From a virus (lineage: Duplodnaviria; Caudoviricetes): a stretch of 59,020 nucleotides of DNA. The DNA lies in the IMG/VR virus record IMGVR_UViG_3300034094_000170, positions 1 through 59,020 of that record. One strand, written 5' to 3'. The translations under genes and the position numbers were made by a program. Under the pieces are notes generated by a model. That model made no database searches. It saw nothing but the letters and a program-made list of their open reading frames with translations, and was not told where the DNA came from. Positions 1 through 59,020 of this stretch are shown here, in pieces; positions within the stretch are counted from its first letter, which is position 1, and every line of letters begins with the position of its first letter.

Positions 1-637
1 CTGTTATTTGTCCTTTCCCGTTGACAGTAACGACAGGAATTGAACTAGCACCGCCAAACGCACCAACATTACTATTAACTGTTGCCAGAGTTATCGCGCT
101 TGAAACATTAGCTGAACCATCAAAACTAACAGAGTAAGTTGCGTCTCCAGTTGTTGAAATTGTCCGGGCGTTTGTTAGTTTTAACGCCTCCCCCGCCGTT
201 GCCGAGCTTGATATTTCAACATAAACAGTACCAGACCATCGATAGGTTTTGTTAGTATCTTCGGTGACATAAATTTTGCCAGTCTCACCCGCAACCGGAA
301 ACGCTGCAAGGTTAGCAAAATTCAAAACATCATCAACATAAGATGGTAAAACCGATGCTGAAATTGTGCCAGACGCGGCGTTAAGAGCCGTTAAGATTGT
401 GTTATTAGAAGTTAATGATTTTGTGAAATTTGAAACAGTGGGGTCTGTTTCGGTTGTTAAAAAAGTATTTGGATTAATACCCCTAATTAAATCAGCATCA
501 AGACCTGAACCTGAACCGTCAACAGTTTTCAGTTCAGTTAATAAAACATTAGCAGAGGTTAAACCTTTAGTGTATGAACTAACTTCGGGGTCAACCTCTG
601 TAACAACTCCAACTGATTTTTTAACTCTAAATCCCAT
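1..637 (-). CDS. Tail fibre protein, 5' part (runs off left edge; not in ORF track)
   Basis: ATG at 637 opens MGFRVKKSVGVV...; carries common tail-fibre motifs DGSGSGLDAD, LPSYVDDV, YRWSGTVYVEIS and ARTI...FDGSANV. Confidence 0.8.
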   Translation of the reverse strand, partial: MGFRVKKSVGVVTEVDPEVSSYTKGLTSANVLLTELKTVDGSGSGLDADLIRGINPNTFLTTETDPTVSNFTKSLTSNNTILTALNAASGTISASVLPSYVDDVLNFANLAAFPVAGETGKIYVTEDTNKTYRWSGTVYVEISSSATAGEALKLTNARTISTTGDATYSVSFDGSANVSSAITLATVNSNVGAFGGASSIPVVTVNGKGQIT

Positions 638-643
638 AATTTA

Positions 644-1000
644 TCACCGCCCAATTAATATCAAAAAATCACCAGCATAAGAAATTTCACCCCAAGGAAC
701 TCCAACATAAGGAAATTCAACTACCTCTAAATCGGTTCCTAATGCTGTACCACAAATAGTTCCACCAGTTGCCAAAATTTGAAAACTTACATGATAAGCA
801 CCCGCAGGAATAACGCCAGGAGTGGCAAGAACTGAATAAACAATTGATGGCGCTAATGGTGTAAATTTTTGAATATTAGAAAGAGATATTGTGGCAATAT
901 CAACAGCAATTTTATTGTTGACTAATTGTAAAGCTAAAATATCTCTTTCAGTTGACACCTTTTGATAAAATGTAGCCTCTTGTTCCTCTGTTAATGCCAT
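644..1000 (-). CDS. Hypothetical virion-module protein
   Basis: 118-aa ORF co-oriented with the tail fibre; TGTTGATAAT motif 35 nt upstream. Confidence 0.55.
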   Translation of the reverse strand: MALTEEQEATFYQKVSTERDILALQLVNNKIAVDIATISLSNIQKFTPLAPSIVYSVLATPGVIPAGAYHVSFQILATGGTICGTALGTDLEVVEFPYVGVPWGEISYAGDFLILIGR

Positions 1001-1034
1001 ATTTTAGGTTTATAATAAAAATATCTGTAATATT

Positions 1035-1044
1035 ATTATCAACA
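1035..1044 (-). promoter_or_regulatory. Putative late-promoter motif TGTTGATAAT (1 of 4 copies)
   Basis: Also at 13680-13689 (AGTTGATAAT), 36886-36895 and 43640-43649; each lies 34-41 nt upstream of a minus-strand gene in the virion modules. Confidence 0.5.
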
Positions 1045-1046
1045 TC

Positions 1047-1889
1047 ATGGTAAAATTTTTAATCAATAATCCAGTATATAAAAGTCAATTAGATAATATG
1101 TACAACCCCACAGGTTCATGTAACGTAACATCTCAAGCTATGGGACTTTGTTGGGGCGGTGTACCGAGAACGCTCAATGGTAATCAGTTAGAGGATGAAT
1201 TATATAATTTTTTAATTGATAATGGTTACTCGCGCCATTACCCCTATGACTTAGCCAGAGGAACAAATGAATTTAGACAAAAATATTTTTCTGATAATAA
1301 AACTTGCGTTGTTTTAAAAACTAATGCAACCTGGGAAGAAATTGAAAAACATATTAAAAGTGGTAAACCATGCGTAGTTCACGGGTGGTTTACTAATTCA
1401 GGGCATATCGTAACTATTGTTGGAGTCACTGACAGTGGATGGATTGTAAACGACCCCTATGGTGAATGGTTTTACTGGGGATATGATACAAACAAAACTG
1501 GTGAACAGGTAGAGTATTCAAAAACTTTAATAAATGAAACTTGTGGCCCAGACGGTACTATTTGGTGTCATTTCTTTGACAATAAATCACCCAATGTTTA
1601 CCCAAAAATTGAAAATCGTTATCGTGGTTTAGAGACTGATATAATTCTTCAAAAGATATACAAAGAAAAATTAGAAGTATATGAGTCTGAAATACACAAT
1701 CATGCTTTTTTAGTTAAACAAATACAAATCAGACTCAAAGATTTAGGTTTTAAACCTGGAAAAACTGATTCAATCTGGGGAAATATTACTAAAATGGCAT
1801 ATTTTAAATTTTGTCAAGATTATAATATTTCACCCGAATTACCAATAACTTCTGAGATATCAAAAATATTAATTGAAGCTAAAAAATAA
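1047..1889 (+). CDS. Endolysin-like protein: C39-like cysteine peptidase plus C-terminal peptidoglycan-binding domain
   Basis: SQLDN...SCNVTS (Cys), GHIVTIVG (His), VNDPYG (Asp); C-terminal QIQIRLKDLGF-PGKTDSIWGNIT resembles PG_binding_1. Confidence 0.75.
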   Translation: MVKFLINNPVYKSQLDNMYNPTGSCNVTSQAMGLCWGGVPRTLNGNQLEDELYNFLIDNGYSRHYPYDLARGTNEFRQKYFSDNKTCVVLKTNATWEEIEKHIKSGKPCVVHGWFTNSGHIVTIVGVTDSGWIVNDPYGEWFYWGYDTNKTGEQVEYSKTLINETCGPDGTIWCHFFDNKSPNVYPKIENRYRGLETDIILQKIYKEKLEVYESEIHNHAFLVKQIQIRLKDLGFKPGKTDSIWGNITKMAYFKFCQDYNISPELPITSEISKILIEAKK

Positions 1890-2120
1890 ATGACTAATAA
1901 AAGATTCAAATATCACCCATATTTATCAGATAAATTTTTAAAAAGGGGTAATGGTAATTATTGTTGTAATTGTGGTAGTAGGATGAAAAATATTAAACCT
2001 GGTATCGGAAATGCTTATGAATACTGGATTATGCCAGATGATTCAGATAAAATTATTTTTATAGGATATGCTCATAGAGTATGTCCTGATAGCAAAGATA
2101 AAGATTCAATGTTTGTTTAA
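1890..2120 (+). CDS. Small Cys-containing hypothetical protein
   Basis: Abuts the endolysin stop; CCNCG and HRVC could bind zinc. Confidence 0.5.
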   Translation: MTNKRFKYHPYLSDKFLKRGNGNYCCNCGSRMKNIKPGIGNAYEYWIMPDDSDKIIFIGYAHRVCPDSKDKDSMFV

Positions 2121-2593
2121 ACTTGAATTGCCGTTATTTCAACATCATAACCAGTACCATTAGGAACAGATGTAAAATTAGTAAAAATACTTTTAAATTG
2201 TGCAAAATATTTTTTGCTTCCCCCTACTGTTTCAGTCCAATCACCAATCTGAGTTAATGTTGGCACATATTCAATCATAGGTTTACAAACATCGGCAATT
2301 GATATTTCAAAACCTGTCCTTGGTGGTGTATTTGATTTATGGGTAGAGATAGCAAAAATAGAAGATAATAAATCATATAAATCATCTCTAACTTTTAAAG
2401 TCAAACTCCACTGTTCAGGGGGAGTGTAGTTATTTCCTGATACTATTTTGCTCCCATTGTGTGAACGAGAAACCTCTAAAAAAGTTATCCGGTTTCGATT
2501 GTAGGTTATAATTTCATTATTTGTTAATATGACAGAGACACCATCAATAGAGAAGGTGAGTTGAGGGTAGATTTCAGGATATGGAATAGCCAT
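2117..2593 (-). CDS. Hypothetical tail protein (possibly distal-tail-like)
   Basis: 158 aa, beta-rich pattern, located in the tail cluster. Confidence 0.45.
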   Translation of the reverse strand: MAIPYPEIYPQLTFSIDGVSVILTNNEIITYNRNRITFLEVSRSHNGSKIVSGNNYTPPEQWSLTLKVRDDLYDLLSSIFAISTHKSNTPPRTGFEISIADVCKPMIEYVPTLTQIGDWTETVGGSKKYFAQFKSIFTNFTSVPNGTGYDVEITAIQV

Positions 2594-3074
2594 GATTGAT
2601 ACAGCAACAATAGAAAAATTAATTGAAAAAGCTCAGGCCGAAAAAGCAAAAAGAAAACCTGGTGCTTTAGATACTATATTAAATAATTCTAAACTAAATA
2701 GACTAAAAACCCAACCACTCTCTAACTCAGGATTAAAAGGTGGTGGTAATTGTTGTAATAGTTGTGAAAATAAAAATAATAATTCTATTGATGGTCAGGG
2801 GCCATATTTAATTTTAAGTTATAAACCCGATTCCGATAAATGGGAAGCGCAGTCAACTAAAAACCCCCAAGAGGTATTCTTAGGGGATTTGACGTTTCCA
2901 GGGCTAATAGCACCAGGCTTTATTTTACCAGGTTGGCATACTCTTGGTGAACCCTATGGATTGATTCAACCTAAACGTACTGGTAAACCGTTTGAAGCTA
3001 CTGATAATACCAAGAAGACTAATTACATCACTATCACAATTAACCTTGATAATGGTTTCACTGGTAGAGGTTAA
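2592..3074 (+). CDS. Hypothetical protein
   Basis: 160-aa ORF filling the gap between two minus-strand genes. Confidence 0.5.
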   Translation: MIDTATIEKLIEKAQAEKAKRKPGALDTILNNSKLNRLKTQPLSNSGLKGGGNCCNSCENKNNNSIDGQGPYLILSYKPDSDKWEAQSTKNPQEVFLGDLTFPGLIAPGFILPGWHTLGEPYGLIQPKRTGKPFEATDNTKKTNYITITINLDNGFTGRG

Positions 3075-4093
3075 TTCCTATTATAAAAAGGTGATAAATA
3101 AACCGAGGGATGAAATGGAATCAAATCAATACCAGGCTTAAAAATATAAGGGATATTGCCCACACCTGAACCTTCTGGAACTATTAAAGTGTTACCATTT
3201 AATAGTCCAATAATTTTAGAGTTGACATCTAATTCAGTATTTAAGTGGAGTTTGGTTTTTTCAAATAAACTACCATTATTTTTAATCTTAATACTCCACA
3301 ATCCAGTAGGATATAAAGCTAAAATACTACCATTTCCTAGCAATGAAACACCTTTACAAGTAGCATCCGATGGTTCAATACTATTTGAATTGACTAAACT
3401 ATTTGAAGCATAATTATAAACTAAACATTTATTATTATATCCAGGTTCAGGAAACAAAATCAATAATTCATCAACAGTCATCACAGCATGAATATATCGT
3501 TTATAATCTGTTAATTCAGAAATTTCAGTTAAAACTAAATTACTTAAATCTAATAACGCAAATGCTTTAGTTCCTGCTATCAAAAATATTTTACCATTCG
3601 GCAACAAATAAGCGCCGTTATAAGCTGGTGTAGAACCTCCTGAAAATACGGTTGTAATCTTTTGAACACTATCATCTAAAGGGTTATAAATTGCTGCATA
3701 TTCGGCGTGATAAGGGGGAAAAAACACTCTCCCATCAGGCAGTAAAGTCCCCCCTAAATATCTATTGGTTGTGACTGTTATTATTTCTTCTTCCCACGCT
3801 GAATTTATATTAAATGTGTTTGCAGCACTATCATAAATTAAAGGTTTTTTCCAATTTCTAGGAGGGAAAACAATTGTTTTTTTATCAGCACATAAAACAC
3901 CTTTACCGTAACTAGGTGAATTGGTTGCATATTCATGGTTAGCAAAGTCTTGACCCCTTAAATTTGTCAAAGGGTTATAAATTGAATAGCCCCACGTTTT
4001 TTCGGTAAACTTGCAGAAGACATTACCATCAGCAAGCAAAACCATGTTATCAATTCTTTTTAAAAAAGAACCAGAATCAGCAACAAATAACAT
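3071..4093 (-). CDS. Beta-propeller repeat protein (paralog of 4096-5073)
   Basis: Repeated (L)LPDGRV/LPNGKI...IYNP blades; C-terminus VYLSPFYNRN. Confidence 0.7.
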   Translation of the reverse strand: MLFVADSGSFLKRIDNMVLLADGNVFCKFTEKTWGYSIYNPLTNLRGQDFANHEYATNSPSYGKGVLCADKKTIVFPPRNWKKPLIYDSAANTFNINSAWEEEIITVTTNRYLGGTLLPDGRVFFPPYHAEYAAIYNPLDDSVQKITTVFSGGSTPAYNGAYLLPNGKIFLIAGTKAFALLDLSNLVLTEISELTDYKRYIHAVMTVDELLILFPEPGYNNKCLVYNYASNSLVNSNSIEPSDATCKGVSLLGNGSILALYPTGLWSIKIKNNGSLFEKTKLHLNTELDVNSKIIGLLNGNTLIVPEGSGVGNIPYIFKPGIDLIPFHPSVYLSPFYNRN

Positions 4094-4095
4094 AA

Positions 4096-5073
4096 TTAAC
4101 CCCTGTTATAAAAAGCACTTAAACAAACTTCTTTGGGTAAAGTTCCCAAGGATGAATCCCAAATAGTGAAACCATTATTATCTAAAGCTGTACCATTTGT
4201 ACAATAAAATAATTTTCCTGATGGTAACATCACCATTCCTTTAGGGGCTTGTTGCAATGTTGGCATGGTTGTATATCCAACGTTTGTTAAAACATTGTTT
4301 TCAATGTGATATTTATTTATAGCCATGTTATTAGCCAAGAAAACATCACCATCAGGAGAAATTCTAATAAATGCAGCCGTTGATGAACCTATCATTGCCT
4401 CTTGGTCTATAATTTTTTTACTATAAATATCAATTAAATTTAAACCGTAATAATTGGAAAAAATAGATAACCCCCCATCATAAACTAAAGCTCCTTTTGA
4501 ATTAGAATCTCCATTAAATCCATTTAAAGATATTTGTTCCCAAACATTATTAAATGGGTTGTAAATATAACCCGTTTGTGTAACATGAGCATTAATTAAC
4601 AATAATTTACCGTCAGGCAATAATGTTGTTGAAGCTGGTACAACGCCAGATAAAATAGCTGATGGAGTATTGGGAAAATATTCAAAATAAGTTGTTTTTG
4701 GATTAAAAAAACCAAATCTGTTAGCTGTTGTATTACAAATAGCTACTTTTCCATCCCTCATTAATGAAGCACCACTAACGTTAAAATTCCAATCATTTAA
4801 TGTCTGATATGTCCCATCTTCATTTACTAACAACCAACTTCTATTTGCAACAACAGGACAAAATAATATCCTACCATCTAACAATAAAACTCTTGGGTAA
4901 TAATCGGAAGCTGGTAAAGTGAAAGTTGTAAAAGTGTTGTTAGCAGGATTAAAAATATAACCCTTTGACGAGCCACCATTTTCTGTTCCACAATAAACTT
5001 TATCATTAAAATGTAAAACAGCACCCAGTGGTTTATCTGCTATAGCTCCGGTTCCTATAAACGTAAATGGCAT
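4096..5073 (-). CDS. Beta-propeller repeat protein
   Basis: LLDGRIL, LMRDGKV, LLPDGKL, MLPSGKL repeats; C-terminus VCLSAFYNRG; likely ATG at 5073 after GGGGG. Confidence 0.7.
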   Translation of the reverse strand: MPFTFIGTGAIADKPLGAVLHFNDKVYCGTENGGSSKGYIFNPANNTFTTFTLPASDYYPRVLLLDGRILFCPVVANRSWLLVNEDGTYQTLNDWNFNVSGASLMRDGKVAICNTTANRFGFFNPKTTYFEYFPNTPSAILSGVVPASTTLLPDGKLLLINAHVTQTGYIYNPFNNVWEQISLNGFNGDSNSKGALVYDGGLSIFSNYYGLNLIDIYSKKIIDQEAMIGSSTAAFIRISPDGDVFLANNMAINKYHIENNVLTNVGYTTMPTLQQAPKGMVMLPSGKLFYCTNGTALDNNGFTIWDSSLGTLPKEVCLSAFYNRG

Positions 5074-5768
5074 ATATACCCCCAATCAGTTAACAATGAA
5101 CTACTACTAATATAATCTATTTTTCTATTATTTATTATCGCTTCATTTAATCGTATTTTAATACTATCATAATTAGTTAAAGTATTGACATCATTATCAA
5201 GATAAACCCTTTTATTTTCTATAGTTTGAAAATAATATTGTTTATTAATAAAACTAAAGTCAGTTAGAGATGTATTTTTGTCATCGGGTGCTAATTTCTG
5301 ATTTTCTAAACTTGCTTTAAAGTATTGACTACTTATATAAGAAAAATTTGTTAGTAACTCACTATTGCCAACTTCAAAATTATAACTTTCTTCAGCAATT
5401 TCATTAGCATTGATAACGGGAATCAGTCTAGGTACAATATCATCCCATGAAACCAAGACATAAGATTTTAAATCAACTCTATTTTGAGATATTCCATTAG
5501 TTATCAATGCTTTTGTCAGAGTCCAGTTTGCTAATTCAAAACTATCACTTTTTTGAGTTGAACTAAAAAACTTCCAACATCCGAGAGTAGCAGGAATATC
5601 TTGCGGATTTTCAACAACTCCGGTTTTACGCCAAACATAGATAGCTTGGTCAGCACCCATTCCTACAAACATAAACAACCCATCTTCATCGGTACTATCA
5701 AAAGTGAAATTATCGGTTAATTCTTGAGTATTTGCCACCCAGAAGGCGGATGATTTGTAATTAGGCAT
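5055..5768 (-). CDS. Tail fibre/adaptor-like protein; N-terminus paralogous to 10256-11002
   Basis: MPNY...NFTFDSTDED...IYVWRK versus MPNF...NFTVDDTDED...IVVWRR. Confidence 0.55.
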   Translation of the reverse strand: MPNYKSSAFWVANTQELTDNFTFDSTDEDGLFMFVGMGADQAIYVWRKTGVVENPQDIPATLGCWKFFSSTQKSDSFELANWTLTKALITNGISQNRVDLKSYVLVSWDDIVPRLIPVINANEIAEESYNFEVGNSELLTNFSYISSQYFKASLENQKLAPDDKNTSLTDFSFINKQYYFQTIENKRVYLDNDVNTLTNYDSIKIRLNEAIINNRKIDYISSSSLLTDWGYICHLRL

Positions 5769-5771
5769 AAG

Positions 5772-8564
5772 TTAATCCCTCAATGCTAAACGTTGTTCTA
5801 ATGTCATGCTAAATGGGTCTACATAATCATTTCTCTCTTTCTCTTCTTCATCATCAGTCCTAATTGCTGTCACAAAATAAATTAAACTTTTATCGTTGAT
5901 ACCATTTATTTTGGGTAATTTTACGATTGTTGACAACTGAAATTTAGTCTCAGGTAAAAAATTAAAAACTTTTTCACTATCAGAAATATAAGGGAATTTT
6001 TGTCTTTTACTGCGGTTAGCGTATATATTATCATCTTGAAGATAAACTAAACCCGAATAACCATAATATTTATTATTCGGATAATTAAAACTTTTTGCAT
6101 AATTATCTGAAATACCTTGAAATATTGCAGGTGTTATCCAAGCGGGGTTGGTCAAATTTCCAGTATAACCAGGATAAAAACCATAAATATTTATAGTGTC
6201 ATTTTTGCTAAAATTCCTAATAGTATGTTTTGCATCATTATTAATTTTTTCAGTTTTTGCTATTTTGAATTGTGCTTTAGCTGTGCCATTTTTTAAAGAA
6301 TCTCTAAATATCTTACTACCAATCATCTCACCGACTCTAATAGTATCCTGAACAGGAAAAGATAAGCCGAGATTAAAATTATCAATGCTAACATTTTCTT
6401 CACTAGCTCCAATTTTTGCAGCAATATATAAATTATTTTTTGAATGATTAATATTATTATAATATCTGATAACATCATCAGTAACAATACCAGTTCCTAA
6501 ACCATAAACATTAATTTCACCATTAGCATAAAAATCAGAATAATTATAATAAACACCAAAAGGGAAACCATAAATAAATTTAATATTTCCAGGTTTATAT
6601 GAGTTTGCTCCCACATAAAATTTACTAAATCTTTGACATGAAAAACTTGAATTAAAATTATTATCTTTATTGGGTATTGGTATTTCACGACTTATAAAAT
6701 ATGGTGATACACCTTCAGCACCTATTTTATGTATTCCTTGAGTGTTCAAACCGTAAACACCACCATTGTAACCATTAACTGTTCTGCACAAATTATTAGA
6801 AGTAGGGAAAAAGAAATAAGGATTTAAAAAACCGTCATAATCAATCTCTTTAATCCATTCAGGCAAACCTGTTATTTTACCATCTCTAATCGGGTAATAT
6901 TTAACACTTGGGGAATTACCATTAACCTCAATAACTGTTAATCTTTTAAATTGAAAACAACAATAGTTATTATTACAATTTCTATCAATATAAAAATCTT
7001 CTCCAACAACTTTAAGTTTTGTTTGTTGTATAGCACCTTCTAACAATAAAAATATATGTCTATCTCTAGCCAATGAATAAACTTTAGTATTTGAATATAA
7101 ATTCAATGAATTTGGTACTAAAGGTTCTAACATTTCATCAACACCTTTAGTTTTATCAAAATCAAATTTTTCTCTATTTGTGATTAATATTTCTGATATT
7201 TTACCAGGGAACAAACCCCAATTTGAGCCTATTTTATCTGACCAACTAAAATCATCTAAAATCACATCTAAAGGGTGAACCCAATCATTAGGAATATCAT
7301 CGTCATCGGTTGTCTCTGGGTCATTATCAGGTAAACTTCCGATTAATTTAATGGGGAAAGTGCAAAGCATTTCACTAGCAGATGTCTCATATATTTTAGT
7401 ATTGTTAAAATATATCTCTGCTGTATATTTTGAATTTGGTGCATCAATAATATCCGATTTTTTCTTAGGTAATTTTTCACCCGCTTGACTATGTGACGGT
7501 TGTTCACCGCCACCGCCGCCACCACCATCACTACCACCAGGGTCGCCACTACCTCCAGGGTCACTCAGGTAGTAAATATCAAAAGGTAAAAATCCAGGGT
7601 CAGGAGAGACTGAAATACTTTTAATAACAGCAGAAATACTTCCTTGTGCAACGGGTGGGTCATCAGGGAAACTTGTCCATTTTCCATCAACATATTGAAA
7701 GTGTCCTGATTTTCTACCTTGTCCTATCCAAATACCACCAGAATTAGAAGCACCATGAATAGCATTCATCATTATAGAACCTCCACCACCATGAATAGGA
7801 GTATAAGGTGTATCAAAACCCATAAATCGTTCCCCTCCTCCTATAGTGGGTTTATATCTTATTCTATGAACTTGTCTTTTGGCATTTTTAAAAGTTTCCA
7901 TTCCTGAACCCATATATGAAGCTAAAAGTGTATCGTAAATACAAGTTGTCCCACTAGGTTGAACTGTTGGGGGGCCAGAGGCAACATAAACGTTTTGGTG
8001 GGCATTAAACGGTGCATATCGAGAATCAAAAGTTGCTGTTGTTGTAACTATTGCGTTTACTGTCCATTTTCCTATATAGGTAGGAATTAAAATAATATCA
8101 CTAGAACTTAATGGTTCACCACCAGCACCACTAACACCATATCCACTACCACCAGCACCAGACCCTCTAGGTGAAACACTTGCCGGACTATAACCACTAC
8201 CAGGGGCGGGTGGTGTTGAATCAGGTCTTTTTAAAATTAATCTTATATCTGCCTCTGTAGGATTATGTAATATTATTTTATCTTTATTTATTTTTTCAAC
8301 CGATTTAATTGTAGTTGTAGTAAGATAACCGTTAGGAATTTTTTTATAATCTTCAAATTGCCATGCACTAGCACATGGGTATCTACGCATTGCAGCAAAA
8401 TCATAAAGCCAAGATTCACCTGTTTTAAATATTACAGGGGATGATTTTTTAACAAATTTAACCCAAAAAACATTAGCTTCTACTGGTATTGTGATATTGG
8501 AATCACCTAATGTTTTGTTTATTAAACTTCCTTCATTTTTAACTTCAAATTTATTTCTACTCAT
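5772..8564 (-). CDS. Large tail-tip/virion protein
   Basis: 930 aa with Gly/Pro-rich linkers, in the tail operon. Confidence 0.6.
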   Translation of the reverse strand: MSRNKFEVKNEGSLINKTLGDSNITIPVEANVFWVKFVKKSSPVIFKTGESWLYDFAAMRRYPCASAWQFEDYKKIPNGYLTTTTIKSVEKINKDKIILHNPTEADIRLILKRPDSTPPAPGSGYSPASVSPRGSGAGGSGYGVSGAGGEPLSSSDIILIPTYIGKWTVNAIVTTTATFDSRYAPFNAHQNVYVASGPPTVQPSGTTCIYDTLLASYMGSGMETFKNAKRQVHRIRYKPTIGGGERFMGFDTPYTPIHGGGGSIMMNAIHGASNSGGIWIGQGRKSGHFQYVDGKWTSFPDDPPVAQGSISAVIKSISVSPDPGFLPFDIYYLSDPGGSGDPGGSDGGGGGGGEQPSHSQAGEKLPKKKSDIIDAPNSKYTAEIYFNNTKIYETSASEMLCTFPIKLIGSLPDNDPETTDDDDIPNDWVHPLDVILDDFSWSDKIGSNWGLFPGKISEILITNREKFDFDKTKGVDEMLEPLVPNSLNLYSNTKVYSLARDRHIFLLLEGAIQQTKLKVVGEDFYIDRNCNNNYCCFQFKRLTVIEVNGNSPSVKYYPIRDGKITGLPEWIKEIDYDGFLNPYFFFPTSNNLCRTVNGYNGGVYGLNTQGIHKIGAEGVSPYFISREIPIPNKDNNFNSSFSCQRFSKFYVGANSYKPGNIKFIYGFPFGVYYNYSDFYANGEINVYGLGTGIVTDDVIRYYNNINHSKNNLYIAAKIGASEENVSIDNFNLGLSFPVQDTIRVGEMIGSKIFRDSLKNGTAKAQFKIAKTEKINNDAKHTIRNFSKNDTINIYGFYPGYTGNLTNPAWITPAIFQGISDNYAKSFNYPNNKYYGYSGLVYLQDDNIYANRSKRQKFPYISDSEKVFNFLPETKFQLSTIVKLPKINGINDKSLIYFVTAIRTDDEEEKERNDYVDPFSMTLEQRLALRD

Positions 8565-9493
8565 ATAACTACAACCTCCCAGGTTAATTCGGTTTTTACT
8601 TTTATTTCATTTATTTCTAATGCTTTACCCTCTAAGTTTTCATCAAACATGGCTTTGGATTCTGTTGTGCCAAATATATAATAATCGTTTTCAAATGGTG
8701 CAGCATAACAAACAAAAGCATCTGAATAATCAGGAGTAGAAGACTTAAATAAAAATAAACAATCATAAATTAAATCAGTTTGATTGGGTTCAAATGTCAC
8801 ACTATCTGTACCATAATCTATCACTACAGCAGGACGGCTAACAACTGTTCCTAAACTAAAACTAGGGTACAGTTGGCAAAATGTAGTACCTGATTGGTTA
8901 TTGTCAAATTCATTTAAACAATTTTGAATAAAATCAGTTGATGAATTATACAGAACTGTGTTGCTAGAACTTCCATGTTTAATAATATCAACACCCTTGG
9001 CAACACCTAAATAATATCCATTAGTTGTAGTATTAAAAAAATCACTATTAATAGAAGTCACATTATCTTTAAATGGTGATAATAATAAACTATTTCCTAA
9101 ACTATAGTTGATATCACCACCCAATAACAGTAAAGTTCCAAAATTAATATATGCCGAATCAATTGTTACAGGTTTTTTTATTTTTAATTTGGTTTTTTCT
9201 GGCAACTTAACACTAAATCTTGCTTCTCCTTGATTGTATAAATATTCAATATCATCAGATGTAAATTTAAAATCATTTGAGTTTTTCTTTCTAACTATAT
9301 TATCAATTGAACCAGTATATAGATATGGGTTAGTTCCTATTATTCCACCCTTTTTATAGGAACTAAACTTAATACTATACTCACCATTTTTTGCCCATAT
9401 ATGTTTAGCTTGTGCTTCTAAAAATTCAACAGTCGGAAAAAAGGTGATTATCTCACCATCACCAAAAACATCGGGTGGTAAACTTTCAACCAT
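8561..9493 (-). CDS. Hypothetical tail protein
   Basis: 310 aa, overlaps its neighbours by 4-8 nt, suggesting translational coupling. Confidence 0.55.
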   Translation of the reverse strand: MVESLPPDVFGDGEIITFFPTVEFLEAQAKHIWAKNGEYSIKFSSYKKGGIIGTNPYLYTGSIDNIVRKKNSNDFKFTSDDIEYLYNQGEARFSVKLPEKTKLKIKKPVTIDSAYINFGTLLLLGGDINYSLGNSLLLSPFKDNVTSINSDFFNTTTNGYYLGVAKGVDIIKHGSSSNTVLYNSSTDFIQNCLNEFDNNQSGTTFCQLYPSFSLGTVVSRPAVVIDYGTDSVTFEPNQTDLIYDCLFLFKSSTPDYSDAFVCYAAPFENDYYIFGTTESKAMFDENLEGKALEINEIKVKTELTWEVVVI

Positions 9494-10256
9494 TGATATT
9501 ATCCTTAGTATATAAGTTCAATTTTTCAAATGTTGGCATTCTCCTACCAACATTTGAATCTTCAACATTTAACCACCAATCACAAAAAGATACGACTTTT
9601 TTTGATTCACAAATTTCAATTAATTGTAGCCATATATCTTTACAAAATATATAATCTAAATCAATAAAATACCATAAACTAGCTTCTATCAAATGTACAT
9701 CACCAAGATTAAACATATCAATGATATTTGGCAAGTTTTTGATAAAAACTAAAGCGTTTTTTGTTTTGATATGGGTTTGTATGCCAACTTTTACTGGGAA
9801 TCCAGATTTTTTTAAATCGTTAATTATTTTTGATATTCCCATCCATTTATTAATATTCCAAGGTCTAAAATCACCAATAATGATATCAATATCAGGATTA
9901 GCACTATAGGCTGCATCACAATAACGTTTAAGACTTTCTAAATCATAATGTTGATATGGTGTTCCACAATCATCTGTGAACTCATTAATTAAAACCCATT
10001 CTTTTACCTGTGTAAATTTGCTAATTCTTTTATATATCCATTGTTCAATAGTTTCACATTCAGTTTTTTCGGGAGGTTTTTTGTTTTTATTCCCATAAAG
10101 AAATTGACTCCTGATTATTTTATTTTCAAACTTTTCAGGAATATTATCGGTGTTAGGAATTATTTCTTTAAATATATCCCAATGATATCCTATGACAACA
10201 CCATCAAAAGGTGCTAAGTCTAATTCTTTTGTTGACCCACAAGTAAAATTTAACAT
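9486..10256 (-). CDS. GH10-like (clan GH-A) glycoside hydrolase
   Basis: WVLINE (cf. WDVVNE, acid/base Glu), VGIQTH (cf. IGxQxH), HLIE (cf. ITE, nucleophile). Confidence 0.55.
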   Translation of the reverse strand: MLNFTCGSTKELDLAPFDGVVIGYHWDIFKEIIPNTDNIPEKFENKIIRSQFLYGNKNKKPPEKTECETIEQWIYKRISKFTQVKEWVLINEFTDDCGTPYQHYDLESLKRYCDAAYSANPDIDIIIGDFRPWNINKWMGISKIINDLKKSGFPVKVGIQTHIKTKNALVFIKNLPNIIDMFNLGDVHLIEASLWYFIDLDYIFCKDIWLQLIEICESKKVVSFCDWWLNVEDSNVGRRMPTFEKLNLYTKDNING

Positions 10257-11002
10257 TATGAACCTGCTCCGTTAATAATAGTCCAGCCGCCATTTAATCC
10301 AACATATAAAACCGACGCTGTTGTATCAATAAAAAATTCCCCTTCAAAGTTAGGACTAATATTAATTGAATCAGGTGTATTATAATCTTTTCGCACCCTA
10401 CCAGATTTAATAGTCCATTCAGTTGCAGTGCTAGTATATTCAATCAATGAATCATAAGTATTTACAATGCCATTTTCTTTCCATAAATAATTGATTCCTG
10501 GTAAGGGTGGTGTACCAGTCGGTCGAATGTTCGATACAATCACGGATGCTGATTCAATGGTCATTCTACCTGTTGTTATTGTGTTAAGTTTCACAATAAT
10601 GGGTTCATCAATGGCTTGTGTTGATGTAGCATTCCAAACAAAAAATACAGGAGGTTTTCCGGTTTCACTCAAGCAATATAAAACCTCTGTGCTAGGGGTT
10701 GTATATGCTTTTAACGCCGCTAAAGTTGCAAATTGTATCATTTCAGTTACATTGTTATTATTGCCGTCAGTGTTGGATGTAGAACCCGCTAAAACTATCC
10801 ATCTCCCAGGGCCGTTAGCGGGATATGATGTTAGATTATCAATGTTTTTGGTGCTGTAACGTCTCCAAACAACAATTTTATAATCATCGTTATTTGTTGG
10901 CAAAATAAACGGCCCTAGCATATCTTCATCAGTGTCATCAACAGTGAAGTTTAGCATTTCAGCAGTATTAACAAATGCTCTATTAGCTAAAAAATTGGGC
11001 AT
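10256..11002 (-). CDS. Tail fibre/spike head-binding-like protein
   Basis: FATLAALKAY, GPGRW and FFIDTTASVLYV..GGW resemble tail-spike N-terminal modules. Confidence 0.55.
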   Translation of the reverse strand: MPNFLANRAFVNTAEMLNFTVDDTDEDMLGPFILPTNNDDYKIVVWRRYSTKNIDNLTSYPANGPGRWIVLAGSTSNTDGNNNNVTEMIQFATLAALKAYTTPSTEVLYCLSETGKPPVFFVWNATSTQAIDEPIIVKLNTITTGRMTIESASVIVSNIRPTGTPPLPGINYLWKENGIVNTYDSLIEYTSTATEWTIKSGRVRKDYNTPDSINISPNFEGEFFIDTTASVLYVGLNGGWTIINGAGS

Positions 11003-11119
11003 TTATTTTCTTAAATATAATAAATCGTTTTTATTTTTTAACAAAATGTCATACTTGACAACATTTAATAATCTTTTTGATTGTTCTAAAGGTCTGAATG
11101 CAAATTTAATAGTCATAAT

Positions 11120-11380
11120 TTAACCCACAACATTGTTTTGATAAATCATAAATTTCTGATTCAATCTACTAGCAGTATGCTGATTATTATTATCAGCTTC
11201 AATAACATCACCGGATTTGGTTTTAAACTTTTGTAATCCGGTGTCAGGATTAAAACCTTCATAAGTTACAGGTTTGGTGCTATTAGCGGTAGAAGCCGAT
11301 GGAATAGTCAAACCAGTAGACAAAGGTTTACTATTAAATCGGTTTTTTGCTGACTGATATCTGATTGAAGAAACACTCAT
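11120..11380 (-). CDS. Small tail-cluster protein
   Basis: 86-aa ORF 3 nt downstream of 11384-13639. Confidence 0.5.
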   Translation of the reverse strand: MSVSSIRYQSAKNRFNSKPLSTGLTIPSASTANSTKPVTYEGFNPDTGLQKFKTKSGDVIEADNNNQHTASRLNQKFMIYQNNVVG

Positions 11381-11383
11381 TTT

Positions 11384-13639
11384 TTACTTAAATCCTAACC
11401 AGTACAATTGTGAAAGTATAAGGGATTCAGTATCTCTCAACTCTATGGTAAACCCAGACGCTAAATAAATCAATCTATTTTCAGGTTCATCAATGTCAAT
11501 CCTTTGGAGAGGTTTAAAATTAGTTTCAATCCAATACTGTGTTAACGGTTGCACAATTTCATAACTAAAACTTTTCCCTTGACGCATAAAATAAATAATT
11601 TCACCAATACGTCTGAGAACTGTTGCATTATCAACAACACCAATACTCACAAATTCCCTTGGTGGCTTATAAATATTGGGATAAGGAAATTCCCATGTAT
11701 GACGGTCAACAATAATTTTATTTTTATATTCAGGTTCTTTTACAGCATTAGCTTCATTGTTAGGCATGTTTTCAGTTGGTGGTGGTGCAGCTTCACCCGT
11801 TCTACTTAAAACTTGATTCTCTTTATCAGTATCAGAAACTAATGTTAACCTCTGACTTTTTGTTACAAAGTTTTTATCAACCCAATCAAACCAACTAGCA
11901 ACTATAACATTATCGAGTCTATCAGATATGACCATATAACCGGGATATAATACAATACCGTTAAATTCTATAACAACACTACCATTACCATCTTGTATTT
12001 CTGTTAGTGGTTTAAAAACCCTAACTGATTTTGAAACTGCTGCCATGTTTGGTCTATAAACAATAGTACCGTTATAAACATTATTAACATAAGGTTGTTC
12101 AGCATTCTTTTTTTCTCTTAAATAACTATCATTAGCTTCAACTGCCGAACTATATTTAGCTTCCAAGGTTGCTTTTGATGTTTTAGTGTGACGTTCATTT
12201 TTTCCATTTTTTACCCACTCCTCAGTCTCCATTTCAGTGATAGCATCTTGATAATCAAAACCCGCACTAAGGTCATCACCATTAAAACTTGTTAATACTT
12301 TAGAAACAGGTTCCCACACTGTTAACACCGTTTTTCTAAGTGTTTTATCTAAATTATAATGATAGGTTTTCCATTCTTTTCTTGATTGATAAAAAGCTGT
12401 AGAGAATCTTGCTTCATCAGCAAAACTTGAGATATTACCACCTTCACCAGTACCAGATATAGAATTTGTAATATACCAATCTAAATGATTATTATACCAA
12501 CCTCCAAATATTCTACCCCAAGGCTCTTTAATAATAGTTTCCTCAAAAACTAATCTATTTTCATTTTGAGTATCAAATTCCTGTCTCTGAACTTTTTGTA
12601 AAACTTTTACCATATCCATTTTATCTTTTCCGATAACATCGGGATATAACAAACCCATTCTTTCATGTCTGATTGTAGTGACAACTTTAATCAAAGCACC
12701 TGAAACAGTCCTAGTGGTTTTTTCACAAACACTTTCAGTTGATAAAATGATACTATTTCCAGAATTTAAACCCAAAGCATAATCTAAACCCTCACTCTGA
12801 GAGTATGTACAAAAACCATCTTCACCGTTGGTTGTATCCTCAGAATCAGGTACTATTTCAGGGATTTCACCAGTCACAATCAATTCAGAGAGTGGAGAAT
12901 CTTGACCCGTTGGTTGATAAAGTTTTTCATCTCTACCTATTTTTAAATACAAATCCATTGCCGGGGTTTTAACATTTATTTCAGCTATATTAATTTTTCC
13001 ATTTTCATCAGAATATAATTGAGATGGTGAGGTTGACTTAAAACATAAATCACCACATGATGCTATCAATCCTGATGGTGTCCAGGGTAAATTAACATTA
13101 GTTGTAGGCAATACTTGACCTGCGTTCATTTGTATTTGTAGCTTCTGAAATATCTTGGAAACTATTTGTGAAACAGTAGTTTTACCCTTCTTTTCCCAAT
13201 CTGACCACCATTCATCTATAACAGGTTTCTTGGTATCATTAGGGTCTTTTTCAGGGTTTTTCCAATGGTCTAAACTATATTCTGAAAGTAATCCTAAAAC
13301 ACAAGTCACAGTCAAGGTTAAAATTTTACTCTCTGGATTATACGGGTTAGCATTTTTAATATATAATTTTGGTAAAATTCTAGGCTTAACAAAATCACCG
13401 TTATCATCCTCTACTAATATTTCAACAGGTGTTCCAAACATCCAACCCGTTCTATTTTTACGATTATCAACAGTTGAAGGGTTGCTATCAATATTGGCAA
13501 TATCAATGGTTCCTGAAAAGGTACACAACCCTTCCATAGAAAACTCATCCCATGAACCTGATAGTGAGATGAAACCAGGATAAACAGAATTGTTTTTTTT
13601 AAATAAAGTTTTTCTTGATTTGGTTAAAGCTAAAGTCAT
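11384..13639 (-). CDS. Tail hub/baseplate-like protein
   Basis: 751 aa; first minus-strand gene downstream of the tape measure gene; promoter motif upstream. Confidence 0.55.
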   Translation of the reverse strand: MTLALTKSRKTLFKKNNSVYPGFISLSGSWDEFSMEGLCTFSGTIDIANIDSNPSTVDNRKNRTGWMFGTPVEILVEDDNGDFVKPRILPKLYIKNANPYNPESKILTLTVTCVLGLLSEYSLDHWKNPEKDPNDTKKPVIDEWWSDWEKKGKTTVSQIVSKIFQKLQIQMNAGQVLPTTNVNLPWTPSGLIASCGDLCFKSTSPSQLYSDENGKINIAEINVKTPAMDLYLKIGRDEKLYQPTGQDSPLSELIVTGEIPEIVPDSEDTTNGEDGFCTYSQSEGLDYALGLNSGNSIILSTESVCEKTTRTVSGALIKVVTTIRHERMGLLYPDVIGKDKMDMVKVLQKVQRQEFDTQNENRLVFEETIIKEPWGRIFGGWYNNHLDWYITNSISGTGEGGNISSFADEARFSTAFYQSRKEWKTYHYNLDKTLRKTVLTVWEPVSKVLTSFNGDDLSAGFDYQDAITEMETEEWVKNGKNERHTKTSKATLEAKYSSAVEANDSYLREKKNAEQPYVNNVYNGTIVYRPNMAAVSKSVRVFKPLTEIQDGNGSVVIEFNGIVLYPGYMVISDRLDNVIVASWFDWVDKNFVTKSQRLTLVSDTDKENQVLSRTGEAAPPPTENMPNNEANAVKEPEYKNKIIVDRHTWEFPYPNIYKPPREFVSIGVVDNATVLRRIGEIIYFMRQGKSFSYEIVQPLTQYWIETNFKPLQRIDIDEPENRLIYLASGFTIELRDTESLILSQLYWLGFK

Positions 13640-13704
13640 AATTAATACAAAATAAATTCAAATTTAATATTATAATGTTATTATCAACTCACAATTAATC
13701 AACA

Positions 13705-15003
13705 ATGCAATCACTCAAATCAAATTTAATTTTTAATCCACAAGGAAATGATGATGTAAACCATCGGTCAATATGGAAAGGTGAAACCACAAATTTAATG
13801 CAATTAAATGATGTGCGTTATTCCTGGGCTGTTAGTTTGTGGAAACAAATGAGAGAGAATTTTTGGACAAGTGAAAAATTTGATGTCACTCAAGACATTA
13901 ACGATTATCAAAATTTAACACAGCATGAACAGAAAGGTTATGATGGGATACTATCATATTTGATATTTTTAGATTCAATTCAAACGGTCAATATACCACA
14001 TCTAAAAAGTGTTATAACAGCACCAGAAATAAGTCTATGTATGTCAGAACAAACATCTCAAGAAGCTTTACATTCACAATCATATCAATATCTTTTGGAA
14101 AGTATTGTCCCAACTGAAAAACGCAATATAATTTATGATTTTTGGAGGACTGACACATTGCTTTTTGAACGTTGTGAGTTTATATCTTCAATGTATCAAA
14201 AATTTGTTGACACATCAACTGAAGAATCTTATTTTGAGGCGTTGATGGCTAATTTTATTTTAGAAGGATTATATTTTTACTCTGGCTTCTGTTTCTTTTA
14301 TTCTCTTTCTTCTCGAATGTTAATGTCTGGTTCTGCTGATATTTTTCGTATGATTAACCGTTAATTTGTGGCGGCTTTTTACAGCAATGTAAATCGAAAA
14401 CCCCTCTAATTTAGGGGACATCTCAACTGAGACAATCCTAAGCCAATTTAATAATTTATATTATTAAAAGGTTCAACGACTAGCTGAGAAGCGTAGGGTC
14501 AAGTGACTCGAAACGGGGGGCAACCTTATGGGTTGGTGATATAGTCTATTCTAATAGGTGACTATTAGCAGTTTTAAAAAACGGGCAAAGATTAACGAAC
14601 TTTGTTGAATGTATAGGATGAATTATCTCACGTCCGGTTATACCAAAAAATCATACCTAAAGCTATGCAAACTTTTCCACATTCAATAGAGCGAATATAT
14701 GAAATGTTTGATAAAGCTGTAAAATATGAAATCCTTTGGGTTAACCATATTGTCGGCAATGAAATACTAGGAATCACTGAACAAAGCACAGAACAATACA
14801 TCAAATATTTAGCTAACATTCGATTAAAGTCAATTGGTTTACAACCGTTATATAATAAACCAATTTACTTTAAAAACTGTTATGCTCATCTTGAAAAAAT
14901 GGCAGATACAGGAAAAGATGCTAATGTAAAAGCTAACTTTTTTGATAGTGGTGTTACCAGTTATGTGATGTCATCTGGGGTGAGTGGTTGGGAAGAATTT
15001 TAA
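13705..15003 (+). CDS. nrdB: Ribonucleotide reductase class I beta subunit, two exons (13705-14361 + 14617-15003; 347 aa spliced)
   Basis: FLDSIQ, QEALHSQSY (radical Tyr), LEGLYFYSGF; splicing restores the conserved INR|DELSH in frame; C-terminal NFFD..VTSY. Confidence 0.93.
14362..14616 (+). ncRNA. Group I self-splicing intron, 255 nt, no homing endonuclease ORF
   Basis: 5' exon ends in U (AACCGT) and can pair with GCGGCT (P1, U.G); core elements AATCCTAAGCC, GTTCAACGACTA and GATATAGTCT; ends in G before GATGAA. Confidence 0.9.
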
Positions 15004-15010
15004 TTATTTG

Positions 15011-15167
15011 TGTTATAATGATAATATGGTTTTGTTATTAAAACCATTGAATCGAAACTATTGTGTCATTAATATCAATCCTTTTTATGGATTGTGAATT
15101 GAAATTTAGAGTTTAGTGAGCCTCCCACCAAAAAACCCCCTAACTTTTTAGTTTTTGGGGTTTTTTT
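15011..15167 (+). CRISPR. Short-spacer CRISPR-like mini-array 1, with promoter and terminator
   Basis: TGTTATAAT (15011-19); stem ATGGTTTT/AAAACCAT + TGAATCGAAAC; 17 nt; stem CAATCC/GGATTG + TGAATTGAAAT; terminator 15130-15167. Confidence 0.65.
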
Positions 15168-15326
15168 CTCTACATTATAAATGGTTTTAATGCTTGCTGT
15201 GTATAGGTTATAGTGTTCAAAAAAAAATACTTATTTAATATAACGATTAAAAAGGTGTGTTTTTGACCAACACTTAACACCACAACACTTTCCCACACTC
15301 GGTAGGGGGAGTTTAAAAATCAACAT

Positions 15327-18300
15327 TTAACATTTACCTTTATTTGCTGCAAGGTCATTCAGGACTTGCCTTGCATCACCAGTTGGGTCGTTGCTGACAA
15401 TCACCAGATTTTCAACGTTTACATTAGTGCCACCTCCACTTTCTTCAGATTTAGATACAGGTTTAGGTTGTTTTTTACTACTATCAACCGCTTTCTGTGC
15501 TGATTGTAATTCCTCTTGTAATTTTTGTAATGGTGTTTTAATTTGTTGTGGAGTAAAACCATCAGCACCAGTTGTTTTCAGCTTCCCAGATGCTAAATCA
15601 GCCGTTATTTTTGCAGCTTCTTCCCTAGCAATTTTAGCTTGTTCATAACCACCAGCCGTTGCTTGTTTGGCTGTTAAACCTGATGCAATTCTTTCTTTTT
15701 CAGCTTCATTATTCCATTTATTAATATAATCGTCAATTGCCGCATTAGCTTTTTGCAATCGTGATTCTTCTGCTAATTTATTTATATCGTTTTCGATTTT
15801 TTTCATTTTTTCTAAATCAGAATTTTGATTTTGATTATTGACGTTTTGATTACCATCAGAAACATTGCCATTGATATAAACATTAGTAGCCGTAACTTTC
15901 ATCGATTCAATTATTTCATCTTTAGCTTTTTTAGCTTTTGCATCTGTTGATGTTTTACCATAATCAGAAGTTGTCATACCCGATACAGGTTTACGGTTTC
16001 TGTCAGCTTCAGATAAATAAATTGGTTGAGCAGGTACACTATTATAAGTGACACCAGCATTTACACTAACACCAGCATTATAAGTGACACCACCTTTACC
16101 ACCTTTCTCACTATTTTTTTGTTGCTGTTCTTTAGCTGCTCTAGCTTGGTCTAATATTCTTTGTTGTTGTAAATTTTCGTTAGCTGCGGTTTGGTCAATG
16201 TTTAATTTTTGTTTTTCTAATTCTTGAATTTTGGCGACATTCTCTTTATCAGCTTGTACTGATTGTTCCTGTTGCTGTCTCAATCCCAAAACTTTTTCTA
16301 ATGCTGCCATTTCAGCACTACCAGCACCTCTAGCCTTAGCTTTTTCTATTTCAACTTGCGCTTCTAACGTTGCAATTTCAGCTAATGTTTCTTGACGCTT
16401 GATGTCAATATCTTGTTTTTGTTGAGCTATTTTTAATGTTTCACGTTCAATCTCTTGACGTTGTGCTAAAGATTTTAACTCTTGTTCATATAATTGTTGT
16501 TTAATTTGCTGCTTTTGAACTTCATTTTCTGATAGTTCAGCTAACTGCATTCTAAAATCTAATCGTTGTTTTTCAAGGTTAGAAACAGAATCATTTAATC
16601 CTGATTTTGCTGACTGTAAAGCTGATTGACGGTCAAGTTCAGCATTCTGTAAATCTAATTGTGAAGTTATAAATTCTAATTCAGCTTTTTCTTTTTCAAA
16701 TGATTTAGTTATTTTTTGGATAGCCAAATCCTGTAATTCAAGTTGACGCTGTTGGTCAATTTGTTCTAATTTAGCTTGCTGTTGAATATCAAGATTTTCT
16801 TTTTGTAACCCGTTTAAATTATCTGTTAATATTTTTTGTTCAGTGATACCAGCTAAATGATGACCCTGTATGATTACAAATTGTTCTAAATTATGTAATT
16901 CATTTTCTGATAAACCTTCTAATTTACCTTTCTCTAAATTGAGTTGCGCTTGCAATAATCCAGATTTAGCTTGTAATAACTGACGGTCTAATTCTATATT
17001 GTTTTGTTTTTGACTTAACTCCAATGAAACTTTTTGTGATTCATTCTGTCTTAAAATTTCTTTACGCTGTTGTAAATAAATTTCAGCTTTTAATTGTTCA
17101 ATTTTATTAAAGTCATTGCTCCTGTTAGCAAGCTCTAACTGAAAATCTAAACGTTGTTTATCTAATTCACCAGTTGACTGTAGTATTGTTTGCTGTGCAT
17201 CATATAACTTAGTTTGATTTTCAATTTCTTTTGTAGTTTTTTGAATTTCTAACTCTTGAATTTCTAAATATCTTTGACGCTCAAGATTAGCTAATGCTGA
17301 TTGCTGTTCAACACCAACTCTTTCAGTTTCATTTTGTTGTATAGCCTCAACATTGGTTAACTGTTCTTTAGATGATTTTAATTGTCTTTTAGCGATATCA
17401 ATATCCTGTTTAGATGCTTTATTTAATTCTAATTTTCTTAAATTGGCTTGAGCATCTAATATATCATTTTCAGCTTGGATTCTTTGTTGTTTATGGCTTA
17501 ACTCCAACGAATAACTTTGTGCTTTATTTTGTTCATTAAGAGCTTGTAATTGTAGCGAGTATGATGCAAATTTTAATACTTCTAACGCTTTTATATTATT
17601 AGATTTATTTGCAATTTCGATATTATAATCAACTTGAGATTTTAGAGCTTCACTCTGAGCTTTGTATACTTCACTATTAGAATTTGTTAACTGGATTTTT
17701 CTTTCCAGTTGTTTATTAATTATATCATTTTGATTTTTAGTAATTTCAACTTCTTTGGTTATTCTTTTTTCAGCCTCCTCTATTAATTGTAAATTTCTTG
17801 AACGTTTTGCATCTTTTTTCTGAGTCTCATTTTGAACAGTTAAATTATCTTTTTCTAATTTTTGAACTTCACCTAAATTTTTACGTTGTTCACTGACAAA
17901 ATTTACCTGTTGCTTACGAATATCAACTGTTTGTTGTGCTACAGATATTTCTTCAGCCGTTGCTTTATTTGCAATTAACTGATTAACTTGACTTTCAGCT
18001 TCTAACAATGCAATTTTAGCTTGCATATCAGAACGCTGCATTTCTAACCTTTGTTGAGCTTGGGTTAGTTCTAAAGATTTAGTTTGTAAATCTTGTTTGG
18101 CAGTCAGAGAAGTTAATTGGTTTTGATATATCTCAGCATTAATTTTTTCTTGTTTAGAAATATCACCAGATTTTTCAAATAATTGTTTTTGATATTCTAA
18201 TTGTTTATTTAATTCATCAGACTTACCAGTTGAAACCTGTTCTTTCAAATTAGTTTGTTGAACTTCAAAACCTTTACGTTCAACATAAAAACCTTTATCA

Positions 18301-21300
18301 GCTTGTTCAGCTTCAGATTGAACTTTTGACTGTTCTAATGTACGTTGGATATTCTCAACTTCTTTAGCTCTTAAAGCCTGTTCCTCACCTAATTTAGCCT
18401 GTAATATAGCTAAACTATTTTGTGCGCCTTGAACTGTTAACTCTCTAACTTTGGTTTCATAATCTTTGGCACTGATTAATTTATCTTCATGTAATTTTCT
18501 TATTCCTGCTAACTCTTGCTGTCTTAAAACTTCTTTTTGTTGTGCTGATTTTAATTGATTATCAGCATCAATCAAACCAATATCGGCTTGACTTGACCCA
18601 CCCATTATTTGTCTTCTGACTGACACTGATTGGGCGTTAGCATCTGATATATCAACTTTAGCTCTACTAATAGCAATCTCTCTATCAAGGTTTTCCTGTG
18701 CTACTCTAAAACGCTCTCTTTCTTGTTGTAAAAGTTGTTCTTGTAGTGTTGACTGTAAATCTAATGTGGTATTTTCACTCTCTCTGAGTTTTATTAACGC
18801 TTCTAAGGTTGATTTTCTGGCAATATCTTTTTCATCAGTTTTTTCTAACTCTGACTGTAATTTTTGTAAAGGATATTTTTCAGTATCAGAATATTTTTTA
18901 TAATTTTCTCCAACTTCACCACCAGAAGCCTTGAGCGTTCCGGTTAAACTATCAGCCATATCTTTAGATGCTTTCAGTTTTGCTTGTGTTGCAAAAACAT
19001 CTGCTCTCACTTGTTCTAAAGAGGCATTATTTTCAGCTTTAACATCAGTAGTTAAATTTTCTTTTAAGTTTTTGTTTATTGATTTTTTTATTTTAATTAA
19101 TGCTTTATCTGTATCATAAGAAACTTTTTCAAACTTAGCACCTATTTTTGATATATTAGTCAAAAATTGAGTCAATAAATCTGAACTACCCATTTGTTCA
19201 GACAACTCATCTAATTTTTCTTTATATTCTTCTAATTTAGCTATTTGTTCAGTTAATACTTTTTTTGGTTCATCTGAAACAGTGCCAGCTAAATCATCTT
19301 TTAATGTGGCAATAGTTGATGAAACACTTTCAGCAGTGCTATCAATATTAGCTAAACCTAAACTGTTATCACCAACTTTAAATAATTCAACATTACTCTC
19401 TAGCTGTAATACCTCTATTTGTTTTTTGATATCTTCAAGGTTTTTACCCTCAGCAGATTTAGCTTGTACCGTCAACTTACCTATAGCATCAGTTTTTTCT
19501 TTAGATTTAGCTATAATTAAATCTGAAGATGATAATATATTTTCTACATTAGTTGATAATGTTTTAAGTTCACCTGTACTAGCAGACTCTTTTACAGTTT
19601 TAGCGGTTCTTTTTTCTTTGATATCTTTACTTTTGGCAGTCCAATCTTCCATCCCTCTACTAAGGTTTTTAAAACCTGACACTTTATCAAATAAAGTGTC
19701 ATTTTTTTTATCTTCTTCTTGTTTTTTTCTTGCTAATTTAAAATTAGTAACATTTTCAGTTTTTGGTTTTTCTTTTTCACCTTTAGTTTCTATTTCACCT
19801 CTCAATTTAGCCAGTTTTTCTCTTAATTCATCAGCTTTTTTACCTGCTTCGTCAAAATTTTTGGATAGATTTTTATTTATTACATCACCTTTAGTTTTAG
19901 ACATAAAGGTGTCAAAAGCAAAATATAAAACTTCAACAGCTTTTGATAAAGCATAAAATATCAAAATTTGTGGAGCCATCGCCACCAATTTAGGTATAAA
20001 AAATTTCCATATAACATTTCCAATTGTTAAAATCCTTGCCATTATAGCTTTGAGAGTAAATTCATTTTTTACTAAAGTTACTGTCAAAGTCCAAACTGTT
20101 TTTATATAATCTTTAAAAGCAACACCAACTGTAATAACTAAAATCCTACTCAATAAACCAGCATATTTAGCAACAGAATCCATTGCTTTTGCTACAACAT
20201 CTAATCCAACAGCAACCATTGGTAATAACGGTTTTCCTGCATTAACTTTTAATGCAGTTAAACTGTTATTAAACCTTGTCATTGAAGCTGTAATGTTTTT
20301 TGTAGAATCCTCAGCACCACCAGCAGTTTCAAGAGATAATTGTTTTGCAAACTTAGGTAGAAAATCTGTTGCAGCTAATTTACCACTATTTACTAAATCA
20401 TTAAAACCTTGTTCGGTCATACCCATCGACCGTGCCGCAATCTGCATCGCTCCAGGGATTTTTTCTGAGAGTTGCCCTCTCAGTTCTTCCATGCTCACGG
20501 TTCCCTTAGATGCAATTTGTGACATTGATAAAATTGAACCCTGAACCTCATCACCAGTTAAACTAAAAGCTGCGCCCGCTTGTGATATACCAGAAAAAAT
20601 AGCTTTTGTTGCATCACCTTCAAGAACAGTCCCTCTAGTTGTTGCTGCAAGTTTGTTCCAACCCGTTATAGCAGATTCAGTATCAATTGATAGTCTTGAA
20701 ACTTCAGAACTCAAAAAATCAAATGTTTTAGCTGCATTTTCATTACTACCTGCTATAAAATTAGTTACTGTTTCTAATTTTTGAAATCTTGCTGCCGTTT
20801 CTATGCAGATTTTACCAACACTTAAAAGTGCTTTTCCAAAAAATTCAAATATTCTATAAGAAATTCCGGCACTAAATAAAGCCTCAAGATTATCAGTAAA
20901 TGGTTTTAACGCAGGTATAGCTTGACCAATATTTTTAACTAATTTAGGTAGAAAATCAACCAATTGACCGATTTGACTATTTCTCAAATTAAAACGTCTT
21001 ACTGTAAAATCTAAAGATGGTTTTAATTCTTCAAATTTATCTTTTAAATTTTTAATATGTCTAGCAAAAAATCCTAAACCTTTACCAGAATCTTGTGCTT
21101 TTAAACCAAGAAAACTTGTAATACTAGCAACGGTTTTAGCTTGGCCTAAATAATTTTTTATTGCATGACCATCTCCACTGTCAGGAGCTACAACACCTCT
21201 AGTTTGTTTAACATTTCTACCCTTTCTTAATTTGGCTAAGGGGTCAAACTTAGCCATGTAACTACGAAAACCTTTAGATTGCTCACCGTTATTTCTTTGG

Positions 21301-24300
21301 TCTTCTAAATACCCAACTTGAGGTGTACCAATTCCTACGGCTTTTGATTCAACACCCATATTACTCAAAACTCTTTGAGCTTGTTGGGCAACAAAACCAC
21401 CACCCGAATAACCAATAGCATTAACAGGTTGACCATATTTTCTTGAATGTGCCAACATTTGTGCAGCTAATTCTGTTGTATCAGGGTTAGCACCTTCAAC
21501 AACATTAGTTCTTAATACCTTTCTTTTTACAACTTCTTTTACCCATGAAATAGGGTCATGTGTTATTGGTGCGGTAGTATCAGAACCAGTATTTTCTACA
21601 GGTACAACATGACTACCTTGAAATTTTTCTTGAACTTGGTCAGCTAATCTATGACTAGATTTACCTTTTTCACCTGCAAAACCACCAATTGCAAATAAAG
21701 TGTTATCTTTACCATCTGGTAAAGCATCGGGTAAAGTTGCGATAATTTCTTGCGCTCTTTTTTCAACATCTACTGCTAAATCAGCAAGAATCCTATCTTG
21801 TCTTTCATTAATTTTTTTAGCAGGGACTTCATATAAATTTTTTAAAGATTTTTTAATTTTAGCAAAGGCTGATTTTTTCTTTGCAGCTTTATCCTCTAAT
21901 CTTTTTTCTTTTTTTGCTGCACGATATTCACCAATATTTTCAACTAAACCTTTAGCTTCCTCAGCAAAGTTTTGAGGTGCAAAAACTTCAGCAACAGCAG
22001 GTTTTACATTTTGTTCCCAGTCTTCACTTGCAGCTTTAACTTGTTCCGATAATTCAAGAACTTTACCAGATACATCACTAGCTGTTACTGTTATAGGTTT
22101 AATTTTAGGTTGTTTATAAGGTAATCCTGTAGATGCAGCTTGTTTTCTAGCTTCTTTTTCAGCTAACTCTCTTTCAAATATAGCAGCTTCTTTTTTTTGT
22201 CTAAATCTTTCTTTTCTATCCTCTCTTTTACCAGGGGTTTTTACAAATACTTTTGCACTCGCAGCTTGAATATTTTCAGCAGCTTCTAAATAATCAGAAG
22301 CAACACCAGGTTTTACATTTAATCTGGCTTCTGATAGTTTTCTTCTAATATTTGGTCTTTTTTTAGCTATTTTTTTTATAGCTTCAAGATTTTCAGTTAT
22401 ATCAGTTATTTTTGCTTCAACTTCTGCCGTGACATCACTAATAGCTTTTTTAGCTTTACTTGCAACACTACCAACCGAATATAAATATAATGGTAGTTGT
22501 GGTGTTACTGGTTTAGCTGTAGGTAATAATGTACCGGACTTAATAGGTAATGTTGGTTCATCAAAATTTAATTCAACATTATTTAAAAACTCTGATAAAT
22601 CATCTATTTCGGAAGTTATATCATCAGAATTTAACTCGACACTATTTAAGAATACAGACAAGTCATCTATTTCAGAAGTTATATCTTCAAAGTTTAAATC
22701 GTATGTAAACTCAGGAACATTTGGTCGCTCTATTTTAACAAATTCACCATTAGATTTAAAAATGTTTGTTATATTTTTAAAAATATTAGCTGTCGTTTTT
22801 CTTAAAGCGTTTGTAACTTTTTTATCTTCTTTTGATATATCATCAACTATTTTACCAGTAAACAATGACTGTATACTATATGCTTGTACTTCTTTTTTTT
22901 TCTGATTATCAAATAATCCCTGTTTAAAATCATCTATTTCTTTTTGCGATATACCAGAAGATAAAGCTTCTTGGATACCACTAATCATTTCTGGATTATT
23001 GTTTAATTCATTAACAAAAGAATCAGTGGATTTGTTTGCACCACTCTCTATTTGTGAAAGAATTTTAGGGTTTTTAATTTCTGGTATTATCAGGTCATCT
23101 GTAACATCTATACCATATTTTTCCGTCAAATCTTTTAAGTTTTTTTGAAATGAGTGTGTTAATTCGTGTACTAAAATTTCAACAGTATTATATGCAACAC
23201 CTCTCCCATATTTTTCAATAGTTTTAGCAACACCTTCATTTAAAACATTAATATCTTTAGCTGTAAGAAAAATAGTATTTAATTCAGCTATATATTCACC
23301 CATTTTATCACTAGCACTATTGGAAAGTTTATCAATTTTTGGTAATTTAAAAAGTTCAATATCTAATTTTAAATTTTCAGCCAGTTTTTTAATTATTTTA
23401 TTATATTCTTCTATACCTTTTTTATTTAATAATAAATTATCTAAATCTTTTTTATATGATTTTTTAGATTTACCTAAAACACTACCAACTGAATATAAAG
23501 GTAATGGTGGTGTTACTGGTTTAGCTGGAATAACAGATTTTCCATCACTTCTTAAATTTGAAATTATAACACCAGTTAAAGATTTTTGAACTGTATATGC
23601 TTCAACCTCTTTTCTTTTAACTGTTTTAAAAGCATCAGGATTTTCATTTTTTAATCTTTCAACAGTGTAATCAGGAACATTTTCTTTTATGACTCTTTCA
23701 GCAGTTGCATTAACAGATTTTTCCGATAATCTTTCTATATAATCAATGATATTTTTATCATCAACTTTAGGCAATTCAATATGAGTAGGATTATCAACAT
23801 CACCTTTATTAATTTTTTCAGGAAATTTAGTTTTTTCTAAAAATCCTTGAATTGCATGAGTTAATTCATGCAATACTGTTTCTAAATCATTAGTGACATC
23901 ACTTAAACCTCTTGTATCAATAGCATTTTCTATACCACTATTTAATAGTTCAATAACATTTTCATAACTATCGTTTAATGTTAGTGTGTTGGTGCTTTTT
24001 GTGTACTGTGCGCCAATTTTATCACCATCAGATAATGATTGATTTCCTTTATATTTTTCAATTTGAGGTAATTTAATACCTTCAATATCAATTTTTAATA
24101 ATTTTCCTAACTCTTTAAATAATTTTTTATAAGATTTTACACCTTCATCATTTAATGATTTAAAAGGTGGTAATTTTACAATAGGTTTATTAGATATCCC
24201 TAAATGTCCAGATATACTAGACATTGCATCAGCATCTTCTAAATAATTTTTAATTCCATGCCCACTTTCACCAGGTTGAAGTGTTGGTGCGCCTTGAGTA

Positions 24301-27300
24301 ACAACATTAGCTTTATTTAACCCCATCATCATCTTACCTATGGGGTCATTTTTGGCTATATATGCTTGGTAATTAGGATTAGCTTTTCCTTGGTCAAGAT
24401 ATCCGGTTGCTGGTGTGGCGATACCAACTCCTTTCATACTCATGCCCATTTGTTCTAACAGGTCAATACTTTGTTGAACAATAAAACCACCACCAGAAAA
24501 ACCAGCACCAGCTACAGGGACGTTGTATTTTTTAGCATACGCTTTAGCTTGCGCCGCAAATTCTTTGGTGTCAGGTATAACAGCATCAACAAAGTTTGTT
24601 TTAATAACTTTACTAAATACTATTTCAGACAACCAACCTATTAAATTTTTCTCTGCAACATTTATAACGTCAAAATATTTATTAGCAACAGGTACAACTA
24701 AACTTTCTTGGAATTTTTCTTGTATATTATTTGCTATTCTTACACTTGAACCACCACCTTCACCAGCAAAACCACCAATAGCTAGAATGACACTACCTTT
24801 AGTAATAGAGTCAGGTAAACCTTTTTTAATTTCTTCTGAACGCTTATATATATCTTGTTCTAATTGTTTATATATAGCTTTACGTTTTTTGTTTATATAA
24901 TTACTAGGTAAGTTATATAAATCAGATAAATATTTTTTAATTCTTGATTGAAAACCTTTAGAATCTTTTGCTGGTATATTACCAACATTCAAATCATTAT
25001 TTTTTACTATAGATTTTGAAAAATCCAATGATGGTATTTGTCTAGGATTTTTTAATTTGGATTTTGAAAAATCAAGACCTGGAACTTTTACAGGGGTTAC
25101 TCCTAATTTTTTAGCTTTTTCATCATAATCGGATAAAATTTTAGCTCTTTTTTCTTTATATTTAACCTTTCTTTCTGCTAATTCTTTTTCAGATTTTTCT
25201 TCGTTTTCAATGAAATCAATAAATCTAACATTCATATTAGATTTATTGATTTCATTTTTAATAGGTTCACCTATAAACCTTGCGTTCATATTAGAAGTTT
25301 GAACTTTAGGTTCAGGTTTTTTACCACCACTGACACTACCCATTGAATATAAAGGTAATGAAGGTGGTTTTGTCGATTTTATTTCAGCTTTTTGTTTTTG
25401 TTTATTAAACTTTTCTTGCAGCTTCTCTCTTTTTTTATCATACTTATCAATTATTTTTTGTTGTTCTTTTGATATTTCAGGAATAGAAACATTATTTTTA
25501 TCATCTTTATTAACAGAAAAATCAGATAATAAATCAGGTAATTGTATTAAATTTTTAACAATATCTTGAGTGAGTATAGCACCCGCAGCATAAGCTTCTC
25601 GCTCTATTTGTAAAACCTCTTGATGAATTTCTTCTATCACTTCAACAAGTGAAGGTTTTAACTTTCTAAGTTCTTCTATAGATTTAACACCATGTTTGAC
25701 TACTTCTTTATTAAGACCTTCTAAAACGTATTGACTAGATAATTTTGCACCTTTTTCTATAAAACCTTTATCAAATTCAGTTTTAGCTTTAGGTATTTTT
25801 AATTTACCACCACCTGAATCTGGTGACGGTAAACCATTTTTATAATCAAATGTACCTCTATCATTTTCAGGAATTTGAACTATCGACTGAAGTGCATGAG
25901 TTAATTCATGTACAAGAATTTCTAATCCATTACTTAAACTTTGAATACCATCAGGTTTTTCTGACTCATTTTTAAAATCACTATTAAGAAAATCTATAAT
26001 ATTTTTATTACTAGCATCTTTATATTCAGTATTTAACCCAACTGTGTAATTAGTTGAATCAAAACTACCAAGACTATCTTGACCATCTTTAAAAGTTTCA
26101 ATTTTGGGAGGTTCTACATTTTTAACATTAACCCCTACTGTTTTAGCTAAAACAGCAAATATTTTTCTATAATTTTCTAAACCTTTTTCTGTTAATATCC
26201 CTTCATTTTTTATCAATGACTGACTTGCATCCACTTTAGAGCTTTTATTTTTACCAAATATGCCCCCAAAAGAATATAGTGGTAGATTTGGTGATGAAAT
26301 ATCAGGAGTTTCAACAGGTTTAATTATTTCATTTTTTTGAAAACCTTTAAGAATGTCATTTGTTTGAAATTGAGAAGTATATGCCTCTCTCTCTATTTTT
26401 TGAACATCTTGATAGTTTTTAGGTAATGTTTCATCGATATATTTTGAACCTTCAGGATGATTTTTTCTAATTTCCTCCTCTGTTTTACCATATTTACCAC
26501 TTTTAATAAGTCTGTTAATTACCTCTTGTGGGTGTCTCCCTTCACTAGAAAGCAATGCGCTTTTTTCTATATATTCTAAATCATCGACATCTTTAATTTG
26601 AGGAAGTTTTAACTGTCCCCAACCAGCTTTAGGGTCAGGTATTTTACTATAATCTATTACACTTTTATCTTCAGGTTTAATTTGTACAAGTGACTGTAAA
26701 GCATGAGTTAATTCATGTACAAGGCTGGATATACCACTATCCGCCATATATTCAATTTCACCAGGTATTTTTGATTCATCGCCTATGTTTTCATTATTAA
26801 GAATGTCTCTAACATCAGGATAAGCCGTTTGATTGAGTGTTATTCTATATTTTTTTGGATTATATTCACCACCTAATGAAGCATCAAGACTAGGAAAACT
26901 AAGCTCAGGAGGTTTTATGCCAGCTACATCAACATTAACTAATTTAGCTAAATCTTCAAATATTTTTTTATAATTTTCTTCACCTATTTTTGTTAAAGTG
27001 TTATCTTTATCTGCTCTTTCTGTATCTTTTATTTTTTCTTCTAAAGCCTTTATTTCAGCTTTTAATTCTTCTATTTCTTTTGCATCCTCTACTTTATCTA
27101 ATTCTTTTATTTCAGCTTTTAATTCTTCTATTTCACTTTTTTTCTCAGCTTTATCTAAAGCCTTTAGTTCAGCTTTTAATTTTTCTTCTTCGGATTTTTT
27201 ATCAAATGGGTTTTTAAATATATTTCCAAGACCAAAACCATATTGAGGTAAATTTGGTGTTTGTATTCCTAATTTTTCTGCTTTTTTCTGATATTTTTCT

Positions 27301-30300
27301 ACAATTTTAGCTCTACGTTCTTCAGCTTTAGCTTTTCTATCAGCTTGTTTTTCTGCTAATTTATCAGCTTTTCTTTGCTCTTTTTCAGAAAGTGTAGAGA
27401 CAGAAACAACAGGTGTTTTAACAACAGGTGCTACAACAGGAGGTGTGGAGATAGGTTTAACAACGGGTGTTTCAACGGGTTTGATAATAGGTTCAACAAC
27501 AGGTTTTTGAAAACCTTTGATGATGTCTCCAGTTGAGCCATACCCCATTGTGTATGCCTCTCTCTCCATTTGTTTAGTATTTTCAAAATCTTTAGGAAAT
27601 ACCTCATCAAAATATTTTTCAAAACCAGGATGATTTTTTCTAATTTCCTCCTCTGAACCACCAACCGTACCCATTCCAATAATCTTAGCTATTCTTTTTT
27701 GTGGGTGCATTCCTGCACTAGATAGCAATAATTGTTCTTCTATACTCGCTGCTAAATCAGCATTTTCAACTAATGGCGTTTTTAATATTCCTGCCCCATC
27801 TCTAGGCGCGGGTACTTTAAAATCTTTACTACCGACTTTTGATTTATCGCCATCTATAACTTGAACAAGTGATTGTAAAGCGTGAGTCAATTCATGTACA
27901 ATAACTTCAAAACCACCTTCCTCTAATGCCTTAATACCACCAGGCTGTTGAGAAAGTGTACTAATGTCACTATTCAAATAATCTTGAGCTTTAGGAAAAT
28001 ATTTACTATTTACTTCTATAGAGTATGTCTTTTCATCATATTCACCAGCTTTAGTATATCCAGATGAACTATTAGCCATCGTAGCAGGAAAACTAATTTT
28101 AGGAGGTTGTAAATCAGATACATCAACACCAACTAATTTAGCTAAATCATCAAATATTTTTCTATAATTTTCTAACCCTCTTTCTGTTAAACCATTTACT
28201 ATTTTTGATTGATGTATTTGTTGTTTATTAGATTTTAAATCAGCTTTTAATTTTTCTTTTTGTGCTTTTATTTCAGCTTTAATTCTATCTTTTTCTGATT
28301 GTGCATCAGCTTTTCTTTGTTCTTTTTCAGAAGGTGTAGATGTTGATATTTTTGGTGTAGAAACCTGTACAGTAGGTGATTGTACAATTGGTGATTTAGA
28401 TTTTAATTTTTCAGTTTTTAATCTTACTCTCTCTTCTCTTTTAGCATATTTTTCTGCTAATTTTTCAGTTTTTAATCTTTCTTTTTCAGCTTCTTTTTGT
28501 TCTTTTTTAGAAATCGCAGGAATAGGTTTTTCAATACCAAAAGAATGTAATGGTAAATCAGATTGTTGAGAATCATCTTTCTCACCACCTAAATCCCCTC
28601 TAGCCGGATGTACAGGTAAATCATCTTTAGATTTATTACCTTTTTTATTTGCTCTACTTTTTACACTCTTAATAACCTCTTGTGAATATACAGCCTCAGC
28701 TTTATATGCTTCAATTTCACGTCTTCTAACTTCTTTTATTAAAACTGCATATTGTTTATTTATTTGTGCGTAACTTGCTCCAGGGTTTGCATTTTTTAAT
28801 GATTCAATAAATCCTTGTGTTGACATTTCAACCATATCATCAATAATCTTTGCTAAATCTTCACCAGGATTAGGAATATCAAATGCCTGCACATTGATAA
28901 CCGGTTGACCTTTGAAAATATCATCTATTGATATTTTAGAAACACCAGCTTGAAAAGCATGGGTTAATTCATGTATCAATATTGATAATGATTCATTGAC
29001 CGTATCTTCACCTAACTTATCTATTGACTCACCAATACCAGCGTTCAATATATCTAATAATTCAGGAGCAACACTAACAGCATTAAGCGTTTCTTCATAA
29101 GAAGCTTTGACACCATCAACAGCAAAATCAGTTTTTACATTTATATTAGGTATTGTTATTTTCTCAATATCAACACCTAATTTTTTACCTAACTCTTTAA
29201 ATATTGCTTTATAATCTTTAATCGCTCTAGCATTTAACCCGTTGATAACAGGTTGCATAGTCTCTTTTGGTGTTGCTGTAGCACTAGATTCTTTAGCTTT
29301 TGGAGGTCTAGCATTAGAAGCTCTAGTTTTCTTGGGTTTTGGTTCTTCTTCTTCAGTTTCTAATTCATCACCTGATTTATATGTATCAGGTTTTGGTATT
29401 CTACTAGATAGAGGGCCGTTTACTATAACATCATTTTTAAGTTCAAGATTAGATTTTATCTCAGCAATAACACCACTTTCATCTGATGTTAAATCAAAAG
29501 TTTTTGTTATTTTATCAATTACAGCAATAAATTCATTGATATCTTTTGTAATATCTTTAGCTACACCTTTACCTAAAATAGAATATTGAATCGCTTTAGC
29601 GTCTAATTCTGATGCCAAATCCTGTATTTTATTAAAATTGACTTGTTCTATTTTTGGCTTTTCAATATCACCTGTTGATTGTATTGGTGTCACTACAGGT
29701 TCAACAACAGGGGCAACTATTGGTTTAGGTGTAGAAATTGTAGCGGGTTTGACTTCTACAACGGGAGTTGATGGTTTAACAGTAGCAACTTTTGGTTTTT
29801 TAGCTACAACTTTAGCTTTTGGTTCAGGTGCAATTACGGGTGTGACAACTTGTGGTAAAGCTGAAATATTAGCAATATATTTTTGTTTTTCTTTTAACTG
29901 TACTATTAAACCACCCAGAGCTTTACCAGTAACACCATCATATTTATATATTTTAAGTATTTCATCAATACCTTTTATATAATTATCAATATCTTCATTT
30001 ATTTTATCTACAGATTCATCTCTATTAACACTGTAATTTTTAATCCTAACATTTAAGTTTTTATTTGCTTCTTTTAAATGTTTTATGATATCATCTTCAC
30101 TATTAAGCATTGGTCTGATATCAGCAGCACCAGTCTTTTTAGATGAACGTTTAACAGAGTCACCTAATTGTTTAGCAACAATTTGTATATCAGGAAAAGA
30201 TGCACTCTGAGCTATCAATTCTGATAACGGTTCAAGATTTCTTTGCTGACCACTAACTTTAACACCTAAAGATTTAGCAATTTGAAATAAACCTTTGGCT

Positions 30301-33300
30301 GTAAATTCCTCTCTTAATTTTTTAGCTATTTCAGCTAATTGGTTTTTGGGTAAATTTACAGGTTTAAGAACAGTCAAAGCGGGTTTTGTTACTGGTGTAA
30401 CAATAGGACTGCTAACAGAAGTCTGTATTTGTGTTGCAACAGGTGTTACTTTAGGTGTTGCTACATTTTTAACAACAGGTTTAGAAGGTGTTGTTAACTC
30501 AGGTTTTTTTGTTAAATCTATTTTGGTAACAGGTTTTGTTGCTGGTGTTGAAACTTTAACCTCTGGTACAATAGGAGTTTTAACATCTGGTATTTTTTTT
30601 ACAGGTGCAGGTTTTGGAGTTGGCTCAGGTGTTGATATAACAGGTTTAGGAACACTAACCTGTTCAGGTGTTTGTATTTCTAATTCATCTGCTCCAAATA
30701 ATATTTTATTTTGCTGTTTTAATATACTAATTATTGGATTAATTTTTTCAGCTATTATCGGTATGTTTCCATATACTTTATTTATTTCATCAAGATATGC
30801 AACAAAAAAATCAATATCATTTTTTATGTTTTCAGCAATACCTACACGACGTTTTGCATATAATAATATTCTTTTATTTAATTTTTTATATGTTGGTTCT
30901 AAACTTGCAATAAAAGAGTTGATTTCATCATCAGTATTAAGTTCCTCTATTTTGGGTATTGTTGGTTGTTTTTGCGATTGATGCTCAGGTAAAGGAACAG
31001 TCGATGATGTAACTGAAGGTGCTTGAATATTAACCTCTGGTTTAGCAGAAGTTCTAATATTAGGTCTTCTTTGGATAGGTGCTATTGTTGTTACAGGTTT
31101 AGGTGTTTGAACAACAGGCACAGTAGGTTTAGCAGAAACCTTAACAACAGGAGTAAAAGGTTTACCACTAATTTCAGCAAGTTTTTGTTTTTTAGCGATT
31201 AACTGACGTTTATAACCACCTAAAGCTTTACCAGTTTCAGGTTTATATTCATAACTTTTTATTATTTCATCAATATTGTTTATATAGTTATCAATATCAT
31301 CATTGATGTTTTGAACATTACCGTTACGAGTTTCTTCATATAGCTGTATTCTTTGATTTAAACTGATAGTAAAATCTTTATATAATCTTATGGTGTTTTC
31401 TTCATTAACTAAAACCTTTTTAACACCTTCTGATTGTTTTTGGATTCTTTTTACACTTTCACCTAAAGTATTTGCATAACTTTCAATATCAGGGAGATTT
31501 TCATACTTAGCTAAGTTTTTAGCTACTTCATCAAAACCTCTATTTTTAGCACCAACAGGTACACCCATACCTCTTGATATTTGTTCTAAACCTTTAGCGT
31601 TATATTTTTCTTTTAATGTTTTAGCATCAGCCTCTATTTCAGCAGCAGTTTTATTTAAAGGTTTACGATAAGATTTACCACCAGAAGATTTTTCTGGACT
31701 ATTAACTAAACCCAATTTTTCAAGTATATTTTGAGCATTAAAATTAAATGTTACTGTGGCTTTAGAGCGTCCACCTAAAGGTATAGAAACAGGTACTTTT
31801 AATTTTAAGTTAGCTTTTGGTAAATTTAAACCACGTCTCCCCGCCGGAGCAGTTTGGGGTTCAGGTTTATTTCTTAATTTGGGTAAGGGTATTTGTACGG
31901 GTGCTTGTGGTGTTGTTGGCGTTGTTGGTTTATTCTTTAATACAGGCTTGGGTTTTCTTGTTTTTAATATAGGTTTAGGTTTTTCAACTTTAGCTACAGG
32001 TTTTTCAGGTATCTCTACATTATCAAGAGAGAAAATATCAACATTTTTAACAAGAGAATTTTTTAATTCTTCATTTGTCTCGTTTAAATTTTTAATAATA
32101 GGTTCAAACTTTTCACCTATTGCTGGTATATGACTATATATTTCACTAATTTCACCAAGATATTTAGTAAATTTATCAATATCATTTTTTATTTTTTTGA
32201 TGTCGCCACTACCATTTTTTTGATATTCCTCTATTTGTGCATATAATTTATCTTTTGAAGCACCAATATTTTGAATCTGTTTTACAAGTTCAGCGCCAGA
32301 TTTAGGTTTTTTACCAAGATTAAAGTTTTCAGTGATACTAGCAACAACTTCAGCATCACCCATATAATTTTTAATATTATGTCCTGCAAACCCTTCTTTA
32401 AAAGAACCAGGTTTATACTGAGGTTTTGGTACACCTTGGGATTGAATAAAATCCTCTCCGGGTTTACCCATGATGGGCTTAAACATTTTTACAATGCCAT
32501 CATTTTTTGCCAAATATGACTTGACATTTTTATTTTGTCTTCCTTGTCGTCTTTTTAAATAACCCGTTTGTGGTGTTGCTACTGTTGCACCTTTAGTGCC
32601 ACCCTGTTCTTTTTGGACTCCCATCTTGTCCAAAATATCAATACTTTGTTCTACAGTAAAACCGCCAGAAGAAAAACCTATGGCACTAACAGGTACATTA
32701 TATTTTTCGGCATAAGCTTTTACTGTTGCTGCAAATTCTTTTGTGTCAGGGATAGTACCTTCAACAATGTTTGTTCTTAATATTTTCTTACTTACAACTT
32801 CCCACAACCATTTAGGTGCATTTTCAGTAAAAGCTATTGATGTGTCAAACATTGCGTTAGCAACAGGAACAACATAACTATCCTGAAATGTTTTTTGTAT
32901 TTCTTCAGCTACAGTTTCACTTTCTTTACCGCCACTACCAGAGAATCCACCAATAGCAACAATAACATTATCTTTACCTAAAATATCAGGTAAATCTTTT
33001 TTGATTTCCTCTGCGCGATTAGTGATATCTACTTCTAATTGTTGAAGTATTAAATCGCGTCTTTTATTGATATTTGCACCAACAACATTAGATAAGTTGG
33101 TTAAATCTCTTTTTACTTTAACAACAGCTTTTCTATTATCTGGTCTATTTTTTTTAGTTGGTAATTTAAACTCTTTAACAGAAGTTACTAATGATGCAGT
33201 ATCATCTTTGAAAGTATCAGGGTCAAATACTTCTGCTATTGCAGGTTTAACGTTTTGTTTAAAATCATTTTTCTTTTCTTTTTTTTCAGATTTTTTATAT

Positions 33301-35834
33301 GCTCTACGTTGTTTTACAGAAGGTTTTTTTATACTTTCTTTTTTAGTATTTAATTCTTTTATTTTAGGTTCTAATCTTTCAGCTATTAATGGTATATGAC
33401 TGTAAGCTTTACTTATTCCGTCTATATAATCGACAAATACTTCAATATCATTTTGTATATCAAGAACACTACCTTTTCCCGATTTTTCATATAGATTTAT
33501 TTTTTGATATAATTCTTTATATGTAGAATTTATACCAACTATAACCTCTCTAAGTTCACTACCTGTTTTTATATCAAGTTTTTCAGACTTAAGTTTTTCT
33601 ATTACAGGTGCTAATTTTTCACCTATTAATGGTATATCAGCATAAGCCCTAGAAATAGTTTTAATATATTCAACAAAATCATCAACATCTTTTTGTAAAT
33701 CGGTGATACTACCTTCACCAACTTTTTTATATAAAACTATTTTTTTATTTAGATTATTATAGGAAACGTTTATACTTTCAAGTAGTTTTTTTAAGTCGTC
33801 ATTGGTCTTAACTTTAGGCGGTGCTTTTTTGACTCTGTTTGCAATATCAAAAGTTTTTCTAATATCCTCCATTACTGGTGCATCTTCAAAATAATTTCCT
33901 ATTGAATGTGCTTTTTTAACGTCTGTTTCAGCACCTTCACTCTCTACAATATTTTTAGCACCTTTTCTCAATGGCCCCATAACTTTACCTATGGGGTCTT
34001 TTTTAGACATATAGGATTTAAAACCTAAATTCTTTTTATGTTTTTGCAAATATCCAGTTTGCGGAGTTCCTATTGCTACAGTAGGAACTTTAACACCAAC
34101 TTTATCTAATACTTCCTGTCCCTGTTGAGCGACAAAACCGCCACCAGAATATCCAACAGTGCTAATAGGAACATTATATTTTTCTGCGTATGCTTTAGCC
34201 TGGGCAACATATTCCGCAGTTGTGGGGATAGAACCGTCAACTAATGTAGTTTTTAATATTTTTTTAAATAATACTTCATATATAGCTTTTGGTACGTTTT
34301 CAGCTATTGGTTGTGATATGTCATATAAATGATTACTAATAGGTACAACATAACTTTCTTGAAAACGTTGTTCAATTTCTCTAGCTAACTTTTCCCCACC
34401 TTTACCTTGATTTCCACTAAAACCACCAATAGCAAAAATGACGTTATCTTTACCTAATTCATCAGGTAATCCTTTTTTTATTTCTTCAGCACGTTTTTCA
34501 ATTTCTTCAGTTAATTGTTGTAAAATTCTTTCTGTTCGTTTGTTTATATTTTTTGCAGGGACATCATATAAACCAACTAAAGACTTTTTTATTCTTGCAA
34601 CAGCCCTAGCATTAGATTTTTTATTTTGTCTTATAGGTAATCTGAGAGTCTTAACGGCTCTACCTAATTCCTGAGCATCAGGTTTAAATGTTTCAGGATT
34701 AAAAACCTCTTTGACGGCGGGGATTACTTGCTCTTTAACATATTTTACTTTAGCTGCACGTCTTTTTCTACCATTTCTGATTTTAGCCCCCGCATTATGT
34801 ACAGCAGTACCACTTTCTTCATCTTCTTCACCCTCAACAGGTTCACTCCCATATACTCTATTTCTAACTTTGGTTACAAATTTGCTTGTTTTTTGTGCAA
34901 TTTTTTCAAACTGTACCGCAATATCATCAAGTTTTTTATTTAATTTTTCATCTAAATCAAACCTTTCTATTATTTTATCGGCAAGAGCATTACCAAATCT
35001 TTCACCAAAACCAGAAAATACAGCACCAGCAAAAGACATTGTTAAATCACCAACAAATTTACCAATACCTTTTAAAGCATTAGTAAAAATATTACCAGCA
35101 CTTTTTTTCTGCAATTGATATAATTCGTTTGTATTTCTAACAACTAATTCTAAACTTTTTTCTATTCGTAAATTTACATTTAATATGTTATTTAATATTG
35201 ATTTATTACTATCTTTAGTTTTAGAACTACCGGAAGATAATCCAACCCGTGTTTCAACAGTAGGAGGAGGTGCAGATTGTCTATAATTAGAACTTACATT
35301 TTGAGTTACTGTTTTGGTTTTTATCGTGAAAGTTTCTTTTTCTAATTGTGTTCTTATTTTTTTTATCGCATTTCTTGATAAAACAGGCGTAACCGTTATT
35401 TCATTGGGAACACTTCTGTAATCAACTTTTTTTATTCTTAAAACAACATCTTTATTTATTGGTTTATTACCAGCTTTTTCTAATGCTTTTAATTTTCTTT
35501 CAGCATCAGAAGTATCAATATTTAACTTTGTATTTATTCTTATTTCTTTTTTTAAATCTTTTTCTATTTTTCTTTTTTCTTTATCTTCAATTTTTTCAGC
35601 TTTTATTTTTAATTTAGCTTCAATTTTTAAATCTTTTGATAATTTTCTTTTTATAGAAGATAATTCTCTCTCATAACTTTTTTCAGAAAAAGATACAGGT
35701 ACAGTGACACCTTTTTTATAATCCGATAAATCAATATCAGGTTTTAAATTTATATTTTTAAGTTTTTTTAACTGGTCATCTAAATCGTTAGTGTTAAGCC
35801 TTACATTTATTTCTACTGTTCCTAATGATGTCAT
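15327..35834 (-). CDS. Giant tape-measure-like protein (6835 aa) with 4 alpha/beta-hydrolase and 6 HExxH peptidase modules
   Basis: N-terminus [15 protein letters not shown]; tape-measure motif [30 protein letters not shown] near 20490; coiled-coil C-terminus; follows the tail chaperone genes. Confidence 0.85.
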   Translation of the reverse strand: [6835 protein letters not shown]

Positions 35835-35838
35835 ATCT

Positions 35839-36030
35839 TTAATCCTCTATTTTTTTATCTTTTTTGTCATCTACATCATCGACACTATCAACAATATATT
35901 TATTTAATAAATAAACAGGAAACAATAAGACATTAAAGAAAAAAATCATGCAATTGATTTTCCATTCAGCTACACCTTTTAAATCATCATAGGCAGAACC
36001 ATCATAATCATCGGGTTTATCAGATGACAT
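35839..36030 (-). CDS. Small protein with one hydrophobic segment
   Basis: MIFFFNVLLFPVYLL flanked by acidic residues. Confidence 0.45.
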   Translation of the reverse strand: MSSDKPDDYDGSAYDDLKGVAEWKINCMIFFFNVLLFPVYLLNKYIVDSVDDVDDKKDKKIED

Positions 36031-36391
36031 TTTTTAACTCCATTTCAAAAGTTTTTTGTATATCTAATTCATCAACAGCGTCAACCATCCAAGGCCTACC
36101 AGGTTGCATAGTATCATCTTTTTTTGTATAACCTTCGTGAACTAACAAAGCGTAATCAACGTTATATGAAATTACAGTAAGATAAGGGTTTACTGGTTCA
36201 GAATGTTGGGATTTAAGCAAATCACGGCTATCAACAATGTCACGACCTGGGGGAAAAGGTGGACTATAACCACCCTCTCTTTCAATGATTTCAGTCATTT
36301 TATCACAAAGTTTTTCGCACGTTTTTTCAAAAGCCTTAATTAGTTTGGCTTTTGTTGCACCAGTTCCGTTAACAAAGTAAACCCTATTCAT
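36020..36391 (-). CDS. HK97 gp10-like neck/tail completion protein
   Basis: IVDSRDLLKS...NVDYALLVHEG...PGRPWM pattern. Confidence 0.65.
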   Translation of the reverse strand: MNRVYFVNGTGATKAKLIKAFEKTCEKLCDKMTEIIEREGGYSPPFPPGRDIVDSRDLLKSQHSEPVNPYLTVISYNVDYALLVHEGYTKKDDTMQPGRPWMVDAVDELDIQKTFEMELKNVI

Positions 36392-36393
36392 GA

Positions 36394-36852
36394 TTAGACC
36401 TCTACAGGTTGTTTGGTTGAACTTTTTTTGTTAGCCTGAACATCAGCTAAAACTGGAGAAACATTAATCACTTCTGACCGTGTAAAGTTAGCATAATTAC
36501 CCAAGGGGAATTTGATAACGTCAGCATCAGCACCCAACTCACTGATAAAATGGTTATATAACGCTTTCAGCATCGGTGCGCCAATCAAACTACCATCTTC
36601 AAGTCTTAATAATTTATCGTGGCTAGTATTTAAAGGTAATTTAAAACGTGAAATTAAAAGCATCACAACAATATCACGCTCAACCGTATGTAAACGATTA
36701 TCTTCACTAGCGTTGATAATGAGTTTCATCGCTTCAGAATATTCACTAGCATCAACATAACCTTTTGAGGGGATATCAATACTACAACCGTAACCATCGT
36801 GAATAGATACTACATTTGTTTCTTCTGCGCTTTTTTTGAAATTTAATAACAT
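36394..36852 (-). CDS. Paralog of the tail assembly chaperone
   Basis: LNFKK..DGYGCSIDI..G.V...SRF...MLKALY aligns with LSFKK..DGLGTSIEI..G.V...CRF...MIDVLY of 37303-37854. Confidence 0.55.
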   Translation of the reverse strand: MLLNFKKSAEETNVVSIHDGYGCSIDIPSKGYVDASEYSEAMKLIINASEDNRLHTVERDIVVMLLISRFKLPLNTSHDKLLRLEDGSLIGAPMLKALYNHFISELGADADVIKFPLGNYANFTRSEVINVSPVLADVQANKKSSTKQPVEV

Positions 36853-36895
36853 GGGTCAATTTTGTTTTATAGTACGTCTAATTTCATTATCAACA

Positions 36896-37321
36896 TCACA
36901 AACCAGCATTTTTAATTAATTCAATTTCATCGTTGGTTATTGCACTCATAACCCAATTAGGAATAGCGTTGACTTTATATAACTCCAAAAATGTCCTAGC
37001 GGCATCTTCAGATACATATTCTTTAGCTTTACGAATATCTAAAATCTTTTGATATGGGTTAAACCAATCCTCTTGTGCCGACTTTGCTCCCTGTGTTGTA
37101 AGCATTGCTACGCCAGCTTTAGCAATAGGTATGGCTAATAAATTTGCTTGTTCTATATTATTTTCCTCAATTGCACTTAACGCTTCTTCGATAACATACA
37201 TTGGACAATAACCAAAATTATATTCACTGAATCTATCCTCTGTTGGATAATTTAATTTTAGTTTCCAATATATACTATCCCAATCAGTTTCTTGATTTAA
37301 TTTTAATAGATTGCTAGACCG
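36896..37321 (-). CDS. Tail assembly chaperone, -1 frameshifted (T) extension
   Basis: The -1 frame is open from A-AAA-AAC (37327-37321) through RSSNLLKLNQETDWDSIYW... into the track ORF 36896-37201. Confidence 0.75.
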   Translation of the reverse strand, partial: RSSNLLKLNQETDWDSIYWKLKLNYPTEDRFSEYNFGYCPMYVIEEALSAIEENNIEQANLLAIPIAKAGVAMLTTQGAKSAQEDWFNPYQKILDIRKAKEYVSEDAARTFLELYKVNAIPNWVMSAITNDEIELIKNAGL

Positions 37322-37854
37322 TTTTTTTTACTATTGTTGGTAACAACATTGCTATAATCAAAAACCACCTCAAAACTCTCTGGCACTACATCCAAAGATT
37401 TAAAAATATAATAAGAATTATTTATTTTTAAATCCTCTCTTGTGGCGACAACATAATGATTTTCTTGTGCATATTTTTTAGCACAATCAAGAGATTCTAT
37501 GCTACCTTCAATACGACAAATATTTGAACTAGGCAACCATCTTGCACGTTCATTTTCCATGAATGTGTACAAAACATCAATCATTGCTTGAGAACCAGCT
37601 TCGACTGCTAATTTTTGTGGGGTTAGACTTTCATCTTCAAATCTACAACTTAAAAAAGCGGCAAGTGCTTCTAATTTTAATTTAGCAAAACTATCTTTTG
37701 ATTGTTGAATATCTGACCAAACCTTTGTGATTGCCAATTCTTCAAATACAGTCACACAACCAAGTTTTGTTATCTCTATGGATGTACCTAAACCATCTTC
37801 TAATACTGAAACTTCCTCAGTTTTATCTCTTTTTTTAAATGATAACTTTTTCAT
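37303..37854 (-). CDS. Tail assembly chaperone (G)
   Basis: Lies between tail tube and tape measure; likely start MKKLSF at 37854; slippery heptamer near the 3' end. Confidence 0.75.
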   Translation of the reverse strand: MKKLSFKKRDKTEEVSVLEDGLGTSIEITKLGCVTVFEELAITKVWSDIQQSKDSFAKLKLEALAAFLSCRFEDESLTPQKLAVEAGSQAMIDVLYTFMENERARWLPSSNICRIEGSIESLDCAKKYAQENHYVVATREDLKINNSYYIFKSLDVVPESFEVVFDYSNVVTNNSKKNGLAIY

Positions 37855-38062
37855 AGGATAAAGATATGTCAAAGAATAAGTTAAAGCCTTCTGGAACCAC
37901 AAAAGAAAACCGTTCATTAGTGTCGGGATTTAAAACATTAACAGGATTTTTTTGTTCACCGTTAGTAACAAGAATACCTACGGTTATTGTTTTATCTTTT
38001 TCATTTTCTAAACAATGACAACAAAAACATCCTTTTGTTTGCAACCTTTGATGTAGTTTCAC
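37835..38062 (-). CDS. Small hypothetical protein
   Basis: 75 aa, Cys cluster CFCCHC, fills the gap in the operon. Confidence 0.35.
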   Translation of the reverse strand: MKLHQRLQTKGCFCCHCLENEKDKTITVGILVTNGEQKNPVNVLNPDTNERFSFVVPEGFNLFFDISLSYEKVII

Positions 38063-38134
38063 TCAAATAAAAAAAAATAACAATTCAAGCTATTTAACAA
38101 TAAACAACTTGAATTATTATAACATAAAATCAGA

Positions 38135-38800
38135 CTATGCTAAAACAGGTTCAAGTTCGTCTACATATCCACTAAATTTAATAGAAATGTCACCAGAAAT
38201 AAAACCGTCAGCAGGGTTGGATGATGGGCGGTCAGAAACGTAACCTTGACCTAAAATAATTTCACCTCTAGTAAATCCACGAGGAGGTTCATATTCAAGC
38301 ATCACCCATAACGGTTCTTTTAATTCGGCTTGCTGTTTACAAATCTTATAGCCTGGATTAAAAAAGTTGTAAAAACCTTGCAATGAAATATCCTTAGAAG
38401 TAACAGTTGCAGTGATAGTTTCGTTCCCACCAGTGTTAAACGTTTGAGTTCCTTGGTTGCTGTAAGAACGGTTCATGTCAGCGTTGCTTCTGTCAAAGAT
38501 TTCAGACGGGAATTTGCCCGTAGCACCCGTTGGAGGGTCGGCTGTAATCCAATCGACTACAGGTACACCACCAGCAACACTTCCAGTTGTGACCTTGCCG
38601 ATATATTCCAACCCGTCAGCATCTTCAACCATAACAAAGTTGCCAACAGGAACGTCAATAGAAACGGCTGTCAACGCTCCTGAAGCACCTGTAGTAATCG
38701 TTACAACAGTCGTACTGGGTTTTTTGTCACTTACCATAATTCGCACTGTAGCGACATAACCCTTATTAGGTTGGTGGGCAATCTTTGGAATCGTACCCAT
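38135..38800 (-). CDS. Major tail tube protein
   Basis: 221 aa; C-terminal GQGYVSD...ADGFISGDISIKFSG fits siphophage tube proteins; position upstream of the chaperones. Confidence 0.7.
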   Translation of the reverse strand: MGTIPKIAHQPNKGYVATVRIMVSDKKPSTTVVTITTGASGALTAVSIDVPVGNFVMVEDADGLEYIGKVTTGSVAGGVPVVDWITADPPTGATGKFPSEIFDRSNADMNRSYSNQGTQTFNTGGNETITATVTSKDISLQGFYNFFNPGYKICKQQAELKEPLWVMLEYEPPRGFTRGEIILGQGYVSDRPSSNPADGFISGDISIKFSGYVDELEPVLA

Positions 38801-38823
38801 AAAATTTTAACCTCAAAATTAAT

Positions 38824-39246
38824 TTAATTTCGCCATCTAATAACACTAGGAGACACTAAATAAATAACCCTTGATTCAATCGTTTCTAAATCCCAATTAG
38901 GGAGTACAGCAGGGCCAATCCTTTTTATATCCCAATAAGGTAGGATTTTAGAAACAATCAAGTCGGTTGCAGTATTTGTGTCTCGACTGCTATCCCACTG
39001 ATTTAGTATCAGCTTAATTTCTTCCAAAATTAATACAGAACCTAAATACTTTTCAGTTTCTATATTAGACTCTGGTATTATCACCACTTCTAAACCTTCT
39101 TGTTTAGTACCAGGTTCAGGGTATGGTGTTGGTTGTTTAATAGATATAGAAGGTATTTTAAAATTGTTGGGCAATGTGTAAACTCCTAATTCACTGCCCA
39201 ATATATCAACGATTAATTTTTTTAAATTGTCATAATTCCTAATCAT
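38824..39246 (-). CDS. Tail terminator/completion-like protein
   Basis: 140 aa, directly upstream of the tail tube gene. Confidence 0.5.
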   Translation of the reverse strand: MIRNYDNLKKLIVDILGSELGVYTLPNNFKIPSISIKQPTPYPEPGTKQEGLEVVIIPESNIETEKYLGSVLILEEIKLILNQWDSSRDTNTATDLIVSKILPYWDIKRIGPAVLPNWDLETIESRVIYLVSPSVIRWRN

Positions 39247-39640
39247 CTTTTCTGACTACATCTAAAGAAAGTTTAAATGAACCTTCTTCTACTGTTTTTG
39301 TTTTAGTGGTTTTTAACATTTGTACACCATAAACCAACATTGAATCATTGGGTAAATTACGGGTTTCTAATGATGTAATAGTCCATGATGCTGTTAAAAC
39401 GTTACCTGTGACATCAACGGTGATAGCTTGACCTGAACCACCATCAACACCATATTTATTTATGATTGCAGCACTATCATCATCATCGATAGATGCTTTT
39501 ACCACAAAATCAATTCTTGCCCCGGTATTGTCACCATAGATAACTAATAAACAATCATGGTCATCACCAATTTTTAATGTTTGACCGTTAGCTGGTAAAC
39601 CATTTATTGTAAAAGAACAATATCCTACGCTACTACTCAT
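39239..39640 (-). CDS. Virion protein, BppU N-terminal-like beta domain
   Basis: IGDD...FVVK...LVYGVQM...TVEEGSFKL pattern. Confidence 0.45.
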   Translation of the reverse strand: MSSSVGYCSFTINGLPANGQTLKIGDDHDCLLVIYGDNTGARIDFVVKASIDDDDSAAIINKYGVDGGSGQAITVDVTGNVLTASWTITSLETRNLPNDSMLVYGVQMLKTTKTKTVEEGSFKLSLDVVRKDD

Positions 39641-39643
39641 AAA

Positions 39644-40315
39644 TTAACCTTTATAAACAGTAAACATACCTGAAACTATTTCATATTCTAAGTTTAATAA
39701 ATCATTTGATTGTTTTAAAGTAAACAAAAATTCTTGTTCTTTTAAATCAATATTTAATTCATCTCTAAGAATTGGAATAGTACCAATTTGGATTTTTTTA
39801 GATTCTAATTCTGTGATTGATTCATCATAAATACCACCTGGTACACCGTTTAAAGTTTTGTAAAGTTTTTGGGTTCCATCAAGTTTTTTTACTTCAAACT
39901 CTAATTGCATACCTGCAATTTTTGTGGCATGAACTTCAAAAATTAAATTGTGAATTAAACCTGTTTTTAATCTTAGTTTATTTAATTCTAAATTTCCTAA
40001 AATTAATTTACCTGTAGGATTTACAGGAATGGGTAAAACTAATAAATCTGAAATTGTAATCTCGGTTTTTGCTTTTATTTCACAAGTAACTTTTCTTAAT
40101 CTTTTAGATTTTCCTGATAGTGTAGCCTTAGATTTAATAGGTAAACTACCAGCACTTAAAATTGAATGCTCTCTTGATGGTCTTTCAGCTAAATTAAACT
40201 GTGATATTCCTAATATTTTACATTCTGAATATCTACGTCTTTTTAAACTGGTAGAGGGAATATCTACCAGTTCAGAAATAGCTATGACACTAGAAGATGA
40301 ATAATGTACAGTCAT
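39644..40315 (-). CDS. Hypothetical virion protein
   Basis: 223 aa in the head-tail operon. Confidence 0.5.
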   Translation of the reverse strand: MTVHYSSSSVIAISELVDIPSTSLKRRRYSECKILGISQFNLAERPSREHSILSAGSLPIKSKATLSGKSKRLRKVTCEIKAKTEITISDLLVLPIPVNPTGKLILGNLELNKLRLKTGLIHNLIFEVHATKIAGMQLEFEVKKLDGTQKLYKTLNGVPGGIYDESITELESKKIQIGTIPILRDELNIDLKEQEFLFTLKQSNDLLNLEYEIVSGMFTVYKG

Positions 40316-40321
40316 GATATT

Positions 40322-41119
40322 TTAATCAAGTGTAATCACAACAGTTTCAGGACTTAAAATCAAAGTATCACCAGCGTCAATAGCTTTAGGGGGATTTAAT
40401 AAACCGTAAGCCAAGAAATCACCACCTGACTGTTGACTCCAAATCCCTAAATGGGTAGCCGTGCCTTGTGCTGAAACAGCTTCATTAAAAACTAATTCAA
40501 CAGCAACTTTTTTCTCGCCCCCCGCAGCAACAGCAAAAGTTGTTAAATTATTATTAAATTCTTTTCTTTCACCGCCACTACCAGAGGAAGGTTCAGAACC
40601 CGCAGCAACATCAGATGGTGCAGAAACCATGTAATTAAAACTTAATTTGGGATTAACTGGCATTTGCACGGCTTTATATACATGATTAAAAATTAAATTT
40701 TTCATGTAATTGGTAAAACCACCAACGTCCCAAGTATGAGAAATCACCCCCGCAGGGATAGTGATTGCATCTTTGTTTTCAATGACTAAATCACCATCAA
40801 TAGGAATATAAGTAATCATATTCCCACCAAAAGATGAATCCCAAAGTTGAATCACAACCACAGAACCTTGTAAAGCAGTGGCTTTAGGGCATTTGATGTC
40901 AGAAACATTATGAGCTTCTTGCGCTGTTGATGTTGACCAAAAAGTTGTATTTGTGGAAACACGACTATAGCCAGCACCAGTAACTTCAGAACCGGGGCCA
41001 GTTTCACCACCAGAACTTAAACCATAGCCTAAATAAAGACTTGGAGGTGTCCAAGTTTCACCTCCAAAGGCATGATTTAACAGTTTTGCTTCCGCCCAAT
41101 CAGAAAAACTACCAGGCAT
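40322..41119 (-). CDS. Virion structural protein made of two tandem homologous domains
   Basis: SFSDWAEAKLLNH...QLWDSSFGGN repeated as GFTNYMKNLIFNH...GIWSQQSGGD. Confidence 0.6.
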   Translation of the reverse strand: MPGSFSDWAEAKLLNHAFGGETWTPPSLYLGYGLSSGGETGPGSEVTGAGYSRVSTNTTFWSTSTAQEAHNVSDIKCPKATALQGSVVVIQLWDSSFGGNMITYIPIDGDLVIENKDAITIPAGVISHTWDVGGFTNYMKNLIFNHVYKAVQMPVNPKLSFNYMVSAPSDVAAGSEPSSGSGGERKEFNNNLTTFAVAAGGEKKVAVELVFNEAVSAQGTATHLGIWSQQSGGDFLAYGLLNPPKAIDAGDTLILSPETVVITLD

Positions 41120-41140
41120 AATTCATTAAAAAAATAAAGT

Positions 41141-41374
41141 TTACGATTGAGACTCTACAGAATCGGTCAAATCTTTATTTCTACTTTTGAGTGTTGATGT
41201 TTTTGATGGATTTTTTAAATCATCAGCACTCAAAGATTCAGATTTAAACGTTGTAGTAGCGTTTTCTCCATTTACAACTTTGTGTTTACTATCATCAAAA
41301 TCACTTTCATTGATAATGACAAAAGGTAAATCTGGATGGTCTTTTGATTTAACTTTTAGAGTTTTTACAAACAT
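41141..41374 (-). CDS. Small protein downstream of the capsid gene
   Basis: VIINESDFDDSKH motif; directly follows the capsid gene. Confidence 0.5.
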   Translation of the reverse strand: MFVKTLKVKSKDHPDLPFVIINESDFDDSKHKVVNGENATTTFKSESLSADDLKNPSKTSTLKSRNKDLTDSVESQS

Positions 41375-41401
41375 TTAATCTCCTTCAATTTCAAAAAAAA
41401 A

Positions 41402-42541
41402 TTAACCTAAAATTCGGCAAGCACCTTCAGGTCGAATGACAGCCGCACCAAACAAAATATCAAAAGTGAATAATGTTTGTTTATTTTCACGGGTGACTTC
41501 TAATCGCATTGTGATTTTAGTCATGTCATCAGTGAAAGTCTCAATCATGCTACCCGCAGGAATAACATCATTTAAAGGGCGAACTGCGAGAGCAAAAGCA
41601 TCACGATGAAAAGCCATATTAACAACATGGTCGCCAACAACAGTAATAGCTGAAGCGGCAGGAGCATCTTGTCTTAATGCAGGAGTAATTGGCCATGAAG
41701 TTGTAGTAGCATCTTTTCCAACAACATAGGGATAAGGGTCGCCAGCAATTGTAAAAACATCACCTTCAATTGGTGCTGCACTTGCTCCAGTTACGGTAAG
41801 AACTTTTACACCTTTTAAATTACTTGCTCCAGTCGTAGTAATTGTTCCGGCTGCGCCTGTTTCATGTGTCAAAACATTTTGAGACATAAACCAGTCAAAA
41901 CCCAATTTTCGACCGATAATTCCTTCTTTGATTGTTACATCAGTTCCGGCTTTGTCAGCATTTAAAAACTCAGGTAATGCAGTTGCGTTAGCCTCTGATT
42001 CAACATCTAATAAAATTCGACGGTCAGAAACAGGTGTTAATTGTCGGTTTAAGACTTTTCGAGCATCACGTCCAGCACCCATACCTTTATATACAGCAGG
42101 GGTTCCAGTGTTTTCTTGAAAAGGTGTGTTGCCAGCTAAACCAGCAATACCATAAACACCTTTATATAAACTTAAAAGGTATTTATCTACAGAATTTGCA
42201 AGGGATTTTGCAGCTTCAGCAACTTGCAAATTTTGATAACCATTCATTATTTCATAAATTTCTTTATCCGTTAAACGGAAAGCTTGATACTTCCATTGGT
42301 CAAGTTTAATCGGAATAAATTGAGGCGAAAGGTCTGCTGTATCAGGTGCGAGTTTAGAAGGAATAACATCTCTGGCTTCACCCATAGTGCTAGGGATAGG
42401 AACGTCAACAGATGAACCTTTTTGTCGAGCATCACTGTCAAAATTTCGATTGACTAGCAATGACATCACGGAGTTTTCACGGAACGCAACCATCCCACCG
42501 CTCAAAATTCTGGGGATTACAGCCTCAAGCAAATTAGCCAT
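41402..42541 (-). CDS. Major capsid protein (P22 coat-like)
   Basis: KGSSVDVPIP, LANSVDK, GIIGRKLGFDWFMSQN, NMAFHRDAFALAVRPL, FDILFGAAVIRPE. Confidence 0.85.
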   Translation of the reverse strand: MANLLEAVIPRILSGGMVAFRENSVMSLLVNRNFDSDARQKGSSVDVPIPSTMGEARDVIPSKLAPDTADLSPQFIPIKLDQWKYQAFRLTDKEIYEIMNGYQNLQVAEAAKSLANSVDKYLLSLYKGVYGIAGLAGNTPFQENTGTPAVYKGMGAGRDARKVLNRQLTPVSDRRILLDVESEANATALPEFLNADKAGTDVTIKEGIIGRKLGFDWFMSQNVLTHETGAAGTITTTGASNLKGVKVLTVTGASAAPIEGDVFTIAGDPYPYVVGKDATTTSWPITPALRQDAPAASAITVVGDHVVNMAFHRDAFALAVRPLNDVIPAGSMIETFTDDMTKITMRLEVTRENKQTLFTFDILFGAAVIRPEGACRILG

Positions 42542-42574
42542 AGTTAGTTTTTAATTTTTTAATTGCGGTTTTTT

Positions 42575-42675
42575 TCACGTCTGAGGAGAAAATTGAATCA
42601 CTCAATTTAAAACGTGATATTGACAAAAATATCTTTAGCTTTTCTGAATCACTCAGAAAATATGGCATCACGCCA
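42575..42675 (-). promoter_or_regulatory. Three tandem GUGAU-loop hairpins in the capsid 5' leader
   Basis: Minus strand: TGGC-GTGAT-GCCA, TTTTCTGA-GTGAT-TCAGAAAA, AATTGA-GTGAT-TCAATT; stems differ, loop is identical. Confidence 0.6.
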
Positions 42676-42816
42676 AACTGCATACAAAATTATAATAAAC
42701 AAAAATAAAACCGACTATTATAAAAATAATCGGTTTTTTTGAATCATGGAAAAAATAGTATTCTACCTTTCTTATGATTCAACTATTTAGAGGGTCTTTT
42801 TTTAAAATACCACTAA

Positions 42817-43605
42817 TTAACCTTGAATGATTGCTGTCCCCGCCGCCAGTTCAGCCATCGGAACTTGCCCCGACTGCACTTGTTTTCGAGTATAAACTTT
42901 TACTTGTTTACCGCCCACTGATGCAGTTTGGGGAGTCATACCACCACCTTTAGAATCGTTAATAGGTTCAAAAAGTGTACCTAAACTACCCTGTTTTAAT
43001 TCTTGAATTTTTTCACTTAGAGTTTTGGGACGACCTTCTGTATATTCAATTGAACCAACACGGTCAACAACACAAACTCTACCATCAACAATTTTCACCC
43101 GTCCACGCATTTGATTGATAACAACCTCTACTGGGTGAATGTCCTCAATTGAAACCTCAGTATTTTCAATGATTGCAGGTTTGCGCCCACCATTTTCAAA
43201 AAATGAATTTCTGATAGCATTTTCAATTTTTTCAGTACGCCACATTTCTTCCCATTTGTTTGCTTCAGCAAGGGCTTTTTGCTCGTTAGCCATGTGACGC
43301 TGTTTTAATTCGTCATAAGCACGTTTTTGTTCTAACTCTTGTTCTTCTTTACGTTTTGCTTCTTCTAATAATTTTTGGTATTTGTCAGGGTCAACATTTT
43401 TATGCTTTTCTAAAATTAAACGCTGTTCTTCTTCACGTTTTCTTGCATCTTTAAATTGTTTTTCCAAATTCTCGGCTCTTGCTCTTTCTTTTTGTAAAGT
43501 GGCAAGCAGTTTTTGGATGTCATCAGGTGTTGTTTCTGTTGTTGACTGTGAAACTTCTTCTGATTGACCAGTGGTAGAATCTAAATTTGTTTTGTCGGTT
43601 CCCAT
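42817..43605 (-). CDS. Capsid scaffolding protein
   Basis: Coiled coil (LQKER...VDPDKYQKL), LFEP..SKGGG near the C-terminus; directly upstream of the capsid gene. Confidence 0.75.
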   Translation of the reverse strand: MGTDKTNLDSTTGQSEEVSQSTTETTPDDIQKLLATLQKERARAENLEKQFKDARKREEEQRLILEKHKNVDPDKYQKLLEEAKRKEEQELEQKRAYDELKQRHMANEQKALAEANKWEEMWRTEKIENAIRNSFFENGGRKPAIIENTEVSIEDIHPVEVVINQMRGRVKIVDGRVCVVDRVGSIEYTEGRPKTLSEKIQELKQGSLGTLFEPINDSKGGGMTPQTASVGGKQVKVYTRKQVQSGQVPMAELAAGTAIIQG

Positions 43606-43659
43606 ATTTAGGTGACAATATTTAATACATGACTATTTAATTATCAACACTCAACCAAC

Positions 43660-45291
43660 ATGGTTTATTCTTTTTTTACTAATCAATCAATTGATAATAG
43701 CAACAACATAGAATTACCAAGCTATGAAAATCCATATTATAAATTAATGAAAAATAAATGGGCTTTTGTACTTGATATGTACAGAGGTAGGGAAGCGTGG
43801 TTATCTATAAATGATGATGGTTATTTTAATTTTGACCCTGCAAAAATCTCAAGATATCTTCCGTGCGAACAAGATGAACCAGCAGAAGAATATAAAAAAA
43901 GATTATCCCGAAGTTATTTTGAACGTTTTTTTGGGACAGCTATTGAAAACTTTTCTGGTTTTTTATCTTCATTCATTTTAAACAATGATGTTGATAAAAC
44001 AATTTTAGATAATATTGATGATGTTGATTTATTAGGAAATAATTTAGAGGTCTTTTTAAAAAATGCTGACACAAAGGCATTGAGAGATGAACATTGTTTT
44101 ATTTATGTCGAGTTTCCTAAAAAAAATGAAAATATAAAAACTGCTTACGATGAAAAAATATATAAATCAAGACCATATCTTGTTTTGATTGACTGTAGGG
44201 ATATTGTTAACGGGATTTTATCTGATGATAATAAAGAGATAATTCAATTGACAATAAAAGAAAAAATATCAGTCAAAGAGGGAAAATATGGTGTAAATGT
44301 CAAAACTAGATATAGAGTTTTGACACCTGGACATTATCAAGTTTTTGAGATTGGTGGTGAAAAAGATAATACATACCAAGTTGTTGTTGATGAAGGTGAC
44401 ACATCTCTAAATTTTATTCCGATTATACCGTATAGTTTATTTAATAAAGGTAGTATTGTTGAATATTTTGGTTGTGATGTAAACGAGGAAAGTTTAGAAA
44501 GTAAGCCTCCACTTTATGATTTAGCGGAATTAAATTTAAAACATTATCAAAAAACATCAGAAAAAGATGAGGTTATGCACAGATGTAATTTACCTGTATT
44601 GGTAATTAATGAATTACAACAAACCAGACGTAATGCTAATGAACCCTACCCGATTGTGTCTCTAGGGCCAAACACTTGTCTTTGGAATGTTGACGCTAAA
44701 TTTGTTGAGCCATCTGGTAGTGCTTTACAACAGACACAATTGGATATTGAAAAACTTGAAAAATCCATGCTTGACCGCACTCTTTCATTTTTGACAGGTA
44801 ATGAAATTGTGCGAACCGCAACAGAGGTTAATTTATTTTCTACACCTGTTGAATCTAATTTGTCAGCAATGGCACGGGCTAAACAAAGTGCTGTTGAAGT
44901 TATTTTTAGATATTGGGCAGCATACTATAAAAAACCTTATGGTGGGAGCATTAAAGTTGATGAGAGAATTTTAAAATCAACTATGGATTCTAACACATTT
45001 ACAATAATTGATAAAATATACGAAAGAGGCATAATCACAACTAAAACATATTTTCATATTTTACAGTCAGGTAAAATATTACCCAATGATTTTGTTATTG
45101 AAGACGAGTTAAAATTAGTAGAGGAAGACAGAAATAAAACTATAGCAGGACAAAACATAGATAAACTAGATGTTATTGATGATGAAGATAATGTAGATGT
45201 TAGCCAAAATAAAAACAGTAAATCTGTTGATGTTATGGTTAAAAAAGATGCAAAAATGCCAATGATAGATGAAACAAAAGATATTGATTAA
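43660..45291 (+). CDS. Portal protein (DUF4055-like)
   Basis: YLP.E.DE..EEYKKRL, RPYLVLI, IPII.Y, PPLYDLAELNLKHYQ..S, RTATE. Confidence 0.8.
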   Translation: MVYSFFTNQSIDNSNNIELPSYENPYYKLMKNKWAFVLDMYRGREAWLSINDDGYFNFDPAKISRYLPCEQDEPAEEYKKRLSRSYFERFFGTAIENFSGFLSSFILNNDVDKTILDNIDDVDLLGNNLEVFLKNADTKALRDEHCFIYVEFPKKNENIKTAYDEKIYKSRPYLVLIDCRDIVNGILSDDNKEIIQLTIKEKISVKEGKYGVNVKTRYRVLTPGHYQVFEIGGEKDNTYQVVVDEGDTSLNFIPIIPYSLFNKGSIVEYFGCDVNEESLESKPPLYDLAELNLKHYQKTSEKDEVMHRCNLPVLVINELQQTRRNANEPYPIVSLGPNTCLWNVDAKFVEPSGSALQQTQLDIEKLEKSMLDRTLSFLTGNEIVRTATEVNLFSTPVESNLSAMARAKQSAVEVIFRYWAAYYKKPYGGSIKVDERILKSTMDSNTFTIIDKIYERGIITTKTYFHILQSGKILPNDFVIEDELKLVEEDRNKTIAGQNIDKLDVIDDEDNVDVSQNKNSKSVDVMVKKDAKMPMIDETKDID

Positions 45292-45296
45292 ATATT

Positions 45297-45683
45297 ATGA
45301 ACATTTCACCTTTTGATTTTGCAGCTAACGCCGTTTTAAATTTTGATATACCTTCTGATGGTGTTAAAACTAACGATTTTGGAAATATTGTTAGTGTTAA
45401 AAAAAGTTTAAGGATTGTTGCACTATTAAATATTAAAAAAAAGGATTACCAAAATAGAGAAGGTGCTAATACTACTGATATTGCACTAGAAGGTTATTTG
45501 GTTTCGCCGATTGAATATCCTAAAGAAATTACAGATGGTATGATTGCTAACGCTGAAATAAAACTAAATTCAAATGAAATTAGCAAAGGTACTTTTGTTG
45601 TTTCTAAAAAACCAGAAAATCCTTTTTTATTATCAGCAAAAATTCAAGGGTTTACAAAAATAGAAGGGAATTTTAGAATTTAA
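45297..45683 (+). CDS. Hypothetical protein, possibly head closure
   Basis: 128 aa, follows the portal gene. Confidence 0.5.
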   Translation: MNISPFDFAANAVLNFDIPSDGVKTNDFGNIVSVKKSLRIVALLNIKKKDYQNREGANTTDIALEGYLVSPIEYPKEITDGMIANAEIKLNSNEISKGTFVVSKKPENPFLLSAKIQGFTKIEGNFRI

Positions 45684-45713
45684 TTTTCTTCTATTTTTGT
45701 GTTAGGAATCTGG

Positions 45714-45872
45714 ATTTCAATTCGCATCTCAATATTTTTTTAATATTGAGATGTTATCCTCATTTTTTACAATATTTCAATTTTCAATCCCTATTACTGA
45801 GTATTGTTACCCAAATATCAAAATATCGTTGCCTTATTTCAATTTTCAATCCCTATTAATTAATAGGGATTG
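45714..45872 (-). CRISPR. Short-spacer CRISPR-like mini-array 2, directly downstream of cas7
   Basis: Three stem + 11-nt handle units (AAAATTGAAAT twice, CGAATTGAAAT) separated by 29 and 20 nt. Confidence 0.7.
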
Positions 45873-45887
45873 TTTTAACTATTTCAA

Positions 45888-46748
45888 CTATTTGTCAACA
45901 CTCCAAAAACTTACACTATCTGGAGTATTATCGTAATCAATGGAAATATCATAATCGCTGATACTTCGAGGGATGTCAACATTTTTTTCAACTGACAACA
46001 TCTCAAACAATTTATGACTAGGATAATTACCCCATTTACTGTCATGGGTAAAAATATACAATCCTTGACAGTTCATTGAAGAACGGGCAGAGCTTTTATC
46101 AAATTCCCAACAATTAACAAGCGCATCCCAAAAAAGTTTTAAATCATCTTCAGAAACGTCGCCTTTATTCAAACCAGGATTGTAATGGATTTCAACCTTA
46201 AATAAACCATAAGGGATTAACTCTTTACGACCCATAGTTTTATTGTCCTTGCCCTCAGTTCCCTCAGTAGCGGCACATCGGGTAATTGTTGCTGAAATAG
46301 GCAATACAGGGTCAAACGAACGTCCCCAACTAACTTGTACTGGCCCCCAAACTTGTCCTGCTTTCCATCCAGTAGACAAAACGGCCCCAAACATCCGAAT
46401 ATCAAAATATCTTTGTCGTAGTAATGTCTGAACTTTTTCTTGTTCTTCTGGTGAACCTTCTTTTTTGTTACCTTTTTTGACACTAGGCTCAATCCCTAAA
46501 TCGGTGTAACCTTGGTCAATTTTGTTATTGAGGATACTACCTTCTTTAACAAAAATTTCATGGTTTCCAAGCATTTGAACATAGTTACGAATCTTGCGTT
46601 TAATACAAGCATCGGTCATTAAACCGTGTCGGGTTTCAGAATCGGTTCTTGGCTGATTTCCTGCGTCTGGGTCGCCATTAGGATTACCGTCAGTGCAATC
46701 AACTAATAAGATTGCATCATGTTTTTTGTTAGGGTCAAAGTGGTTCAT
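45888..46748 (-). CDS. cas7: Type I-C Cas7 (Csd2)
   Basis: GNPNGDPDAGNQPRTD, TDACIKRKIRNYV, FDIRMFGAV, GPVQ, TITRCA, TMGRK. Confidence 0.93.
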   Translation of the reverse strand: MNHFDPNKKHDAILLVDCTDGNPNGDPDAGNQPRTDSETRHGLMTDACIKRKIRNYVQMLGNHEIFVKEGSILNNKIDQGYTDLGIEPSVKKGNKKEGSPEEQEKVQTLLRQRYFDIRMFGAVLSTGWKAGQVWGPVQVSWGRSFDPVLPISATITRCAATEGTEGKDNKTMGRKELIPYGLFKVEIHYNPGLNKGDVSEDDLKLFWDALVNCWEFDKSSARSSMNCQGLYIFTHDSKWGNYPSHKLFEMLSVEKNVDIPRSISDYDISIDYDNTPDSVSFWSVDK

Positions 46749-46751
46749 GGT

Positions 46752-47126
46752 TTATTCTTCCTCTTGTTTGTTTTCAGTGTTTTGTTTAGTGTAAAATTCA
46801 GCCCGTCGCTTTGCAAATCCTATGAAAAACAAAGATTTTTGACGGAGTGAAAAATTTTCAGGTAAGTTTTCAGGATTAAATTCTAAAAACTCGGAATCTA
46901 AACAGTTTTGGACGTAAATCGTATTTGTTGCCGATTGTAGATGGTGACAATAACAACCTTGATACAATCGGTCAAATACTTGAAAAGGTGTTGTTGAAAG
47001 TGTTTTAAGAGAACGCAACACATTAGTATCTTCATTGTTTCCTTGATTACGTCCTTTTATTTGTGCAACGTGCATCAAGAAAGCAATCCGACCTAATCGG
47101 TATGCAATATCATCATTTGTTTCCAT
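46752..47126 (-). CDS. cas11: Cas11c small subunit from an internal in-frame start in cas8c (124 aa)
   Basis: In-frame ATG (METNDDIAYRLGR) after A-rich AAAGAAATCAAA; internal translation of Cas11 is established for type I-C. Confidence 0.65.
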   Translation of the reverse strand: METNDDIAYRLGRIAFLMHVAQIKGRNQGNNEDTNVLRSLKTLSTTPFQVFDRLYQGCYCHHLQSATNTIYVQNCLDSEFLEFNPENLPENFSLRQKSLFFIGFAKRRAEFYTKQNTENKQEEE

Positions 47127-48449
47127 TTTGATTTCTTTGATTGTTTGGTTGAGATAGAGCAAAAGACCTTTTACTCTGACAGCAAGAGAATAACTAAAAA
47201 ACTTTAGATTTTCCTCGCTATGGCATTCGGCACAGATTCTATCAATTAGTTTTTGAGCATATTCATCTGGTAATGTTTTACCCAAAAGAGTGTAATAAAT
47301 CAAAGCTGTTTCCACTCTTTGAGTGTAATCACCCGCATCAAAAAAAGCAGCTTTAATCAATGCGTAAATGGGCAAAACTTTACCATCAAGTGATTGTTGG
47401 ATTTCAAGAAAACGTTTGACATTTTCAGCTATTTCATCGGGAGTAGTTTTGTTAATCCCATTGATAGCAATCCTTCCAGCATTACCCTTTAAAATACCAA
47501 GGTAAAACTCAGATGAATATGCTCTGGTGTTTGCTGAAGTTTTACCTCCATAAACACTTTTGAAAAGACCTGAGAATTTTATTGATTCAGGGTCATTCCA
47601 AAACTCATCATTTATTCCCTCCTGATTGACATTTCCCCAATAAACAAACATCTGCTTATTAAGGGTTTGGTGATGATATGGGGAGTTTATTAAGTAGTCA
47701 AGTCCACTTATCACCCCCCATGCTGTATCAATCCCTATAGGCGCATTGTCATTACCTTTAAATCCCCATCCCTGATAGGCAGGTTTATCAAAAGATGTGA
47801 TTGATGCTCCAGTGCTATTGCCACCAGGGATATTTTTTATTTTTTCAGGGAAAACACTCAAAATAATTGGTTGTTTTTCCCCAGTGATGATACAACGTTT
47901 ATCATTCCAATCATCTAAATCTAAACGGTCAAGATATTCAAACCGCCAAAACTCTTGAATTTTTGGAGTGTCAGAAATTAGTTTTGGTTGCTCATCATCT
48001 CCTGTTGTACAGAATGCAAACCTCAACCCTTCACCCATTTTTTTATTAGGAACAGGTTTGCATCCGATTTCTTTGAGATGATTTACAACATCTTTTGTGT
48101 TAACGCTTTCAAGATAAGATATAATTTTGGAAGTGTTAACGTCTAACGTCTTCTTGCAACATCTATGCAGCAACTCCAAATATGCTGCATATTTTTTTTT
48201 ATCCAAACCTAAAACGTATTCACCAACATCAACAATCAAGATAGGAACTGTCCCATTTCTACTCAGTGATGGCACAATCATCCGTTTACCCTGAGTGCTA
48301 AAAACTTTATCCTTTTTGATTCTCTCTGTTTTTAATAATGTGATGGAATTGTTATCAACATTAATCAAAACATCAACTTTTTGAGTGGAATAACCTACGG
48401 GTAATTGCGGGTTTAATGTTTTAGAAAAATCATACAATTCTTTTAGCAT
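46752..48449 (-). CDS. cas8c: Type I-C Cas8c (Csd1)
   Basis: CIITG, GASITSFDKPAY..WG, NAGRIAI, AYRLGR, FFIGF; lies between cas5 and cas7. Confidence 0.88.
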   Translation of the reverse strand: MLKELYDFSKTLNPQLPVGYSTQKVDVLINVDNNSITLLKTERIKKDKVFSTQGKRMIVPSLSRNGTVPILIVDVGEYVLGLDKKKYAAYLELLHRCCKKTLDVNTSKIISYLESVNTKDVVNHLKEIGCKPVPNKKMGEGLRFAFCTTGDDEQPKLISDTPKIQEFWRFEYLDRLDLDDWNDKRCIITGEKQPIILSVFPEKIKNIPGGNSTGASITSFDKPAYQGWGFKGNDNAPIGIDTAWGVISGLDYLINSPYHHQTLNKQMFVYWGNVNQEGINDEFWNDPESIKFSGLFKSVYGGKTSANTRAYSSEFYLGILKGNAGRIAINGINKTTPDEIAENVKRFLEIQQSLDGKVLPIYALIKAAFFDAGDYTQRVETALIYYTLLGKTLPDEYAQKLIDRICAECHSEENLKFFSYSLAVRVKGLLLYLNQTIKEIKMETNDDIAYRLGRIAFLMHVAQIKGRNQGNNEDTNVLRSLKTLSTTPFQVFDRLYQGCYCHHLQSATNTIYVQNCLDSEFLEFNPENLPENFSLRQKSLFFIGFAKRRAEFYTKQNTENKQEEE

Positions 48450-49090
48450 CGCACTACCCCATTTTTCATGATTGCTTCAAAATATTCAGGTTCAACATTA
48501 CCCTTTGTAATCTTTTTTTGTTGATGGTCAAACCATTGAAGCTTGCCTGTTTTACTAGGGTTAAAATTTATCTTTTTGAGAACTTGTCCAAAGTTAAACT
48601 CACCCAAAAGTTCGGGATGTACCTGTTCAGTACCATCAGGAAATTTAAAAGCACAAGCATACTCTTTAACACCCATACATGGTTGTTTGAAACAAGCACC
48701 TTGACTGATTCGCTTGTTTACGATGGCAAAATATTTATCAATTGGGTCTGTTGCCCTTTTAGTCAATTCCATGCCAAAATCAATGATGTAAGCAGGGTTT
48801 TTAAGAACAACAAAATTGCGCTGTGAACGGTCGTCACTGATGATGTAATGTTCTTTGTCGTAACTACTGGTAACGATTTTACTCTTACCCATATTACGAA
48901 AAAAAGAAGCGTATCTGATTGGATTCAGAACTGTTATACTGTTGACCGTATACTCGATTTCCGGTTTCCAGAAAATCGCCTTTAGGATTCCCTCTGCTGC
49001 ACTAGGAGTGAGAAAAGGATATGAAAATGGGTCAGCTTTTGTTTCGGGTTTTGTGAATAAACCATACTCGCCCCACACTTTTAATTGCAT
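48443..49090 (-). CDS. cas5: Type I-C Cas5 (Cas5d, crRNA-processing)
   Basis: KVWGEYGLFTKPE...SYPFLTPSAAEGILKAIFWKP, VLNPIRY, GACFKQPCMGVKEY. Confidence 0.93.
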   Translation of the reverse strand: MQLKVWGEYGLFTKPETKADPFSYPFLTPSAAEGILKAIFWKPEIEYTVNSITVLNPIRYASFFRNMGKSKIVTSSYDKEHYIISDDRSQRNFVVLKNPAYIIDFGMELTKRATDPIDKYFAIVNKRISQGACFKQPCMGVKEYACAFKFPDGTEQVHPELLGEFNFGQVLKKINFNPSKTGKLQWFDHQQKKITKGNVEPEYFEAIMKNGVVRC

Positions 49091-49304
49091 AGGTTTATAT
49101 TTTTAATTCAGTATTTCAATTCGGTTGTTTGCTCTTACTGAATTAAATATACCAATAAAAAGCTAGTTGTAAACATATTTTAGTTTTGATTTTTATATCA
49201 AATAACAAAAAACTTATAAGTTATAATCATATATTTTAATGTTGAAAAATCACATATTTAAGTTAGGATTATCAATTATCTATGTCAAAATTTAGGAAAC
49301 AAAA

Positions 49305-51389
49305 ATGGAATTACACGCCAGGAGATTTATAGTTAATGGTAAATTTATTACACAAGATTTGATAGAGCATCTTAAAGGTGTTGCCAACAAATCAAGTGAT
49401 AAATTTAAAAATATTTCAGTTGATTTAAAAACATTAGCTTTTTATGCAGGGCTATTACATGACGTTGGAAAAGCTAAAAAATCATGGCAAAAATATATGT
49501 TTAAAAAATCGTGGGAAAAACATCTAACAAAAAAATCAGATAAAAAAAAATCAAAAGTTGAAATGGTTTTCCACTCATCAGAGGGTGCTAGAGCTATCAT
49601 GGAACTGTCAGGTGATGACTACCACCCGCTTGCATGGATTATTCAAGCGCATCACACAGAGTTAAAAAACCAAAGTGATTTAGGAAGTGATTATTTTATT
49701 GAAAATTCTAAACATTGGAAAACTTGCCTTGACCGTGTTTTTCCTGGGTTTGATATCAATAAAATTCCAAAATTAAAATTAAATATTTTAAAAAAAGAGT
49801 TGGCAATCAGGATGTTGTATTCAGTTTTAGTTGATTCTGATAGGCTTGATGCTCAAGAATTTGAAGAAAGATATTATAAAAACGTTGTTACACATAAACC
49901 ATCTATCTTGACTGTCTGTAATATATGGTCAAATATACCAGTACCACCACCGGAAAACACTTTGGTATCGGTTGAGCGTAAATATTTTAGAGATATTGTC
50001 AGTGGTTATATCAAAGATAAAAAAACCTGTTACCGATTAATTGGTGCTACTGGAGTAGGAAAAACACTTACATCACTCAACTTTGCATTAGAGCATTGCA
50101 AATATCATAATATGGATGGATTGATTTATGTTGCTCCGTACAAGTCAATCATTGACCAAACTGCTAAGATATATCGTGAATTGTTGAGTGATGATGCTGT
50201 TTTGGAACATCACTCCGATTTTGTACCTAAACCTAAAGATGAAAATGATTATAAGTTATCTTGCCAAAGGTGGGATTATCCGGTGATAGTTACTACTGCG
50301 GTACAATTTTTTGAGTCAATATTTTCTAACAAATCTACCCGATGTCGCAAGCTTCAAGGATTACTCAATAAGGTGATTTTGATTGATGAATACCAAACTA
50401 TTCCACCTAATTTAATTGAATCAATTGCCGATATTTTAAAAAATTTAGTTGAAGATTTTGGATGCACTGTAGTTTTAATGTCAGCTACAGCACCAAATTT
50501 ATCGGGTTTTAATTTACCCCATGTTGACATGATTCCACAATCAGAAGTAAATCGTCAATTTGAAGTTTTGCAGCGTTGTGAGTATGAATTTAAGGAGTTT
50601 GATTATCAAGAAATAGCTAATTTTCCTGGTAAAAAACTTGTAATCGTAAACACCACGAAAACAGCATTAAATTATTTTCAATATTTTGATAGTGTCCAAC
50701 CGGGACAATGGCTACACTTATCATCTCGGATGTGTGTTTCACATCGTAAAGAAGTGATTAAAAAATTAAAAACTGGTAAATATAATTGTGTCAGCACTCA
50801 GATTGTGGAAGCAGGGATTGATATTGATTACCCCACAGTTTTTACAGAAGAATGTCCTTTTGATTCATTGATTCAACGTGGTGGACGTTGTAATCGTGAA
50901 GGTAAATTACCGTCAATGGGTAAAGTTTTTATCATCCCTTGCAGCAATTATCCTGGTCAAGAATACAGACAGTTGGCAATTACAACATCTAATTATATTT
51001 TAAACCATAAAGGCTTTAAACCTGATGAATTGGTTGGCTTATTGAGTAAATATTTTAGTGTGAGAAATTCTAATATTTCATCTGAAATTCAAGATTTAAG
51101 AAAGAATTTAATGTTTAAAGATGTCAACGATAAATTCAAAGTGATTGAGGATGGTATGCCTAATGTTTTATGTGAATGGGGTGATGGAATACAATTAATT
51201 AATCAGTTAAAAAATAAACCAAAATTGACACCTAATGAATGGAAACAATTACAACAATTTACTGCAACAATTTTACCCAAGGATGATAATTTTAAAAATG
51301 TTGTAGAATATGATAATGGTATGAGAGTTTGGAATGATGGATATGATGATAATTTTGGAGTATATATTCAAACTTCATATATTATTTAA
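49305..51389 (+). CDS. cas3: Cas3 HD nuclease-helicase
   Basis: EHL, LLHDVGK, HS, HH, LVDSD (HD domain); ATGVGKT, IDEYQ, MSAT, STQIVEAGIDID, QRGGRCNREG (helicase). Confidence 0.93.
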   Translation: MELHARRFIVNGKFITQDLIEHLKGVANKSSDKFKNISVDLKTLAFYAGLLHDVGKAKKSWQKYMFKKSWEKHLTKKSDKKKSKVEMVFHSSEGARAIMELSGDDYHPLAWIIQAHHTELKNQSDLGSDYFIENSKHWKTCLDRVFPGFDINKIPKLKLNILKKELAIRMLYSVLVDSDRLDAQEFEERYYKNVVTHKPSILTVCNIWSNIPVPPPENTLVSVERKYFRDIVSGYIKDKKTCYRLIGATGVGKTLTSLNFALEHCKYHNMDGLIYVAPYKSIIDQTAKIYRELLSDDAVLEHHSDFVPKPKDENDYKLSCQRWDYPVIVTTAVQFFESIFSNKSTRCRKLQGLLNKVILIDEYQTIPPNLIESIADILKNLVEDFGCTVVLMSATAPNLSGFNLPHVDMIPQSEVNRQFEVLQRCEYEFKEFDYQEIANFPGKKLVIVNTTKTALNYFQYFDSVQPGQWLHLSSRMCVSHRKEVIKKLKTGKYNCVSTQIVEAGIDIDYPTVFTEECPFDSLIQRGGRCNREGKLPSMGKVFIIPCSNYPGQEYRQLAITTSNYILNHKGFKPDELVGLLSKYFSVRNSNISSEIQDLRKNLMFKDVNDKFKVIEDGMPNVLCEWGDGIQLINQLKNKPKLTPNEWKQLQQFTATILPKDDNFKNVVEYDNGMRVWNDGYDDNFGVYIQTSYII

Positions 51390-51642
51390 TTCCGACAACC
51401 TAGAGGTGTACAGCTAACAATGTCTAAAAAATAGTCTACACCTCTCACCACACAACCCTTTGAGCGATTCTAACTTAAAAATAGGTTGGCGGAAACGCTA
51501 GAATACTTATGGGTAAACATTTTTTGATGATTATTACTAATATCCACTTGACAAATAATGAATACATTTGCTATTATTAATTCAGGTTGTCGGAATCAAA
51601 CCTTGAAAACTAAATATATCAAGGGTTTGAAAAGCAATGCAA
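51390..51642 (+). promoter_or_regulatory. CRISPR leader with promoter
   Basis: TTGACA(51548)-18 nt-TATTAT; inverted TTCCGACAACCT/AGGTTGTCGGAA; CCTTGAAAACTAAATATATCAAGGGTTT next to repeat 1. Confidence 0.75.
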
Positions 51643-52119
51643 GTATCAACTCCTAGCAATGGGAGTTGCGAATTGAAACATATCGGTGTTCGAGTTGTTC
51701 CCCCTTGCTCACCTGTATCAACTCCTAGCAATGGGAGTTGCGAATTGAAACATCACCTATGAGCAAAAAATCGATAATGCTATTCAAGTATCAACTCCTA
51801 GCAATGGGAGTTGCGAATTGAAACGCGTGGCTTGGCTTGCCTTGCTTGGCTGTGAGAGAAAAGTATCAACTCCTAGCAATGGGAGTTGCGAATTGAAACA
51901 AGCCTTCCTGAACACTGCCAACAGCCCCAATGTAAGTATCAACTCCTAGCAATGGGAGTTGCAAATTGAAACGATTTGTTCTATGTTGGTAATACTATCA
52001 GCATTTAGCAGTATCAACTCCTAGCAATGGGAGTTGCGAATTGAAATAATTATCCGACGCGATACCAATGATGAAATATTTGGTATCAACTCCTAGCAAT
52101 GGGAGTTGCGAATTGAAAT
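51643..52119 (+). CRISPR. CRISPR array: 7 x 37-nt repeat GTATCAACTCCTAGCAATGGGAGTTGCGAATTGAAAC, 6 spacers of 35-38 nt
   Basis: Repeats start at 51643, 51715, 51788, 51863, 51936, 52011 and 52083; stem CAACTCC/GGAGTTG followed by an 11-nt handle. Confidence 0.97.
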
Positions 52120-52232
52120 CATGAATTGGTCATTAACAATCTCGTTTTTATCGAGATTGAGAATTGAAACCAATCATGGCTTGCAGACCATTTCTAAACA
52201 ACAATTAGAAATGAGAATTAAAATACGATAAT
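52120..52232 (+). CRISPR. Short-spacer extension of the array with two sequence-divergent repeats (mini-array 3)
   Basis: 17 nt, then CAATCTCG/CGAGATTG + AGAATTGAAAC; 18 nt, then CATTTCTAA/TTAGAAATG + AGAATTAAAAT. Confidence 0.75.
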
Positions 52233-53567
52233 TTGACACTCCCCGCTCTAAAGAGACGGGGATTCTTGGTTCACAGAGATTACTTGCTTAGACAGAATTG
52301 CTTCTGAAAAAGTAGAGGTATTCTCTCCCCAAGCGTTTATTGGGTCGAGCCCAAAGGTTCCGGTATGCCCTACCGTACTTAGTCCCCTTTTAAGGATGTT
52401 GATTGCGGCGTTTTCATCCCTATCCAAAACACATCCACACTTGCACTGATGGGTTCTAGTCGATAAAGATTTTTTGACAGTTTCACCACAGTTTGAACAG
52501 TTTTGGCTTGTATAGTTCGGTGCGACAGCAATCGTTATCTTGCCAAATTTAACCCCAAAATACTCTATCCATTCCCGAAACTGATACCAGGCCGCATCAT
52601 TTATCGATTTAGCTAGACAATGATTCTTGACTAAGTTCTTAACTCTTAAATCCTCGTAGGCTATCACATCGCTAGAGTGAACTACGCACCTTGCTAATTT
52701 CACAGCAAAGTCTTGACGTTGCCTACTTACTTTAAGATGAGCTTTAGCTAATCTTTGTCTAGCTTTTTGACGATTTTTACTTCCCTTTTTCTTTTTAGAT
52801 AATCGCCTTTGAAGTCGTTTTAATCGTTTCTCAGACTTTCTCAAGAATTGAGGATTATCAACCTTGTTGCCATTGTTATCTGTATAGAAAGAAGCCAAAC
52901 CTACATCTAAGCCAATACACTTACCTGATGGTTTAACATCTTCTTTAACGTCACAAGAAAGGACAAATTGACAATAATAACCGTCCGCTCTCCGAATCAA
53001 CCTAACCCGTTTAATATCGGATTCTTGAAAGTACCCTAAATCCCAAGTTCCTACCAACTTAAGAACACCAATGTTTTTCTTGTCAGTGAACTTAACAGTT
53101 TTCGGGCTAAGAAGCTTCCATCCTGATTGTTTGTATTCAACAGAGCGAGATTTTTTAAATTGAGGATACCCCTTTTTGCCTGATACTTTACGTTTACAGT
53201 TGTCGTAAAAACGACTAATTGAACTCCAAGCACGTTCAGCACTTGCCTGTCTAGCAGTTGAATTAAGTTCATCGGCAAATTTAAAGTCCTGAGCTAATTC
53301 TTTAGAATATCGGTATAAATCGTTCTTACCCGTACCTTTTGTATCCATCCATAACCTTACACATTTGTTACGGATGAATTGAGCAGTACGAATAGCATCG
53401 TCTATGGCTTGATACTGTTGAGTTTTAGCTTTAACTTTAAACTCTAAGACAAACATTTTACGCAGGGGGGACTTAGACAAAATCAGTATAGCACAATAAA
53501 AGTTAAGTTAACAAGCTATAGTTTAAAAAGCCGTCCTAAAAGGACGGGGCTTTAACCCAAAATTTCG
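52233..53567 (-). mobile_element. IS200/IS605-family element with tnpB only (IS1341-like)
   Basis: Right-end hairpin GAATCCCCGTCTCTTTAGAGCGGGGAGTGTCAA; left-end hairpin near 53530-53550, preceded by TTTAC; left boundary approximate. Confidence 0.8.
52248..53456 (-). CDS. tnpB: TnpB RNA-guided endonuclease
   Basis: RuvC motifs GLDVG, YEDL and DRDENAA; zinc finger CSNC...CKC; likely ATG at 53456. Confidence 0.92.
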   Translation of the reverse strand: MFVLEFKVKAKTQQYQAIDDAIRTAQFIRNKCVRLWMDTKGTGKNDLYRYSKELAQDFKFADELNSTARQASAERAWSSISRFYDNCKRKVSGKKGYPQFKKSRSVEYKQSGWKLLSPKTVKFTDKKNIGVLKLVGTWDLGYFQESDIKRVRLIRRADGYYCQFVLSCDVKEDVKPSGKCIGLDVGLASFYTDNNGNKVDNPQFLRKSEKRLKRLQRRLSKKKKGSKNRQKARQRLAKAHLKVSRQRQDFAVKLARCVVHSSDVIAYEDLRVKNLVKNHCLAKSINDAAWYQFREWIEYFGVKFGKITIAVAPNYTSQNCSNCGETVKKSLSTRTHQCKCGCVLDRDENAAINILKRGLSTVGHTGTFGLDPINAWGENTSTFSEAILSKQVISVNQESPSL

Positions 53568-53587
53568 GTAAAGTGAAAAAAGACGAT

Positions 53588-53623
53588 AAAAACCCCTGAT
53601 ACGTCTCTATACCAGGGGTTTTT
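53588..53623. terminator. Bidirectional intrinsic terminator (probably the original end of the CRISPR transcript)
   Basis: AAAAACCCCTG...CAGGGGTTTTT. Confidence 0.65.
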
Positions 53624-53757
53624 CAAACAAAACAAACAAAAGAAATAATTGAAACATATCAATTTATGTTGTTATGACTACAAATAAAACAATTAATATT
53701 TTGTCATAACCATAACAACATCAACATTGTAACCTAAACACCTAAAGGTGTCAAGTT

Positions 53758-53994
53758 TTAATTTATGTTGATTTTACTCACTTTTTCTTTAACTTCTTTA
53801 ATCCAATTTATTGCAGGTTGATTGAGTTTGATTTGTTCCTCTGTATTTTGCCCTAAATTTTTTAGATGATTTGATAATCGACCATTGTTGATTTTTTCTT
53901 GTAACTGCAATTTTAATTGCTCAACTTCTTTAATTAAATCATCTCTTTCTTGCTCTAAAGCTTTGATGTTTGCTTGTTTTTTGATGTCATTCAT
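53758..53994 (-). CDS. Small coiled-coil hypothetical protein
   Basis: 78 aa; a TGCTATGAT -10-like element lies upstream. Confidence 0.55.
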   Translation of the reverse strand: MNDIKKQANIKALEQERDDLIKEVEQLKLQLQEKINNGRLSNHLKNLGQNTEEQIKLNQPAINWIKEVKEKVSKININ

Positions 53995-54054
53995 TGTTTT
54001 GCCTTGTTGTTTTACATATTTATATCATAGCACAAAATACAGCTTTTGCAATAC

Positions 54055-54083
54055 TTGACATATTTGTTGACAATGTGTAAAAT
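54055..54083 (+). promoter_or_regulatory. Sigma70-type promoter
   Basis: TTGACA-17 nt-TAAAAT. Confidence 0.65.
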
Positions 54084-54336
54084 AAGAATACTAAGATATA
54101 ATAACAAATAAATATGGTAACAGTAACTTGGCAAAATGAGCAAAAAAGATGTTTCCAGTCAACAGGTAAAATTAACAGTGATGGCGATTTTATCTATAAC
54201 GGTAACTGGGTATCATATCTTGATAAATATAATTACTCTTTTCATCAATTTTAAGGAGTAAAAGGAAAAAAAAGAAATTATCAAAAAAGGTAATTTTGAG
54301 ATTGTTTAATTTTTTAGTTAAAATAAAGGAAAAAGC

Positions 54337-54558
54337 ATGAGTTATGTAGCAGATAGAGATTGGCTAGAAAGTTTGAAAGTTGGTGATAAAGTTGTCGTAA
54401 AAGACAACAAAAACGCCATAAAACCAATCAACGCAATAATAACAAAGGTTACAAAAAAACTCATTTATGCAAACTATAACGAGTTTTCAAGACAGTCAGG
54501 AAAGATTAATACCAACAAGAGCGGAAGCAATTATTATTACCTGAGCAAAAGAGAGTGA
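54337..54558 (+). CDS. Small hypothetical protein (SH3-like LKVGDKVVV)
   Basis: AAGGA Shine-Dalgarno-like element; 73 aa. Confidence 0.55.
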   Translation: MSYVADRDWLESLKVGDKVVVKDNKNAIKPINAIITKVTKKLIYANYNEFSRQSGKINTNKSGSNYYYLSKRE

Positions 54559-54598
54559 ATTGACACTCCCCGCTCTGAAGAGACGGGGATTCTACATT

Positions 54599-55780
54599 CT
54601 ACGTCAGAATTTGCTCAACCAGGTTTTCACCAAGAAGAGTAGAGACTCCAACTCCTGTAGCGTTAATTCGGGAATGCCCTTCCCTATTTTTAGCTAAATT
54701 CAGAATGTTAATTGCAGCGTTTGTATCTCTGTGCAACTCACATCCACAAGTACAAACATGGGTGCGAGTTGATAGAGATTTTTTCACAATTACCCCACAA
54801 TTAGAACATTTCTGTGAAGTGTAATGGGGTGGAACTGGTATTGCCAATTTATCAAATTTAGCTGCAAAATATTCTATCCATTGTCGGAACAAATACCAAC
54901 TGGCATCACTAATTGATTTAGCTAAACAGTGGTTTTTAACTAAATTCTTAACACTTAAATCTTCGTAGGCTACTACATCGTTAGATGTGCATACGTTACG
55001 CGCTAGTTTTTTAGCGTGTTCATTCCGTTGCCTGCTTACTTTTAAGTGTTTTTTAGCGTAAACTTTTCTGGCTTTCCGTCTTCCTGATGAACCTTTAACC
55101 TTTTTATAGATTTGTCTCTGAGATTTTTTAATCGACGTTTCCGCCTTTCTTAGAAACTTGGGATTTGGTTCTTGATACCCGTTAGAGTCTGTATAGAAAG
55201 ATTCTATTCCAACATCCAGTCCGATTTCCTTTCCGGTTTTCGGTTGAACATCAGTGACGGTAATATTCAGGCAAAATTGACAGTAATATCCATCAGCGCG
55301 ACGAATTAAACGAATCCGTTTAATATCTTTGACGTTGTAAGTATGGATATCCCATTTTCCTAAAAGTTTAAGTTCACCAATACCTTTTTTGTCAGTTATG
55401 GTAATTCTTCTTTTAGTGGGATGCAATGACCAACCCGATGTTTTATATTCAACAGAACGACAATCTTTCTGAAATCTAGGAAATCCTTTCTTTCCAGAAA
55501 CCTTTTTCTTACAATTTTCGTAAAAACGAGAAATTGCCGACCATGCTCGTTCCGCAGCAGCTTGTACTGCCATTGAATTTAAGTCTTTGACAAAATCGAA
55601 TTGTGAACGAAGTTCTGTAGAATACTTGTTTAAAGCAAATCGATTAATTTTGGTATCTTTAGGTGCGTCCATCCAATACCGAATAGACTTGTTTCTAATA
55701 AACTGTACCGTTTTAATCGCCTCATCAATCGCTTTGTACTGATGAGGTTTTGCTTTGATTTTGTATTCTATAACTATCAT
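54599..55780 (-). CDS. tnpB: TnpB RNA-guided endonuclease
   Basis: GLDVG, YEDL, HRDTNAA; CSNC...CTC. Confidence 0.92.
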   Translation of the reverse strand: MIVIEYKIKAKPHQYKAIDEAIKTVQFIRNKSIRYWMDAPKDTKINRFALNKYSTELRSQFDFVKDLNSMAVQAAAERAWSAISRFYENCKKKVSGKKGFPRFQKDCRSVEYKTSGWSLHPTKRRITITDKKGIGELKLLGKWDIHTYNVKDIKRIRLIRRADGYYCQFCLNITVTDVQPKTGKEIGLDVGIESFYTDSNGYQEPNPKFLRKAETSIKKSQRQIYKKVKGSSGRRKARKVYAKKHLKVSRQRNEHAKKLARNVCTSNDVVAYEDLSVKNLVKNHCLAKSISDASWYLFRQWIEYFAAKFDKLAIPVPPHYTSQKCSNCGVIVKKSLSTRTHVCTCGCELHRDTNAAINILNLAKNREGHSRINATGVGVSTLLGENLVEQILT

Positions 55781-55872
55781 TGATTCGACCTGTCAATGGG
55801 TTGTCTGTTTGCTACTATCAACCTTAACACAGTAAACTAGATTTGTCGATAAAAATATCAGAACAACCAAAT

Positions 55873-56283
55873 ATGAAACTGAAGTCTATAGATTACAAGC
55901 ATTACAACCACTCAGTCGGATTAGCTTGTGTCCACCTGGTTTGGATTCCAAAACGAAGAAAGCGTGTGCTAGTTGGAAACGTAGCAACACGCTGTCGGGA
56001 GATATTTTATGAATTAGCAATTGAGAAAGAATGGGAGATTAAAGCACTGGAGATAGCTCCTGACCATATTCATTTATTTATCTGCCATCAACCTAATTAT
56101 TCGATTAGTCAGATTGTGCAAGCTTTCAAAGGGAGATCGTCGTGTTACCTCAGAAGAGAATTTCCTGATTTACTGAAACTTCCTAGTTTATGGACTCGCT
56201 CCTATTTTCACACAACTGCTGGTAGTGTTAGCTCGAAAGTTATCATGGAATATATTAATGACCCCCATCACAGTACCCATTAA
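55873..56283 (+). CDS. tnpA: IS200-type Y1 transposase
   Basis: HLVWIPKRR, PDHIHLF (HUH), LWTRSYF, EYI (catalytic Tyr). Confidence 0.92.
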   Translation: MKLKSIDYKHYNHSVGLACVHLVWIPKRRKRVLVGNVATRCREIFYELAIEKEWEIKALEIAPDHIHLFICHQPNYSISQIVQAFKGRSSCYLRREFPDLLKLPSLWTRSYFHTTAGSVSSKVIMEYINDPHHSTH

Positions 56284-56366
56284 AAGACAGGCGCTTAAAA
56301 GCGCTGCTTGCCTTCATCCACGAACTGAAGTTACGTGGTTTTCGGCTCTGCCAATAATAAACTGAT

Positions 56367-56403
56367 AAAACCCCGTGATTAATATAATCACGGGGTTTTT
56401 TTT
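56367..56403 (+). terminator. Intrinsic terminator
   Basis: AAAACCCCGTGATT...AATCACGGGGTTTTTTTT. Confidence 0.7.
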
Positions 56404-56507
56404 ACAACCGTTGCGCTACTTATTTGGTAGTATCCAAAAAGTTCTAAATTTATCATATCATATTTTCAATTAATGTTATAATTAATTTAGTACAATAAAC
56501 AAACAAA

Positions 56508-56723
56508 ATGAAAACAGTACCATTAACAAAAGAAAATCTTTCACCTGATGTAATTCTAAACCTTAAAAAATTAAATATTAACATTGATGATTGTTTTATT
56601 ATGAAAGATTATTGGAATTTTAACTTTTCCAGACAAAATGGTAGAATTATACACGGTCAGGATGAGTATAAAATTTGGAGAGATGTAATCGGAGGTGATT
56701 GGTTGTGGGTAGAAAATCAATAA
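56508..56723 (+). CDS. Small hypothetical protein upstream of mini-array 4
   Basis: 71 aa; TGTTATAAT at 56474-56482. Confidence 0.55.
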   Translation: MKTVPLTKENLSPDVILNLKKLNINIDDCFIMKDYWNFNFSRQNGRIIHGQDEYKIWRDVIGGDWLWVENQ

Positions 56724-56735
56724 TATAATATTAAA

Positions 56736-56875
56736 AAAATTAAAATAGATGAGCGACTAACTAACAATACATAATTAATTATGTATTGAGAATTGAAATA
56801 GATGAGCGACTAACTAACAATACATAATTAATTATGTATTGAGAATTGAAATAATTATGTATTGAGAATTGAAAC
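56736..56875 (+). CRISPR. Short-spacer CRISPR-like mini-array 4 (53-nt tandem unit)
   Basis: [AGATGAGCGACTAACTAA + palindrome CAATACATAATTAATTATGTATTG + AGAATTGAAAT] twice, then a half repeat ending AGAATTGAAAC. Confidence 0.7.
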
Positions 56876-56890
56876 AAATGAGTAAATAAA

Positions 56891-56925
56891 TTTAAAACCC
56901 ACTAATCAATTAGTGGGTTTTAAAA
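56891..56925. terminator. Bidirectional terminator
   Basis: TTTAAAACCCACTAAT-CA-ATTAGTGGGTTTTAAA. Confidence 0.7.
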
Positions 56926-56926
56926 A

Positions 56927-57253
56927 CTAAACAATCATACTAACAACATTGCCTAATTCAACTTTATGAAGCAGTAGTATTAAATTTTTAATTTTAACAG
57001 CTATTGCTTTTGTTAATTTTGAAATTTCATAGATATTGTTATCCACAACAAAACCTTGTCGGTTTATTGTACTAACATGAATAACTGTTTTGGGTGTGAG
57101 AGGTGGAGCAGAATAACATTTGCTCACCTTTATATAATGCTGATATCCATAATCATATAAAGCAATTTGATTGTTATTAGAATCAACATCTATCTTAAAA
57201 CCCATCATTGTTAAAATCTTAGTGTCGTCATTATTAAAAGTGAATCGTGGCAT
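56927..57253 (-). CDS. Hypothetical protein
   Basis: 108 aa, converges on the terminator; AGGA upstream. Confidence 0.55.
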   Translation of the reverse strand: MPRFTFNNDDTKILTMMGFKIDVDSNNNQIALYDYGYQHYIKVSKCYSAPPLTPKTVIHVSTINRQGFVVDNNIYEISKLTKAIAVKIKNLILLLHKVELGNVVSMIV

Positions 57254-57404
57254 ATATAAAAATCCTAAAAAATATTATAATAGTATACCACATAAAAAAG
57301 CATTTATCCTTGTATGTAAATGCTTTTTTATTTATATGATACAACCATATTATAGCATACAAAAAGGTTTTGTCTACAGTTTTTTATCTCATAATTAAAA
57401 TATT

Positions 57405-57635
57405 TTATTTTTTAACAATTTCAATTTCACCATTAACCCAAGCGACAAGAAGCTGTCCTAAGTTTAACCCCATCGACTGAAGTTTTTGTTGCAACATTTC
57501 TTTATCTTTACCACGCAGTCTACAAGTTGCACTGGTAAATTTTACTTGGTCTATCGTTTTTTTGTTACCACCAGGTATAAGATTTGCAAGTTGGGCAGGG
57601 GATGAGTTGTAAGGTTTTGTTCTGTTTGTTTTCAT
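57405..57635 (-). CDS. Small putative DNA-binding regulator (RHH/CopG-like), divergent from the primase
   Basis: Beta-strand then two helices pattern TCRLRGKDKEMLQQKLQSMGLNLGQLL. Confidence 0.4.
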   Translation of the reverse strand: MKTNRTKPYNSSPAQLANLIPGGNKKTIDQVKFTSATCRLRGKDKEMLQQKLQSMGLNLGQLLVAWVNGEIEIVKK

Positions 57636-57824
57636 GTTATTACTCTAGGGTCGTCAAAATTCTTTTTTTTAATTATAACACAAATCTCAATATCGTGATA
57701 TACTCAAAAAGTAAACACTAAAAAACCCTGCGCGAACAGGGCTAAACTAATGAAAAATAAAACTTTTAGTAATGACTTTATCGCCAATTCAAAACACGAC
57801 TGTAAACATAACTCTAATTATAAC

Positions 57825-59020
57825 ATGATTTCTGAAAAAACAATAGAATCCTGCAAAAATATTTCCATTGTCACGATTGCCGAACGGATTGGACTAAAGT
57901 TAAAAAAAATCGGTAGTCAGTTTGTTACCTCATGCCCATTCCACAAAGAAAAAACCCCTAGCTGTTACCTGACTGACGGCAAGGGGTTTAAATGCTTTGG
58001 TTGCAATGAGAGTGGTGGGAGCATCAAATTCTATCAAAAGCTCTGTGGGATTGATAAATTTAAAGATGTAATTTTGGCAATGGCATCAGAATTTTCTATC
58101 AATGTAGAGTATGAAAATGATTCTCAGTCTCAATCACAAAATGATGTTCCTAAAAAAATTATTACTCAAGAAAATAAAACTGTAAAAAACAATGCCAAAA
58201 AAGTTGTAGCTATGAATATTGATTTTGTTGAGTTAGCAAAAACGATAAACCCTAACCTCGGTGTCCTTAAAACCCGCCAGGTTGGAGGTTGTACCGAGGT
58301 CAGGGTTACTTACAATTACTCTGACAGCCAATCTGTCGAGCGAATCGAACGCTTTGATTCAAGCAATATTCGCATCGAGTTTCAGATAGGTAGTCGTCCA
58401 AAAAGTCTTAAACATATAATACCACATCATATAGATGATAGTGGGGAAACTCAAAATAATAAAGGTGATTTGCCTTGGGGTTTTTACGGTCAAAGCGATG
58501 CTGTGACTCACGGTAAAGGTAAATTTGTGTTAATGGTTGAGGGTGAAAAATGTGCAGATGTTATTCGTCAAATAGGATTAGTGGCAGTCTCTCGGATGGG
58601 TGCTGACAAAAAACCCGAAGCTATTAAACGTAATTTTCAAGCGTTGAGTGATGCTGGTGTTGAGGGTGTCATCTTTATATCTGACAATGATGAACCAGGG
58701 GAAAAAGAGTGTGAGACATTTTCTGAACTTGCTACAGATACAGGATTAAAAACCTTAACACTCAAAACTTTAGACTTATATCCTGAAGCTCAAAAAGGTG
58801 ATGATGTTGTTGATTGGGTGATAGCTGACCATGAATTATCTCATACTGATTTTATCAAAAATATTGAATTAGCGATTGATAAAAAAATAAATGTTGCCAA
58901 TAAAACTGAATCAGAACCAATAGAGAAAGCGATTGATTTAGTTAAAAAAGTGATGTTGAGTGAGATTTTTAGTGACATTCAAAAAGCTGTAAAGATTGAT
59001 AAAATAAAAGAGGAATTTAA
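57825..59020 (+). CDS. DNA primase/replication initiator (CHC2 zinc finger + TOPRIM), runs off right edge
   Basis: CPFHKEKTPSC...FKCFGC; VEGEKCAD; DNDEPG; GDDVVDW; alternative in-frame ATG at 57750; not in ORF track. Confidence 0.85.
   Translation, partial: MISEKTIESCKNISIVTIAERIGLKLKKIGSQFVTSCPFHKEKTPSCYLTDGKGFKCFGCNESGGSIKFYQKLCGIDKFKDVILAMASEFSINVEYENDSQSQSQNDVPKKIITQENKTVKNNAKKVVAMNIDFVELAKTINPNLGVLKTRQVGGCTEVRVTYNYSDSQSVERIERFDSSNIRIEFQIGSRPKSLKHIIPHHIDDSGETQNNKGDLPWGFYGQSDAVTHGKGKFVLMVEGEKCADVIRQIGLVAVSRMGADKKPEAIKRNFQALSDAGVEGVIFISDNDEPGEKECETFSELATDTGLKTLTLKTLDLYPEAQKGDDVVDWVIADHELSHTDFIKNIELAIDKKINVANKTESEPIEKAIDLVKKVMLSEIFSDIQKAVKIDKIKEEF

What the first reader, a model, noticed from the sequence alone, without database searches (positions are those of the whole stretch)
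15011..56890. Dispersed short-guide crRNA-like units matched to a phage-encoded type I-C Cascade
Seen: besides the canonical array, four clusters (15026-15105 +, 45714-45872 -, 52120-52224 +, 56736-56875 +) hold nine hairpin units. Most stems are unrelated in sequence (ATGGTTTT, CAATCC, CAATCCCTATTA, CATCTCAATATT, CAATCTCG, CATTTCTAA, CAATACATAA). Every stem is followed by exactly 11 nt resembling the canonical CGAATTGAAAC, and eight of nine close with a C-G pair. Handle-to-next-stem gaps are 17, 17, 18, 18, 20 and 29 nt, versus 39-42 nt in the normal array. Established: Cas5d cuts at the 3' base of the stem leaving an 11-nt 5' handle; shortened type I guides can bind DNA without triggering Cas3; CreA/CreR RNAs repress transcription; solitary repeat units can act as RNA anti-CRISPRs (Racr). 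Inference: the phage may use one Cascade for both cutting (long spacers) and a multi-guide regulon of ~13-16-nt guides that silences host or phage genes. The alternative is that they are decoys for host Cas proteins. Standard CRISPR finders would likely miss them because the repeats are not identical.
Basis: partly seen in the sequence, partly recalled or inferred. Interest (0 to 1): 0.93.

Follow-up and report, generated by a model that had tools for sequence, protein, structure and literature searches.

The report
Phage crRNA-like mini-arrays beside own Cascade
A cyanobacterial-type phage that carries its own type I-C CRISPR cutting machinery also carries four small sets of repeat-like hairpins with very short spacers, which look like built-in guide RNAs for silencing or decoy use, but no target could be found.

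Summary
Outside the 7-repeat array (51643-52119), four clusters hold nine hairpin + 11-nt-handle units and one half unit. Stem >=8 bp plus handle occurs 7 times, against 0.195 expected. A covariance model built only from non-window I-C repeats recovers six units at E<0.01 and nothing unrelated below 0.17. All 48 basal stem pairs in 8 distinct units are Watson-Crick despite sequence change. A related phage keeps one unit in the same place with a compensatory pair change. The contig encodes cas5d, cas8c, cas7 and cas3, but no cas1/2/4 was found.

My best reading (0.5) is crRNA-like mini-arrays cut by Cas5d and loaded into shortened Cascade as non-cutting guides. This is close to the I-C crlRNAs and viral "Cracr arrays" in two bioRxiv preprints, except that this phage supplies its own Cascade.

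No target was found in the contig, a related phage, ten cyanobacterial I-C loci or five cyanobacterial genomes. No RNA evidence was obtained. Decoy use against a host system is therefore not excluded. I rate it a new variant of a known kind.

The parts
15011..15019 (+). TGTTATAAT, an extended -10-like box 7 nt before cluster 1. This is an inferred promoter. It is conserved as TGTTATGAT in related phage G402.
   Evidence: Sequence; G402 sequence. The consensus scan did not list it because it has no -35.
15026..15058 (+). Cluster 1 unit 1: 9-bp hairpin plus handle TGAATCGAAAC.
   Evidence: R1 E=0.14. A homologous unit with a compensatory G-C to A-T change lies at the same junction in G402.
15059..15075 (+). 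Short spacer-like stretch, 17 nt from handle to next stem.
15076..15105 (+). Cluster 1 unit 2: CAATCC/GGATTG hairpin plus handle TGAATTGAAAT.
   Evidence: R1 E=3e-4 (hit 15072-15105).
15106..15168 (+). Terminal spacer-like stretch (about 24 nt), then a G+C hairpin with a U-run that looks like a terminator.
   Evidence: Fold. Not listed by the simple scan, because its loop exceeds 8 nt.
45836..45872 (-). Cluster 2 unit 1: 11-bp hairpin plus handle AAAATTGAAAT, 16 nt after the cas7 stop codon.
   Evidence: R1 E=5.7e-4. It has the same 7-bp stem base (CAATCCC/GGGATTG) as the array repeat of related phage contig L164.
45774..45806 (-). Cluster 2 unit 2: 7-bp stem with one mismatch, 8-nt loop, handle AAAATTGAAAT. 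It is preceded by a 29-nt spacer-like stretch (45807-45835).
   Evidence: R1 E=4.7e-4.
45714..45753 (-). Cluster 2 unit 3: 12-bp hairpin plus handle CGAATTGAAAT. It is preceded by a 20-nt spacer-like stretch (45754-45773).
   Evidence: R1 E=0.047.
45654..45713 (-). Terminal spacer-like stretch plus a terminator hairpin. The terminator is homologous to the one that ends the array of L164.
   Evidence: Fold; comparison.
45888..46748 (-). cas7 (type I-C Csd2).
   Evidence: Pfam PF05107, E 1.7e-85. The closest relatives are cyanobacterial.
46752..48449 (-). cas8c (Csd1).
   Evidence: Pfam PF09709, E 1.1e-63.
48443..49090 (-). cas5d, the pre-crRNA endonuclease family.
   Evidence: Pfam PF09704, E 2.1e-21. 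It matches solved I-C Cas5 chains named pre-crRNA processing endonuclease, E 1e-29 to 1e-34.
49305..51389 (+). cas3 (HD nuclease plus helicase).
   Evidence: Pfam Cas3_HD, DEAD and Cas3-like_C_2.
51548..51577 (+). Leader promoter-like site: TTGACA, 18 nt, TATTAT with an upstream TG. It lies in a leader homologous to those of G247 and L164.
   Evidence: 11 of 12 matches. Leader similarity.
51643..52119 (+). Canonical I-C array: 7 repeats of 37 nt and 6 spacers of 35-38 nt.
   Evidence: R1 E 5e-8 to 4e-6.
52120..52232 (+). Cluster 3, in order: 17-nt spacer-like stretch, unit 52137-52170, 18-nt stretch, unit 52189-52224, then the first 8 nt of the terminal stretch.
   Evidence: R1 E=1.7e-6 for 52133-52170 and 3.5 for 52185-52224.
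52233..53567 (-). TnpB-only IS200/605-type insertion that interrupts the terminal stretch of cluster 3. It is not part of the system and is absent from one public assembly.
   Evidence: Pfam OrfB_IS605/TNB. Joint 52232->53568 in run X6.
53568..53625 (+). Continuation of the cluster 3 terminal stretch and its terminator hairpin, as seen in the IS-less form.
   Evidence: Fold.
56724..56729 (+). TATAAT box about 7 nt before the start of cluster 4 (inferred promoter).
   Evidence: Sequence. Not listed because it has no -35.
56765..56875 (+). Cluster 4: two identical units (56765-56799 and 56818-56852) separated by an 18-nt stretch, then a half unit (56853-56875).
   Evidence: R1 E=2.2e-3 for each full unit and 0.57 for the half unit. 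A 53-nt copy-number variant is seen.
56876..56924 (+). Terminal spacer-like stretch and a 15-bp terminator hairpin.
   Evidence: hairpin 56891-56924. Fold.

Best explanation
The four clusters are CRISPR-repeat-derived mini-arrays that encode crRNA-like RNAs (crlRNAs).

Proposed mechanism:
1. Each cluster is transcribed, either from its own -10 box or by read-through from nrdB, cas7 or the array, up to a terminator.
2. The phage's Cas5d cuts at the 3' base of each hairpin.
3. This releases RNAs with an 11-nt 5' handle, a 13-25-nt spacer-like part, and a 3' hairpin or terminator.
4. These RNAs assemble with fewer Cas7 subunits than normal crRNAs.
5. The short Cascade can bind PAM-flanked DNA, but the R-loop is too short to license Cas3. 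It therefore blocks transcription rather than cutting.

The stems have diverged while keeping pairing and the handle. Only what Cas5d reads is under selection, and non-identical repeats resist recombinational loss.

Shown: anatomy, enrichment over chance, family likeness, covariation, conservation of one unit in a relative, and presence of the cognate cas genes.
Inferred: transcription, cleavage, loading, silencing, and every target.
For: - Enrichment: 7 units with stem >=8 bp plus handle, against 0.195 in shuffles.
- Family likeness: model R1, built from 24 non-window I-C repeats, finds six units at E<0.01 and one at 0.047. No unrelated site scores below 0.17.
- Covariation: 48 of 48 basal stem pairs are Watson-Crick across 8 distinct units, with 2-3 pair types at positions 3-6. 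Handle positions 3-5 and 8-10 are invariant.
- Conservation: unit 1 of cluster 1 is kept at the nrdB/tape-measure junction of related phage G402, with G-C changed to A-T and two wobble-compatible changes.
- Cognate genes: full-length cas5d, cas8c, cas7 and cas3 lie on the contig.
- Transcript shape: the hairpins form in context and each cluster ends in a terminator-like hairpin (z -3.3 to -8.0).
- Relatives: the closest cyanobacterial I-C locus (G247, Cas7 72%) has a two-unit mini-array right after cas7, where cluster 2 sits. Other I-C loci carry arrays of six different-stem units with one handle.
- Literature (sections read): I-C crlRNAs are cut 3' of a hairpin, leaving an 11-nt handle, and repress promoters through a 16-bp match plus TTC PAM (10.1101/2024.12.27.630466, section 4). 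Viral crlRNA arrays have short spacers, 17-21 nt in I-F (10.1101/2024.10.29.618823, sections 7, 8, 11).
Against: - No target was found.
  - No guide has a convincing PAM-flanked match in the 59-kb contig, in the 64-kb relative G402 or in ten cyanobacterial I-C loci.
  - TTC plus guide patterns for 8 of 10 guides in five cyanobacterial genomes gave 1 match, inside a coding region, against 5 control matches.
- No RNA data. The only raw-read run laid 2 reads, both under 90% alike.
- Spacer-like parts of 13-16 nt, if the 4-nt repeat flank is subtracted, are shorter than the experimentally shown cases I read (16-bp match; 17-21 nt).
- Three units score weakly with R1 (E 0.14, 0.57, 3.5).
- Two guides and the G402 guide share a TCATT(T)AA core next to the following stem. 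This fits a repeat flank or other motif better than independent guides.
Confidence: 0.5

Rival explanations
1. Anti-CRISPR RNAs aimed at a host type I-C system, either Racr-type decoys or Cracr-type hijackers. In this reading the units mimic host repeats. They soak up host Cas5/Cas7, or they reprogram host Cascade to repress host cas or toxin promoters.
For: - Both kinds are described in phages, including I-C cases. I read passages on RacrIC1 in PMC10651486 and on nine two-spacer I-C Cracr arrays in 10.1101/2024.10.29.618823 section 7.
- The handles of clusters 3 and 4 (AGAATTGAAAC/T) equal the repeat handle of cyanobacterial genome G247.
- The stem base CAATCC(C) equals the repeat of related phage contig L164.
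- Several different stems could mimic several repeat variants.
- The short spacer sizes resemble viral Cracrs.
Against: - The phage's own Cascade reads the same handle, so decoys would also poison it.
- The three genomes that share the phage's IS at 97-99%, which are the likely host lineage, and two others have no I-C Cas7 (0 of 5). They also have no array with this handle.
- Only 13 of 401 sampled cyanobacterial genomes have an I-C Cas7.
- No guide matches any of ten cyanobacterial I-C loci at a TTC site, except one A-rich near-match inside an array.
Confidence: 0.2
2. Cas5d-dependent RNA processing or titration elements that are not guides. The hairpin-handle modules would mark 3' ends of neighbouring transcripts (nrdB, cas7, the array, a 71-aa ORF) for cleavage and protection. 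Alternatively they buffer the amount of free Cas5d/Cascade as a form of autoregulation. In either case the short intervening sequence carries no target information.
For: - All four clusters lie directly downstream of a same-strand gene or array and upstream of a terminator.
- The G402 homologue is a single unit after nrdB with no second repeat.
- Guides share a TCATT(T)AA core rather than looking independent.
- No targets were found.
Against: - Tandem units with regular 17-20-nt spacing are not needed for marking a 3' end.
- Clusters 1 and 4 have their own -10-like boxes.
- I know of no described natural case. This is recalled; I did not search for it specifically.
Confidence: 0.15
3. Decaying leftovers of former CRISPR arrays, with no present function.
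For: - Cluster 2 occupies the place where related phage contig L164 has a leader plus a 3-repeat array, with a homologous terminator.
- Cluster 3 is the distal end of the array, where repeats commonly degenerate.
- Cluster 4 contains a half unit and a recent duplication.
- An IS sits inside the terminal stretch of cluster 3 in this contig.
Against: - Decay should break stems. Instead 48 of 48 basal pairs are intact and some stems are longer than the canonical one.
- A compensatory change is seen between phages.
- Clusters 1 and 4 are far from any array.
- Halving of spacers in five separate places is not expected from decay.
Confidence: 0.1
4. Sigma-70-type promoters. The TTGAAA inside the handle would act as a -35 box. 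The TAACAAT/TAACAT at the next stem, 16-18 nt later, would act as a -10 box. This would explain the 17-18-nt spacing.
For: The scan lists TTGAAA, 16-18 nt, AACAAT/TAACAT at 52113-52140, 56793-56821 and 45780-45751, each with 9 of 12 matches.
Against: - Such 9-of-12 sites are about as common in shuffles of two regions (6 found against mean 3.3; 6 against 5.1).
- This reading does not explain the hairpins, the covariation, or the match to the I-C repeat model.
- The spacing does not fit in cluster 1 or at 52164.
Confidence: 0.05

Closest known systems
Type I-C crlRNAs of bacterial CRISPR loci, that is SRU/CreR-like regulators of Nezha and Gabija (Shu et al., bioRxiv 10.1101/2024.12.27.630466; abstract and section 4 read)
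   Same: - A repeat-like hairpin is cut 3' of the stem, leaving an 11-nt handle.
- The spacer-like part is short.
- The 3' end lies in a hairpin or terminator.
- The element sits beside cas5-cas8c-cas7. Cluster 2 lies right after cas7.
   Different: - Here there are nine units in four places, two of them far from the cas genes.
- They are carried by a phage.
- The spacers are even shorter.
- No promoter target with a TTC PAM was found, whereas the published cases have a 16-bp match.
Viral Cracr arrays (Liu et al., bioRxiv 10.1101/2024.10.29.618823; abstract and sections 7, 8, 11 read, term search)
   Same: - They are phage-borne and multiplexed, with repeat-like units separated by spacers shorter than normal.
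- Type I-C examples are reported.
   Different: - Published Cracrs hijack host Cas proteins and were found through their match to host CreR/CreA. This phage encodes its own Cascade and Cas3.
- No match to any I-C cas promoter was found here.
- The stems here differ from each other within one genome.
- The terms 'own Cas' and 'cyanobacteri' do not occur in that text.
- Its supplementary tables could not be seen and might list similar cases.
RNA anti-CRISPRs, Racr, i.e. solitary repeat units (Camara-Wilpert et al., Nature 2023, PMC10651486; passages read)
   Same: Phage-encoded repeat mimics that are bound and cut by the crRNA endonuclease. An I-C example (RacrIC1) is reported.
   Different: - Racrs are solitary and need no spacer. 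Here the units are arrayed with regular short spacers.
- The phage has its own cognate Cas proteins.
- No acr gene was recognised beside the clusters.
Heterogeneous-stem arrays after cas7 in cyanobacterial and metagenomic I-C loci L141, L151, L152, and the two-unit mini-array of G247
   Same: - One conserved 11-nt handle behind hairpins of different sequence.
- Position directly downstream of cas7.
- No cas1/2/4 nearby.
   Different: - Those arrays have mostly normal-length spacer-like parts (25-50 nt).
- They lie in a single place on chromosomes.
- L141 and L151 have no cas3 within the fetched 13-14 kb.
- Their function is also unknown, and no targets were found in G219.

Membership tests
Type I-C CRISPR repeat / pre-crRNA unit | A hairpin immediately followed by a conserved 11-nt tail that becomes the 5' handle | tested here: met
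   - Direct scan.
- Model R1, built from 24 non-window I-C repeats, hits six units at E<0.01, one at 0.047 and three at 0.14-3.5.
Type I-C CRISPR repeat / pre-crRNA unit | Cognate Cas5d, Cas7 and Cas8c encoded in the same genome | tested here: met
   - Pfam full-length matches.
- Cas5d matches solved I-C Cas5 endonucleases.
Type I-C CRISPR repeat / pre-crRNA unit | Near-identical repeats separated by spacers of about 32-38 nt | tested here: not met
   There are seven distinct stems. Gaps are 17-29 nt, against 39-42 nt in the array.
Type I-C CRISPR repeat / pre-crRNA unit | Cleavage by Cas5d at the 3' base of the stem | not testable with these tools
   The one raw-read run held no reads of this phage.
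Regulatory crlRNA (CreR/CreA-like) | The spacer-like part has a PAM-flanked, PAM-proximal match (about 9-16 bp) to a promoter | tested here: inconclusive
   - No convincing match was found in the contig, G402, ten I-C loci or five cyanobacterial genomes.
- The host genome and the rest of the phage genome are not in hand.
Regulatory crlRNA (CreR/CreA-like) | Encoded within or beside the cas operon | tested here: met
   Met for clusters 2 and 3 only. Clusters 1 and 4 lie 30 kb and 4.6 kb from the cas genes and array.
Viral Cracr array | Virus-borne array of repeat-like units with shortened spacers | tested here: met
   The contig is phage: head, portal, tail and tape-measure genes. Gaps are 17-29 nt.
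Viral Cracr array | Spacer-like part matches the target of a host CreR/CreA or a host cas promoter | tested here: inconclusive
   No match in ten cyanobacterial I-C loci. The true host is unknown.
Viral Cracr array | Works by hijacking host Cas proteins, because the virus has none of its own | tested here: not met
   The phage carries cas5d, cas8c, cas7 and cas3.
Racr (solitary repeat unit decoy) | A solitary repeat mimic of the host's own CRISPR repeat | tested here: not met
   - The units are arrayed.
- The five genomes tested, three of which share the phage's IS at 97-99%, have no I-C Cas7 and no such repeat.

The most novel reading that the evidence does not exclude
The phage runs a self-contained, hard-wired CRISPR-interference regulon. 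One phage-encoded type I-C Cascade is loaded in two ways. Long, exchangeable spacers recruit Cas3 and cut rivals. Up to ten fixed short guides, made from recombination-proof repeats of differing sequence scattered over the genome, silence host or phage genes without cutting. This would work even in hosts that have no CRISPR system of this type.
Probability: 0.25. Interest if true: 0.88.

Novelty: new variant of a known kind. Interest (0 to 1): 0.62.

Why it matters
If the short-guide RNAs are loaded by the phage's own Cascade, this would be a virus that brings both the protein machine and a fixed set of guides to reprogram gene expression. The known cases borrow the host's Cas proteins, so this phage would not depend on host CRISPR. 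It would also be a natural example of one Cascade used for both cutting and silencing, sorted by spacer length. The differing stems show directly which repeat features Cas5d needs: a C-G and A-U stem base plus an 11-nt handle. That is useful for designing stable, non-repetitive multiplex arrays. The same architecture in cyanobacterial chromosomes (cas5-cas8c-cas7 with a six-unit mixed-stem array and no cas3 nearby) suggests a wider class of fixed I-C guide sets that repeat-based CRISPR finders probably overlook.

Tried and rejected
**Target searches, all negative**
- Guides against the whole contig, allowing <=3 mismatches in 16 nt. A second pass ignored positions 6 and 12. No hit had a TTC PAM and few mismatches. 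The only TTC hit was for the A-rich guide of 45754-45773, with 2 mismatches.
- Guides against ten cyanobacterial I-C loci, 183,653 nt: 19 near-matches. One had TTC, again for the A-rich guide, and lies inside an array. One matched 12 of 12 counted positions but had a TTG PAM, inside an ammonium-transporter/kinase gene. I judge both to be chance.
- TTC plus guide patterns for 8 of 10 guides in five genomes: 1 match in a coding region against 5 control matches.
- Guides against G402: 3 near-matches, none with TTC.
- Canonical spacers: no match in G402 (best 27 of 36), in phage records (only chance-level hits with E>=0.6) or in viral contigs for spacer 4. A 29-of-35 BLAST hit in G155 proved to include handle bases and has no PAM.

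**Host search**
- The IS at 52233-53567 is 97-99% identical to copies in G301, G155 and G381. I take these as the likely host lineage, but this is an inference.

**Relatives**
- The Cas7 search of viral contigs found none.
- A two-handle DNA pattern in viral contigs gave 22 loci, of which only L007 was a real I-C array.

**RNA evidence**
- Run X22 (raw reads) laid 2 reads, both under 90% alike. This gives no verdict on expression.
The share fits the size of the IS, but that is a guess.

**Other**
- The heterogeneous array of L141 had no significant match elsewhere in its genome G219.
- Rfam gathering search found only a group I intron. No tRNAs were found.
Supplementary tables of the papers could not be read and may list similar phage arrays.

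Full report
**What the window is.** The 59,020-nt record is a virus record and the only contig of its assembly. GC content is 32%.

Phage genes on the contig:
- major head, scaffold, head and neck proteins;
- a portal (DUF4055);
- tail and decoration proteins and an endolysin-like gene;
- a ribonucleotide reductase small subunit split by a group I intron;
- a primase;
- a 6835-aa ORF with a tape-measure domain.

Both terminal ORFs run off the contig. A related contig, G402, is rated 68% complete at 64 kb. The genome is therefore incomplete.

**The CRISPR-Cas module.**
- cas5d (48443-49090), cas8c (46752-48449) and cas7 (45888-46748) lie on the minus strand.
- cas3 (49305-51389) is divergent on the plus strand.
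- Cas5d matches solved I-C Cas5 chains deposited as pre-crRNA processing endonucleases.
- Downstream of cas3 come a strong promoter-like leader and seven 37-nt repeats with six spacers of 35-38 nt.
- No cas1, cas2 or cas4 was seen among the ORFs scanned with Pfam.
- Cas7 is closest to cyanobacterial proteins. Among 401 sampled cyanobacterial genomes, 13 have an I-C Cas7, and the best, G247, is 72% identical.
- G247 has the same cas3 / cas5-cas8c-cas7 layout and a homologous leader. It has no adaptation genes within 10 kb.

Searches show the units at the stated places.
- Nine hairpins are each followed at once by an 11-nt handle close to CGAATTGAAAC. There is also one half unit at 56853-56875.
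- The gaps are 17, 17, 18, 18, 20 and 29 nt, against 39-42 nt in the array.
- Outside the array, 7 handle sites follow a stem of >=8 bp. Dinucleotide shuffles gave a mean of 0.195 and a maximum of 2 in 200.

As an independent test I built a covariance model only from 24 I-C repeats and repeat-like units of other genomes.
- Its own helix is well supported: 98.1% of cells paired, all 7 pairs with changes on both sides, and 0 of 500 shuffles as high.
- Searched over the window with filters off, it finds the seven repeats (E 5e-8 to 4e-6).
- It then finds 52133-52170 (1.7e-6), 15072-15105 (3e-4), 45774-45810 (4.7e-4), 45836-45876 (5.7e-4), 56761-56799 and 56814-56852 (2.2e-3 each) and 45714-45757 (0.047).
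- Three units are weak (0.14, 0.57, 3.5).
- The best unrelated site scores 0.17.

**Stems: related at the base, free above.** In the eight distinct units the pair next to the handle is C-G in 7, and the next pair is A-T in 7. Positions 3-6 show two or three pair types each, and all 48 cells are Watson-Crick. Handle positions 3-5 and 8-10 never vary, and an A two bases before the stem is invariant. These are diverged copies of one repeat family whose pairing and handle are kept.

**Evidence from relatives.**
1. G402 shares the tail, nrdB and tape-measure region at 54-90% protein identity. At the same nrdB/tape-measure junction it has one unit, ATAGTTTTA-aaaa-TAAAGCTAT-CGAATTGAAAC, behind a conserved TGTTATGAT box.
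   - Against window unit 15026-15058, one pair changed on both sides (G-C to A-T). Two pairs changed on one side but still pair.
   - G402 shows no Cas7 and no array in its 64 kb. It does not cover the portal-side region where the cas genes lie here, so this says nothing about whether that phage has cas genes.
2. Contig L164 has a portal 67% identical. Just after the homologue of the 128-aa ORF, it carries the following, in order: a homologous leader; three I-C repeats with 33- and 42-nt spacers; a half repeat; and a terminator homologous to that of cluster 2. Its stem base CAATCCC/GGGATTG equals that of unit 45872-45836. Cluster 2 therefore sits where an array lay in this phage lineage.
3. 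G247 has a two-unit mini-array right after cas7.
4. Loci L141, L151 and L152 have six units with different stems and one handle after cas7. They lie among hydrogenase, ftsH and sucrose-phosphate synthase genes, with no cas3 in the 13-14 kb fetched for L141 and L151. Mixed-stem I-C arrays are thus not unique to this phage.

**Population data.** The stretch is held by 20 listed public runs from 15 studies, mostly freshwater. The best holder may be the source sample. Laid contigs show the following:
- cluster 2 is unchanged in one 4.4-kb contig;
- one form lacks the TnpB element (joint 52232->53568);
- one form lacks the second IS (54558->56356);
- one form has one fewer 53-nt copy in cluster 4;
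- the leader-proximal spacer is different in one run.

In the IS-less form cluster 3 ends in a terminator. The raw-read run held no reads of the phage, so there is no RNA evidence.

**Transcription signals.**
- Clusters 1 and 4 are preceded by -10-like boxes.
- Clusters 2 and 3 follow cas7 and the array.
- All four clusters end in terminator-like hairpins, and the unit hairpins form in context for clusters 1-3.
- In cluster 4 the two palindromic copies pair with each other in the minimum-energy fold.

**Targets.** None was found; details are under Tried and rejected. The likely host lineage (G301, G155, G381) is inferred only from a 97-99% identical IS copy. It has no I-C Cas7 and no array with this handle.

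**Reading.** Anatomy, family likeness, covariation and the cognate genes make it likely (about 0.8, my judgement) that the units are substrates of an I-C Cas5.
- Acting as non-cutting guides of the phage's own Cascade is the best single reading (0.5).
- The rivals are anti-CRISPR use against a host I-C system (0.2), non-guide processing or titration elements (0.15), decay products (0.1) and promoters (0.05).
- A phage that needs its own Cascade would be harmed by pure decoys. Its likely hosts lack I-C, which favours self-use.
- The lack of any target, and a shared TCATT(T)AA core in three guides, count against independent guides.

**Comparison with the literature.** I-C crlRNAs with an 11-nt handle, a 16-bp promoter match and a TTC PAM are described. 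So are viral multi-spacer crlRNA arrays with short spacers that hijack host Cas proteins. Racrs include an I-C case. A review states that CRISPR systems are rare in phages under 200 kb. The one cyanophage CRISPR paper I read describes an array with a TnpB-like gene, not type I-C. My searches found no report of a phage that pairs its own I-C Cascade with dispersed short-guide units. Supplements were closed, and subscription journals are not covered.

**Verdict.** This is a real, non-random feature. It is a new variant of a known kind, and its function is unproven.

Noticed in passing
window 15327-35834 (-): A single 6835-aa ORF with a tape-measure domain (PF20155, residues about 5011-5196 of the whole protein) and a weak metallopeptidase-like hit. 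This is exceptionally long for a tape measure and would imply a very long tail. The C-terminal part is 64-72% identical in related phage G402.
   Followed up: partly
window 13705-15003 (+), intron 14352-14568: The ribonucleotide reductase small-subunit gene is split by a group I intron (Rfam RF00028, 96 bits). In G402 the two halves are only 48 nt apart, so the intron seems absent there.
   Followed up: partly
window 52233-53567 and 54559-56355: Two IS200/605-family insertions, one tnpB only and one tnpB plus tnpA, with the same hairpin-bearing end. Both are missing from contigs of one public run, so they are recent. The first is 99% identical over its full length to a copy in cyanobacterial genome G301, and it shares 33 nt with Microcystis phage MaMV-DC. 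This is a clue to the host.
   Followed up: partly
L141 3417-3900; L151 10850-11420; L152 1230-1760: Cyanobacterial and metagenomic loci carry cas5-cas8c-cas7 followed by six repeat-like units of different stem sequence and one handle (AGGATTGAAAC or AGGGTTGAAAC). The spacer-like parts are conserved between the three loci. The loci sit among hydrogenase, ftsH, recG and sucrose-phosphate synthase genes, and no cas3 or canonical array was seen in the 13-14 kb fetched for L141 and L151. This may be a fixed-guide I-C module. No targets were found in genome G219.
   Followed up: partly
L135 10603-10780: The closest cyanobacterial I-C locus (G247) has a two-unit mini-array with a 32-nt spacer-like part and its own terminator, between cas7 and the array leader. 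A near relative (L146) lacks the two units but keeps the terminator.
   Followed up: partly
window 54337-54558 (+): A 73-aa ORF matches the phage ProQ C-terminal-like domain (PF24203, E 1e-7), an RNA-chaperone-type fold. It lies between clusters 3 and 4 in a 1.4-kb stretch with few ORFs.
   Followed up: no
window 51680-51714: In contigs of one public run the leader-proximal spacer is replaced by a different sequence. Spacer content therefore varies in the population, although no cas1/2/4 is on this contig.
   Followed up: no
window about 9494-9536 (-): A strong 13-bp hairpin (-16.8 kcal/mol) is followed by AAAATTGAACT, two letters off the handle consensus, at a gene junction in the tail module. 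It is probably a terminator and was not counted as a unit.
   Followed up: no
window 15059-15075, 52120-52136; G402 58562-58580: Three spacer-like stretches share a TCATT(T)AA core just before the next stem or at the same distance from the handle. The meaning is unknown. It may be part of an extended repeat flank.
   Followed up: no

Follow-up and report, generated by a model that had tools for sequence, protein, structure and literature searches.

Two type I-C repeat-like units behind nrdB in a probable Microcystis phage: a candidate locus for short-guide crRNA-like RNAs

Introduction

The mini-CRISPR arrays that feature in inter-viral conflict carry full-length spacers matching other viruses. 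Virus-borne arrays of this kind are cited in bioRxiv 10.1101/2023.03.03.530964, which also reports mini-array spacers below the canonical length. Racrs, the viral solitary repeat units, are phage-borne mimics of CRISPR repeats, and a type I-C representative, RacrIC1, has been validated experimentally (PMC10651486). Viral Cracrs combine degenerate repeats with pseudo-spacers (median 19 nt in type I-F) in arrays of two to three units, nine of them of type I-C, and are defined by agreement with a host cas or creT promoter at nine or more PAM-proximal positions (bioRxiv 10.1101/2024.10.29.618823). CreR and CreA consist of two repeat-like sequences around a shortened spacer, and are thought to guide Cascade binding without cutting (bioRxiv 10.1101/2023.03.10.532045; bioRxiv 10.1101/2023.03.03.530964). 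The current reading of solitary repeats and mini-arrays in phages is that they hijack or jam the Cas proteins of the host. In the case described here, the phage encodes the matching Cas proteins itself.

The locus under study lies directly behind nrdB in a 59,020-nt stretch of phage DNA (IMG/VR record IMGVR_UViG_3300034094_000170), the whole of which is referred to here as the window. Elements of this kind are known, but the setting is unusual. As in Racrs, a repeat mimic of phage origin follows immediately on a promoter and is distant from cas genes, and an allele from a related contig (G001) has the single-unit form. The solitary-repeat arrangement, in which a single mimic with a promoter lies away from cas genes on a mobile element, is found in the conserved core of the locus and in that allele. 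However, Racrs mimic the repeats of a host system, while the cognate system here is the phage's own and type I-C was found in none of 17 Microcystis genomes. The window allele also differs in that it consists of two units separated by a short guide.

The likeness to viral Cracr lies in a phage-borne locus with degenerate repeats, short guides and stacked units. Cracrs are described as reprogramming host Cas proteins, whereas here the Cas proteins are phage-encoded and the guides had no promoter match in our searches. Like CreR and CreA, the locus has two repeat-like units around a shortened spacer; unlike them, as they are described in the cited preprints, it does not lie in or beside the cas locus, being 30.7 kb from cas7, and it matches no promoter in the window, where CreR and CreA match a cas8 or toxin promoter. 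Two other clusters in the window (45714-45872 and 52120-52224) suit the CreR/CreA location better. PAM-proximal complementarity of ~9 nt or more, with a PAM, to a cas, toxin or defence promoter was not found in the window, in G001 or in the 17 Microcystis genomes. Because this defining complementarity was looked for and not found, we do not class the locus as CreR, CreA or Cracr. It resembles the inter-viral mini-arrays in being a small viral array with no adaptation module nearby, and the spacers of the phage's main array resemble a related phage; unlike those arrays, its guides are 17 and ~24 nt long and have no match in G001.

Results

Anatomy of the locus

The nrdB stop codon (15001-15003) is the upstream neighbour of the locus. 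Both nrdB exons match Pfam Ribonuc_red_sm and are interrupted by a group I intron (14352-14568). On the minus strand and convergent with nrdB, a 6835-aa open reading frame ends at 15327, and all parts of the locus fall within the 323-nt gap between these two genes. The gap holds an extended -10 promoter-like motif, TGTTATAAT (TGT plus TATAAT; 15011-15019, plus strand, with TATAAT at 15014-15019), and transcription starting 7 nt 3' of it would begin with the first base of hairpin 1. This hairpin (ATGGTTTT, loop GTTATT, AAAACCAT; 15026-15047, plus strand) was seen in the sequence, the fold and the stem scan. Its stem of 8-9 bp is followed by T and then by GAATCGAAAC, and the 11-nt handle 1, TGAATCGAAAC (15048-15058, plus strand), lies behind a predicted Cas5c cut at 15047/15048. 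Handle 1 agrees with GAATTGAAAC, the array handle, at 9 of 10 positions, the exception being a T-to-C substitution, and the base of stem 1 is AT...AT rather than CA...TG, both in the window and in G001.

Short guide 1, TATTGTGTCATTAATAT (15059-15075, plus strand), spans the 17 nt from the end of handle 1 to the next stem. Hairpin 2 (CAATCC, loop TTTTTAT, GGATTG; 15076-15094, plus strand), seen in the sequence and the stem scan, has a 6-bp stem with the CA...TG base, again followed by T and then by GAATTGAAAT. Handle 2, TGAATTGAAAT (15095-15105, plus strand; predicted Cas5c cut at 15094/15095), agrees at 10/10 positions with the handle of the last two canonical repeats, and candidate guide 2, TTAGAGTTTAGTGAGCCTCCCACC (15106-15129, plus strand), extends for 24 nt up to the stem of a terminator-like hairpin. 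The latter, evident in sequence and fold, occupies 15130-15167 and can be read on both strands (AAAAAACCCC...GGGGTTTTTT(T), also AAAAAACCCC...GGGGTTTTTTT). It has a G+C core, an A-run on the 5' side and a T-run on the 3' side; with these runs on either side of the stem it should be usable from both strands, and it could equally end the convergent 6835-aa gene. Two small minus-strand open reading frames (15231-15326 and 15170-15298) match no Pfam family. The sequence-only reading that drew attention to this region had described the -10, the two hairpins with their handles and the T-run hairpin directly after nrdB, and all of these are present in the sequence at the positions given here.

The 142-nt RNA from 15026 to 15167 folds into exactly the three hairpins described above, with a minimum free energy of -32.9 kcal/mol (z = -3.17), and 0 of 200 shuffles were equally stable. 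For the handle motif GAATYGAAAY, 1.44 instances are expected in the window and 14 are present, a count reached by none of 100 shuffles. Among the 36 handle-like sites, defined by at most one mismatch to the handle, 15 are preceded by a stem of 6 bp or longer whose end lies exactly 1 nt away, the two units of the locus included; such a stem is found at only 3.9% of 20,000 random positions. The earlier proposal that the locus has its own promoter and terminator can be upheld only in part. The motifs are there, and the -10 is kept in G001. Nevertheless, neither was called by rule-based scans: a simple sigma-70 scan called no plus-strand promoter at the locus, where a -35 is absent, and the terminator scan called none, the loop of over 8 nt being too long for its rule. 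The T-run hairpin, moreover, is bidirectional and lies outside the part shared with G001, and TGNTATRAT is not rare in the window (17 instances, 8.8 expected). The only true RNA run with phage coverage (X20) covers 14617-14770, a part of nrdB exon 2; a second piece from that run, at 14956-15003, has 7 differences and dissimilar flanks and probably comes from the nrdB of another organism. The sequences from all four runs used are contigs.

The cognate type I-C system and its other units

The window encodes cas7 (Cas7/Csd2; 45888-46748), cas8c (46752-48449) and cas5c (48443-49090) on the minus strand and cas3 (49305-51389) on the plus strand, all identified by NCBIfam models, with cas5c scoring 101.5 bits against a cut-off of 85 (TIGR01876). 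Cas5c also matches the solved type I-C Cas5 chains 3KG4, 3VZI, 7KHA and 8DEX (E 1e-34 to 1e-29). Cas1 was not found in the window, which belongs to a record rated 54% complete. The main array (51643-52119, plus strand) comprises seven repeats GTATCAACTCCTAGCAATGGGAGTTGCGAATTGAAAC/T, with the handle CGAATTGAAAC/T, and six spacers of 35-38 nt, and lies about 36 kb from the locus. It is followed by a trailer (52120-52224, plus strand) consisting of a 17-nt guide, the unit CAATCTCG/CGAGATTG, an 18-nt guide and the unit CATTTCTAA/TTAGAAATG. A handle-like CCGAATTGAAAT also occurs in the 5' leader of cas5c.

The 15 stemmed handle sites comprise the seven canonical repeats, the two units of the locus and six other variant units, and so at least six variant hairpin-plus-handle units exist besides the locus and the main array. 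They lie in the tail of the main array (52137-52170 and 52189-52224, plus strand), at 56765-56799 and 56818-56852, and just downstream of cas7 (45872-45836 and 45753-45714, minus strand). One handle is common to eight distinct hairpin sequences, seven of which start with CA and end with TG; the exception is unit 1, the most degenerate unit. The locus is one of four non-canonical unit clusters and not a unique object, the three others lying near the cas genes. The relationship of the two units to the contig's type I-C repeat is, by contrast, borne out, with Cas7/Csd2, Cas8c, Cas5c and Cas3 confirmed by NCBIfam. Given their anatomy, the common handle, the pairing kept in two independent comparisons and the cognate cas5c, both units are likely to be Cas5c substrates, of the kind from which crRNA-like RNAs with an 11-nt handle arise.

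Measured from the end of a handle to the next stem, the guide intervals fall into two discrete classes, corresponding to roughly three and seven 6-nt steps. All six main spacers give canonical intervals of 39-42 nt, while the short class comprises the 17 nt of our locus and intervals of 17, 18 and 18 nt, plus 20 nt for the third cas7-proximal guide. At the locus, two degenerate repeats flank a spacer below canonical length (17 nt against 39-42 nt). The short-guide units as a whole form a discrete size class in which stems are diversified but always paired.

Alleles in related phages

One relative, G001, is a 64.5-kb IMG/VR contig rated 68% complete that is syntenic with 82-20804 of the window at 69-83% nucleotide identity (72-83% for the genes flanking the locus). 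As this contig stops within the giant gene, any cas region would lie beyond the sampled sequence. In G001 nrdB lacks an intron, and only ~68 nt separate it from the giant gene. Within that gap are TGTTATGAT, the same spacing, a hairpin ATAGTTTT/AAAGCTAT and then the exact consensus handle CGAATTGAAAC. Relative to the window, one pair of stem 1 has changed from G-C to A-T on both sides and one from T-A to T-G, and four of the six loop bases differ. The unit in G001 is a single repeat behind the -10, with no spacer, second repeat or terminator-like hairpin, and homology to the window breaks exactly after handle 1, at 15058.

The segment beyond this point is allele-specific. It spans 15059-15315 (257 nt; 257-269 nt in the window) and contains guide 1, unit 2, guide 2 and the terminator-like hairpin. 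Absent from G001, it is replaced in a third allele, on a contig of run X19, which follows the window to 15058, continues with 67 other letters and resumes at 15328. Nine listed differences of this contig fall in 14979-15025 and none in 15026-15058, with three of its 12 differences not placed. The window allele is present in run X8 and in L021, a near-identical metagenome copy of the window, both with an A-run shorter by 2 nt; in run X8, a 43-nt stretch with the terminator-like hairpin also occurs in another sequence context (loose ends at 15125 and 15167). In a more distant relative, whose NrdB C-terminus is 88% identical, nrdB is followed by an ordinary hairpin and not by a unit. Two solitary units resembling the I-D-type repeat of the host are present in a third relative, G019.

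Judged from these two to three alleles, the conserved object is the -10 with hairpin 1 and handle 1, and the sequence after the handle is variable. When stem covariation in related phages was looked at, the -10 and hairpin 1 were found at the same spacing with a compensatory change from G-C to A-T. A complete transcription unit of ~145 nt, as first proposed, is not what the alleles have in common; they share only the promoter, hairpin 1 and handle 1.

Wider searches added little to this picture. Within INPHARED, a blastn search with 14570-15700 gave no match, and one with 15004-15330 gave a single 33-nt match that we attribute to chance. The 17-mer of unit 2 was found at five IMG/VR loci, also read as chance, which are partly in apparent coding sequence and have no hairpin-and-handle unit. 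An 18-mer of the main repeat had 0 matches in IMG/VR, where a search with the phage Cas7 protein found no relative. A profile of the giant protein's C-terminus gave 595 pattern stretches in metagenome contigs, none of which was confirmed. The -10-plus-handle pattern was found at six metagenome loci, L021 included; four look like chance, at least three of them in apparent coding sequence, and one (L018) is a possible unrelated solitary unit. In IMG/VR the same pattern returned G001 and two others only (L024 and L022), and L024 agrees in length and in match position with a chance locus, L020.

Origin of guide 1 and unit 2

Guide 1 and unit 2 (15060-15104) align with 52124-52169, the module that follows the last canonical repeat of the main array, through the common string ATTG(T)GTCATTAA...CAATC...TTTTTAT...GATTG.GAATTGAAA. 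For the spacers alone, the similarity between guide 1 and the 17-nt trailer guide (52120-52136) was reached by 4 of 5000 shuffles. Hairpin 2 and its counterpart at 52137-52159 share the stem base CAATC/GATTG and have identical loops, with 6 bp in the former and 8 bp in the latter; this symmetric loss of two base pairs indicates that the hairpin survived the divergence of the two copies. The guides are alike in their 3' part and not at the PAM-proximal end, and this looks like common descent rather than seed selection. Together, the paralogy with the trailer and the breakpoints at the handle point to repeat-mediated recombination between the array tail and the solitary nrdB unit. The 257-nt segment has no further homologue within the window. 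The sequence-only reading had argued against simple decay of the main array. This remains sound in so far as the locus is ~36 kb away and is not the decayed end of the array; its independence, however, is only partial, since guide 1 and unit 2 are a paralogue of the trailer.

Host and targets

A TnpB gene in the window (52248-53480, minus strand) has chromosomal counterparts at 98-99% identity in several Microcystis genomes, and the phage stretch occurs in runs from at least 14 studies, mostly of freshwater or lakes and one of wastewater. On the basis of this identity and of the mostly freshwater or lake runs, Microcystis is the probable host. The CRISPR types listed for Microcystis in PMC11855584 are I-A, I-B, I-D, III-A and III-B. 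The phage Cas7 had no match in 17 Microcystis species genomes, among which no type I-C system was seen. The handle occurs in these 17 genomes at control level only, inspected instances look coding, and no arrays with the handle were found. An abundant Microcystis repeat ends in CCCTATTAGGGATTGAAAC and is present in 14 of the 17 genomes, with up to 174 copies on one genome strand. With no type I-C system seen in these genomes of the host genus, the only known partner proteins for the units are the phage's own Cas proteins.

Targets of the guides were sought against a window rated 54% complete and with rival phages unsampled. Neither guide had a target in the 59-kb window or in 64 kb of G001, where the best PAM-proximal runs were of 8-10 nt, none with a TTC PAM; within the window no guide match fell at a promoter, the cas5c/cas3 intergenic region included. 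These two scans took in all pseudo-spacers and main spacers. A scan of the window with the shared guide core at 1 mismatch also returned no target. Guide 1 and the first 17 nt of guide 2 were each matched in 0 of the 17 Microcystis genomes at up to one mismatch, the whole of guide 2 had no target in four Microcystis genomes at up to three mismatches, and no target for either guide was found in INPHARED.

The main array gave a different result, with two of its six spacers resembling G001 above chance (27/36 positions, reached by 0 of 300 shuffles, and 26/35, reached by 1 of 300). On these similarities, the main array appears to be aimed at related phages. Searches with every sixth base left free gave 0 matches for main spacer 5 in IMG/VR and for main spacer 4 in GTDB genomes. 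The array region gave only weak matches to Microcystis, including a recurrent 28-nt one in a host coding region, and in INPHARED only chance matches to Staphylococcus phages.

Discussion

The locus behind nrdB is an orphan member of the phage's type I-C repeat family, built in two layers. We tentatively read it as a Cas5c-processed locus for short-guide crRNA-like RNAs, which would serve the phage's own Cascade for binding only. This reading is suggested by the combination of short guides with degenerate repeats, which is the published signature of CreR, CreA and viral Cracr. The sequence shows the anatomy of the locus, its kinship with the repeat family, its conservation with covariation and the cognate cas genes; the steps from transcription through cleavage and loading to silencing are inferred as follows. 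The core would be a promoter-driven solitary repeat right after nrdB, made up of the -10, hairpin 1 and an 11-nt handle. In the window allele this core would have been extended, most likely by recombination at the handle, through the gain of a trailer-type module (the 17-nt guide and the variant repeat 2), with the 24-nt stretch and the T-run hairpin after it. Transcription would start at about 15026, and the phage Cas5c would cleave each hairpin at its 3' base, just past 15047 and 15094. One predicted product is a crRNA-like RNA with an 11-nt 5' handle, a 17-nt guide and hairpin 2 as its cap; the second would have the same handle length and a guide of ~24 nt capped by the terminator hairpin. 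Guides of about half the canonical length would give a Cascade with fewer Cas7 subunits, which could bind DNA but would probably leave Cas3 unlicensed. In that case the RNAs would serve for binding or silencing and not for cutting, in the way described for CreR, CreA and viral Cracr RNAs.

One set of observations fits a different function better than the short-guide reading: the guides are not conserved, being absent from G001 and different in X19, as would be expected if the core acted independently of any guide. The short-guide reading is also weakened by the failure to find a target for either guide in the sequences searched, by the fact that guide 1 resembles its paralogue outside the PAM-proximal end, and by the departures of unit 1 in stem base and handle. 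The strongest rival explanation, which we nevertheless regard as rather doubtful, is accordingly an RNA decoy of the solitary-repeat or Racr type, in which abundant repeat RNA would tie up Cas5c and Cas7 and need no guide. Its target would most plausibly be the type I-C system of a related phage that competes within the same co-infected cell, with unit 2 as a second decoy. The three alleles keep the promoter, the repeat and the handle and nothing beyond them, the rest being absent or different, and the G001 unit is a single repeat right behind the -10 with neither spacer nor second repeat, while RacrIC1 provides an experimentally validated type I-C precedent (PMC10651486). The resemblance of two main-array spacers to G001, far above chance, implies that type I-C is apparently used between related phages, which would give a decoy its purpose, and the two units in G019 that resemble the host's I-D-type repeat are also in keeping with such a role. 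Yet a decoy would blunt the carrier's own system as well, since this phage encodes the cognate Cascade and Cas3, and no type I-C system to inhibit was seen in the host genus (0/17 genomes). G001, for its part, may or may not have cas genes, its contig, at 68% complete, ending in the giant gene. A decoy role is also hard to picture for the other short-guide modules, which are located within or next to the array and cas operon of the phage itself.

It is unlikely, in our view, that the units are a mere relic, that is, functionless leftovers of an exchange between the array trailer and a stray nrdB repeat; equally unlikely is the accompanying proposal that the -10 and the terminator serve the flanking genes or nothing. 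Such an origin would account for allele breakpoints that always fall exactly at the end of handle 1, for guide 1 and unit 2 being a copy of the trailer module, for guides with no target found and for the degeneracy of unit 1; extended -10 motifs are frequent in this AT-rich contig, and the A-/T-run hairpin could simply end the convergent 6835-aa gene. What argues against decay is that pairing has been preserved in both comparisons, by the change from G-C to A-T in G001 and by the symmetric loss of two pairs in unit 2, that the spacing from the -10 to the stem is exact in G001, and that the listed differences of X19 spare 15026-15058 while nine fall in its flanks, with 3/12 not placed. A role in ending the nrdB mRNA seems highly improbable to us. 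Cas5c cleavage at the hairpin and handle would then leave this mRNA with a protected 3' hairpin and, with the same very low probability, separate it from antisense read-through into the giant gene. Hairpin 1 and its handle do lie 22 nt after the nrdB stop with no terminator between stop and unit 1, G001 keeps its unit in a convergent gap of ~68 nt that has no terminator-like hairpin, and the leader of cas5c has a handle-like sequence of its own. However, the conserved -10, placed for a start at the stem, argues for a separate transcript, no precedent was found in the literature examined, and the relative with the 88% identical NrdB C-terminus manages with an ordinary hairpin and no unit.

If the short-guide reading is correct, it could be part of a broader scheme, which we consider improbable as a whole, in which the phage runs its own Cascade in two guide-length modes, one full-length and cutting, the other a silencing network with guides of 17-20 nt. 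The 35-38-nt spacers of the main array may direct Cas3 against related phages, while the dispersed and diversified hairpin modules, the orphan locus included, may load shortened, non-cutting Cascades, and the silencing may be aimed at genes of the host or of rival phages. The promoter-plus-repeat behind nrdB may then be a docking site at which guide cassettes are swapped by recombination at the handle, and this swapping may amount to adaptation without Cas1-Cas2. Should the units be loaded into Cascade, they would provide a compact natural case of one effector used for both cutting and silencing; should the recombination scheme hold, array content would turn over at the handle with no adaptation module. 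As the carrier is a probable Microcystis phage found in metagenomes of at least 14 studies, the locus is relevant to bloom ecology and to competition between phages.

Repeat-like units outside the main array

Besides the main array of this phage, a three-unit cluster lies on the minus strand directly after the cas7 stop (window 45714-45872). Its units 1 and 2 contain TAGGGATTGAAAA, joined to the handle of the phage's own type I-C repeat (..ATTGAAAATTGAAAT). The repeat that is abundant in Microcystis ends 3' in CCCTATTAGGGATTGAAAC, with which TAGGGATTGAAAA agrees at 12 of 13 positions; an I-D repeat is given in PMC11855584. The cluster may be a dual mimic, which would resemble both the I-D-type repeat of the host and the I-C repeat of the phage.

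A further mini-array was found on the plus strand at 56737-56925, behind a 71-aa ORF and the motif TGTTATAAT at 56474-56482. It opens with a degenerate handle, which is followed by two copies of an 18-nt guide, AGATGAGCGACTAACTAA, each with the hairpin CAATACATAA/TTATGTATTG after it. The 3' part consists of a truncated unit, the guide once more in diverged form, and finally a terminator hairpin.

A handle-like sequence, CCGAATTGAAAT, is also present in the 5' leader of cas5c (49091-49150, minus strand), where a 9-bp hairpin (AATTCAGTA/TACTGAATT) carries it in its loop, approximately 20 nt upstream of the start codon. This hairpin is a candidate binding site through which Cas5c or Cascade could autoregulate the gene. 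The surroundings of the cas operon are themselves unusual for a CRISPR-Cas locus, as it adjoins (window 41402-45291) a P22-like coat gene (41402..42541, minus strand) and a DUF4055 gene (43660..45291, plus strand) that is taken to encode the portal.

Solitary units in other contigs

Two solitary units, TTCCTnTTAATGCCTATCAGGAATTGAAAC, are located in a third related phage contig, G019, at 6875-6884 on the minus strand (L122) and at 22002-22011 on the plus strand (L123). They are spaced 15 kb apart, a TATAAA box stands ahead of one of them, and both are similar to the I-D-type repeat of Microcystis. The pair are candidate Racr-like decoys against the host. In a Microcystis chromosome (G006), the host repeat also occurs as a single isolated copy, GTTCCAATTAATCTTAATCCCTATTAGGGATTGAAAC, at about 1049090-1049130 behind a TATAAT-like box; the large array listed for this genome (2814787-2821873) is roughly 1.77 Mb away.

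Searching with the -10 and the handle fixed and the hairpin left free, we obtained a match in an unrelated metagenome contig (3439-3487), in which TGTTATAAT is followed by a 5-6-bp hairpin (GTTTC/GAAAC) and then by GAATTGAAAC. The match is apparently intergenic, with no ORF of at least 60 aa there, and may represent another solitary unit.

The nrdB region and the giant gene

In the window, nrdB is split by a group I intron (14352-14568; Rfam RF00028, 96.2 bits), and its counterpart in the related phage G001 is uninterrupted (347 aa). A single ORF of 6835 aa with many internal repeat families occupies 15327-35834 on the minus strand. Its C-terminus shows 72-77% identity in G001, and a Pfam search with its last 599 residues returned a sub-threshold match only. 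Immediately after its stop (TAAATG) begins a 31-aa Cys-rich ORF (15231-15326, minus strand), inside the allele-specific segment; a Pfam search assigned this ORF to no family.

Main-array spacers and TnpB genes

Two spacers of the main array resemble sites in G001. Spacer 4 (window 51900-51935) is identical at 27 of 36 positions to a site near 8007 (minus strand), a score equalled by none of 300 shuffles, and spacer 6 (52048-52082) at 26 of 35 to one near 54711 (minus strand), equalled by one shuffle in 300. Both sites are preceded by TT. The spacer-6 site also has a homologue in the window itself, which is more diverged (21/35). These resemblances suggest phage-against-phage targeting.

The window contains two TnpB genes, both on the minus strand (52248-53480 and 54599-55780). 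Microcystis has chromosomal copies of the first with 98-99% identity, and the element to which this first gene belongs directly adjoins the array's final degenerate unit. A sequence shared at 28 of 34 positions is present at 52225-52258 and again at 54552-54585, and the two copies are probably TnpB element ends or omega-RNA regions.

Follow-up and report, generated by a model that had tools for sequence, protein, structure and literature searches.

Repeat-like mini-arrays within cas loci are a broad published kind (PMC10120712; 10.1101/2023.03.10.532045), and the element described here, which lies behind cas7 in the type I-C operon of a phage, belongs to this kind as it is outlined in those sources. 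Five described systems come close to it. Regulatory crRNA-like RNAs show spacers of 23-27 nt in CreA/CreR and of 17-21 nt in viral type I-F systems, according to the figures given in 10.1101/2024.10.29.618823, and in the printed descriptions CreA/CreR have a PAM-flanked, PAM-proximal match adjoining a cas or toxin promoter. The phage element resembles CreA/CreR in that its units keep the handle, its 25-nt spacer falls within 23-27 nt, it lies inside a cas locus and it has no full-length target. It differs from them as described, since the published target is a promoter seed with a PAM, whereas here only a match in the cas7 coding sequence was found, without TTC and with PAM-proximal mismatches; furthermore, its place is at the 3' end of a cas operon, in a system carried by a phage. 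Viral Cracr RNAs are, according to 10.1101/2024.10.29.618823, also carried by phages, with stacked short-spacer units of which the last ends in a terminator. However, the Cracr set of that source was defined after excluding matches within CRISPR-Cas loci, and Cracrs borrow host Cas proteins and match host CreA/CreR spacers (10.1101/2024.10.29.618823), whereas the phage element is in its own cas operon and shows no host match in five related host-type loci. RNA anti-CRISPRs are an example of repeat mimicry by phages, and one of them, RacrIC1, is located a few nt behind a gene and in the same transcript (PMC10651486). Those described in PMC10651486 are solitary, lie away from cas genes and act as decoys, whereas the phage element shows three units with spacers beside the cognate cas7, and it was not assigned to the RNA anti-CRISPRs, which are solitary repeat units. 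Orphan arrays of E. coli contain anti-cas spacers (as told in PMC8616872); these also match cas genes of the cognate type, and their proposed role is the exclusion of rival copies of the system. Orphan spacers elicit interference in that account, whereas the phage array adjoins a full set of interference genes and the matches to the carrier's own gene contain mismatches; a good fit to a foreign allele is shown by the spacer of one related genome only, G795. Finally, viral arrays of one or two spacers matching close relatives have been described as serving in conflicts among related viruses (Faure 2019, Medvedeva 2019; as reported in PMC8616872 and PMC10120712), but they use host Cas proteins and full-length spacers, and no rival phage target was found here.

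The window, which is the whole stretch of DNA analysed, corresponds to the entire phage genome, a single contig of 59,020 bases with 32% G+C. PHROG profiles, with which 10 ORFs were scanned, name a major head protein (41402-42541), the portal (43660-45291), a scaffold protein and a primase (from 57750 onwards), and the ORF list includes a single open frame of 6,835 codons. The type I-C interference module is located between the portal region and the primase. On the minus strand it contains the cas5c-cas8c-cas7 operon (49090-45888, NCBIfam), in which cas5c (48443-49090; NCBIfam Cas5c, E 6.7e-29) and cas8c (46752-48449; NCBIfam Cas8c, E 7.5e-48) are upstream of cas7 (Csd2; 45888-46748; NCBIfam TIGR02589, E 1.4e-85), whose translation has 286 aa and whose stop codon TAG is at 45890-45888. 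On the plus strand, beyond the cas5/cas3 intergenic region (49091-49304), it contains cas3 with HD and helicase domains (49305-51389, NCBIfam). The leader of the canonical array (about 51440-51640, plus strand) is downstream of cas3 and shows the best promoter match. The canonical array (51643-52170, plus strand) contains seven repeats of 37 nt (51643-52119), spacers of 35-38 nt and, at its end, a degenerate unit whose stem differs but is compensated. Downstream of this array are two TnpB genes and one TnpA gene. The cas3, cas5c, cas8c and cas7 genes, and a repeat formed by a hairpin with an 11-nt 3' tail, assign the module to type I-C. Neither cas1 nor cas2 nor cas4 was recognised next to the module, the remaining genome being viewed as ORF lists and through the 10-ORF PHROG scan. 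The genome also shows a stand-alone unit made of a promoter, a repeat, a 24-nt guide and a terminator (15076-15170), and a second mini-array (56738-56875) in which the ends of the repeats imitate the main repeat of the cyanobacterial G247 family. The nearest named Cas7 proteins are cyanobacterial (Planktothrix sp., 66% identity), and unnamed metagenome proteins reach up to 81%, the two closest clusters being at 81% and 80%. Megablast of 45300-49300 against GenBank phages and plasmids and blastn of the canonical array (51644-52210) gave no match, and blastn of the mini-array (45640-45900) gave chance-level matches only. Among the viral contigs, no relative was found with Cas7 as query, and there were no matches to the 18-mer of the canonical repeat 3' end or to either of canonical spacers 1 and 4. 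The phage was found in at least 14 freshwater or wastewater DNA sequencing runs. In four runs aligned to the genome, no transcript of the mini-array was seen. One RNA run (X16) covers 52233-53000, a TnpB element, alone, and its gap over 45000-52200 carries no weight either way; another run (X4) is probably DNA rather than RNA.

The mini-array shows three repeat-like units on the minus strand, starting 15 nt past the cas7 stop, with spacers of 25, 16 and 15 nt. The canonical repeat and the units have a common build: four lead bases come before a hairpin, which is followed by an 11-nt tail NNAATTGAAAY (handle NNAATTGAAAT). The linker of 15 nt (45887-45873, minus strand) and the cas7 stop codon read ATAGTTGAAAT, identical at 10 of 11 positions to the handle pattern. 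Unit 1 (45872-45836) contains a perfect 11-bp hairpin, with the stem-loop CAATCCCTATTAATTAATAGGGATTG (45872-45847), and the handle AAAATTGAAAT (45846-45836), and is followed by spacer 1 (45835-45811, 25 nt, AAGGCAACGATATTTTGATATTTGG). Unit 2 (45810-45774, 37 nt, GTAACAATACTCAGTAATAGGGATTGAAAATTGAAAT) ends in the same handle, AAAATTGAAAT, and precedes spacer 2 (45773-45758, 16 nt, ATTGTAAAAAATGAGG), whose A-run shows a 1-nt deletion in one metagenome run. Unit 3 (45757-45714) contains ATAA, a perfect 12-bp hairpin, with the stem-loop CATCTCAATATTAAAAAAATATTGAGATG (45753-45725), and the handle CGAATTGAAAT (45724-45714), identical at 10 of 11 positions to the canonical one. Spacer 3 (45713-45699, 15 nt, CCAGATTCCTAACAC) runs into a terminator stem; all these features are on the minus strand. 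The handles of units 1 and 2, AAAATTGAAAT, and of unit 3, CGAATTGAAAT, correspond to CGAATTGAAAC in the canonical repeat. A 9-bp hairpin in the 5' leader of cas5c contains an exact copy of CGAATTGAAAT in its loop (49123-49113). The strings given in a first-pass annotation of this DNA, and its 15-nt distance to the cas7 stop, are all correct when read on the minus strand. That annotation described three stem and handle units, one of them of exactly 37 nt with an imperfect stem. The units are indeed derived from repeats and carry the handle on the cas7 strand, and two of them fold: unit 1 at -14.3 kcal/mol (z -4.8) and unit 3 at -13.4 kcal/mol (z -8.6), values equalled by none of 200 shuffles in either case. 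Unit 2 has the 37 nt of the canonical repeat but no stable repeat hairpin, imperfect or otherwise (-3.6 kcal/mol, z -0.9; equalled by 42 of 200 shuffles); it is a decayed repeat copy and not of equal standing with units 1 and 3. The stems of units 1 and 3 are unrelated in sequence, and each differs from every other repeat in the genome. The 18-mer common to units 1 and 2 shows six matches in the window at three mismatches or fewer (mean 0.25 and maximum 2 in 100 shuffles), and perfect hairpins of at least 6 bp followed by NN and AATTGAAAY occur 13 times in the window (mean 1.39 and maximum 4 in 100 shuffles). A canonical CRISPR array was rejected as the identity of the element, which shows three different stems and spacers of 25, 16 and 15 nt instead of 35-38 nt. 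The Rfam CRISPR-DR5 score of unit 1 is 25.5 bits, under the gathering score of 40. Among the viral contigs, the 19-mer of units 1 and 2 gave two matches, both unrelated, and the unit 1 stem-loop gave none.

Downstream of the units, a bidirectional intrinsic terminator with a 13-bp stem and a U5 run on the minus strand is predicted at 45698-45654 (fold z -4.6 on the minus strand and -4.8 on the plus strand). It overlaps the stop of a convergent ORF (45297-45683), and a homologous hairpin is present at the equivalent place in the related phage contig L047. Between cas7 and the units the minus strand shows nothing terminator-like, and on this strand units 1-3 run into the handle without a U-run; read on the plus strand, the palindrome of unit 1 leads into TTTTAACTAT. 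Since a separate terminator comes after the units, the hairpins are not needed to end convergent transcription, and the idea, raised in the first-pass annotation, that they function only as a terminator between convergent genes does not agree with their lack of U-runs on the minus strand.

The sequence of spacer 1 identifies it as a diverged copy of the cas7 coding strand of the phage itself. The segment matched (46419-46395, minus strand, 5' flank ACT) contains the codons for L-RQRYFDIR and is identical to the spacer at 21 of 25 positions; none of 500 shuffled guides reaches four mismatches or fewer anywhere in the genome, and the similarity ends at the spacer borders. In the cas7 frame the spacer encodes RQRYFDIW and the gene RQRYFDIR. 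Three of the four mismatched bases fall in two codons which remain Arg. The fourth changes Arg to Trp, and since this Arg is invariant in 21 of 21 Cas7 sequences, spacer 1 is no clean copy of a functioning allele. Three of the four mismatches are at seed positions 2, 4 and 8, so binding of spacer 1 to the phage cas7 should be weak. A six-base spacing of the mismatches (positions 2 and 8; 8, 14 and 20) was also considered and dropped, since third codon positions explain it equally well. With 21 of 25 positions matching a cas gene of the cognate type, spacer 1 is an anti-cas spacer as these are defined. Against five cyanobacterial cas7 genes it shows 8-9 mismatches, and none of the 44 matches to its core among the viral contigs is inside a cas7. 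No allele closer to spacer 1 than the phage cas7 was found among these five genes and the viral contigs. Neither spacers 2 and 3 nor the remaining mini-units showed an origin in a gene when compared at peptide level with the six-frame translation.

The Cas7 search of cyanobacterial genomes was positive in 13 of 401 genomes of a phylum sample, 13 of 401 of an order sample and six of 144 in one family. Five genomes of this family have a Cas7 72-76% identical to that of the phage and contain the closest cas7 genes found; in a Cas7-alignment scan of genome contigs, the best locus among the matches listed was 51% identical. In the five family loci cas3 is divergent from cas5c-cas8c-cas7, as in the phage, and no adaptation genes (cas1/cas2) are beside them. 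Repeat-like units at or just after the cas7 stop are present in three of the six closest loci. G247 shows two units from the cas7 stop codon with a 32-nt spacer between them, followed by a terminator, a leader and the main array; G795 shows two units after cas7 and a 33-nt spacer; and G787 shows one unit. G786, G793 and the metagenome contig L162 show no unit after cas7. Among more distant loci, L137, L167 and L168 have a common set of five to six units after cas7, with different stems and the same spacers, and L165 has one decayed repeat. Unit 1 of the phage is identical to the G787 unit at 35 of 39 nt, and at 25 of 26 in the stem-loop, where one loop base is changed; the cas7 genes of the phage and G787 are 74% identical overall and 54.5% identical at third codon positions. 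Unit 2 is identical to the second units of G247 and G795 at 31 of 37 positions. On these alignments the position of the units and their hairpin appear conserved, and the element appears dispensable, since three of the six close relatives have no units.

In all three loci which have a first spacer (the phage, G247 and G795) it is derived from cas7; the site of origin varies, and both orientations occur. That of G247 corresponds in sense orientation to part of the G247 cas7, close to the 3' end, at 27 of 32 positions (0 of 200 shuffles show fewer than 10 mismatches). In G795 the first spacer runs antisense to this part of cas7 and fits the G247 allele (27 of 33, the first 20 exact) far better than its own (19 of 33, the first 12 exact); across the five genomes, its 20-mer is present only in the G247 cas7 and in the G795 spacer itself. 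Since the mismatched part of this spacer still encodes a Cas7-like peptide with conservative changes, it points to a third, unseen cas7 allele as the source. The G247 and G795 spacers hit the most variable internal patch of cas7, with a pairwise difference of 0.35 against a gene mean of 0.089 in five alleles, so that alleles could be told apart. The viral contig L047, whose portal is 67% identical to that of the phage, has at the same spot, on the minus strand, a leader and a three-repeat array with the same terminator, and this leader is homologous to the one now found after cas3 in the phage. In 113 type I-C loci, cas7-like sequence just behind cas7 was found by blastn-short (E<=0.05) in 24, against 12 shuffled controls, and a clear cas7-like stretch is present only in the phage (the 14-nt core of the 21/25 match) and G247 (33 nt). 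L134 and L138 show 13-nt exact cas7-like matches behind cas7 (E 0.003). An antisense cas7 match in the G219-type loci (L137, L167 and L168) was not counted, with 7-8 mismatches in 27 positions and 0, 4 and 3 of 200 shuffles as good. Spacers of five related cyanobacterial arrays show no match to the phage at seven mismatches or fewer, there are no matches of L047 spacers to the phage or of phage spacers to contigs L047-L049, and the G247 array gave only chance matches to phages.

The PAM reported for type I-C is TTC, according to 10.1101/2022.06.15.496202. The 5' flanks of the three cas7 sites are ACT (phage), CTC (G247) and ATT (G795), none of them this reported TTC, and no protospacer that could reveal the PAM of the clade was found for any canonical spacer. 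For all mini-unit guides, none of the phage seed matches of at least 9 nt, among the matches listed, is TTC-flanked or falls in 49091-49304. The five related host-type cas loci show no PAM-flanked seed of at least 12 nt, and their one TTC-flanked 9-nt seed is at chance level. The hallmark of viral Cracr RNAs, at least 9 PAM-proximal matches to a host cas or creT promoter or to a host CreA/CreR spacer, did not show up convincingly in these five loci. The stand-alone 24-nt guide has no match at three mismatches or fewer in 144 genomes of the G247 family.

The preferred reading, to which a probability of roughly 0.4 is given, is that the units form a degenerate crRNA-like mini-array in the cas operon and that its first guide recognises cas7 genes. 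The mini-array would be the 3' end of the cas5c-cas8c-cas7 transcript and would be closed by its own terminator. The operon transcript would read through cas7 into the units, a type I-C processing activity would cut at the 3' base of hairpins 1 and 3, and each RNA released would contain an 11-nt handle and a short guide. The phage Cas5c and Cas7 would bind these RNAs to give shortened Cascade-like complexes. Since the guides, at 25, 16 and 15 nt, are shorter than the canonical spacers of 35-38 nt and have no full match in the phage, such complexes would bind or compete and would not trigger cutting by Cas3. The job of the first guide is taken to be the recognition of cas7 genes of this type I-C lineage, because it is cas7-derived in the phage and in both relatives with a first spacer. 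It may act as a brake on the phage's own cas7, or it may be a guide against rival cas7 alleles which spares the own gene; the seed mismatches to the own gene and the case of G795 lean towards rival alleles, which would fit the mismatch pattern better than plain self-repression. A wider version, in which type I-C systems of the cyanobacterial and cyanophage lineage have, joined to the end of cas7, a built-in anti-cas7 guide that is directed at an allele-specific patch, silences or excludes rival systems, spares the own gene by synonymous seed changes and is a conflict tool shared by virus and host, is considered unlikely.

Several points argue for a guide. Retention of the hairpin and handle suggests that the Cas machinery still recognises the units, and the repeated derivation of the first spacer from cas7 speaks for selection or for a strong local uptake bias. 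Cas5c, as described in PMC8524198, takes its cue from the cut site and the handle downstream of it rather than from the loop or the 5' side, which fits variable stems with a fixed handle. The spacer lengths fit those of the published regulatory crRNA-like RNAs, as far as these are given in the source cited, and are counted in favour of a guide. Although a guide is the best explanation, the cas7 sites lack the reported TTC flank, no allele among those compared matches better than the own cas7, unit 2 is decayed and the units are missing from three of six close relatives. The catalytic Tyr46 of Bacillus halodurans Cas5c is replaced by His in three solved orthologues, next to Trp, according to PMC3973291. 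The phage and all 11 cyanobacterial relatives aligned have Phe where the solved Cas5c proteins have this catalytic Tyr/His, so the agent that would cut the RNA is uncertain and processing by Cas5c is assumed.

The main rival of the guide reading is a serious one, although somewhat improbable: the units would be remnants of an older array behind cas7, a relic or autoimmunity scar whose RNAs are now inert. The cas7-like spacers would have been taken accidentally from array-adjacent DNA, with survival due to a mutated PAM, seed or flanking repeat. DNA adjacent to an array is a hot spot for spacer uptake, which counts for this explanation. The decay of unit 2 and the shortened spacers, the absence of units from three of six close relatives, and cas7 sites without the reported TTC flank and with mismatches in the seed also speak for it. 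L047 still has a true leader and array at the same spot, the main array of G247 is still behind cas7, and a contig in run X4 matches from 45775 rightwards and differs on the other side, which suggests spacer turnover. A relic accounts for the decay of unit 2, for the uneven distribution of the units and for the lack of PAMs, but less well for the kept hairpins: units 1 and 3 retain perfect 11- and 12-bp stems and the handle despite stems unlike those of other repeats in the genome, and unit 1 and the G787 unit share 90% of their positions, compared with about 55% for the silent positions of cas7. Moreover, the G247 and G795 mini-arrays are upstream of the leader and not at the old end of the main array, and the loci have no cas1/cas2 nearby. 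Alternatively, the units could be sites in the operon mRNA which Cas5c or Cas7 bind or cut, whatever the spacer content, giving feedback on cas mRNA stability or titrating Cas subunits like RNA anti-CRISPRs. Conservation of the handle and hairpin with spacers that differ between relatives fits such sites, as does the exact CGAATTGAAAT copy in the loop of the cas5c leader hairpin, and a type I-C solitary repeat unit placed 11 nt behind a gene in the same transcript is described as inhibiting type I-C (PMC10651486). This explanation is held to be quite unlikely, since it leaves the cas7 origin of the first spacer in three of three loci unexplained and the RNA anti-CRISPRs described in PMC10651486 are in elements without cas genes.

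Two further explanations concern other targets. Short guides that silence host genes, including host type I-C genes, in the manner of viral Cracr RNAs, would agree with the stand-alone promoter-repeat-guide-terminator unit at 15076-15170, with the mimicry of the G247-family main repeat by the second mini-array at 56738-56875 and with the same architecture in viral crRNA-like RNAs as described in 10.1101/2024.10.29.618823. Against these guides stand the lack of a PAM-flanked seed of at least 12 nt in the five related host-type cas loci and of a match to the stand-alone guide (three mismatches or fewer) in the 144 G247-family genomes, and they are regarded as very improbable. The first-pass annotation had compared the element with CreA/CreR regulatory guides, while seeing no convincing match to the cas5/cas3 intergenic region. 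This last observation is borne out by the seed matches of at least 9 nt listed, none of which falls in 49091-49304. CreA/CreR-like features are present, as the units keep the handle-coding end and adjoin cas genes on the same strand. A mini-array within the cas locus with short spacers would suit repression of a cas or toxin promoter by a guide through a short PAM-flanked seed match, the classical CreR/CreA scheme, and such elements are reported for type I-C in 10.1101/2023.03.10.532045. The search for PAM-adjacent guide matches gave a different picture, since no TTC-flanked seed of at least 9 nt is among the matches listed and the cas7 site is ACT-flanked with seed mismatches. In addition, no small toxin gene fits between cas7 and the terminator, where there is no room for one, and the classical scheme is thus judged extremely unlikely.

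The records and main-text passages covered by the literature search contain no report of a phage-borne type I-C module in a cyanophage or of crRNA-like guides matching the body of a cas7 gene. Regulatory crRNA-like RNAs have become a topic of study only recently, and those described in the published portions cited are aimed at promoters and are encoded either by hosts, beside cas genes, or by phages without cas genes. With respect to those papers, as far as their cited parts extend, the new features are the presence of Cas proteins together with several crRNA-like loci in one phage and, in three separate genomes, a first guide that stems from the coding sequence of cas7; in one of these genomes the guide points at the allele of another species. 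If the guides do not work, the locus would be a clear case of tolerated self-derived spacers. If they work, they would reveal a new feedback point, in the body of the gene for the most abundant Cascade subunit, or else a direct conflict between the related CRISPR systems that virus and host carry, and they would provide short natural guide scaffolds for type I-C.

The main array region (51643-52232, + strand) does not show a constant spacer content across metagenomes. Its variants in the metagenome runs show the joints 51679>52077 and 51901>52083, together with several loose ends, and spacers have therefore been lost or gained. The terminal unit of the array (52137-52170) has a different stem sequence, yet it is fully paired. 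Despite the variable content of this array, no cas1 or cas2 gene was seen beside the cas module of the phage. The cyanobacterial type I-C loci L143 and L158-L161, which belong to five genomes of one family, contain arrays that reach 17 spacers and are kept without adaptation genes adjoining the loci. Variation also seems to affect the mini-array downstream of cas7: one contig of sequencing run X4, probably a DNA run, has the sequence of the window from 45775 rightwards, a fragment containing unit 2, spacer 1, unit 1 and cas7, and shows unrelated sequence on the other side of this position. Since the contig diverges at 45775, a variant of the mini-array carrying a different second spacer seems to exist.

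The main array and a second mini-array flank a TnpB/TnpA element (52233-56300), which contains two TnpB genes on the - strand (52248-53480 and 54599-55780) and a gene encoding an IS200-type TnpA (55843-56283). Contigs from other runs break at 52232/52233, at the edge of this element, and the element is the sole part of the window contained in the RNA run X16. The second mini-array (56738-56935, + strand) shows two units and a truncated third unit, followed by a terminator. Both complete units have the handle AGAATTGAAAT, the 3' tail of the repeat, and a perfect 12-bp stem, and one 18-nt spacer is present in two copies. The repeat ends of this mini-array copy the main repeat of the family of G247, a cyanobacterial genome with one of the closest cas7 loci, and in G247, too, the main array is followed by a small array in which a spacer is duplicated.

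A stand-alone unit (15010-15170, + strand) contains a promoter-like sequence, TGTTATAAT, a repeat-like hairpin, CAATCCTTTTTATGGATTG, bearing the handle TGAATTGAAAT, a G+C-rich guide of 24 nt and a strong terminator. The same handle is found in the related phage contig L047. A search of 144 genomes from the family of G247, allowing up to three mismatches, gave no match to the guide. All five cyanobacterial relatives retain a sequence that lies upstream of the terminator and follows the last repeat-like unit or the cas7 stop; over its first 14 nt it agrees with the phage primase gene (57953-57966, + strand) at 13 positions, with the mismatch at position 6 and a flanking AAA, a similarity that is probably due to chance.

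Elsewhere in the phage genome, a group I intron (14352-14568, + strand; Rfam RF00028, 96 bits, E 1.3e-23) has open frames on either side and may split a gene. An uninterrupted open frame of 6,835 codons (15327-35834, - strand), with many internal tandem repeats, occupies one third of the genome.

In the alignment, the phage Cas5c (48443-49090, - strand) shows a Phe, in the motif IFWKPE, in the column of the catalytic Tyr/His of the solved proteins. All 11 cyanobacterial relatives aligned, among them loci that carry long arrays, show the same replacement. The cas5c leader (49113-49150, - strand) contains an exact copy of the handle, CGAATTGAAAT, within the loop of a 9-bp hairpin whose arms are AATTCAGTA and TACTGAATT, and upstream of this handle there is a promoter-like site (TTTACA, 16 nt, TATATT). 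This hairpin may be a binding site for Cas5c on the mRNA of its own gene.

Follow-up and report, generated by a model that had tools for sequence, protein, structure and literature searches.

An interference-only type I-C CRISPR-Cas module of probable cyanobacterial ancestry in a freshwater tailed cyanophage, and its possible use of host type I-D adaptation proteins

The window analyzed here, 59,020 nt in length, is the entire linear IMG/VR record IMGVR_UViG_3300034094_000170. CheckV completeness is 54%, which corresponds to a phage genome size of approximately 110 kb. In this window, a type I-C cas gene set with a leader and a CRISPR array is sandwiched between phage head genes on one side and IS and replication genes on the other (Table 1). 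The major head, scaffold and portal genes adjoin the locus, and both of its flanks are phage-like, with head, scaffold, portal, decoration, neck, RNR and primase genes. Although IMG/VR records can be misbinned and chromosomes have identical CRISPR layouts, it is extremely improbable that the record is a piece of host chromosome or a plasmid, given these phage genes (to which head-decoration and endolysin-like genes can be added) and a G+C content of 28-37% throughout the window, as compared to 39-40% for L183, L184 and L196, the metagenome loci most closely related to it. A TnpB-only IS element abuts the array trailer and is part of the context, outside the CRISPR system. Homology between this element and a second copy stops at approximately 52233, and a metagenome contig representing an empty-site variant runs from 52232 into sequence resembling approximately 53578-53600.

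Table 1. Features of the CRISPR-Cas locus and repeat-like units elsewhere in the window.
Feature	Position (nt)	Strand	Evidence or remark
cas7 (Csd2), type I-C backbone subunit	45888-46748	-	PF05107 287 bits; TIGR02589 287 bits (cut-off 182)
cas8c (Csd1), large subunit	46752-48449	-	PF09709 216 bits (cut-off 27)
cas5c (Cas5d), pre-crRNA endonuclease subunit	48443-49090	-	TIGR01876 101.5 bits (cut-off 85)
cas5c/cas3 divergent intergenic region, promoters presumed	49091-49304		weak promoter-like sites
cas3, HD nuclease and SF2 helicase	49305-51389	+	TIGR01587 and TIGR01596 above cut-offs
CRISPR leader, 253 nt	51390-51642	+	promoter-like site; motifs common to host leaders
CRISPR array, 7 repeats of 37 nt, 6 spacers	51643-52119	+	
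Two degenerate repeat-like units	52134-52170, 52188-52224	+	directly 3' of last repeat
Three repeat-like units	45714-45872	-	directly downstream of cas7 stop
Two full and one half repeat-like unit	56763-56875	+	53-nt period; followed by terminator-like hairpin
Solitary repeat-like unit	15069-15105	+	6-bp stem and handle; downstream of nrdB second exon
TnpB-only IS element	52233-53566	-	NF040570 272 bits; right boundary approximate

The type I-C signature proteins Cas5c, Cas8c and Cas7 are all present. Type I-C systems have no Cas6, with pre-crRNA processing carried out by Cas5c, and no Cas6 family was detected when 14 ORFs were scanned with Pfam and NCBIfam and 34 with PHROGs. The best PDB matches of Cas5c, Cas8c and Cas3 are all type I-C subunits: Cas5c matches the structures 3kg4, 3vzi and 8dex, of which 8dex bears the name 'pre-crRNA processing endonuclease', and Cas8c matches the solved type I-C chains 8dej_I and 8g9u_H. 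With NCBIfam TIGR01863, Cas8c scores 163 bits, under the cut-off of 218.65, while its PF09709 score is well over the threshold. In alignment with the I-C Cas3 8g9u_P, the phage Cas3 keeps the histidines and aspartate of the HD motif, Walker A (GxGKT), the DExQ box and QxxGRxxR, so that both its nuclease and helicase domains have their motifs. Profile matches and motif alignment agree with a preliminary description of this DNA, which had placed cas5, cas8c, cas7 and a motif-intact, divergently transcribed cas3 beside the portal operon. A candidate internal start for cas11c is found at in-frame Met442 of cas8c (ATG at 47126-47124), from which a putative 124-aa C-terminal product would be made; no clear Shine-Dalgarno sequence was found ahead of this ATG. 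A handle-like motif is located at 49113-49121 on the minus strand, inside the cas5c/cas3 intergenic region. We consider it probable, on balance, that the locus encodes an interference-only type I-C module of Planktothrix-like cyanobacterial ancestry in a freshwater tailed cyanophage.

The nearest relatives of the phage Cas7 are cyanobacterial. Of 401 genomes sampled from the phylum, 13 gave matches, with the best one (G249) reaching 72%. Using tblastn, cas3, cas5, cas8c and cas7 were identified in six chromosomal loci, each with an array beside it. In L048, a seventh locus, the genes are arranged in the same order and the first repeat begins at the contig end. In four of the five of these genomes searched with the Cas1 model, cas1 is present only on a different contig or at a distance of over 400 kb; G387 is the sole case in which it adjoins the I-C locus. 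The adaptation-less chromosomal I-C loci of filamentous cyanobacteria (G249, G110, G140, G044 and G068) are similar to the phage locus in gene order, 37-nt repeats and array placement, and G249 additionally in its leader and in a mini-array after cas7. They differ from it in that the main array and leader of the phage come after cas3 and not after cas7, and the phage proteins are 47-66% identical to their G249 counterparts (tblastn). A literature search found no publication describing this chromosomal lineage. The combination of repeat and leader had been described as a hybrid, but the whole interference-only layout, together with the leader, is also found in host chromosomes. This layout is therefore not a phage invention, and appears to have been taken over from these chromosomes.

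In canonical I-C loci, cas4-cas1-cas2 are located between cas7 and the array. As had been noted earlier, these three genes are absent from the window: the Pfam models for Cas1, Cas2 and Cas4 (PF01867, PF09827 and PF01930) gave no matches, while positive controls were found in 6-9 of 14 reference genomes. Because the record is linear and 54% complete, this absence applies to the locus and the window and does not extend to the whole phage genome. An adaptation module belonging to the phage might be encoded in the missing half, but this is very unlikely: between cas7 and the portal operon there are just ~170 nt of repeat-like units, cas1 is unlinked in four of the five related chromosomal loci, and two related viral records with the same layout (91% and 93% complete), in which arrays of 22 and 31 repeats flank the same cas genes, have no Cas1, Cas2 or Cas4 matches.

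The phage array has a start-to-start repeat spacing of 72-75 nt and spacers of 35-38 nt. Its repeat forms a hairpin and has the 3' end ATTGAAAC, with the two trailer repeats having a final T where the others have C. A usual type I-C repeat is approximately 32 nt in length, and the 37-nt repeat had been taken for part of a hybrid. However, repeats are 37 nt in all eight related cyanobacterial and viral I-C arrays measured, including that of the locus with its own cas1, so this length is typical of the clade and does not mark a phage-specific hybrid. Among the measured arrays, script-called repeat lengths are 37 nt for the I-C type and 37-38 nt for the Cas6 type; both types have the same 3' end, and there are invariant columns at their 5' ends.

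The leader contains a TG-extended promoter-like site (51548-51577) with 11/12 consensus matches. Both of the leader motifs quoted previously were located (at approximately 51483-51492, 51586-51598 and 51601-51630), and the likeness to leaders of cyanobacterial chromosomal arrays, which had been proposed earlier, was confirmed by alignment: 14 leaders from hosts and metagenomes can be aligned with the array-proximal ~100 nt, three of them adjoining type I-D Cas6-Cas4-Cas1d(-Cas2) genes, and the 15-sequence alignment shows an invariant core. The phage leader is 77-87% identical to sites in G249. With blastn-short, three G249 leaders show 90-93% identity to it over 46-50 nt, including one on a contig with Cas6-Cas4-Cas1d. 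The leader of G387, with its cas1-bearing I-C locus, is unrelated. The phage leader also contains a TTGGC motif, of a type called integrase-anchoring-like (Kieper 2019).

A new finding is that the phage carries at least eight additional repeat-like hairpins, whose stems differ. The two units that follow the last repeat, set apart by stretches of 15 and 18 nt, are outside the TnpB element and have perfect stems of 8 and 9 bp that differ from each other. Twenty nucleotides (the 3' end of unit 52134-52170 and the next 4 nt) are identical to the repeat 3' end and following bases of the G249 I-C array. Of the three units after cas7, the stem is perfect (10-11 bp) in two and broken in the third; the same position is occupied by a 2-repeat mini-array in G249 and by a solitary unit in L184. 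Unit 15069-15105 is followed by a hairpin and a T-run. Eight of the 38 handle motifs outside the array have a perfect hairpin of at least 6 bp upstream (background 1.9%, P = 5.6e-7), although one of these, at 21028, looks like low-complexity chance. The handle is constant while stems vary from unit to unit, and several unit handles are identical to host-type variants. Eleven Planktothrix plasmid records each carry one solitary I-C-like repeat.

Racr (Camara-Wilpert 2023, PMC10651486) and the crRNA-like Cracr/CreR RNAs (Liu et al., bioRxiv 10.1101/2024.10.29.618823; Shmakov 2023, PMC10120712) are likewise degenerate viral repeats, solitary or in mini-arrays, with short inter-repeat stretches, and I-C examples have been described. 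The stretches between the units found here (15-26 nt) are short, as Cracr spacers are; the Cracr search explicitly left out matches inside CRISPR-Cas loci. In contrast to both groups, this virus also bears cognate cas genes and no targets of its units were found. Classification as a Racr-type, cas-free repeat mimic was rejected: mimicry is present, but the phage has the cognate cas genes and five units are inside the cas-array locus. The role of the locus could still be mainly counter-defensive or regulatory, with the hairpins acting as Racr- or Cracr-type decoys or short guides that would sequester or divert host I-C proteins, or tuning the phage cas genes, and with cleavage of rivals being secondary. 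The excess of hairpin-preceded handles, the constancy of the handle among varying stems, the host-type handles and 20-nt identity with G249, the plasmid-borne repeats and the existence of viral I-C Racr and Cracr RNAs all favor such a role. Nevertheless, we consider it unlikely. No target of the units with a PAM-proximal match of at least 10 nt was found in the window, in eight related loci or, within the sensitivity of BLAST, in 41 G249-family genomes. The defining feature of CreR/CreA/Cracr, PAM-proximal complementarity (~9 nt or longer) between a pseudo-spacer and the promoter of a cas or toxin gene, was likewise not found in the window and the eight loci; the first pseudo-spacer that follows cas7 does match 22/26 nt within that gene, but is mismatched close to its 5' end. 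Furthermore, an intact Cas3 is kept by the phage, the units could be array debris and some of them double as opposite-strand terminator-like hairpins.

Use against competing elements, as suggested in the preliminary description, received some support, from spacer 4 with respect to a plasmid and from spacers 1, 4 and 5 with respect to co-occurring contigs. Spacer 4 (51900-51935) agrees with Planktothrix agardhii plasmid p2 in 33 of 36 nt, the exceptions being spacer positions 24, 33 and 35, and a contig with the same flanks as its protospacer was found in 4/4 metagenome runs checked. Sequences matching spacers 1, 4 and 5 are carried by co-occurring metagenome contigs. No match was found between the six phage spacers and 414 other collected spacers. 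The 5' protospacer flanks are GTC, ATT and ATC (n=3, two on metagenome contigs and one mismatched at spacer position 1). One of the three fits the type I-D PAM, GTN (Kieper 2018), and none is TTC, the canonical type I-C PAM. Because at least one spacer is aimed at a plasmid of Planktothrix, the likely host genus, and two others match co-occurring contigs, the module is most likely used against rival mobile elements.

Our preferred reading, to which we assign a probability of roughly 0.55, is that this is a host-derived, interference-only module armed in trans by host I-D Cas4-Cas1-Cas2. The phage encodes Cas5c, Cas8c, Cas7, a motif-intact Cas3 and a six-spacer array behind a strong promoter-like site. 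Based on known type I-C systems, Cas5c would cut pre-crRNA at the repeat hairpin, and Cascade and Cas3 would degrade spacer-matching DNA, the most likely targets being rival mobile elements in the infected cell. Host I-D Cas4-Cas1-Cas2 would install new spacers in the phage array, and the same machinery appears to serve adaptation-less I-C arrays of the host itself. The array-proximal block and TTGGC motif of the phage leader are as in host arrays adjoining I-D Cas4-Cas1-Cas2, and the phage repeat and those I-D repeats are of equal length (37 nt) with the same end sequences. As the phage leader is the same as that of host arrays beside acquisition genes, the phage probably borrows the host machinery. 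The best indirect evidence is that, in a comparison of 420 spacers, two of four host genomes had one spacer in common between their I-C and I-D arrays, with register and orientation conserved (34/34 in G140 and 25/26 in G110); no spacers were shared between different genomes. On the opposite side, 0/15 I-C spacers of G249 were shared with 99 from other arrays and, in G044, 0/7 with 22. The three protospacer flanks, just one of which fits the I-D PAM, the lack of matches between the phage spacers and the 414 others, and the 54% completeness of the record also weigh against this reading. More tentatively, a whole cyanobacterial I-C lineage may have lost its own adaptation genes and, like the phage copy derived from it, may depend on I-D Cas4-Cas1-Cas2 in the same cell, having leader, repeat length, repeat ends and even spacers in common with I-D, with host machinery arming the phage and stem-variant repeat mimics managing or jamming host I-C complexes.

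Alternatively, cas3-cas5-cas8c-cas7, the leader and a few spacers may have been captured from a host chromosome as a static module, either a fixed weapon or one in decay, that gains no spacers. Plain ancestry could account for the leader likeness, since this leader and layout already occur in the chromosomal I-C locus closest to that of the phage (G249), and a short array of just six spacers with degenerate trailer repeats, abutted by IS elements, also fits a static, inherited array. This possibility seems somewhat doubtful to us, as none of the four cas genes is disrupted, the promoter in the leader is close to consensus and the spacers have matches in elements now found alongside the phage. 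In addition, the six phage spacers are absent from the 15 spacers of the G249 I-C array and from 414 others overall, and the 22- and 31-repeat arrays of the related viral records, which have no adaptation genes, are hard to explain without acquisition.

The phage module can be compared with several known systems. Canonical I-C systems (Desulfovibrio vulgaris, Bacillus halodurans and Neisseria lactamica) likewise have Cas5c, Cas8c, Cas7 and Cas3, with Cas6 not being detected among the phage ORFs scanned, and their repeats share the hairpin and ATTGAAAC end; the phage differs in having no cas4-cas1-cas2, a divergent cas3, a 37-nt repeat and three flanks other than TTC. The systems of Al-Shayeb et al. 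2020 (PMC7162821) are, as here, phage-borne, with compact arrays (median of six repeats) and no acquisition genes, and use of host Cas proteins is also proposed. In the I-C variant described there, another helicase replaces Cas3 and the phages are larger than 200 kb, whereas here a standard, motif-intact Cas3 is encoded by a phage of ~110 kb and the module is traceable to a specific host lineage and leader. Plasmid type IV-A systems are also mobile-element CRISPR systems that lack adaptation genes and target rival elements, and their use of host I-E adaptation has been experimentally demonstrated (reviewed in PMC11656645). In this case the pairing is of type I-C with I-D, the carrier is a phage and trans-adaptation is a prediction.

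CRISPR-Cas systems are rare in phages smaller than 200 kb, as stated in the same review (PMC11656645). The compact, Cas3-containing module described here may be of interest for genome-editing work. The source of spacers in adaptation-less phage systems is mostly a matter of conjecture, and this locus provides a concrete, testable case, with a named host genus, a defined leader, a target plasmid that is known and a candidate I-D Cas4-Cas1-Cas2 donor, for which acquisition can already be assayed in E. coli. The locus further suggests that one type I subtype depends on another in bloom-forming cyanobacteria, a relationship apparently undescribed so far, and that Planktothrix is the scene of an arms race among I-C systems on chromosomes, repeat mimics on plasmids and a phage armed with CRISPR-Cas. 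If the more tentative reading, of a whole lineage dependent on I-D, is correct, the immune memory machinery of the host would arm a phage inside Planktothrix against rival plasmids and phages.

The window spans an entire IMG/VR record of 59,020 bases, which is linear and has an estimated genome completeness of 54% (CheckV). Family scans identified phage genes on both sides of the CRISPR locus (P22-type major head, scaffold, portal, head-decoration, neck, endolysin-like, ribonucleotide reductase small subunit and primase). Because head, portal, neck, reductase and primase genes surround the locus, the DNA is clearly that of a phage. The gene set, divergent cas3 and array reported in the preliminary description were confirmed by gene calls, family scans and repeat analysis (see table). 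When compared with a structure database, both Cas8c and Cas5c had type I-C structures as their first matches, and alignment with a solved type I-C Cas3 (8g9u_P) showed that the HD, Walker A, DExQ and arginine-finger motifs are kept. Repeats 6 and 7 have a final T in place of C, and repeat 5 carries one change; the leader therefore lies on the cas3 side of the array. It contains a near-consensus, TG-extended promoter-like site (51548-51577, 11/12 matches). A motif resembling the handle (the motif at the 3' end of the repeat) is also found at 49113-49121 on the minus strand, inside a 9-bp inverted repeat approximately 20 nt upstream of the cas5c start codon.

Coordinates of the CRISPR locus, repeat-like units and neighbouring features
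Feature	Position	Strand	Remarks
Ribonucleotide reductase small-subunit exons	about 13705-14364 and 14665-15003		
Repeat-like unit	15069-15105		one unit
Repeat-like units	45714-45872	-	three units directly after the cas7 stop; one stem broken
cas7/Csd2	45888-46748	-	
cas8c/Csd1	46752-48449	-	
cas5c	48443-49090	-	
cas3	49305-51389	+	divergent from cas5c
Leader			253 nt, between cas3 and array
CRISPR array	51643-52119		seven 37-nt repeats, six spacers of 35-38 nt
Repeat-like units	52134-52224		two units directly after the last repeat
TnpB/TnpA region	52233-53566, 54599-56283		
Repeat-like units	56763-56875		two and a half units
Hairpin and handle in cas7, Nostocales-like locus	L189, about 5947-5984		
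Hairpin and handle in cas7, Nostocales-like locus	L191, about 10271-10308		

An Rfam scan of the locus gave no match to a CRISPR family or any other RNA family; the sole match in the window was a group I intron (RF00028, 96 bits, 14352-14568, plus strand) that splits the ribonucleotide reductase small-subunit gene. Between the reductase genes and the neck/head genes, a single minus-strand ORF of 6,835 codons (15327-35834) occupies about one third of the window. The stretch from the array to the primase gene contains an IS200-type TnpA gene and two diverged TnpB genes (72% identity over 300 nt). One contig from metagenome run X2 is without the first TnpB element. Another contig has position 51860 of the array joined to sequence resembling the region downstream of tnpA (approximately 56330-56358, by eye).

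Canonical I-C loci have cas4-cas1-cas2 downstream of cas7. Downstream of the phage cas7 there are approximately 170 nt of repeat-like units, followed by the convergent portal operon. Pfam models for Cas1, Cas2 and Cas4 had no matches in the window of this 54%-complete record, while positive controls were matched, in agreement with the absence of these genes noted earlier.

Degenerate repeat-like units are found in several places outside of the seven-repeat array. The handle motif AATTGAAAY occurs 21 times in the window (5 expected). The looser AATT[GA]AAAY is found 38 times outside of the array, in 8 cases behind a hairpin with a perfect stem of 6 bp or more, where the background rate is 1.9% (P = 5.6e-7); a chance origin seems likely for one of these eight, at 21028. 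The stem differs in each of the repeat-like units, while the flanking bases and handle are constant, and the stretches separating the units (pseudo-spacers) are 15-26 nt in length. A terminator-like hairpin lies approximately 20-30 nt beyond three of the units; for the unit at 52188-52224, it emerges when the TnpB insertion is taken out, the arrangement found in the empty-site contig from run X2. In the related cyanobacterial genome G249, a two-repeat mini-array (L144, 10403-10508) occupies the same position after cas7 as the phage units. Its 32-nt spacer matches the 3' end of that locus's own cas7 (10323-10354) at 27 of 32 positions with a CTC flank, and may serve self-regulation or be a self-spacer in decay. 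In the phage, the first pseudo-spacer agrees with cas7 at 22 of 26 positions, with its 5' end unmatched. Locus L184 carries one unit at the position after cas7, and L183 carries none. Two Nostocales-like I-C loci carry a 6-9 bp hairpin with the handle behind it, located within cas7 or at the 3' end of its coding sequence.

The phage units resemble the published Racr, CreR and Cracr RNAs. A CreR-type reading was not adopted, as the pseudo-spacers had no convincing target in the window, eight related loci or 41 G249-family genomes. A solitary I-C-like repeat occurs once in each of eleven Planktothrix plasmid records (including L182, 14759-14804, and L232, 2501-2545); on the Planktothrix agardhii plasmid p2 it is followed by a terminator. 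These solitary repeats are candidate RNA anti-CRISPRs. Possible roles for the phage units are as decoy, regulator or debris.

Plasmid p2 (NZ_LR882954.1) is also a predicted target of the phage array. Comparison of the spacers with plasmid sequences, suggested in the preliminary description, showed that spacer 4 matches p2 at 33 of 36 positions, with mismatches at spacer positions 24, 33 and 35 and the protospacer inside a hypothetical gene. Judged by this match, at least one phage spacer is predicted to target a host plasmid. Other p2 genes encode ParA/ParG, an integrase, DUF4007 and PAPS-reductase, the last two of which may be part of a defence system. The phage locus was nearly identical in 20 metagenome runs (14 studies, of lakes and other fresh waters), and in each of the four runs examined, the spacer-4 protospacer with plasmid flanks was on a separate contig. 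Matches to spacers 1 and 5 were found on other contigs of one run. Runs X8 and X9 had no cover over array spacers 1-3 and 5-6, a gap from which no conclusion was drawn. None of the listed runs carrying the locus was an RNA dataset.

The three protospacers have the 5' flanks GTC, ATT and ATC. The type I-D PAM is GTN (Kieper 2018), and that of the Desulfovibrio vulgaris I-C system is TTC; the former fits one of the three flanks and the latter none. A PAM inferred from the I-D GTN was dropped, since ATT and ATC flanks appeared beside GTC. The array had no self-targeting match in the window. No protospacers were found in isolated phages for the phage array, the I-C array of G140 or the array of viral record L002, and the 401 sampled cyanobacterial genomes gave only 20-24-nt matches, at chance level. 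Comparison of the six phage spacers with IMG/VR covered 47 viral loci.

The phage leader matches several places in G249 at 77-87% identity and, more weakly, places in the related genomes G110, G140 and G044. In a blastn-short comparison, the part nearest the array shows 90-93% identity to three G249 leaders over 46-50 nt and 85% identity to the G249 I-C leader over 72 nt, which bears out the resemblance to cyanobacterial leaders proposed in the preliminary description. The contig of one of those three leaders encodes Cas6, Cas4 and Cas1d. In G140 and G044, the sites that match are found just past I-D operons, at their downstream end; the operons show Cas10d, Csc2, Csc1, Cas6, Cas4 and Cas1d in G140 (no Cas2 among the scanned ORFs) and Csc2, Csc1, I-D Cas3', Cas6, Cas4, Cas1d and Cas2 in G044. 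The proposed alignment with host I-D leaders, extended over 15 sequences, showed a common plan of promoter, G/C-rich short motif, invariant core, approximately 20 nt and repeat, with the first and last repeat bases common to I-C and I-D. Furthermore, the phage leader contains TTGGC approximately 155 nt upstream of the array, a motif that stimulates I-D acquisition and was likened to an integrase-anchoring site by Kieper et al. 2019. The leader of G387, the sole I-C locus with its own cas1, is unrelated. By these comparisons, the phage leader is host-type and I-D-like.

To look for acquisition shared between systems, we compared 420 spacers of I-C and Cas6-type arrays, drawn from the phage, one viral record and four host genomes. 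One of the 40 I-C spacers of G140 has an identical counterpart (34/34) among its 42 I-D spacers (L146, 11357; L165, 11248). One of the 19 I-C spacers of G110 has a near-identical counterpart (25/26 aligned) among its 21 I-D spacers (L145; L164, 11185). Both shared spacers have the same start base after the repeat and the same orientation in the I-C and I-D arrays. Recombination between arrays is an unlikely source of these pairs because the flanking repeats differ; the simplest account is independent capture of one protospacer by one PAM-reading machinery. No spacers were shared between I-C and other arrays in G249 (15 vs 99) or G044 (7 vs 22), and none of the 420 was common to different genomes. 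The shared G140 spacer had no exact matches in viral contigs, and no convincing host spacer against this phage was found among the 420 (best match 20 contiguous nt, 29/45 overall). The preliminary description proposed processing by the phage Cas5d and spacer acquisition through host Cas1-Cas2(-Cas4), and its direction is largely right, given the host-type leader and a spacer matching a host plasmid. Borrowed I-D adaptation of the phage array is a proposed step with only indirect support, drawn from host arrays.

Phages with interference-only CRISPR systems and adaptation borrowed across CRISPR types have both been published (PMC7162821 and PMC11656645, respectively). Our literature search, which did not extend to the Racr, Cracr and mini-array supplements (possibly listing cyanobacterial or I-C cases), returned no publication about this pairing of I-C with I-D or about type I-C in a Planktothrix phage.

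The closest relatives of the phage Cas7 come from cyanobacteria. Identity is 81, 80, 71 and 68% for unnamed sequences, 66% for a Planktothrix MAG protein (the best named relative) and 57-59% for Nostocales proteins. A match was present in 13 of 401 sampled genomes of the phylum, the best being G249 (72%). By tblastn, cas3, cas5, cas8c and cas7 were located in six chromosomal loci, each with an array beside it; the array is a few hundred bases past cas7 in five, and approximately 3 kb from cas7, beyond cas1, in G387 (L149). Five of these six genomes were covered by a Cas1 model search: only G387 has an adjacent cas1, while in G249, G110, G140 and G044 every cas1 lies elsewhere, either on a different contig or at a distance of more than 400 kb. 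The gene order is also the same in a MAG locus (L048) beside housekeeping genes, where a first repeat begins at the contig end. Two viral records (L001/L002; 91% and 93% complete, 111 and 118 kb), unrelated by capsid, carry the same four cas genes between arrays of 22 and 31 repeats (3764-5323, 11078-13287), and Cas1, Cas2 and Cas4 were not found in either record. An additional solitary repeat is located approximately 7 kb away (around 20456-20492). Close relatives were not recovered by a single-protein Cas7 scan of viral contigs or a Cas8c scan of metagenome contigs, a degenerate repeat pattern had no matches in viral contigs, and a scan of genome contigs gave mostly non-cyanobacterial loci among the matches listed.

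The 37-nt repeat had been taken as part of a hybrid repeat/leader. It is not a hybrid of the phage's making, as 37-nt repeats ending in ATTGAAAC were present in all eight arrays measured, including that of the locus with its own cas1. Since relatives also have the same layout, repeat length and interference-only organization are lineage features. The phage has inherited this design from a lineage of cyanobacterial I-C systems in which adaptation genes are already missing.

What the first reader, a model, noticed from the sequence alone, without database searches (positions are those of the whole stretch)
52083..52232. Canonical array switches abruptly to short spacers and re-written stems
After seven near-identical repeats, two more units have entirely different but perfectly paired stems (8 and 9 bp), keep the 11-nt handle, and carry ~13-14-nt spacers (CATGAATTGGTCA, CAATCATGGCTTGC). 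Ordinary trailer decay breaks pairing, whereas here pairing is preserved, which suggests selection on structure. Divergent repeats would also resist loss by recombination. This is the most direct physical link between the short units and the I-C system.
Basis: partly seen in the sequence, partly recalled or inferred. Interest (0 to 1): 0.78.

Follow-up and report, generated by a model that had tools for sequence, protein, structure and literature searches.

The report
Short-guide tail of phage CRISPR array
A virus of freshwater cyanobacteria that carries its own CRISPR system ends its guide-RNA array with two extra units that keep the RNA-processing signal but hold guides only half the normal length, most likely to park the CRISPR complex on DNA and silence genes instead of cutting them.

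Summary
The window is a whole 59-kb phage genome with cas3, cas5, cas8c and cas7 of type I-C and no adaptation genes. Seven canonical repeats (51643-52119) are followed by two units (52133-52170, 52185-52224). These have perfect 8- and 9-bp stems of unrelated sequence, a conserved 11-nt handle, and 17-18 nt between handle and stem.

This is not chance:
- A covariance model built without the two units recovers both.
- Seven more non-canonical units lie in three other mini-arrays.
- All eight stem pairs covary across 17 units.

The units share the array's promoter. An IS200/IS605 element (52233-53567), absent from one public contig, now separates them from the terminator.

My best reading is that they are crRNA-like genes. 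Cas5c would cut them out, a shortened Cascade would load them, and the complex would bind without cutting. This kind is known (CreR/CreA, viral Cracr arrays). Here it is fused to a canonical array in a virus that brings its own Cascade and Cas3.

No credible target was found for the two guides themselves. A sister short guide (56747-56764) matches 17 of 18 nt, with a TTT flank, a gene family present in 12 of 17 genomes of one cyanobacterial genus. That genus also shares a 99% identical IS with the phage.

Verdict: a new variant of a known kind, with function inferred.

The parts
51548..51577 (+). Promoter-like site in the array leader (-35, 18-nt spacer, extended -10)
   Evidence: 11 of 12 consensus matches, with TG before the second hexamer. 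The leader is alignable by eye with the leaders in L004, L017 and L003.
51643..52119 (+). Canonical type I-C array: seven 37-nt repeats and six spacers of 35-38 nt
   Evidence: each repeat scores 41.7-45.6 bits.
52120..52136 (+). Short guide 8: 17 nt between the handle of repeat 7 and the stem of unit 8
   Evidence: No credible target was found.
52137..52170 (+). Unit 8: 8-bp hairpin (52137-52159) plus 11-nt handle (52160-52170)
   Evidence: The leave-out model gives 41.9 bits, E 5e-7, over 52133-52170.
52171..52188 (+). Short guide 9: 18 nt between the handle of unit 8 and the stem of unit 9
   Evidence: No credible target was found.
52189..52224 (+). Unit 9: 9-bp hairpin (52189-52213) plus 11-nt handle (52214-52224)
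   Evidence: The leave-out model gives 25.5 bits, E 0.003, over 52185-52224.
52233..53567 (-). IS200/IS605-type element carrying tnpB only (tnpB 52248-53480), inserted between unit 9 and the array terminator
   Evidence: OrfB_IS605 and Cas12f1-like TNB domains. In one search a contig of run X2 joins 52232 directly to 53568. In one search, copies 99% identical occur in G399, G314 and G155.
53588..53623 (.). Hairpin flanked by an A run and a T run: the likely original terminator of the array transcript
   Evidence: 15-pair stem, scored on the minus strand; sequence read.
45888..49090 (-). cas5 (48443-49090), cas8c (46752-48449) and cas7 (45888-46748)
   Evidence: Cas_Cas5d, Cas_Csd1, Cas_Cas7. 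In one search, Cas5 aligns with solved I-C pre-crRNA processing endonucleases, E 1e-29 to 1e-34.
49305..51389 (+). cas3 with HD nuclease and helicase parts
   Evidence: It aligns with a solved I-C Cas3 (E 3e-70), and the HD-region histidine and aspartate positions are aligned.
45714..45876 (-). Mini-array D directly downstream of cas7: three units, the middle one with a broken stem, and a 20-nt short guide
   Evidence: 40.8, 30.3 and 36.7 bits.
15022..15105 (+). Mini-array A downstream of the split ribonucleotide reductase gene: two units and a 17-nt short guide
   Evidence: 37.5 and 39.3 bits.
56736..56875 (+). Mini-array C: two identical units, each preceded by the same 18-nt short guide (56747-56764 and 56800-56817), then a half unit
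   Evidence: 44.7 bits twice. The guide matches a host-genus gene family.

Best explanation
Units 8 and 9 are working genes for crRNA-like RNAs that ride on the canonical array transcript.

Proposed steps:
1. The leader promoter transcribes the seven canonical repeats and runs on through both units.
2. Cas5c, the type I-C pre-crRNA endonuclease, needs only a hairpin followed by the conserved handle. It cuts at the 3' base of every hairpin, including the two rewritten ones.
3. This releases two RNAs of about 51 and 54 nt. Each has an 11-nt 5' handle, a 17-18-nt guide and a 3' hairpin.
4. The guides are 18 nt (three 6-nt Cas7 steps) shorter than the shortest canonical ones. The Cascade that forms on them should therefore hold about four Cas7 subunits instead of seven.
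5. Such a complex can find a flanked target and bind it, but it is too short to license Cas3. The result is silencing, not cutting.

The phage would thus run two modes from one array. Long guides destroy rival DNA. Short guides switch off genes of the host or of other elements.

Shown: the anatomy, its non-random nature, the shared transcription unit, intact cas5, cas7, cas8c and cas3, and a host-genus match for a sister short guide.

Inferred: the processing, the shortened complex, binding without cutting, and the targets of the two guides in this finding.
For: - Anatomy and chance tests.
- Compensatory stems across 17 units: 8 of 8 pairs, with 0 of 500 shuffles reaching the observed values.
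- One promoter and no earlier terminator on the + strand.
- Cas5 is related to solved I-C pre-crRNA endonucleases. Cas3 has aligned HD positions. Cas7 and Cas8c reach full Pfam coverage.
- The same design recurs in three other terminator-closed mini-arrays, with guides of 17, 18 and 20 nt.
- The 18-nt guide of mini-array C matches 17 of 18 nt, starting exactly at guide position 1 and flanked by TTT, inside a small coiled-coil membrane-protein gene in L056 and L057. It matches 15 nt in L055.
- With at most 1 mismatch, that site occurs at 20 places in 12 of 17 genomes of the genus, against 0 for the reversed control. It occurs in 0 of 12 genomes of the Planktothrix genus.
- The same genus holds 96-99% identical copies of the IS that sits in the phage. 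In 4 of 4 genomes tested it lacks the Cas7 family, while a positive control rings. The phage's own Cascade is therefore the likely user.
- From abstracts only: in type I-B, spacers of 24 bp or less (PMC10989794), or under 26 bp (PMC10551041), repress without interference. In type I-E, shortened crRNAs assemble Cascade with fewer Cas7, and interference needs more than 20 nt (PMC5159557).
- From passages of preprint 10.1101/2024.10.29.618823: viral crRNA-like RNAs have guides of mostly 17-21 nt, and the I-F complex carrying the one studied has fewer backbone subunits.
Against: - No target was found for the two guides of this finding. In the phage itself the best hit is 11 contiguous nt at 2598-2588 without a usable flank.
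- In the 17 genomes of the IS-sharing genus, guide 8 gives 28 sites against 25 for the reversed control. Its recurrent hit carries an AGC flank. Guide 9 gives 4 sites; the best has a TTT flank and 13 contiguous nt, but lies antisense inside a phosphatase-like ORF.
- In 12 Planktothrix-genus genomes, all inspected hits lie in coding sequence with GAC, GAT or AAT flanks.
- The exact TTC-flanked 13-mer of guide 8 occurs in 3 of 401 genomes. My own estimate of the chance expectation is about 1.
- The sister guide's flank is TTT, not the usual TTC, and its site is mid-gene, not in a promoter.
- The length threshold for cutting has not been measured for type I-C.
- There are no RNA data.
- The 70% relative L004 has no short units.
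- Host signals conflict. Long spacer 4 matches a Planktothrix agardhii plasmid, while the IS and the sister guide point to another genus.
Confidence: 0.5

Rival explanations
1. The short guides are real guides but still trigger Cas3. A shortened Cascade would form a complete R-loop over its 17-18 nt, recruit Cas3, and let the phage cut host or rival DNA at short, possibly multi-copy, sites.
For: Cas3 looks intact. The sister guide's target occurs at up to three sites per genome, which would suit shredding of host DNA. In type I-E, crRNAs with spacers cut down to 14 nt still cause primed adaptation (PMC5159557, abstract).
Against: In types I-B and I-E, interference is lost below about 20-26 nt (abstracts of PMC10989794, PMC10551041 and PMC5159557). 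All short guides here are 17-20 nt, consistently below that range.
Confidence: 0.15
2. The units are not guides. They would be Cas5c recognition modules with an RNA-level role. Possible roles are defining the 3' end of the last canonical crRNA, insulating the array from downstream sequence, stabilising the transcript, or buffering free Cas5c and Cas7.
For: No targets were found for guides 8 and 9. The two short guides can pair with each other over 9 bp with one bulge in the predicted fold. Three other clusters sit in 3' untranslated regions just before terminators.
Against: One hairpin would be enough for 3'-end definition. The spacing between handle and stem is held at 17-20 nt in 5 of 5 short guides. 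One sister guide has a 17-nt, position-exact match in a candidate host genus.
Confidence: 0.12
3. They are anti-CRISPR RNAs aimed at cellular type I-C systems. This would be a Cracr-like reprogramming, or a Racr-like decoy, of a host Cascade that uses the same handle.
For: Planktothrix type I-C loci use nearly the same handle. They carry a solitary unit after cas7 whose stem is almost the same as that of the phage's unit D1. Long spacer 4 matches a Planktothrix plasmid. Viral Cracr arrays, including nine two-spacer I-C arrays, are described in preprint 10.1101/2024.10.29.618823 (section read).
Against: The phage has its own complete interference module. In the 27 cas8c-bearing loci, no match of 9 or more flank-proximal nt has a TTC flank or lies at a cas promoter. 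The genus that shares the 99% IS lacks the Cas7 family in 4 of 4 genomes tested.
Confidence: 0.08
4. They are CreR-like autoregulators. The short guides would park the phage's own Cascade on the phage's cas promoters to limit Cas production.
For: This is the commonest known role of degenerate mini-arrays in cas loci (abstract of 10.1101/2023.03.10.532045; passages of 10.1101/2023.03.03.530964). A handle-like 11-mer sits in the loop of a 12-bp hairpin in the cas5 leader.
Against: No short guide matches the 49091-49304 region between cas5 and cas3, or anywhere else in the phage with a TTC flank. With that flank, the best hits for guides 8 and 9 have 4 mismatches in 12 scored positions. No hit with 9 of 10 scored positions lies in that region.
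Confidence: 0.06
5. They are relics without function. They would be leftovers of recombination with other arrays or of old repeats, kept only because the sampled phage genomes are nearly identical.
For: The only more distant relative lacks them. All contigs that hold them are near-identical to the window. An IS has been tolerated right behind them.
Against: Decay breaks stems, as in the middle unit of mini-array D, which scores 30.3 bits with a broken stem. Units 8 and 9 have perfect stems of 8 and 9 bp, against a background of 0.18% of positions, and both keep the handle. The IS went in 8 nt behind the last handle and left both units whole.
Confidence: 0.09

Closest known systems
CreR and CreA, the crRNA-like regulatory RNAs of degenerate mini-CRISPRs in cellular cas loci (Liu et al., bioRxiv 10.1101/2023.03.10.532045, abstract seen; Shmakov et al., 10.1101/2023.03.03.530964, passages seen)
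   Same: Both have degenerate repeats that keep the processing signal, a guide shorter than normal, a location at or near cas genes, and a proposed action by Cascade binding without cutting.
   Different: The known ones are stand-alone two-repeat units in cells, and their guides match the system's own cas promoter or a toxin promoter. Here the units are fused to the trailer end of a canonical array in a virus, and no match to the phage's cas promoters was found.
Viral Cracr RNAs and Cracr arrays (Liu et al., bioRxiv 10.1101/2024.10.29.618823; abstract, section 7 and passages seen; supplementary tables not seen)
   Same: Both are carried by viruses, have short guides (mostly 17-21 nt in the preprint, 17-20 nt here), and are stacked into arrays of several different guides. 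In the I-F case studied, the shorter guide gives a complex with fewer backbone subunits.
   Different: Cracrs were defined as cas-less elements that copy the guide of a host CreR or CreA and hijack host Cas proteins. This phage has its own Cascade and Cas3, and its likely host genus lacks the Cas7 family in the genomes tested. The one guide with a match points at a non-cas gene family.
RNA anti-CRISPRs and viral solitary repeat units (Camara-Wilpert et al. 2023; recalled, and named in earlier scan notes; paper not read here)
   Same: Both are repeat-like units in phage genomes outside normal arrays.
   Different: Those units imitate a host repeat closely and act as decoys without a guide. Here every unit has a different stem, and the handle-to-stem spacing is kept constant.
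Engineered type I guides whose length switches between cutting and repression, and altered-stoichiometry Cascade (PMC10989794, PMC10551041, PMC5159557; abstracts seen)
   Same: Both mix long and short guides so that one effector can cut some targets and repress others. Short guides give a Cascade with fewer Cas7.
   Different: Those are laboratory designs in types I-B and I-E. This would be a natural case in type I-C, in a phage, and it is untested.
Phage-borne CRISPR-Cas systems that attack host elements (the Vibrio phage ICP1 type I-F system is recalled; for the huge-phage systems of PMC7162821 only the search listing was seen)
   Same: In both, a phage carries an interference module and an array, and at least one long spacer here matches a bacterial plasmid.
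   Different: Those systems are described with normal-length spacers. I know of no report of an appended block of half-length guides with rewritten stems, and none turned up in my literature searches.

Membership tests
Type I-C CRISPR repeat (Cas5c substrate) | A stem-loop followed directly by the conserved 11-nt 3' segment that becomes the 5' handle | tested here: met
   Both units have flush perfect stems and handles with 1 and 3 changes out of 11. The leave-out covariance model gives E 5e-7 and 0.003.
Type I-C CRISPR repeat (Cas5c substrate) | A cognate Cas5c endonuclease encoded nearby | tested here: met
   The product of 48443-49090(-) matches Cas_Cas5d and solved I-C pre-crRNA endonucleases. 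Catalytic residues were not checked one by one.
Type I-C CRISPR repeat (Cas5c substrate) | Near-identical repeat sequence and spacers of about 33-38 nt | tested here: not met
   The stems are unrelated in sequence to the canonical repeat, and the guides are 17-18 nt. The units are repeat-like but not canonical array members.
Type I-C CRISPR repeat (Cas5c substrate) | Cleavage at the base of the stem and loading into Cascade | not testable with these tools
   No RNA run was usable. The rows labelled RNA were flagged as probably DNA, and contigs cannot show RNA ends.
CreR/CreA-type regulatory crRNA-like RNA | A degenerate repeat pair around a shortened or partly matching guide | tested here: met
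CreR/CreA-type regulatory crRNA-like RNA | The guide matches a flanked site in the promoter of its own cas genes or of an associated toxin gene | tested here: not met
   No such site exists in the phage.
Viral Cracr RNA or array | Carried by a virus or plasmid, outside a CRISPR-Cas locus | tested here: not met
   The element is viral, but the units lie inside the phage's own CRISPR-Cas locus, directly behind its array.
Viral Cracr RNA or array | The guide shares at least 9 flank-proximal nt with a host CreR or CreA guide and so targets a host cas or toxin promoter | tested here: inconclusive
   No such match has a TTC flank or lies at a cas promoter in the 27 cas8c-bearing loci. The published CreA/CreR collection is in supplementary tables that I could not see.
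RNA anti-CRISPR or solitary repeat unit | Close imitation of a host repeat, acting without a guide | tested here: inconclusive
   The stems of units 8 and 9 match none of the repeats in the 27 loci. Host repeats outside those loci were not searched.

The most novel reading that the evidence does not exclude
The phage runs a self-contained, two-mode CRISPR programme from a single transcript. Full-length guides with Cas3 destroy rival DNA; one of them matches a defence-laden Planktothrix plasmid. Half-length guides, each with its own rewritten hairpin, assemble a four-Cas7 mini-Cascade that silences chosen host genes. One such gene family is the multi-copy family of small membrane proteins hit by the sister guide. 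This would be natural CRISPR interference of host transcription by a virus using its own Cascade, in a host that has no such system.
Probability: 0.3. Interest if true: 0.85.

Novelty: new variant of a known kind. Interest (0 to 1): 0.6.

Why it matters
Regulatory crRNA-like RNAs are known in cells. In viruses they are known as tools that borrow the host's Cas proteins.

A phage that brings its own Cascade, its own Cas3 and a mixed array of long and half-length guides would show something further. Guide length would be used in nature as the switch between cutting and silencing, which engineers reached independently in types I-B and I-E.

Four things follow:
- It gives a directly testable natural case of a shortened Cascade in type I-C.
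- It shows how far the repeat stem can be rewritten while the handle is kept, which defines what Cas5c really reads.
- It suggests a design for repeat-diverse arrays that recombine less.
- If the match to the host gene family holds, it points to host functions that bloom-forming cyanobacteria use against, or lose to, their phages.

Tried and rejected
1. An early idea was a tenth guide formed across the IS, with a TTC-flanked 12-nt match at 35327. It is void. The IS-free contig shows that the native sequence behind unit 9 differs from what I had assumed.

2. Self-targets of all short guides in the phage: none is convincing.

3. Targets in the 27 cas8c-bearing loci: none.

4. Guide 8:
- The TTC-flanked exact 13-mer occurs in 3 of 401 genomes of the order, close to my chance estimate of about 1. 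With one mismatch it occurs in 103 of 401, and the reversed control also rang in many genomes, which I did not tally.
- The site in G363 lies inside a sensor-protein gene.
- The two-mismatch family lies at the 5' end of an antitoxin-like gene and has an AGC flank.

5. Guide 9: the hit with a TTT flank and 13 nt lies antisense in a phosphatase-like ORF.

6. Planktothrix-genus hits for both guides lie in coding sequence with unsuitable flanks.

7. Guides of mini-arrays A and D:
- Array A gave 25 sites against 62 for the control.
- Array D gave 1 site.
- All flanks were unsuitable.

8. A 28-nt likeness of unit 8 in four genomes lies in coding sequence and forms no hairpin.

9. Long spacers:
- No match in the phage collection.
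- No match in the window or the loci.
- No match in 5 and then 17 genomes of the IS-sharing genus.
- The first 22 nt of spacers 1, 4 and 6 have no match in viral contigs.
- Only spacer 4 hit a plasmid.

10. Relatives:
- Viral contigs held none, searched by repeat, by Cas7, by the Cas8c profile and by a leader pattern.

11. Depth gaps over the long spacers in run X2 say nothing about spacer turnover.

12. A comparison of all spacers and short guides with the whole plasmid record L081 was not completed. Whether other guides match that plasmid is therefore open.

13. Rfam finds only a group I intron in the window.
Full report
WHAT THE WINDOW IS

The window is a complete virus record of 59,020 bases. 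Its phage genes include:
- a major head protein, a scaffold protein and a portal-like DUF4055 protein;
- an endolysin-like gene and a primase-like gene;
- a ribonucleotide reductase small subunit split by a group I intron;
- one ORF of 6,835 codons.

It also carries a type I-C interference module. On the minus strand lie cas5 (48443-49090), cas8c (46752-48449) and cas7 (45888-46748). On the plus strand lies cas3 (49305-51389). No cas1, cas2 or cas4 was seen among the ORFs of 80 codons or more, although I did not run every ORF against Pfam. Cas5 aligns with solved I-C pre-crRNA processing endonucleases. Cas3 aligns with a solved I-C Cas3, including the histidine and aspartate positions of the HD region.

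THE OBSERVATION

Downstream of cas3 and a 250-nt leader lie seven copies of a 37-nt repeat (51643-52119) with six spacers of 35-38 nt. Two further units follow.
- Unit 8 has an 8-bp perfect stem, a 7-nt loop, and a handle with 1 change out of 11.
- Unit 9 has a 9-bp perfect stem, a 7-nt loop, and a handle with 3 changes out of 11.
- Neither stem resembles the canonical stem.
- The stretches between handle and next stem are 17 and 18 nt.

IS IT CHANCE?

No.
- Of 39 handle-like sites on both strands, 15 have a perfect stem of at least 6 bp flush against the handle (7 canonical, 8 others). Only 0.76% of all positions end such a stem, and 0.18% end one of at least 8 bp.
- I built a covariance model from 14 units that did not include units 8 and 9. 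An unfiltered scan of the window recovered unit 8 at 41.9 bits and unit 9 at 25.5 bits. It also recovered a third unit that was not in the model, the broken middle unit of the cluster behind cas7, at 30.3 bits. The best hit outside the clusters reached 16.2 bits.
- Sixteen units in all score below E 0.01. They are the seven canonical repeats, these two, two at 15022-15105, two at 56761-56852, and three at 45714-45876 on the minus strand.
- On an alignment of 17 units from the window and from related loci, 95.6% of cells pair and all 8 stem pairs show changes on both sides. No shuffle out of 500 reaches the observed values. Because I picked units that have stems, the pairing figure is partly built in. 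Searches are the independent evidence.

THE SAME DESIGN ELSEWHERE

The three other clusters share one plan: a hairpin with handle, a short segment of 17, 18 or 20 nt, a second hairpin with handle, then a tail and a terminator-like hairpin.

Relatives of Cas8c were found only in cyanobacteria and freshwater metagenomes, and none in viral contigs.
- Planktothrix loci (46-49% identical Cas8c) have a solitary unit right behind cas7. Its stem is almost the one in the phage's unit behind cas7, and their arrays begin with a unit that has another stem.
- The closest partial relative, L004 (70%), has one repeat with yet another stem behind the same type of leader, followed by a terminator.

Rewritten stems with a fixed handle are thus a trait of this cyanobacterial I-C clade. 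The phage has carried the trait furthest.

TRANSCRIPTION UNIT AND THE IS

A strong promoter-like site lies in the leader (51548-51577). No terminator-like site on the plus strand precedes 53588. Eight bases behind the last handle begins an IS200/IS605-type element with tnpB only.

A contig of public run X2 joins 52232 directly to 53568, so the element is 52233-53567 and an IS-free form of the phage exists. In that form the last handle is followed by about 35 nt and the hairpin at 53588-53623.

Contigs of three studies hold the tail with 0-2 differences: X1 and X2 over 52083-52232, and X7 over 52099-52249. These are the same phage, so this does not measure selection.

WHO IS THE HOST?

The signals disagree.
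- The IS has full-length 99% identical copies in G399 and G314. G155 has 99% over 1,203 nt, and G376 has 96%. In all, 11 of 401 genomes of the order matched at E 1e-250 or better.
- G399, G314, G155 and G376 belong to one genus of 17 held genomes.
- A protein identical to one encoded in G399 carries Microcystis names in public sources.
- None of these four genomes rang for the Cas7 family, while a Planktothrix control did.
- Against this, long spacer 4 (51900-51935) matches 32 of 33 nt in plasmid p2 of Planktothrix agardhii, with a GTC flank. The site lies inside a hypothetical gene of a plasmid that carries partition genes and several defence-like genes.
- A contig of run X1 continues from this spacer's sequence into the plasmid-like sequence, so the target is present in a lake sample that also holds the phage.

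TARGETS OF THE SHORT GUIDES

For the two guides of this finding I found nothing better than chance. This holds in the phage, in the cas8c-bearing loci, in the IS-sharing genus, in the Planktothrix genus and across 401 genomes of the order.

One sister guide is different. The 18-nt guide that occurs twice in the cluster at 56736-56875 gives these results:
- It matches 17 of 18 nt starting at its first base, with a TTT flank, in a 92-codon gene for a coiled-coil protein with a membrane anchor in L056 and L057. In L057 the gene lies next to a helix-turn-helix regulator gene. The guide matches 15 nt in L055.
- With at most one mismatch, the site occurs 20 times in 12 of 17 genomes of that genus, and the reversed control gives none.
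- It occurs in none of 12 Planktothrix-genus genomes.
- The similarity stops exactly at the guide's borders.

By my own estimate, a 17-nt match in about 5 Mb has a chance near 5e-4 per genome and guide. After the seven guide-by-genus searches I made, this stays near 1 in 100 before the flank is counted. I read it as good, though not conclusive, evidence that the short units are guides against host DNA.

WHAT IS KNOWN

Degenerate mini-arrays that make crRNA-like regulators are described for cells (abstract of 10.1101/2023.03.10.532045; passages of 10.1101/2023.03.03.530964). They are also described for viruses that hijack host Cas proteins.
- The viral preprint reports guides mostly 17-21 nt long, stacked Cracr arrays including nine two-spacer I-C arrays, and an I-F complex with fewer backbone subunits on the shorter guide (10.1101/2024.10.29.618823; abstract, section 7 and passages).
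- Shortened guides repress without cutting in type I-B (abstracts of PMC10989794 and PMC10551041).
- Shortened guides give Cascade with fewer Cas7 in type I-E (abstract of PMC5159557).
- Searches for a cyanophage with its own type I-C system or with such units found no paper.
- Earlier notes of this scan describe cas-less phage mini-arrays with short guides on other genomes, so the general kind has been met before.

MECHANISM AND VERDICT

The most likely reading (0.5) is that units 8 and 9 are crRNA-like genes. Cas5c would process them out of the array transcript, a shortened Cascade would load them, and the complex would bind without cutting.

The 18-nt difference from the shortest canonical spacers equals three Cas7 steps, which fits a complex with about four Cas7. 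This step is inference.

Rivals, in order of weight:
- short guides that still license Cas3 (0.15);
- RNA-level roles without guiding (0.12);
- functionless relics (0.09);
- anti-CRISPR action on cellular I-C systems (0.08);
- autoregulation of the phage's cas genes (0.06).

It is a new variant of a known kind. The new points are these:
- fusion to a canonical array under one promoter;
- a virus with its own Cascade and Cas3;
- a different stem in every unit;
- a probable non-cas host target for a sister guide.

No function has been tested.

Noticed in passing
window 52233-53567: An IS200/IS605-type element with tnpB only is inserted 8 nt behind the last handle. On its own strand it sits after a TTAC and ends in TCAA. 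An IS-free allele exists in a public run, and copies 99% identical lie in genomes of one cyanobacterial genus. The guide part of its TnpB RNA would be the flank that includes the handle of unit 9.
   Followed up: partly
window 56747-56764 and 56800-56817: A duplicated 18-nt short guide matches 17 nt, with a TTT flank, in a multi-copy family of small coiled-coil membrane-protein genes. The family is named DUF4164 in public sources and has a weak XhlA-like Pfam hit below the cut-off. The site occurs in 12 of 17 genomes of one genus and in 0 of 12 Planktothrix-genus genomes.
   Followed up: yes
window 51900-51935: Long spacer 4 matches 32 of 33 nt in Planktothrix agardhii plasmid p2 (NZ_LR882954.1, 21292-21324), with a GTC flank. 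The plasmid carries partition genes and several defence-like genes. The same sequence appears in a lake run that also holds the phage.
   Followed up: partly
window 49102-49147 (minus strand): A 12-bp hairpin lies just upstream of the cas5 start codon. Its loop holds a handle-like 11-mer. It may be a Cas5c binding site for feedback on the cas5 mRNA.
   Followed up: no
window 52120-52132 with 52170-52178: In the predicted fold, short guides 8 and 9 can pair with each other over 9 bp with one bulge. The two are nearly reverse complements over that stretch.
   Followed up: partly
window 14352-14568: A group I intron (Rfam, 96 bits) splits the ribonucleotide reductase small-subunit gene into 13705-14364 and 14665-15003. 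Mini-array A lies in the 3' untranslated region of the second exon.
   Followed up: no
window 15327-35834 (minus strand): A single ORF of 6,835 codons takes up a third of the genome.
   Followed up: no
window 54557-56400: A second, related IS200/IS605 element carries both tnpB (54599-55780, minus strand) and a Y1 transposase gene (55843-56283). Its end hairpin is almost the same as that of the first element.
   Followed up: no
L017 12554-12897; L003 9798-10103: Planktothrix type I-C loci lack nearby adaptation genes. They carry a solitary hairpin-plus-handle unit directly behind cas7, followed by a conserved 22-nt segment and a terminator. The first array unit of L017 has a rewritten stem and no spacer behind it.
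   Followed up: partly
L004 100-165 (minus strand): In the closest partial relative (Cas8c 70% identical), the place of the array is taken by one repeat with its own stem, followed by about 65 nt and a terminator.
   Followed up: partly
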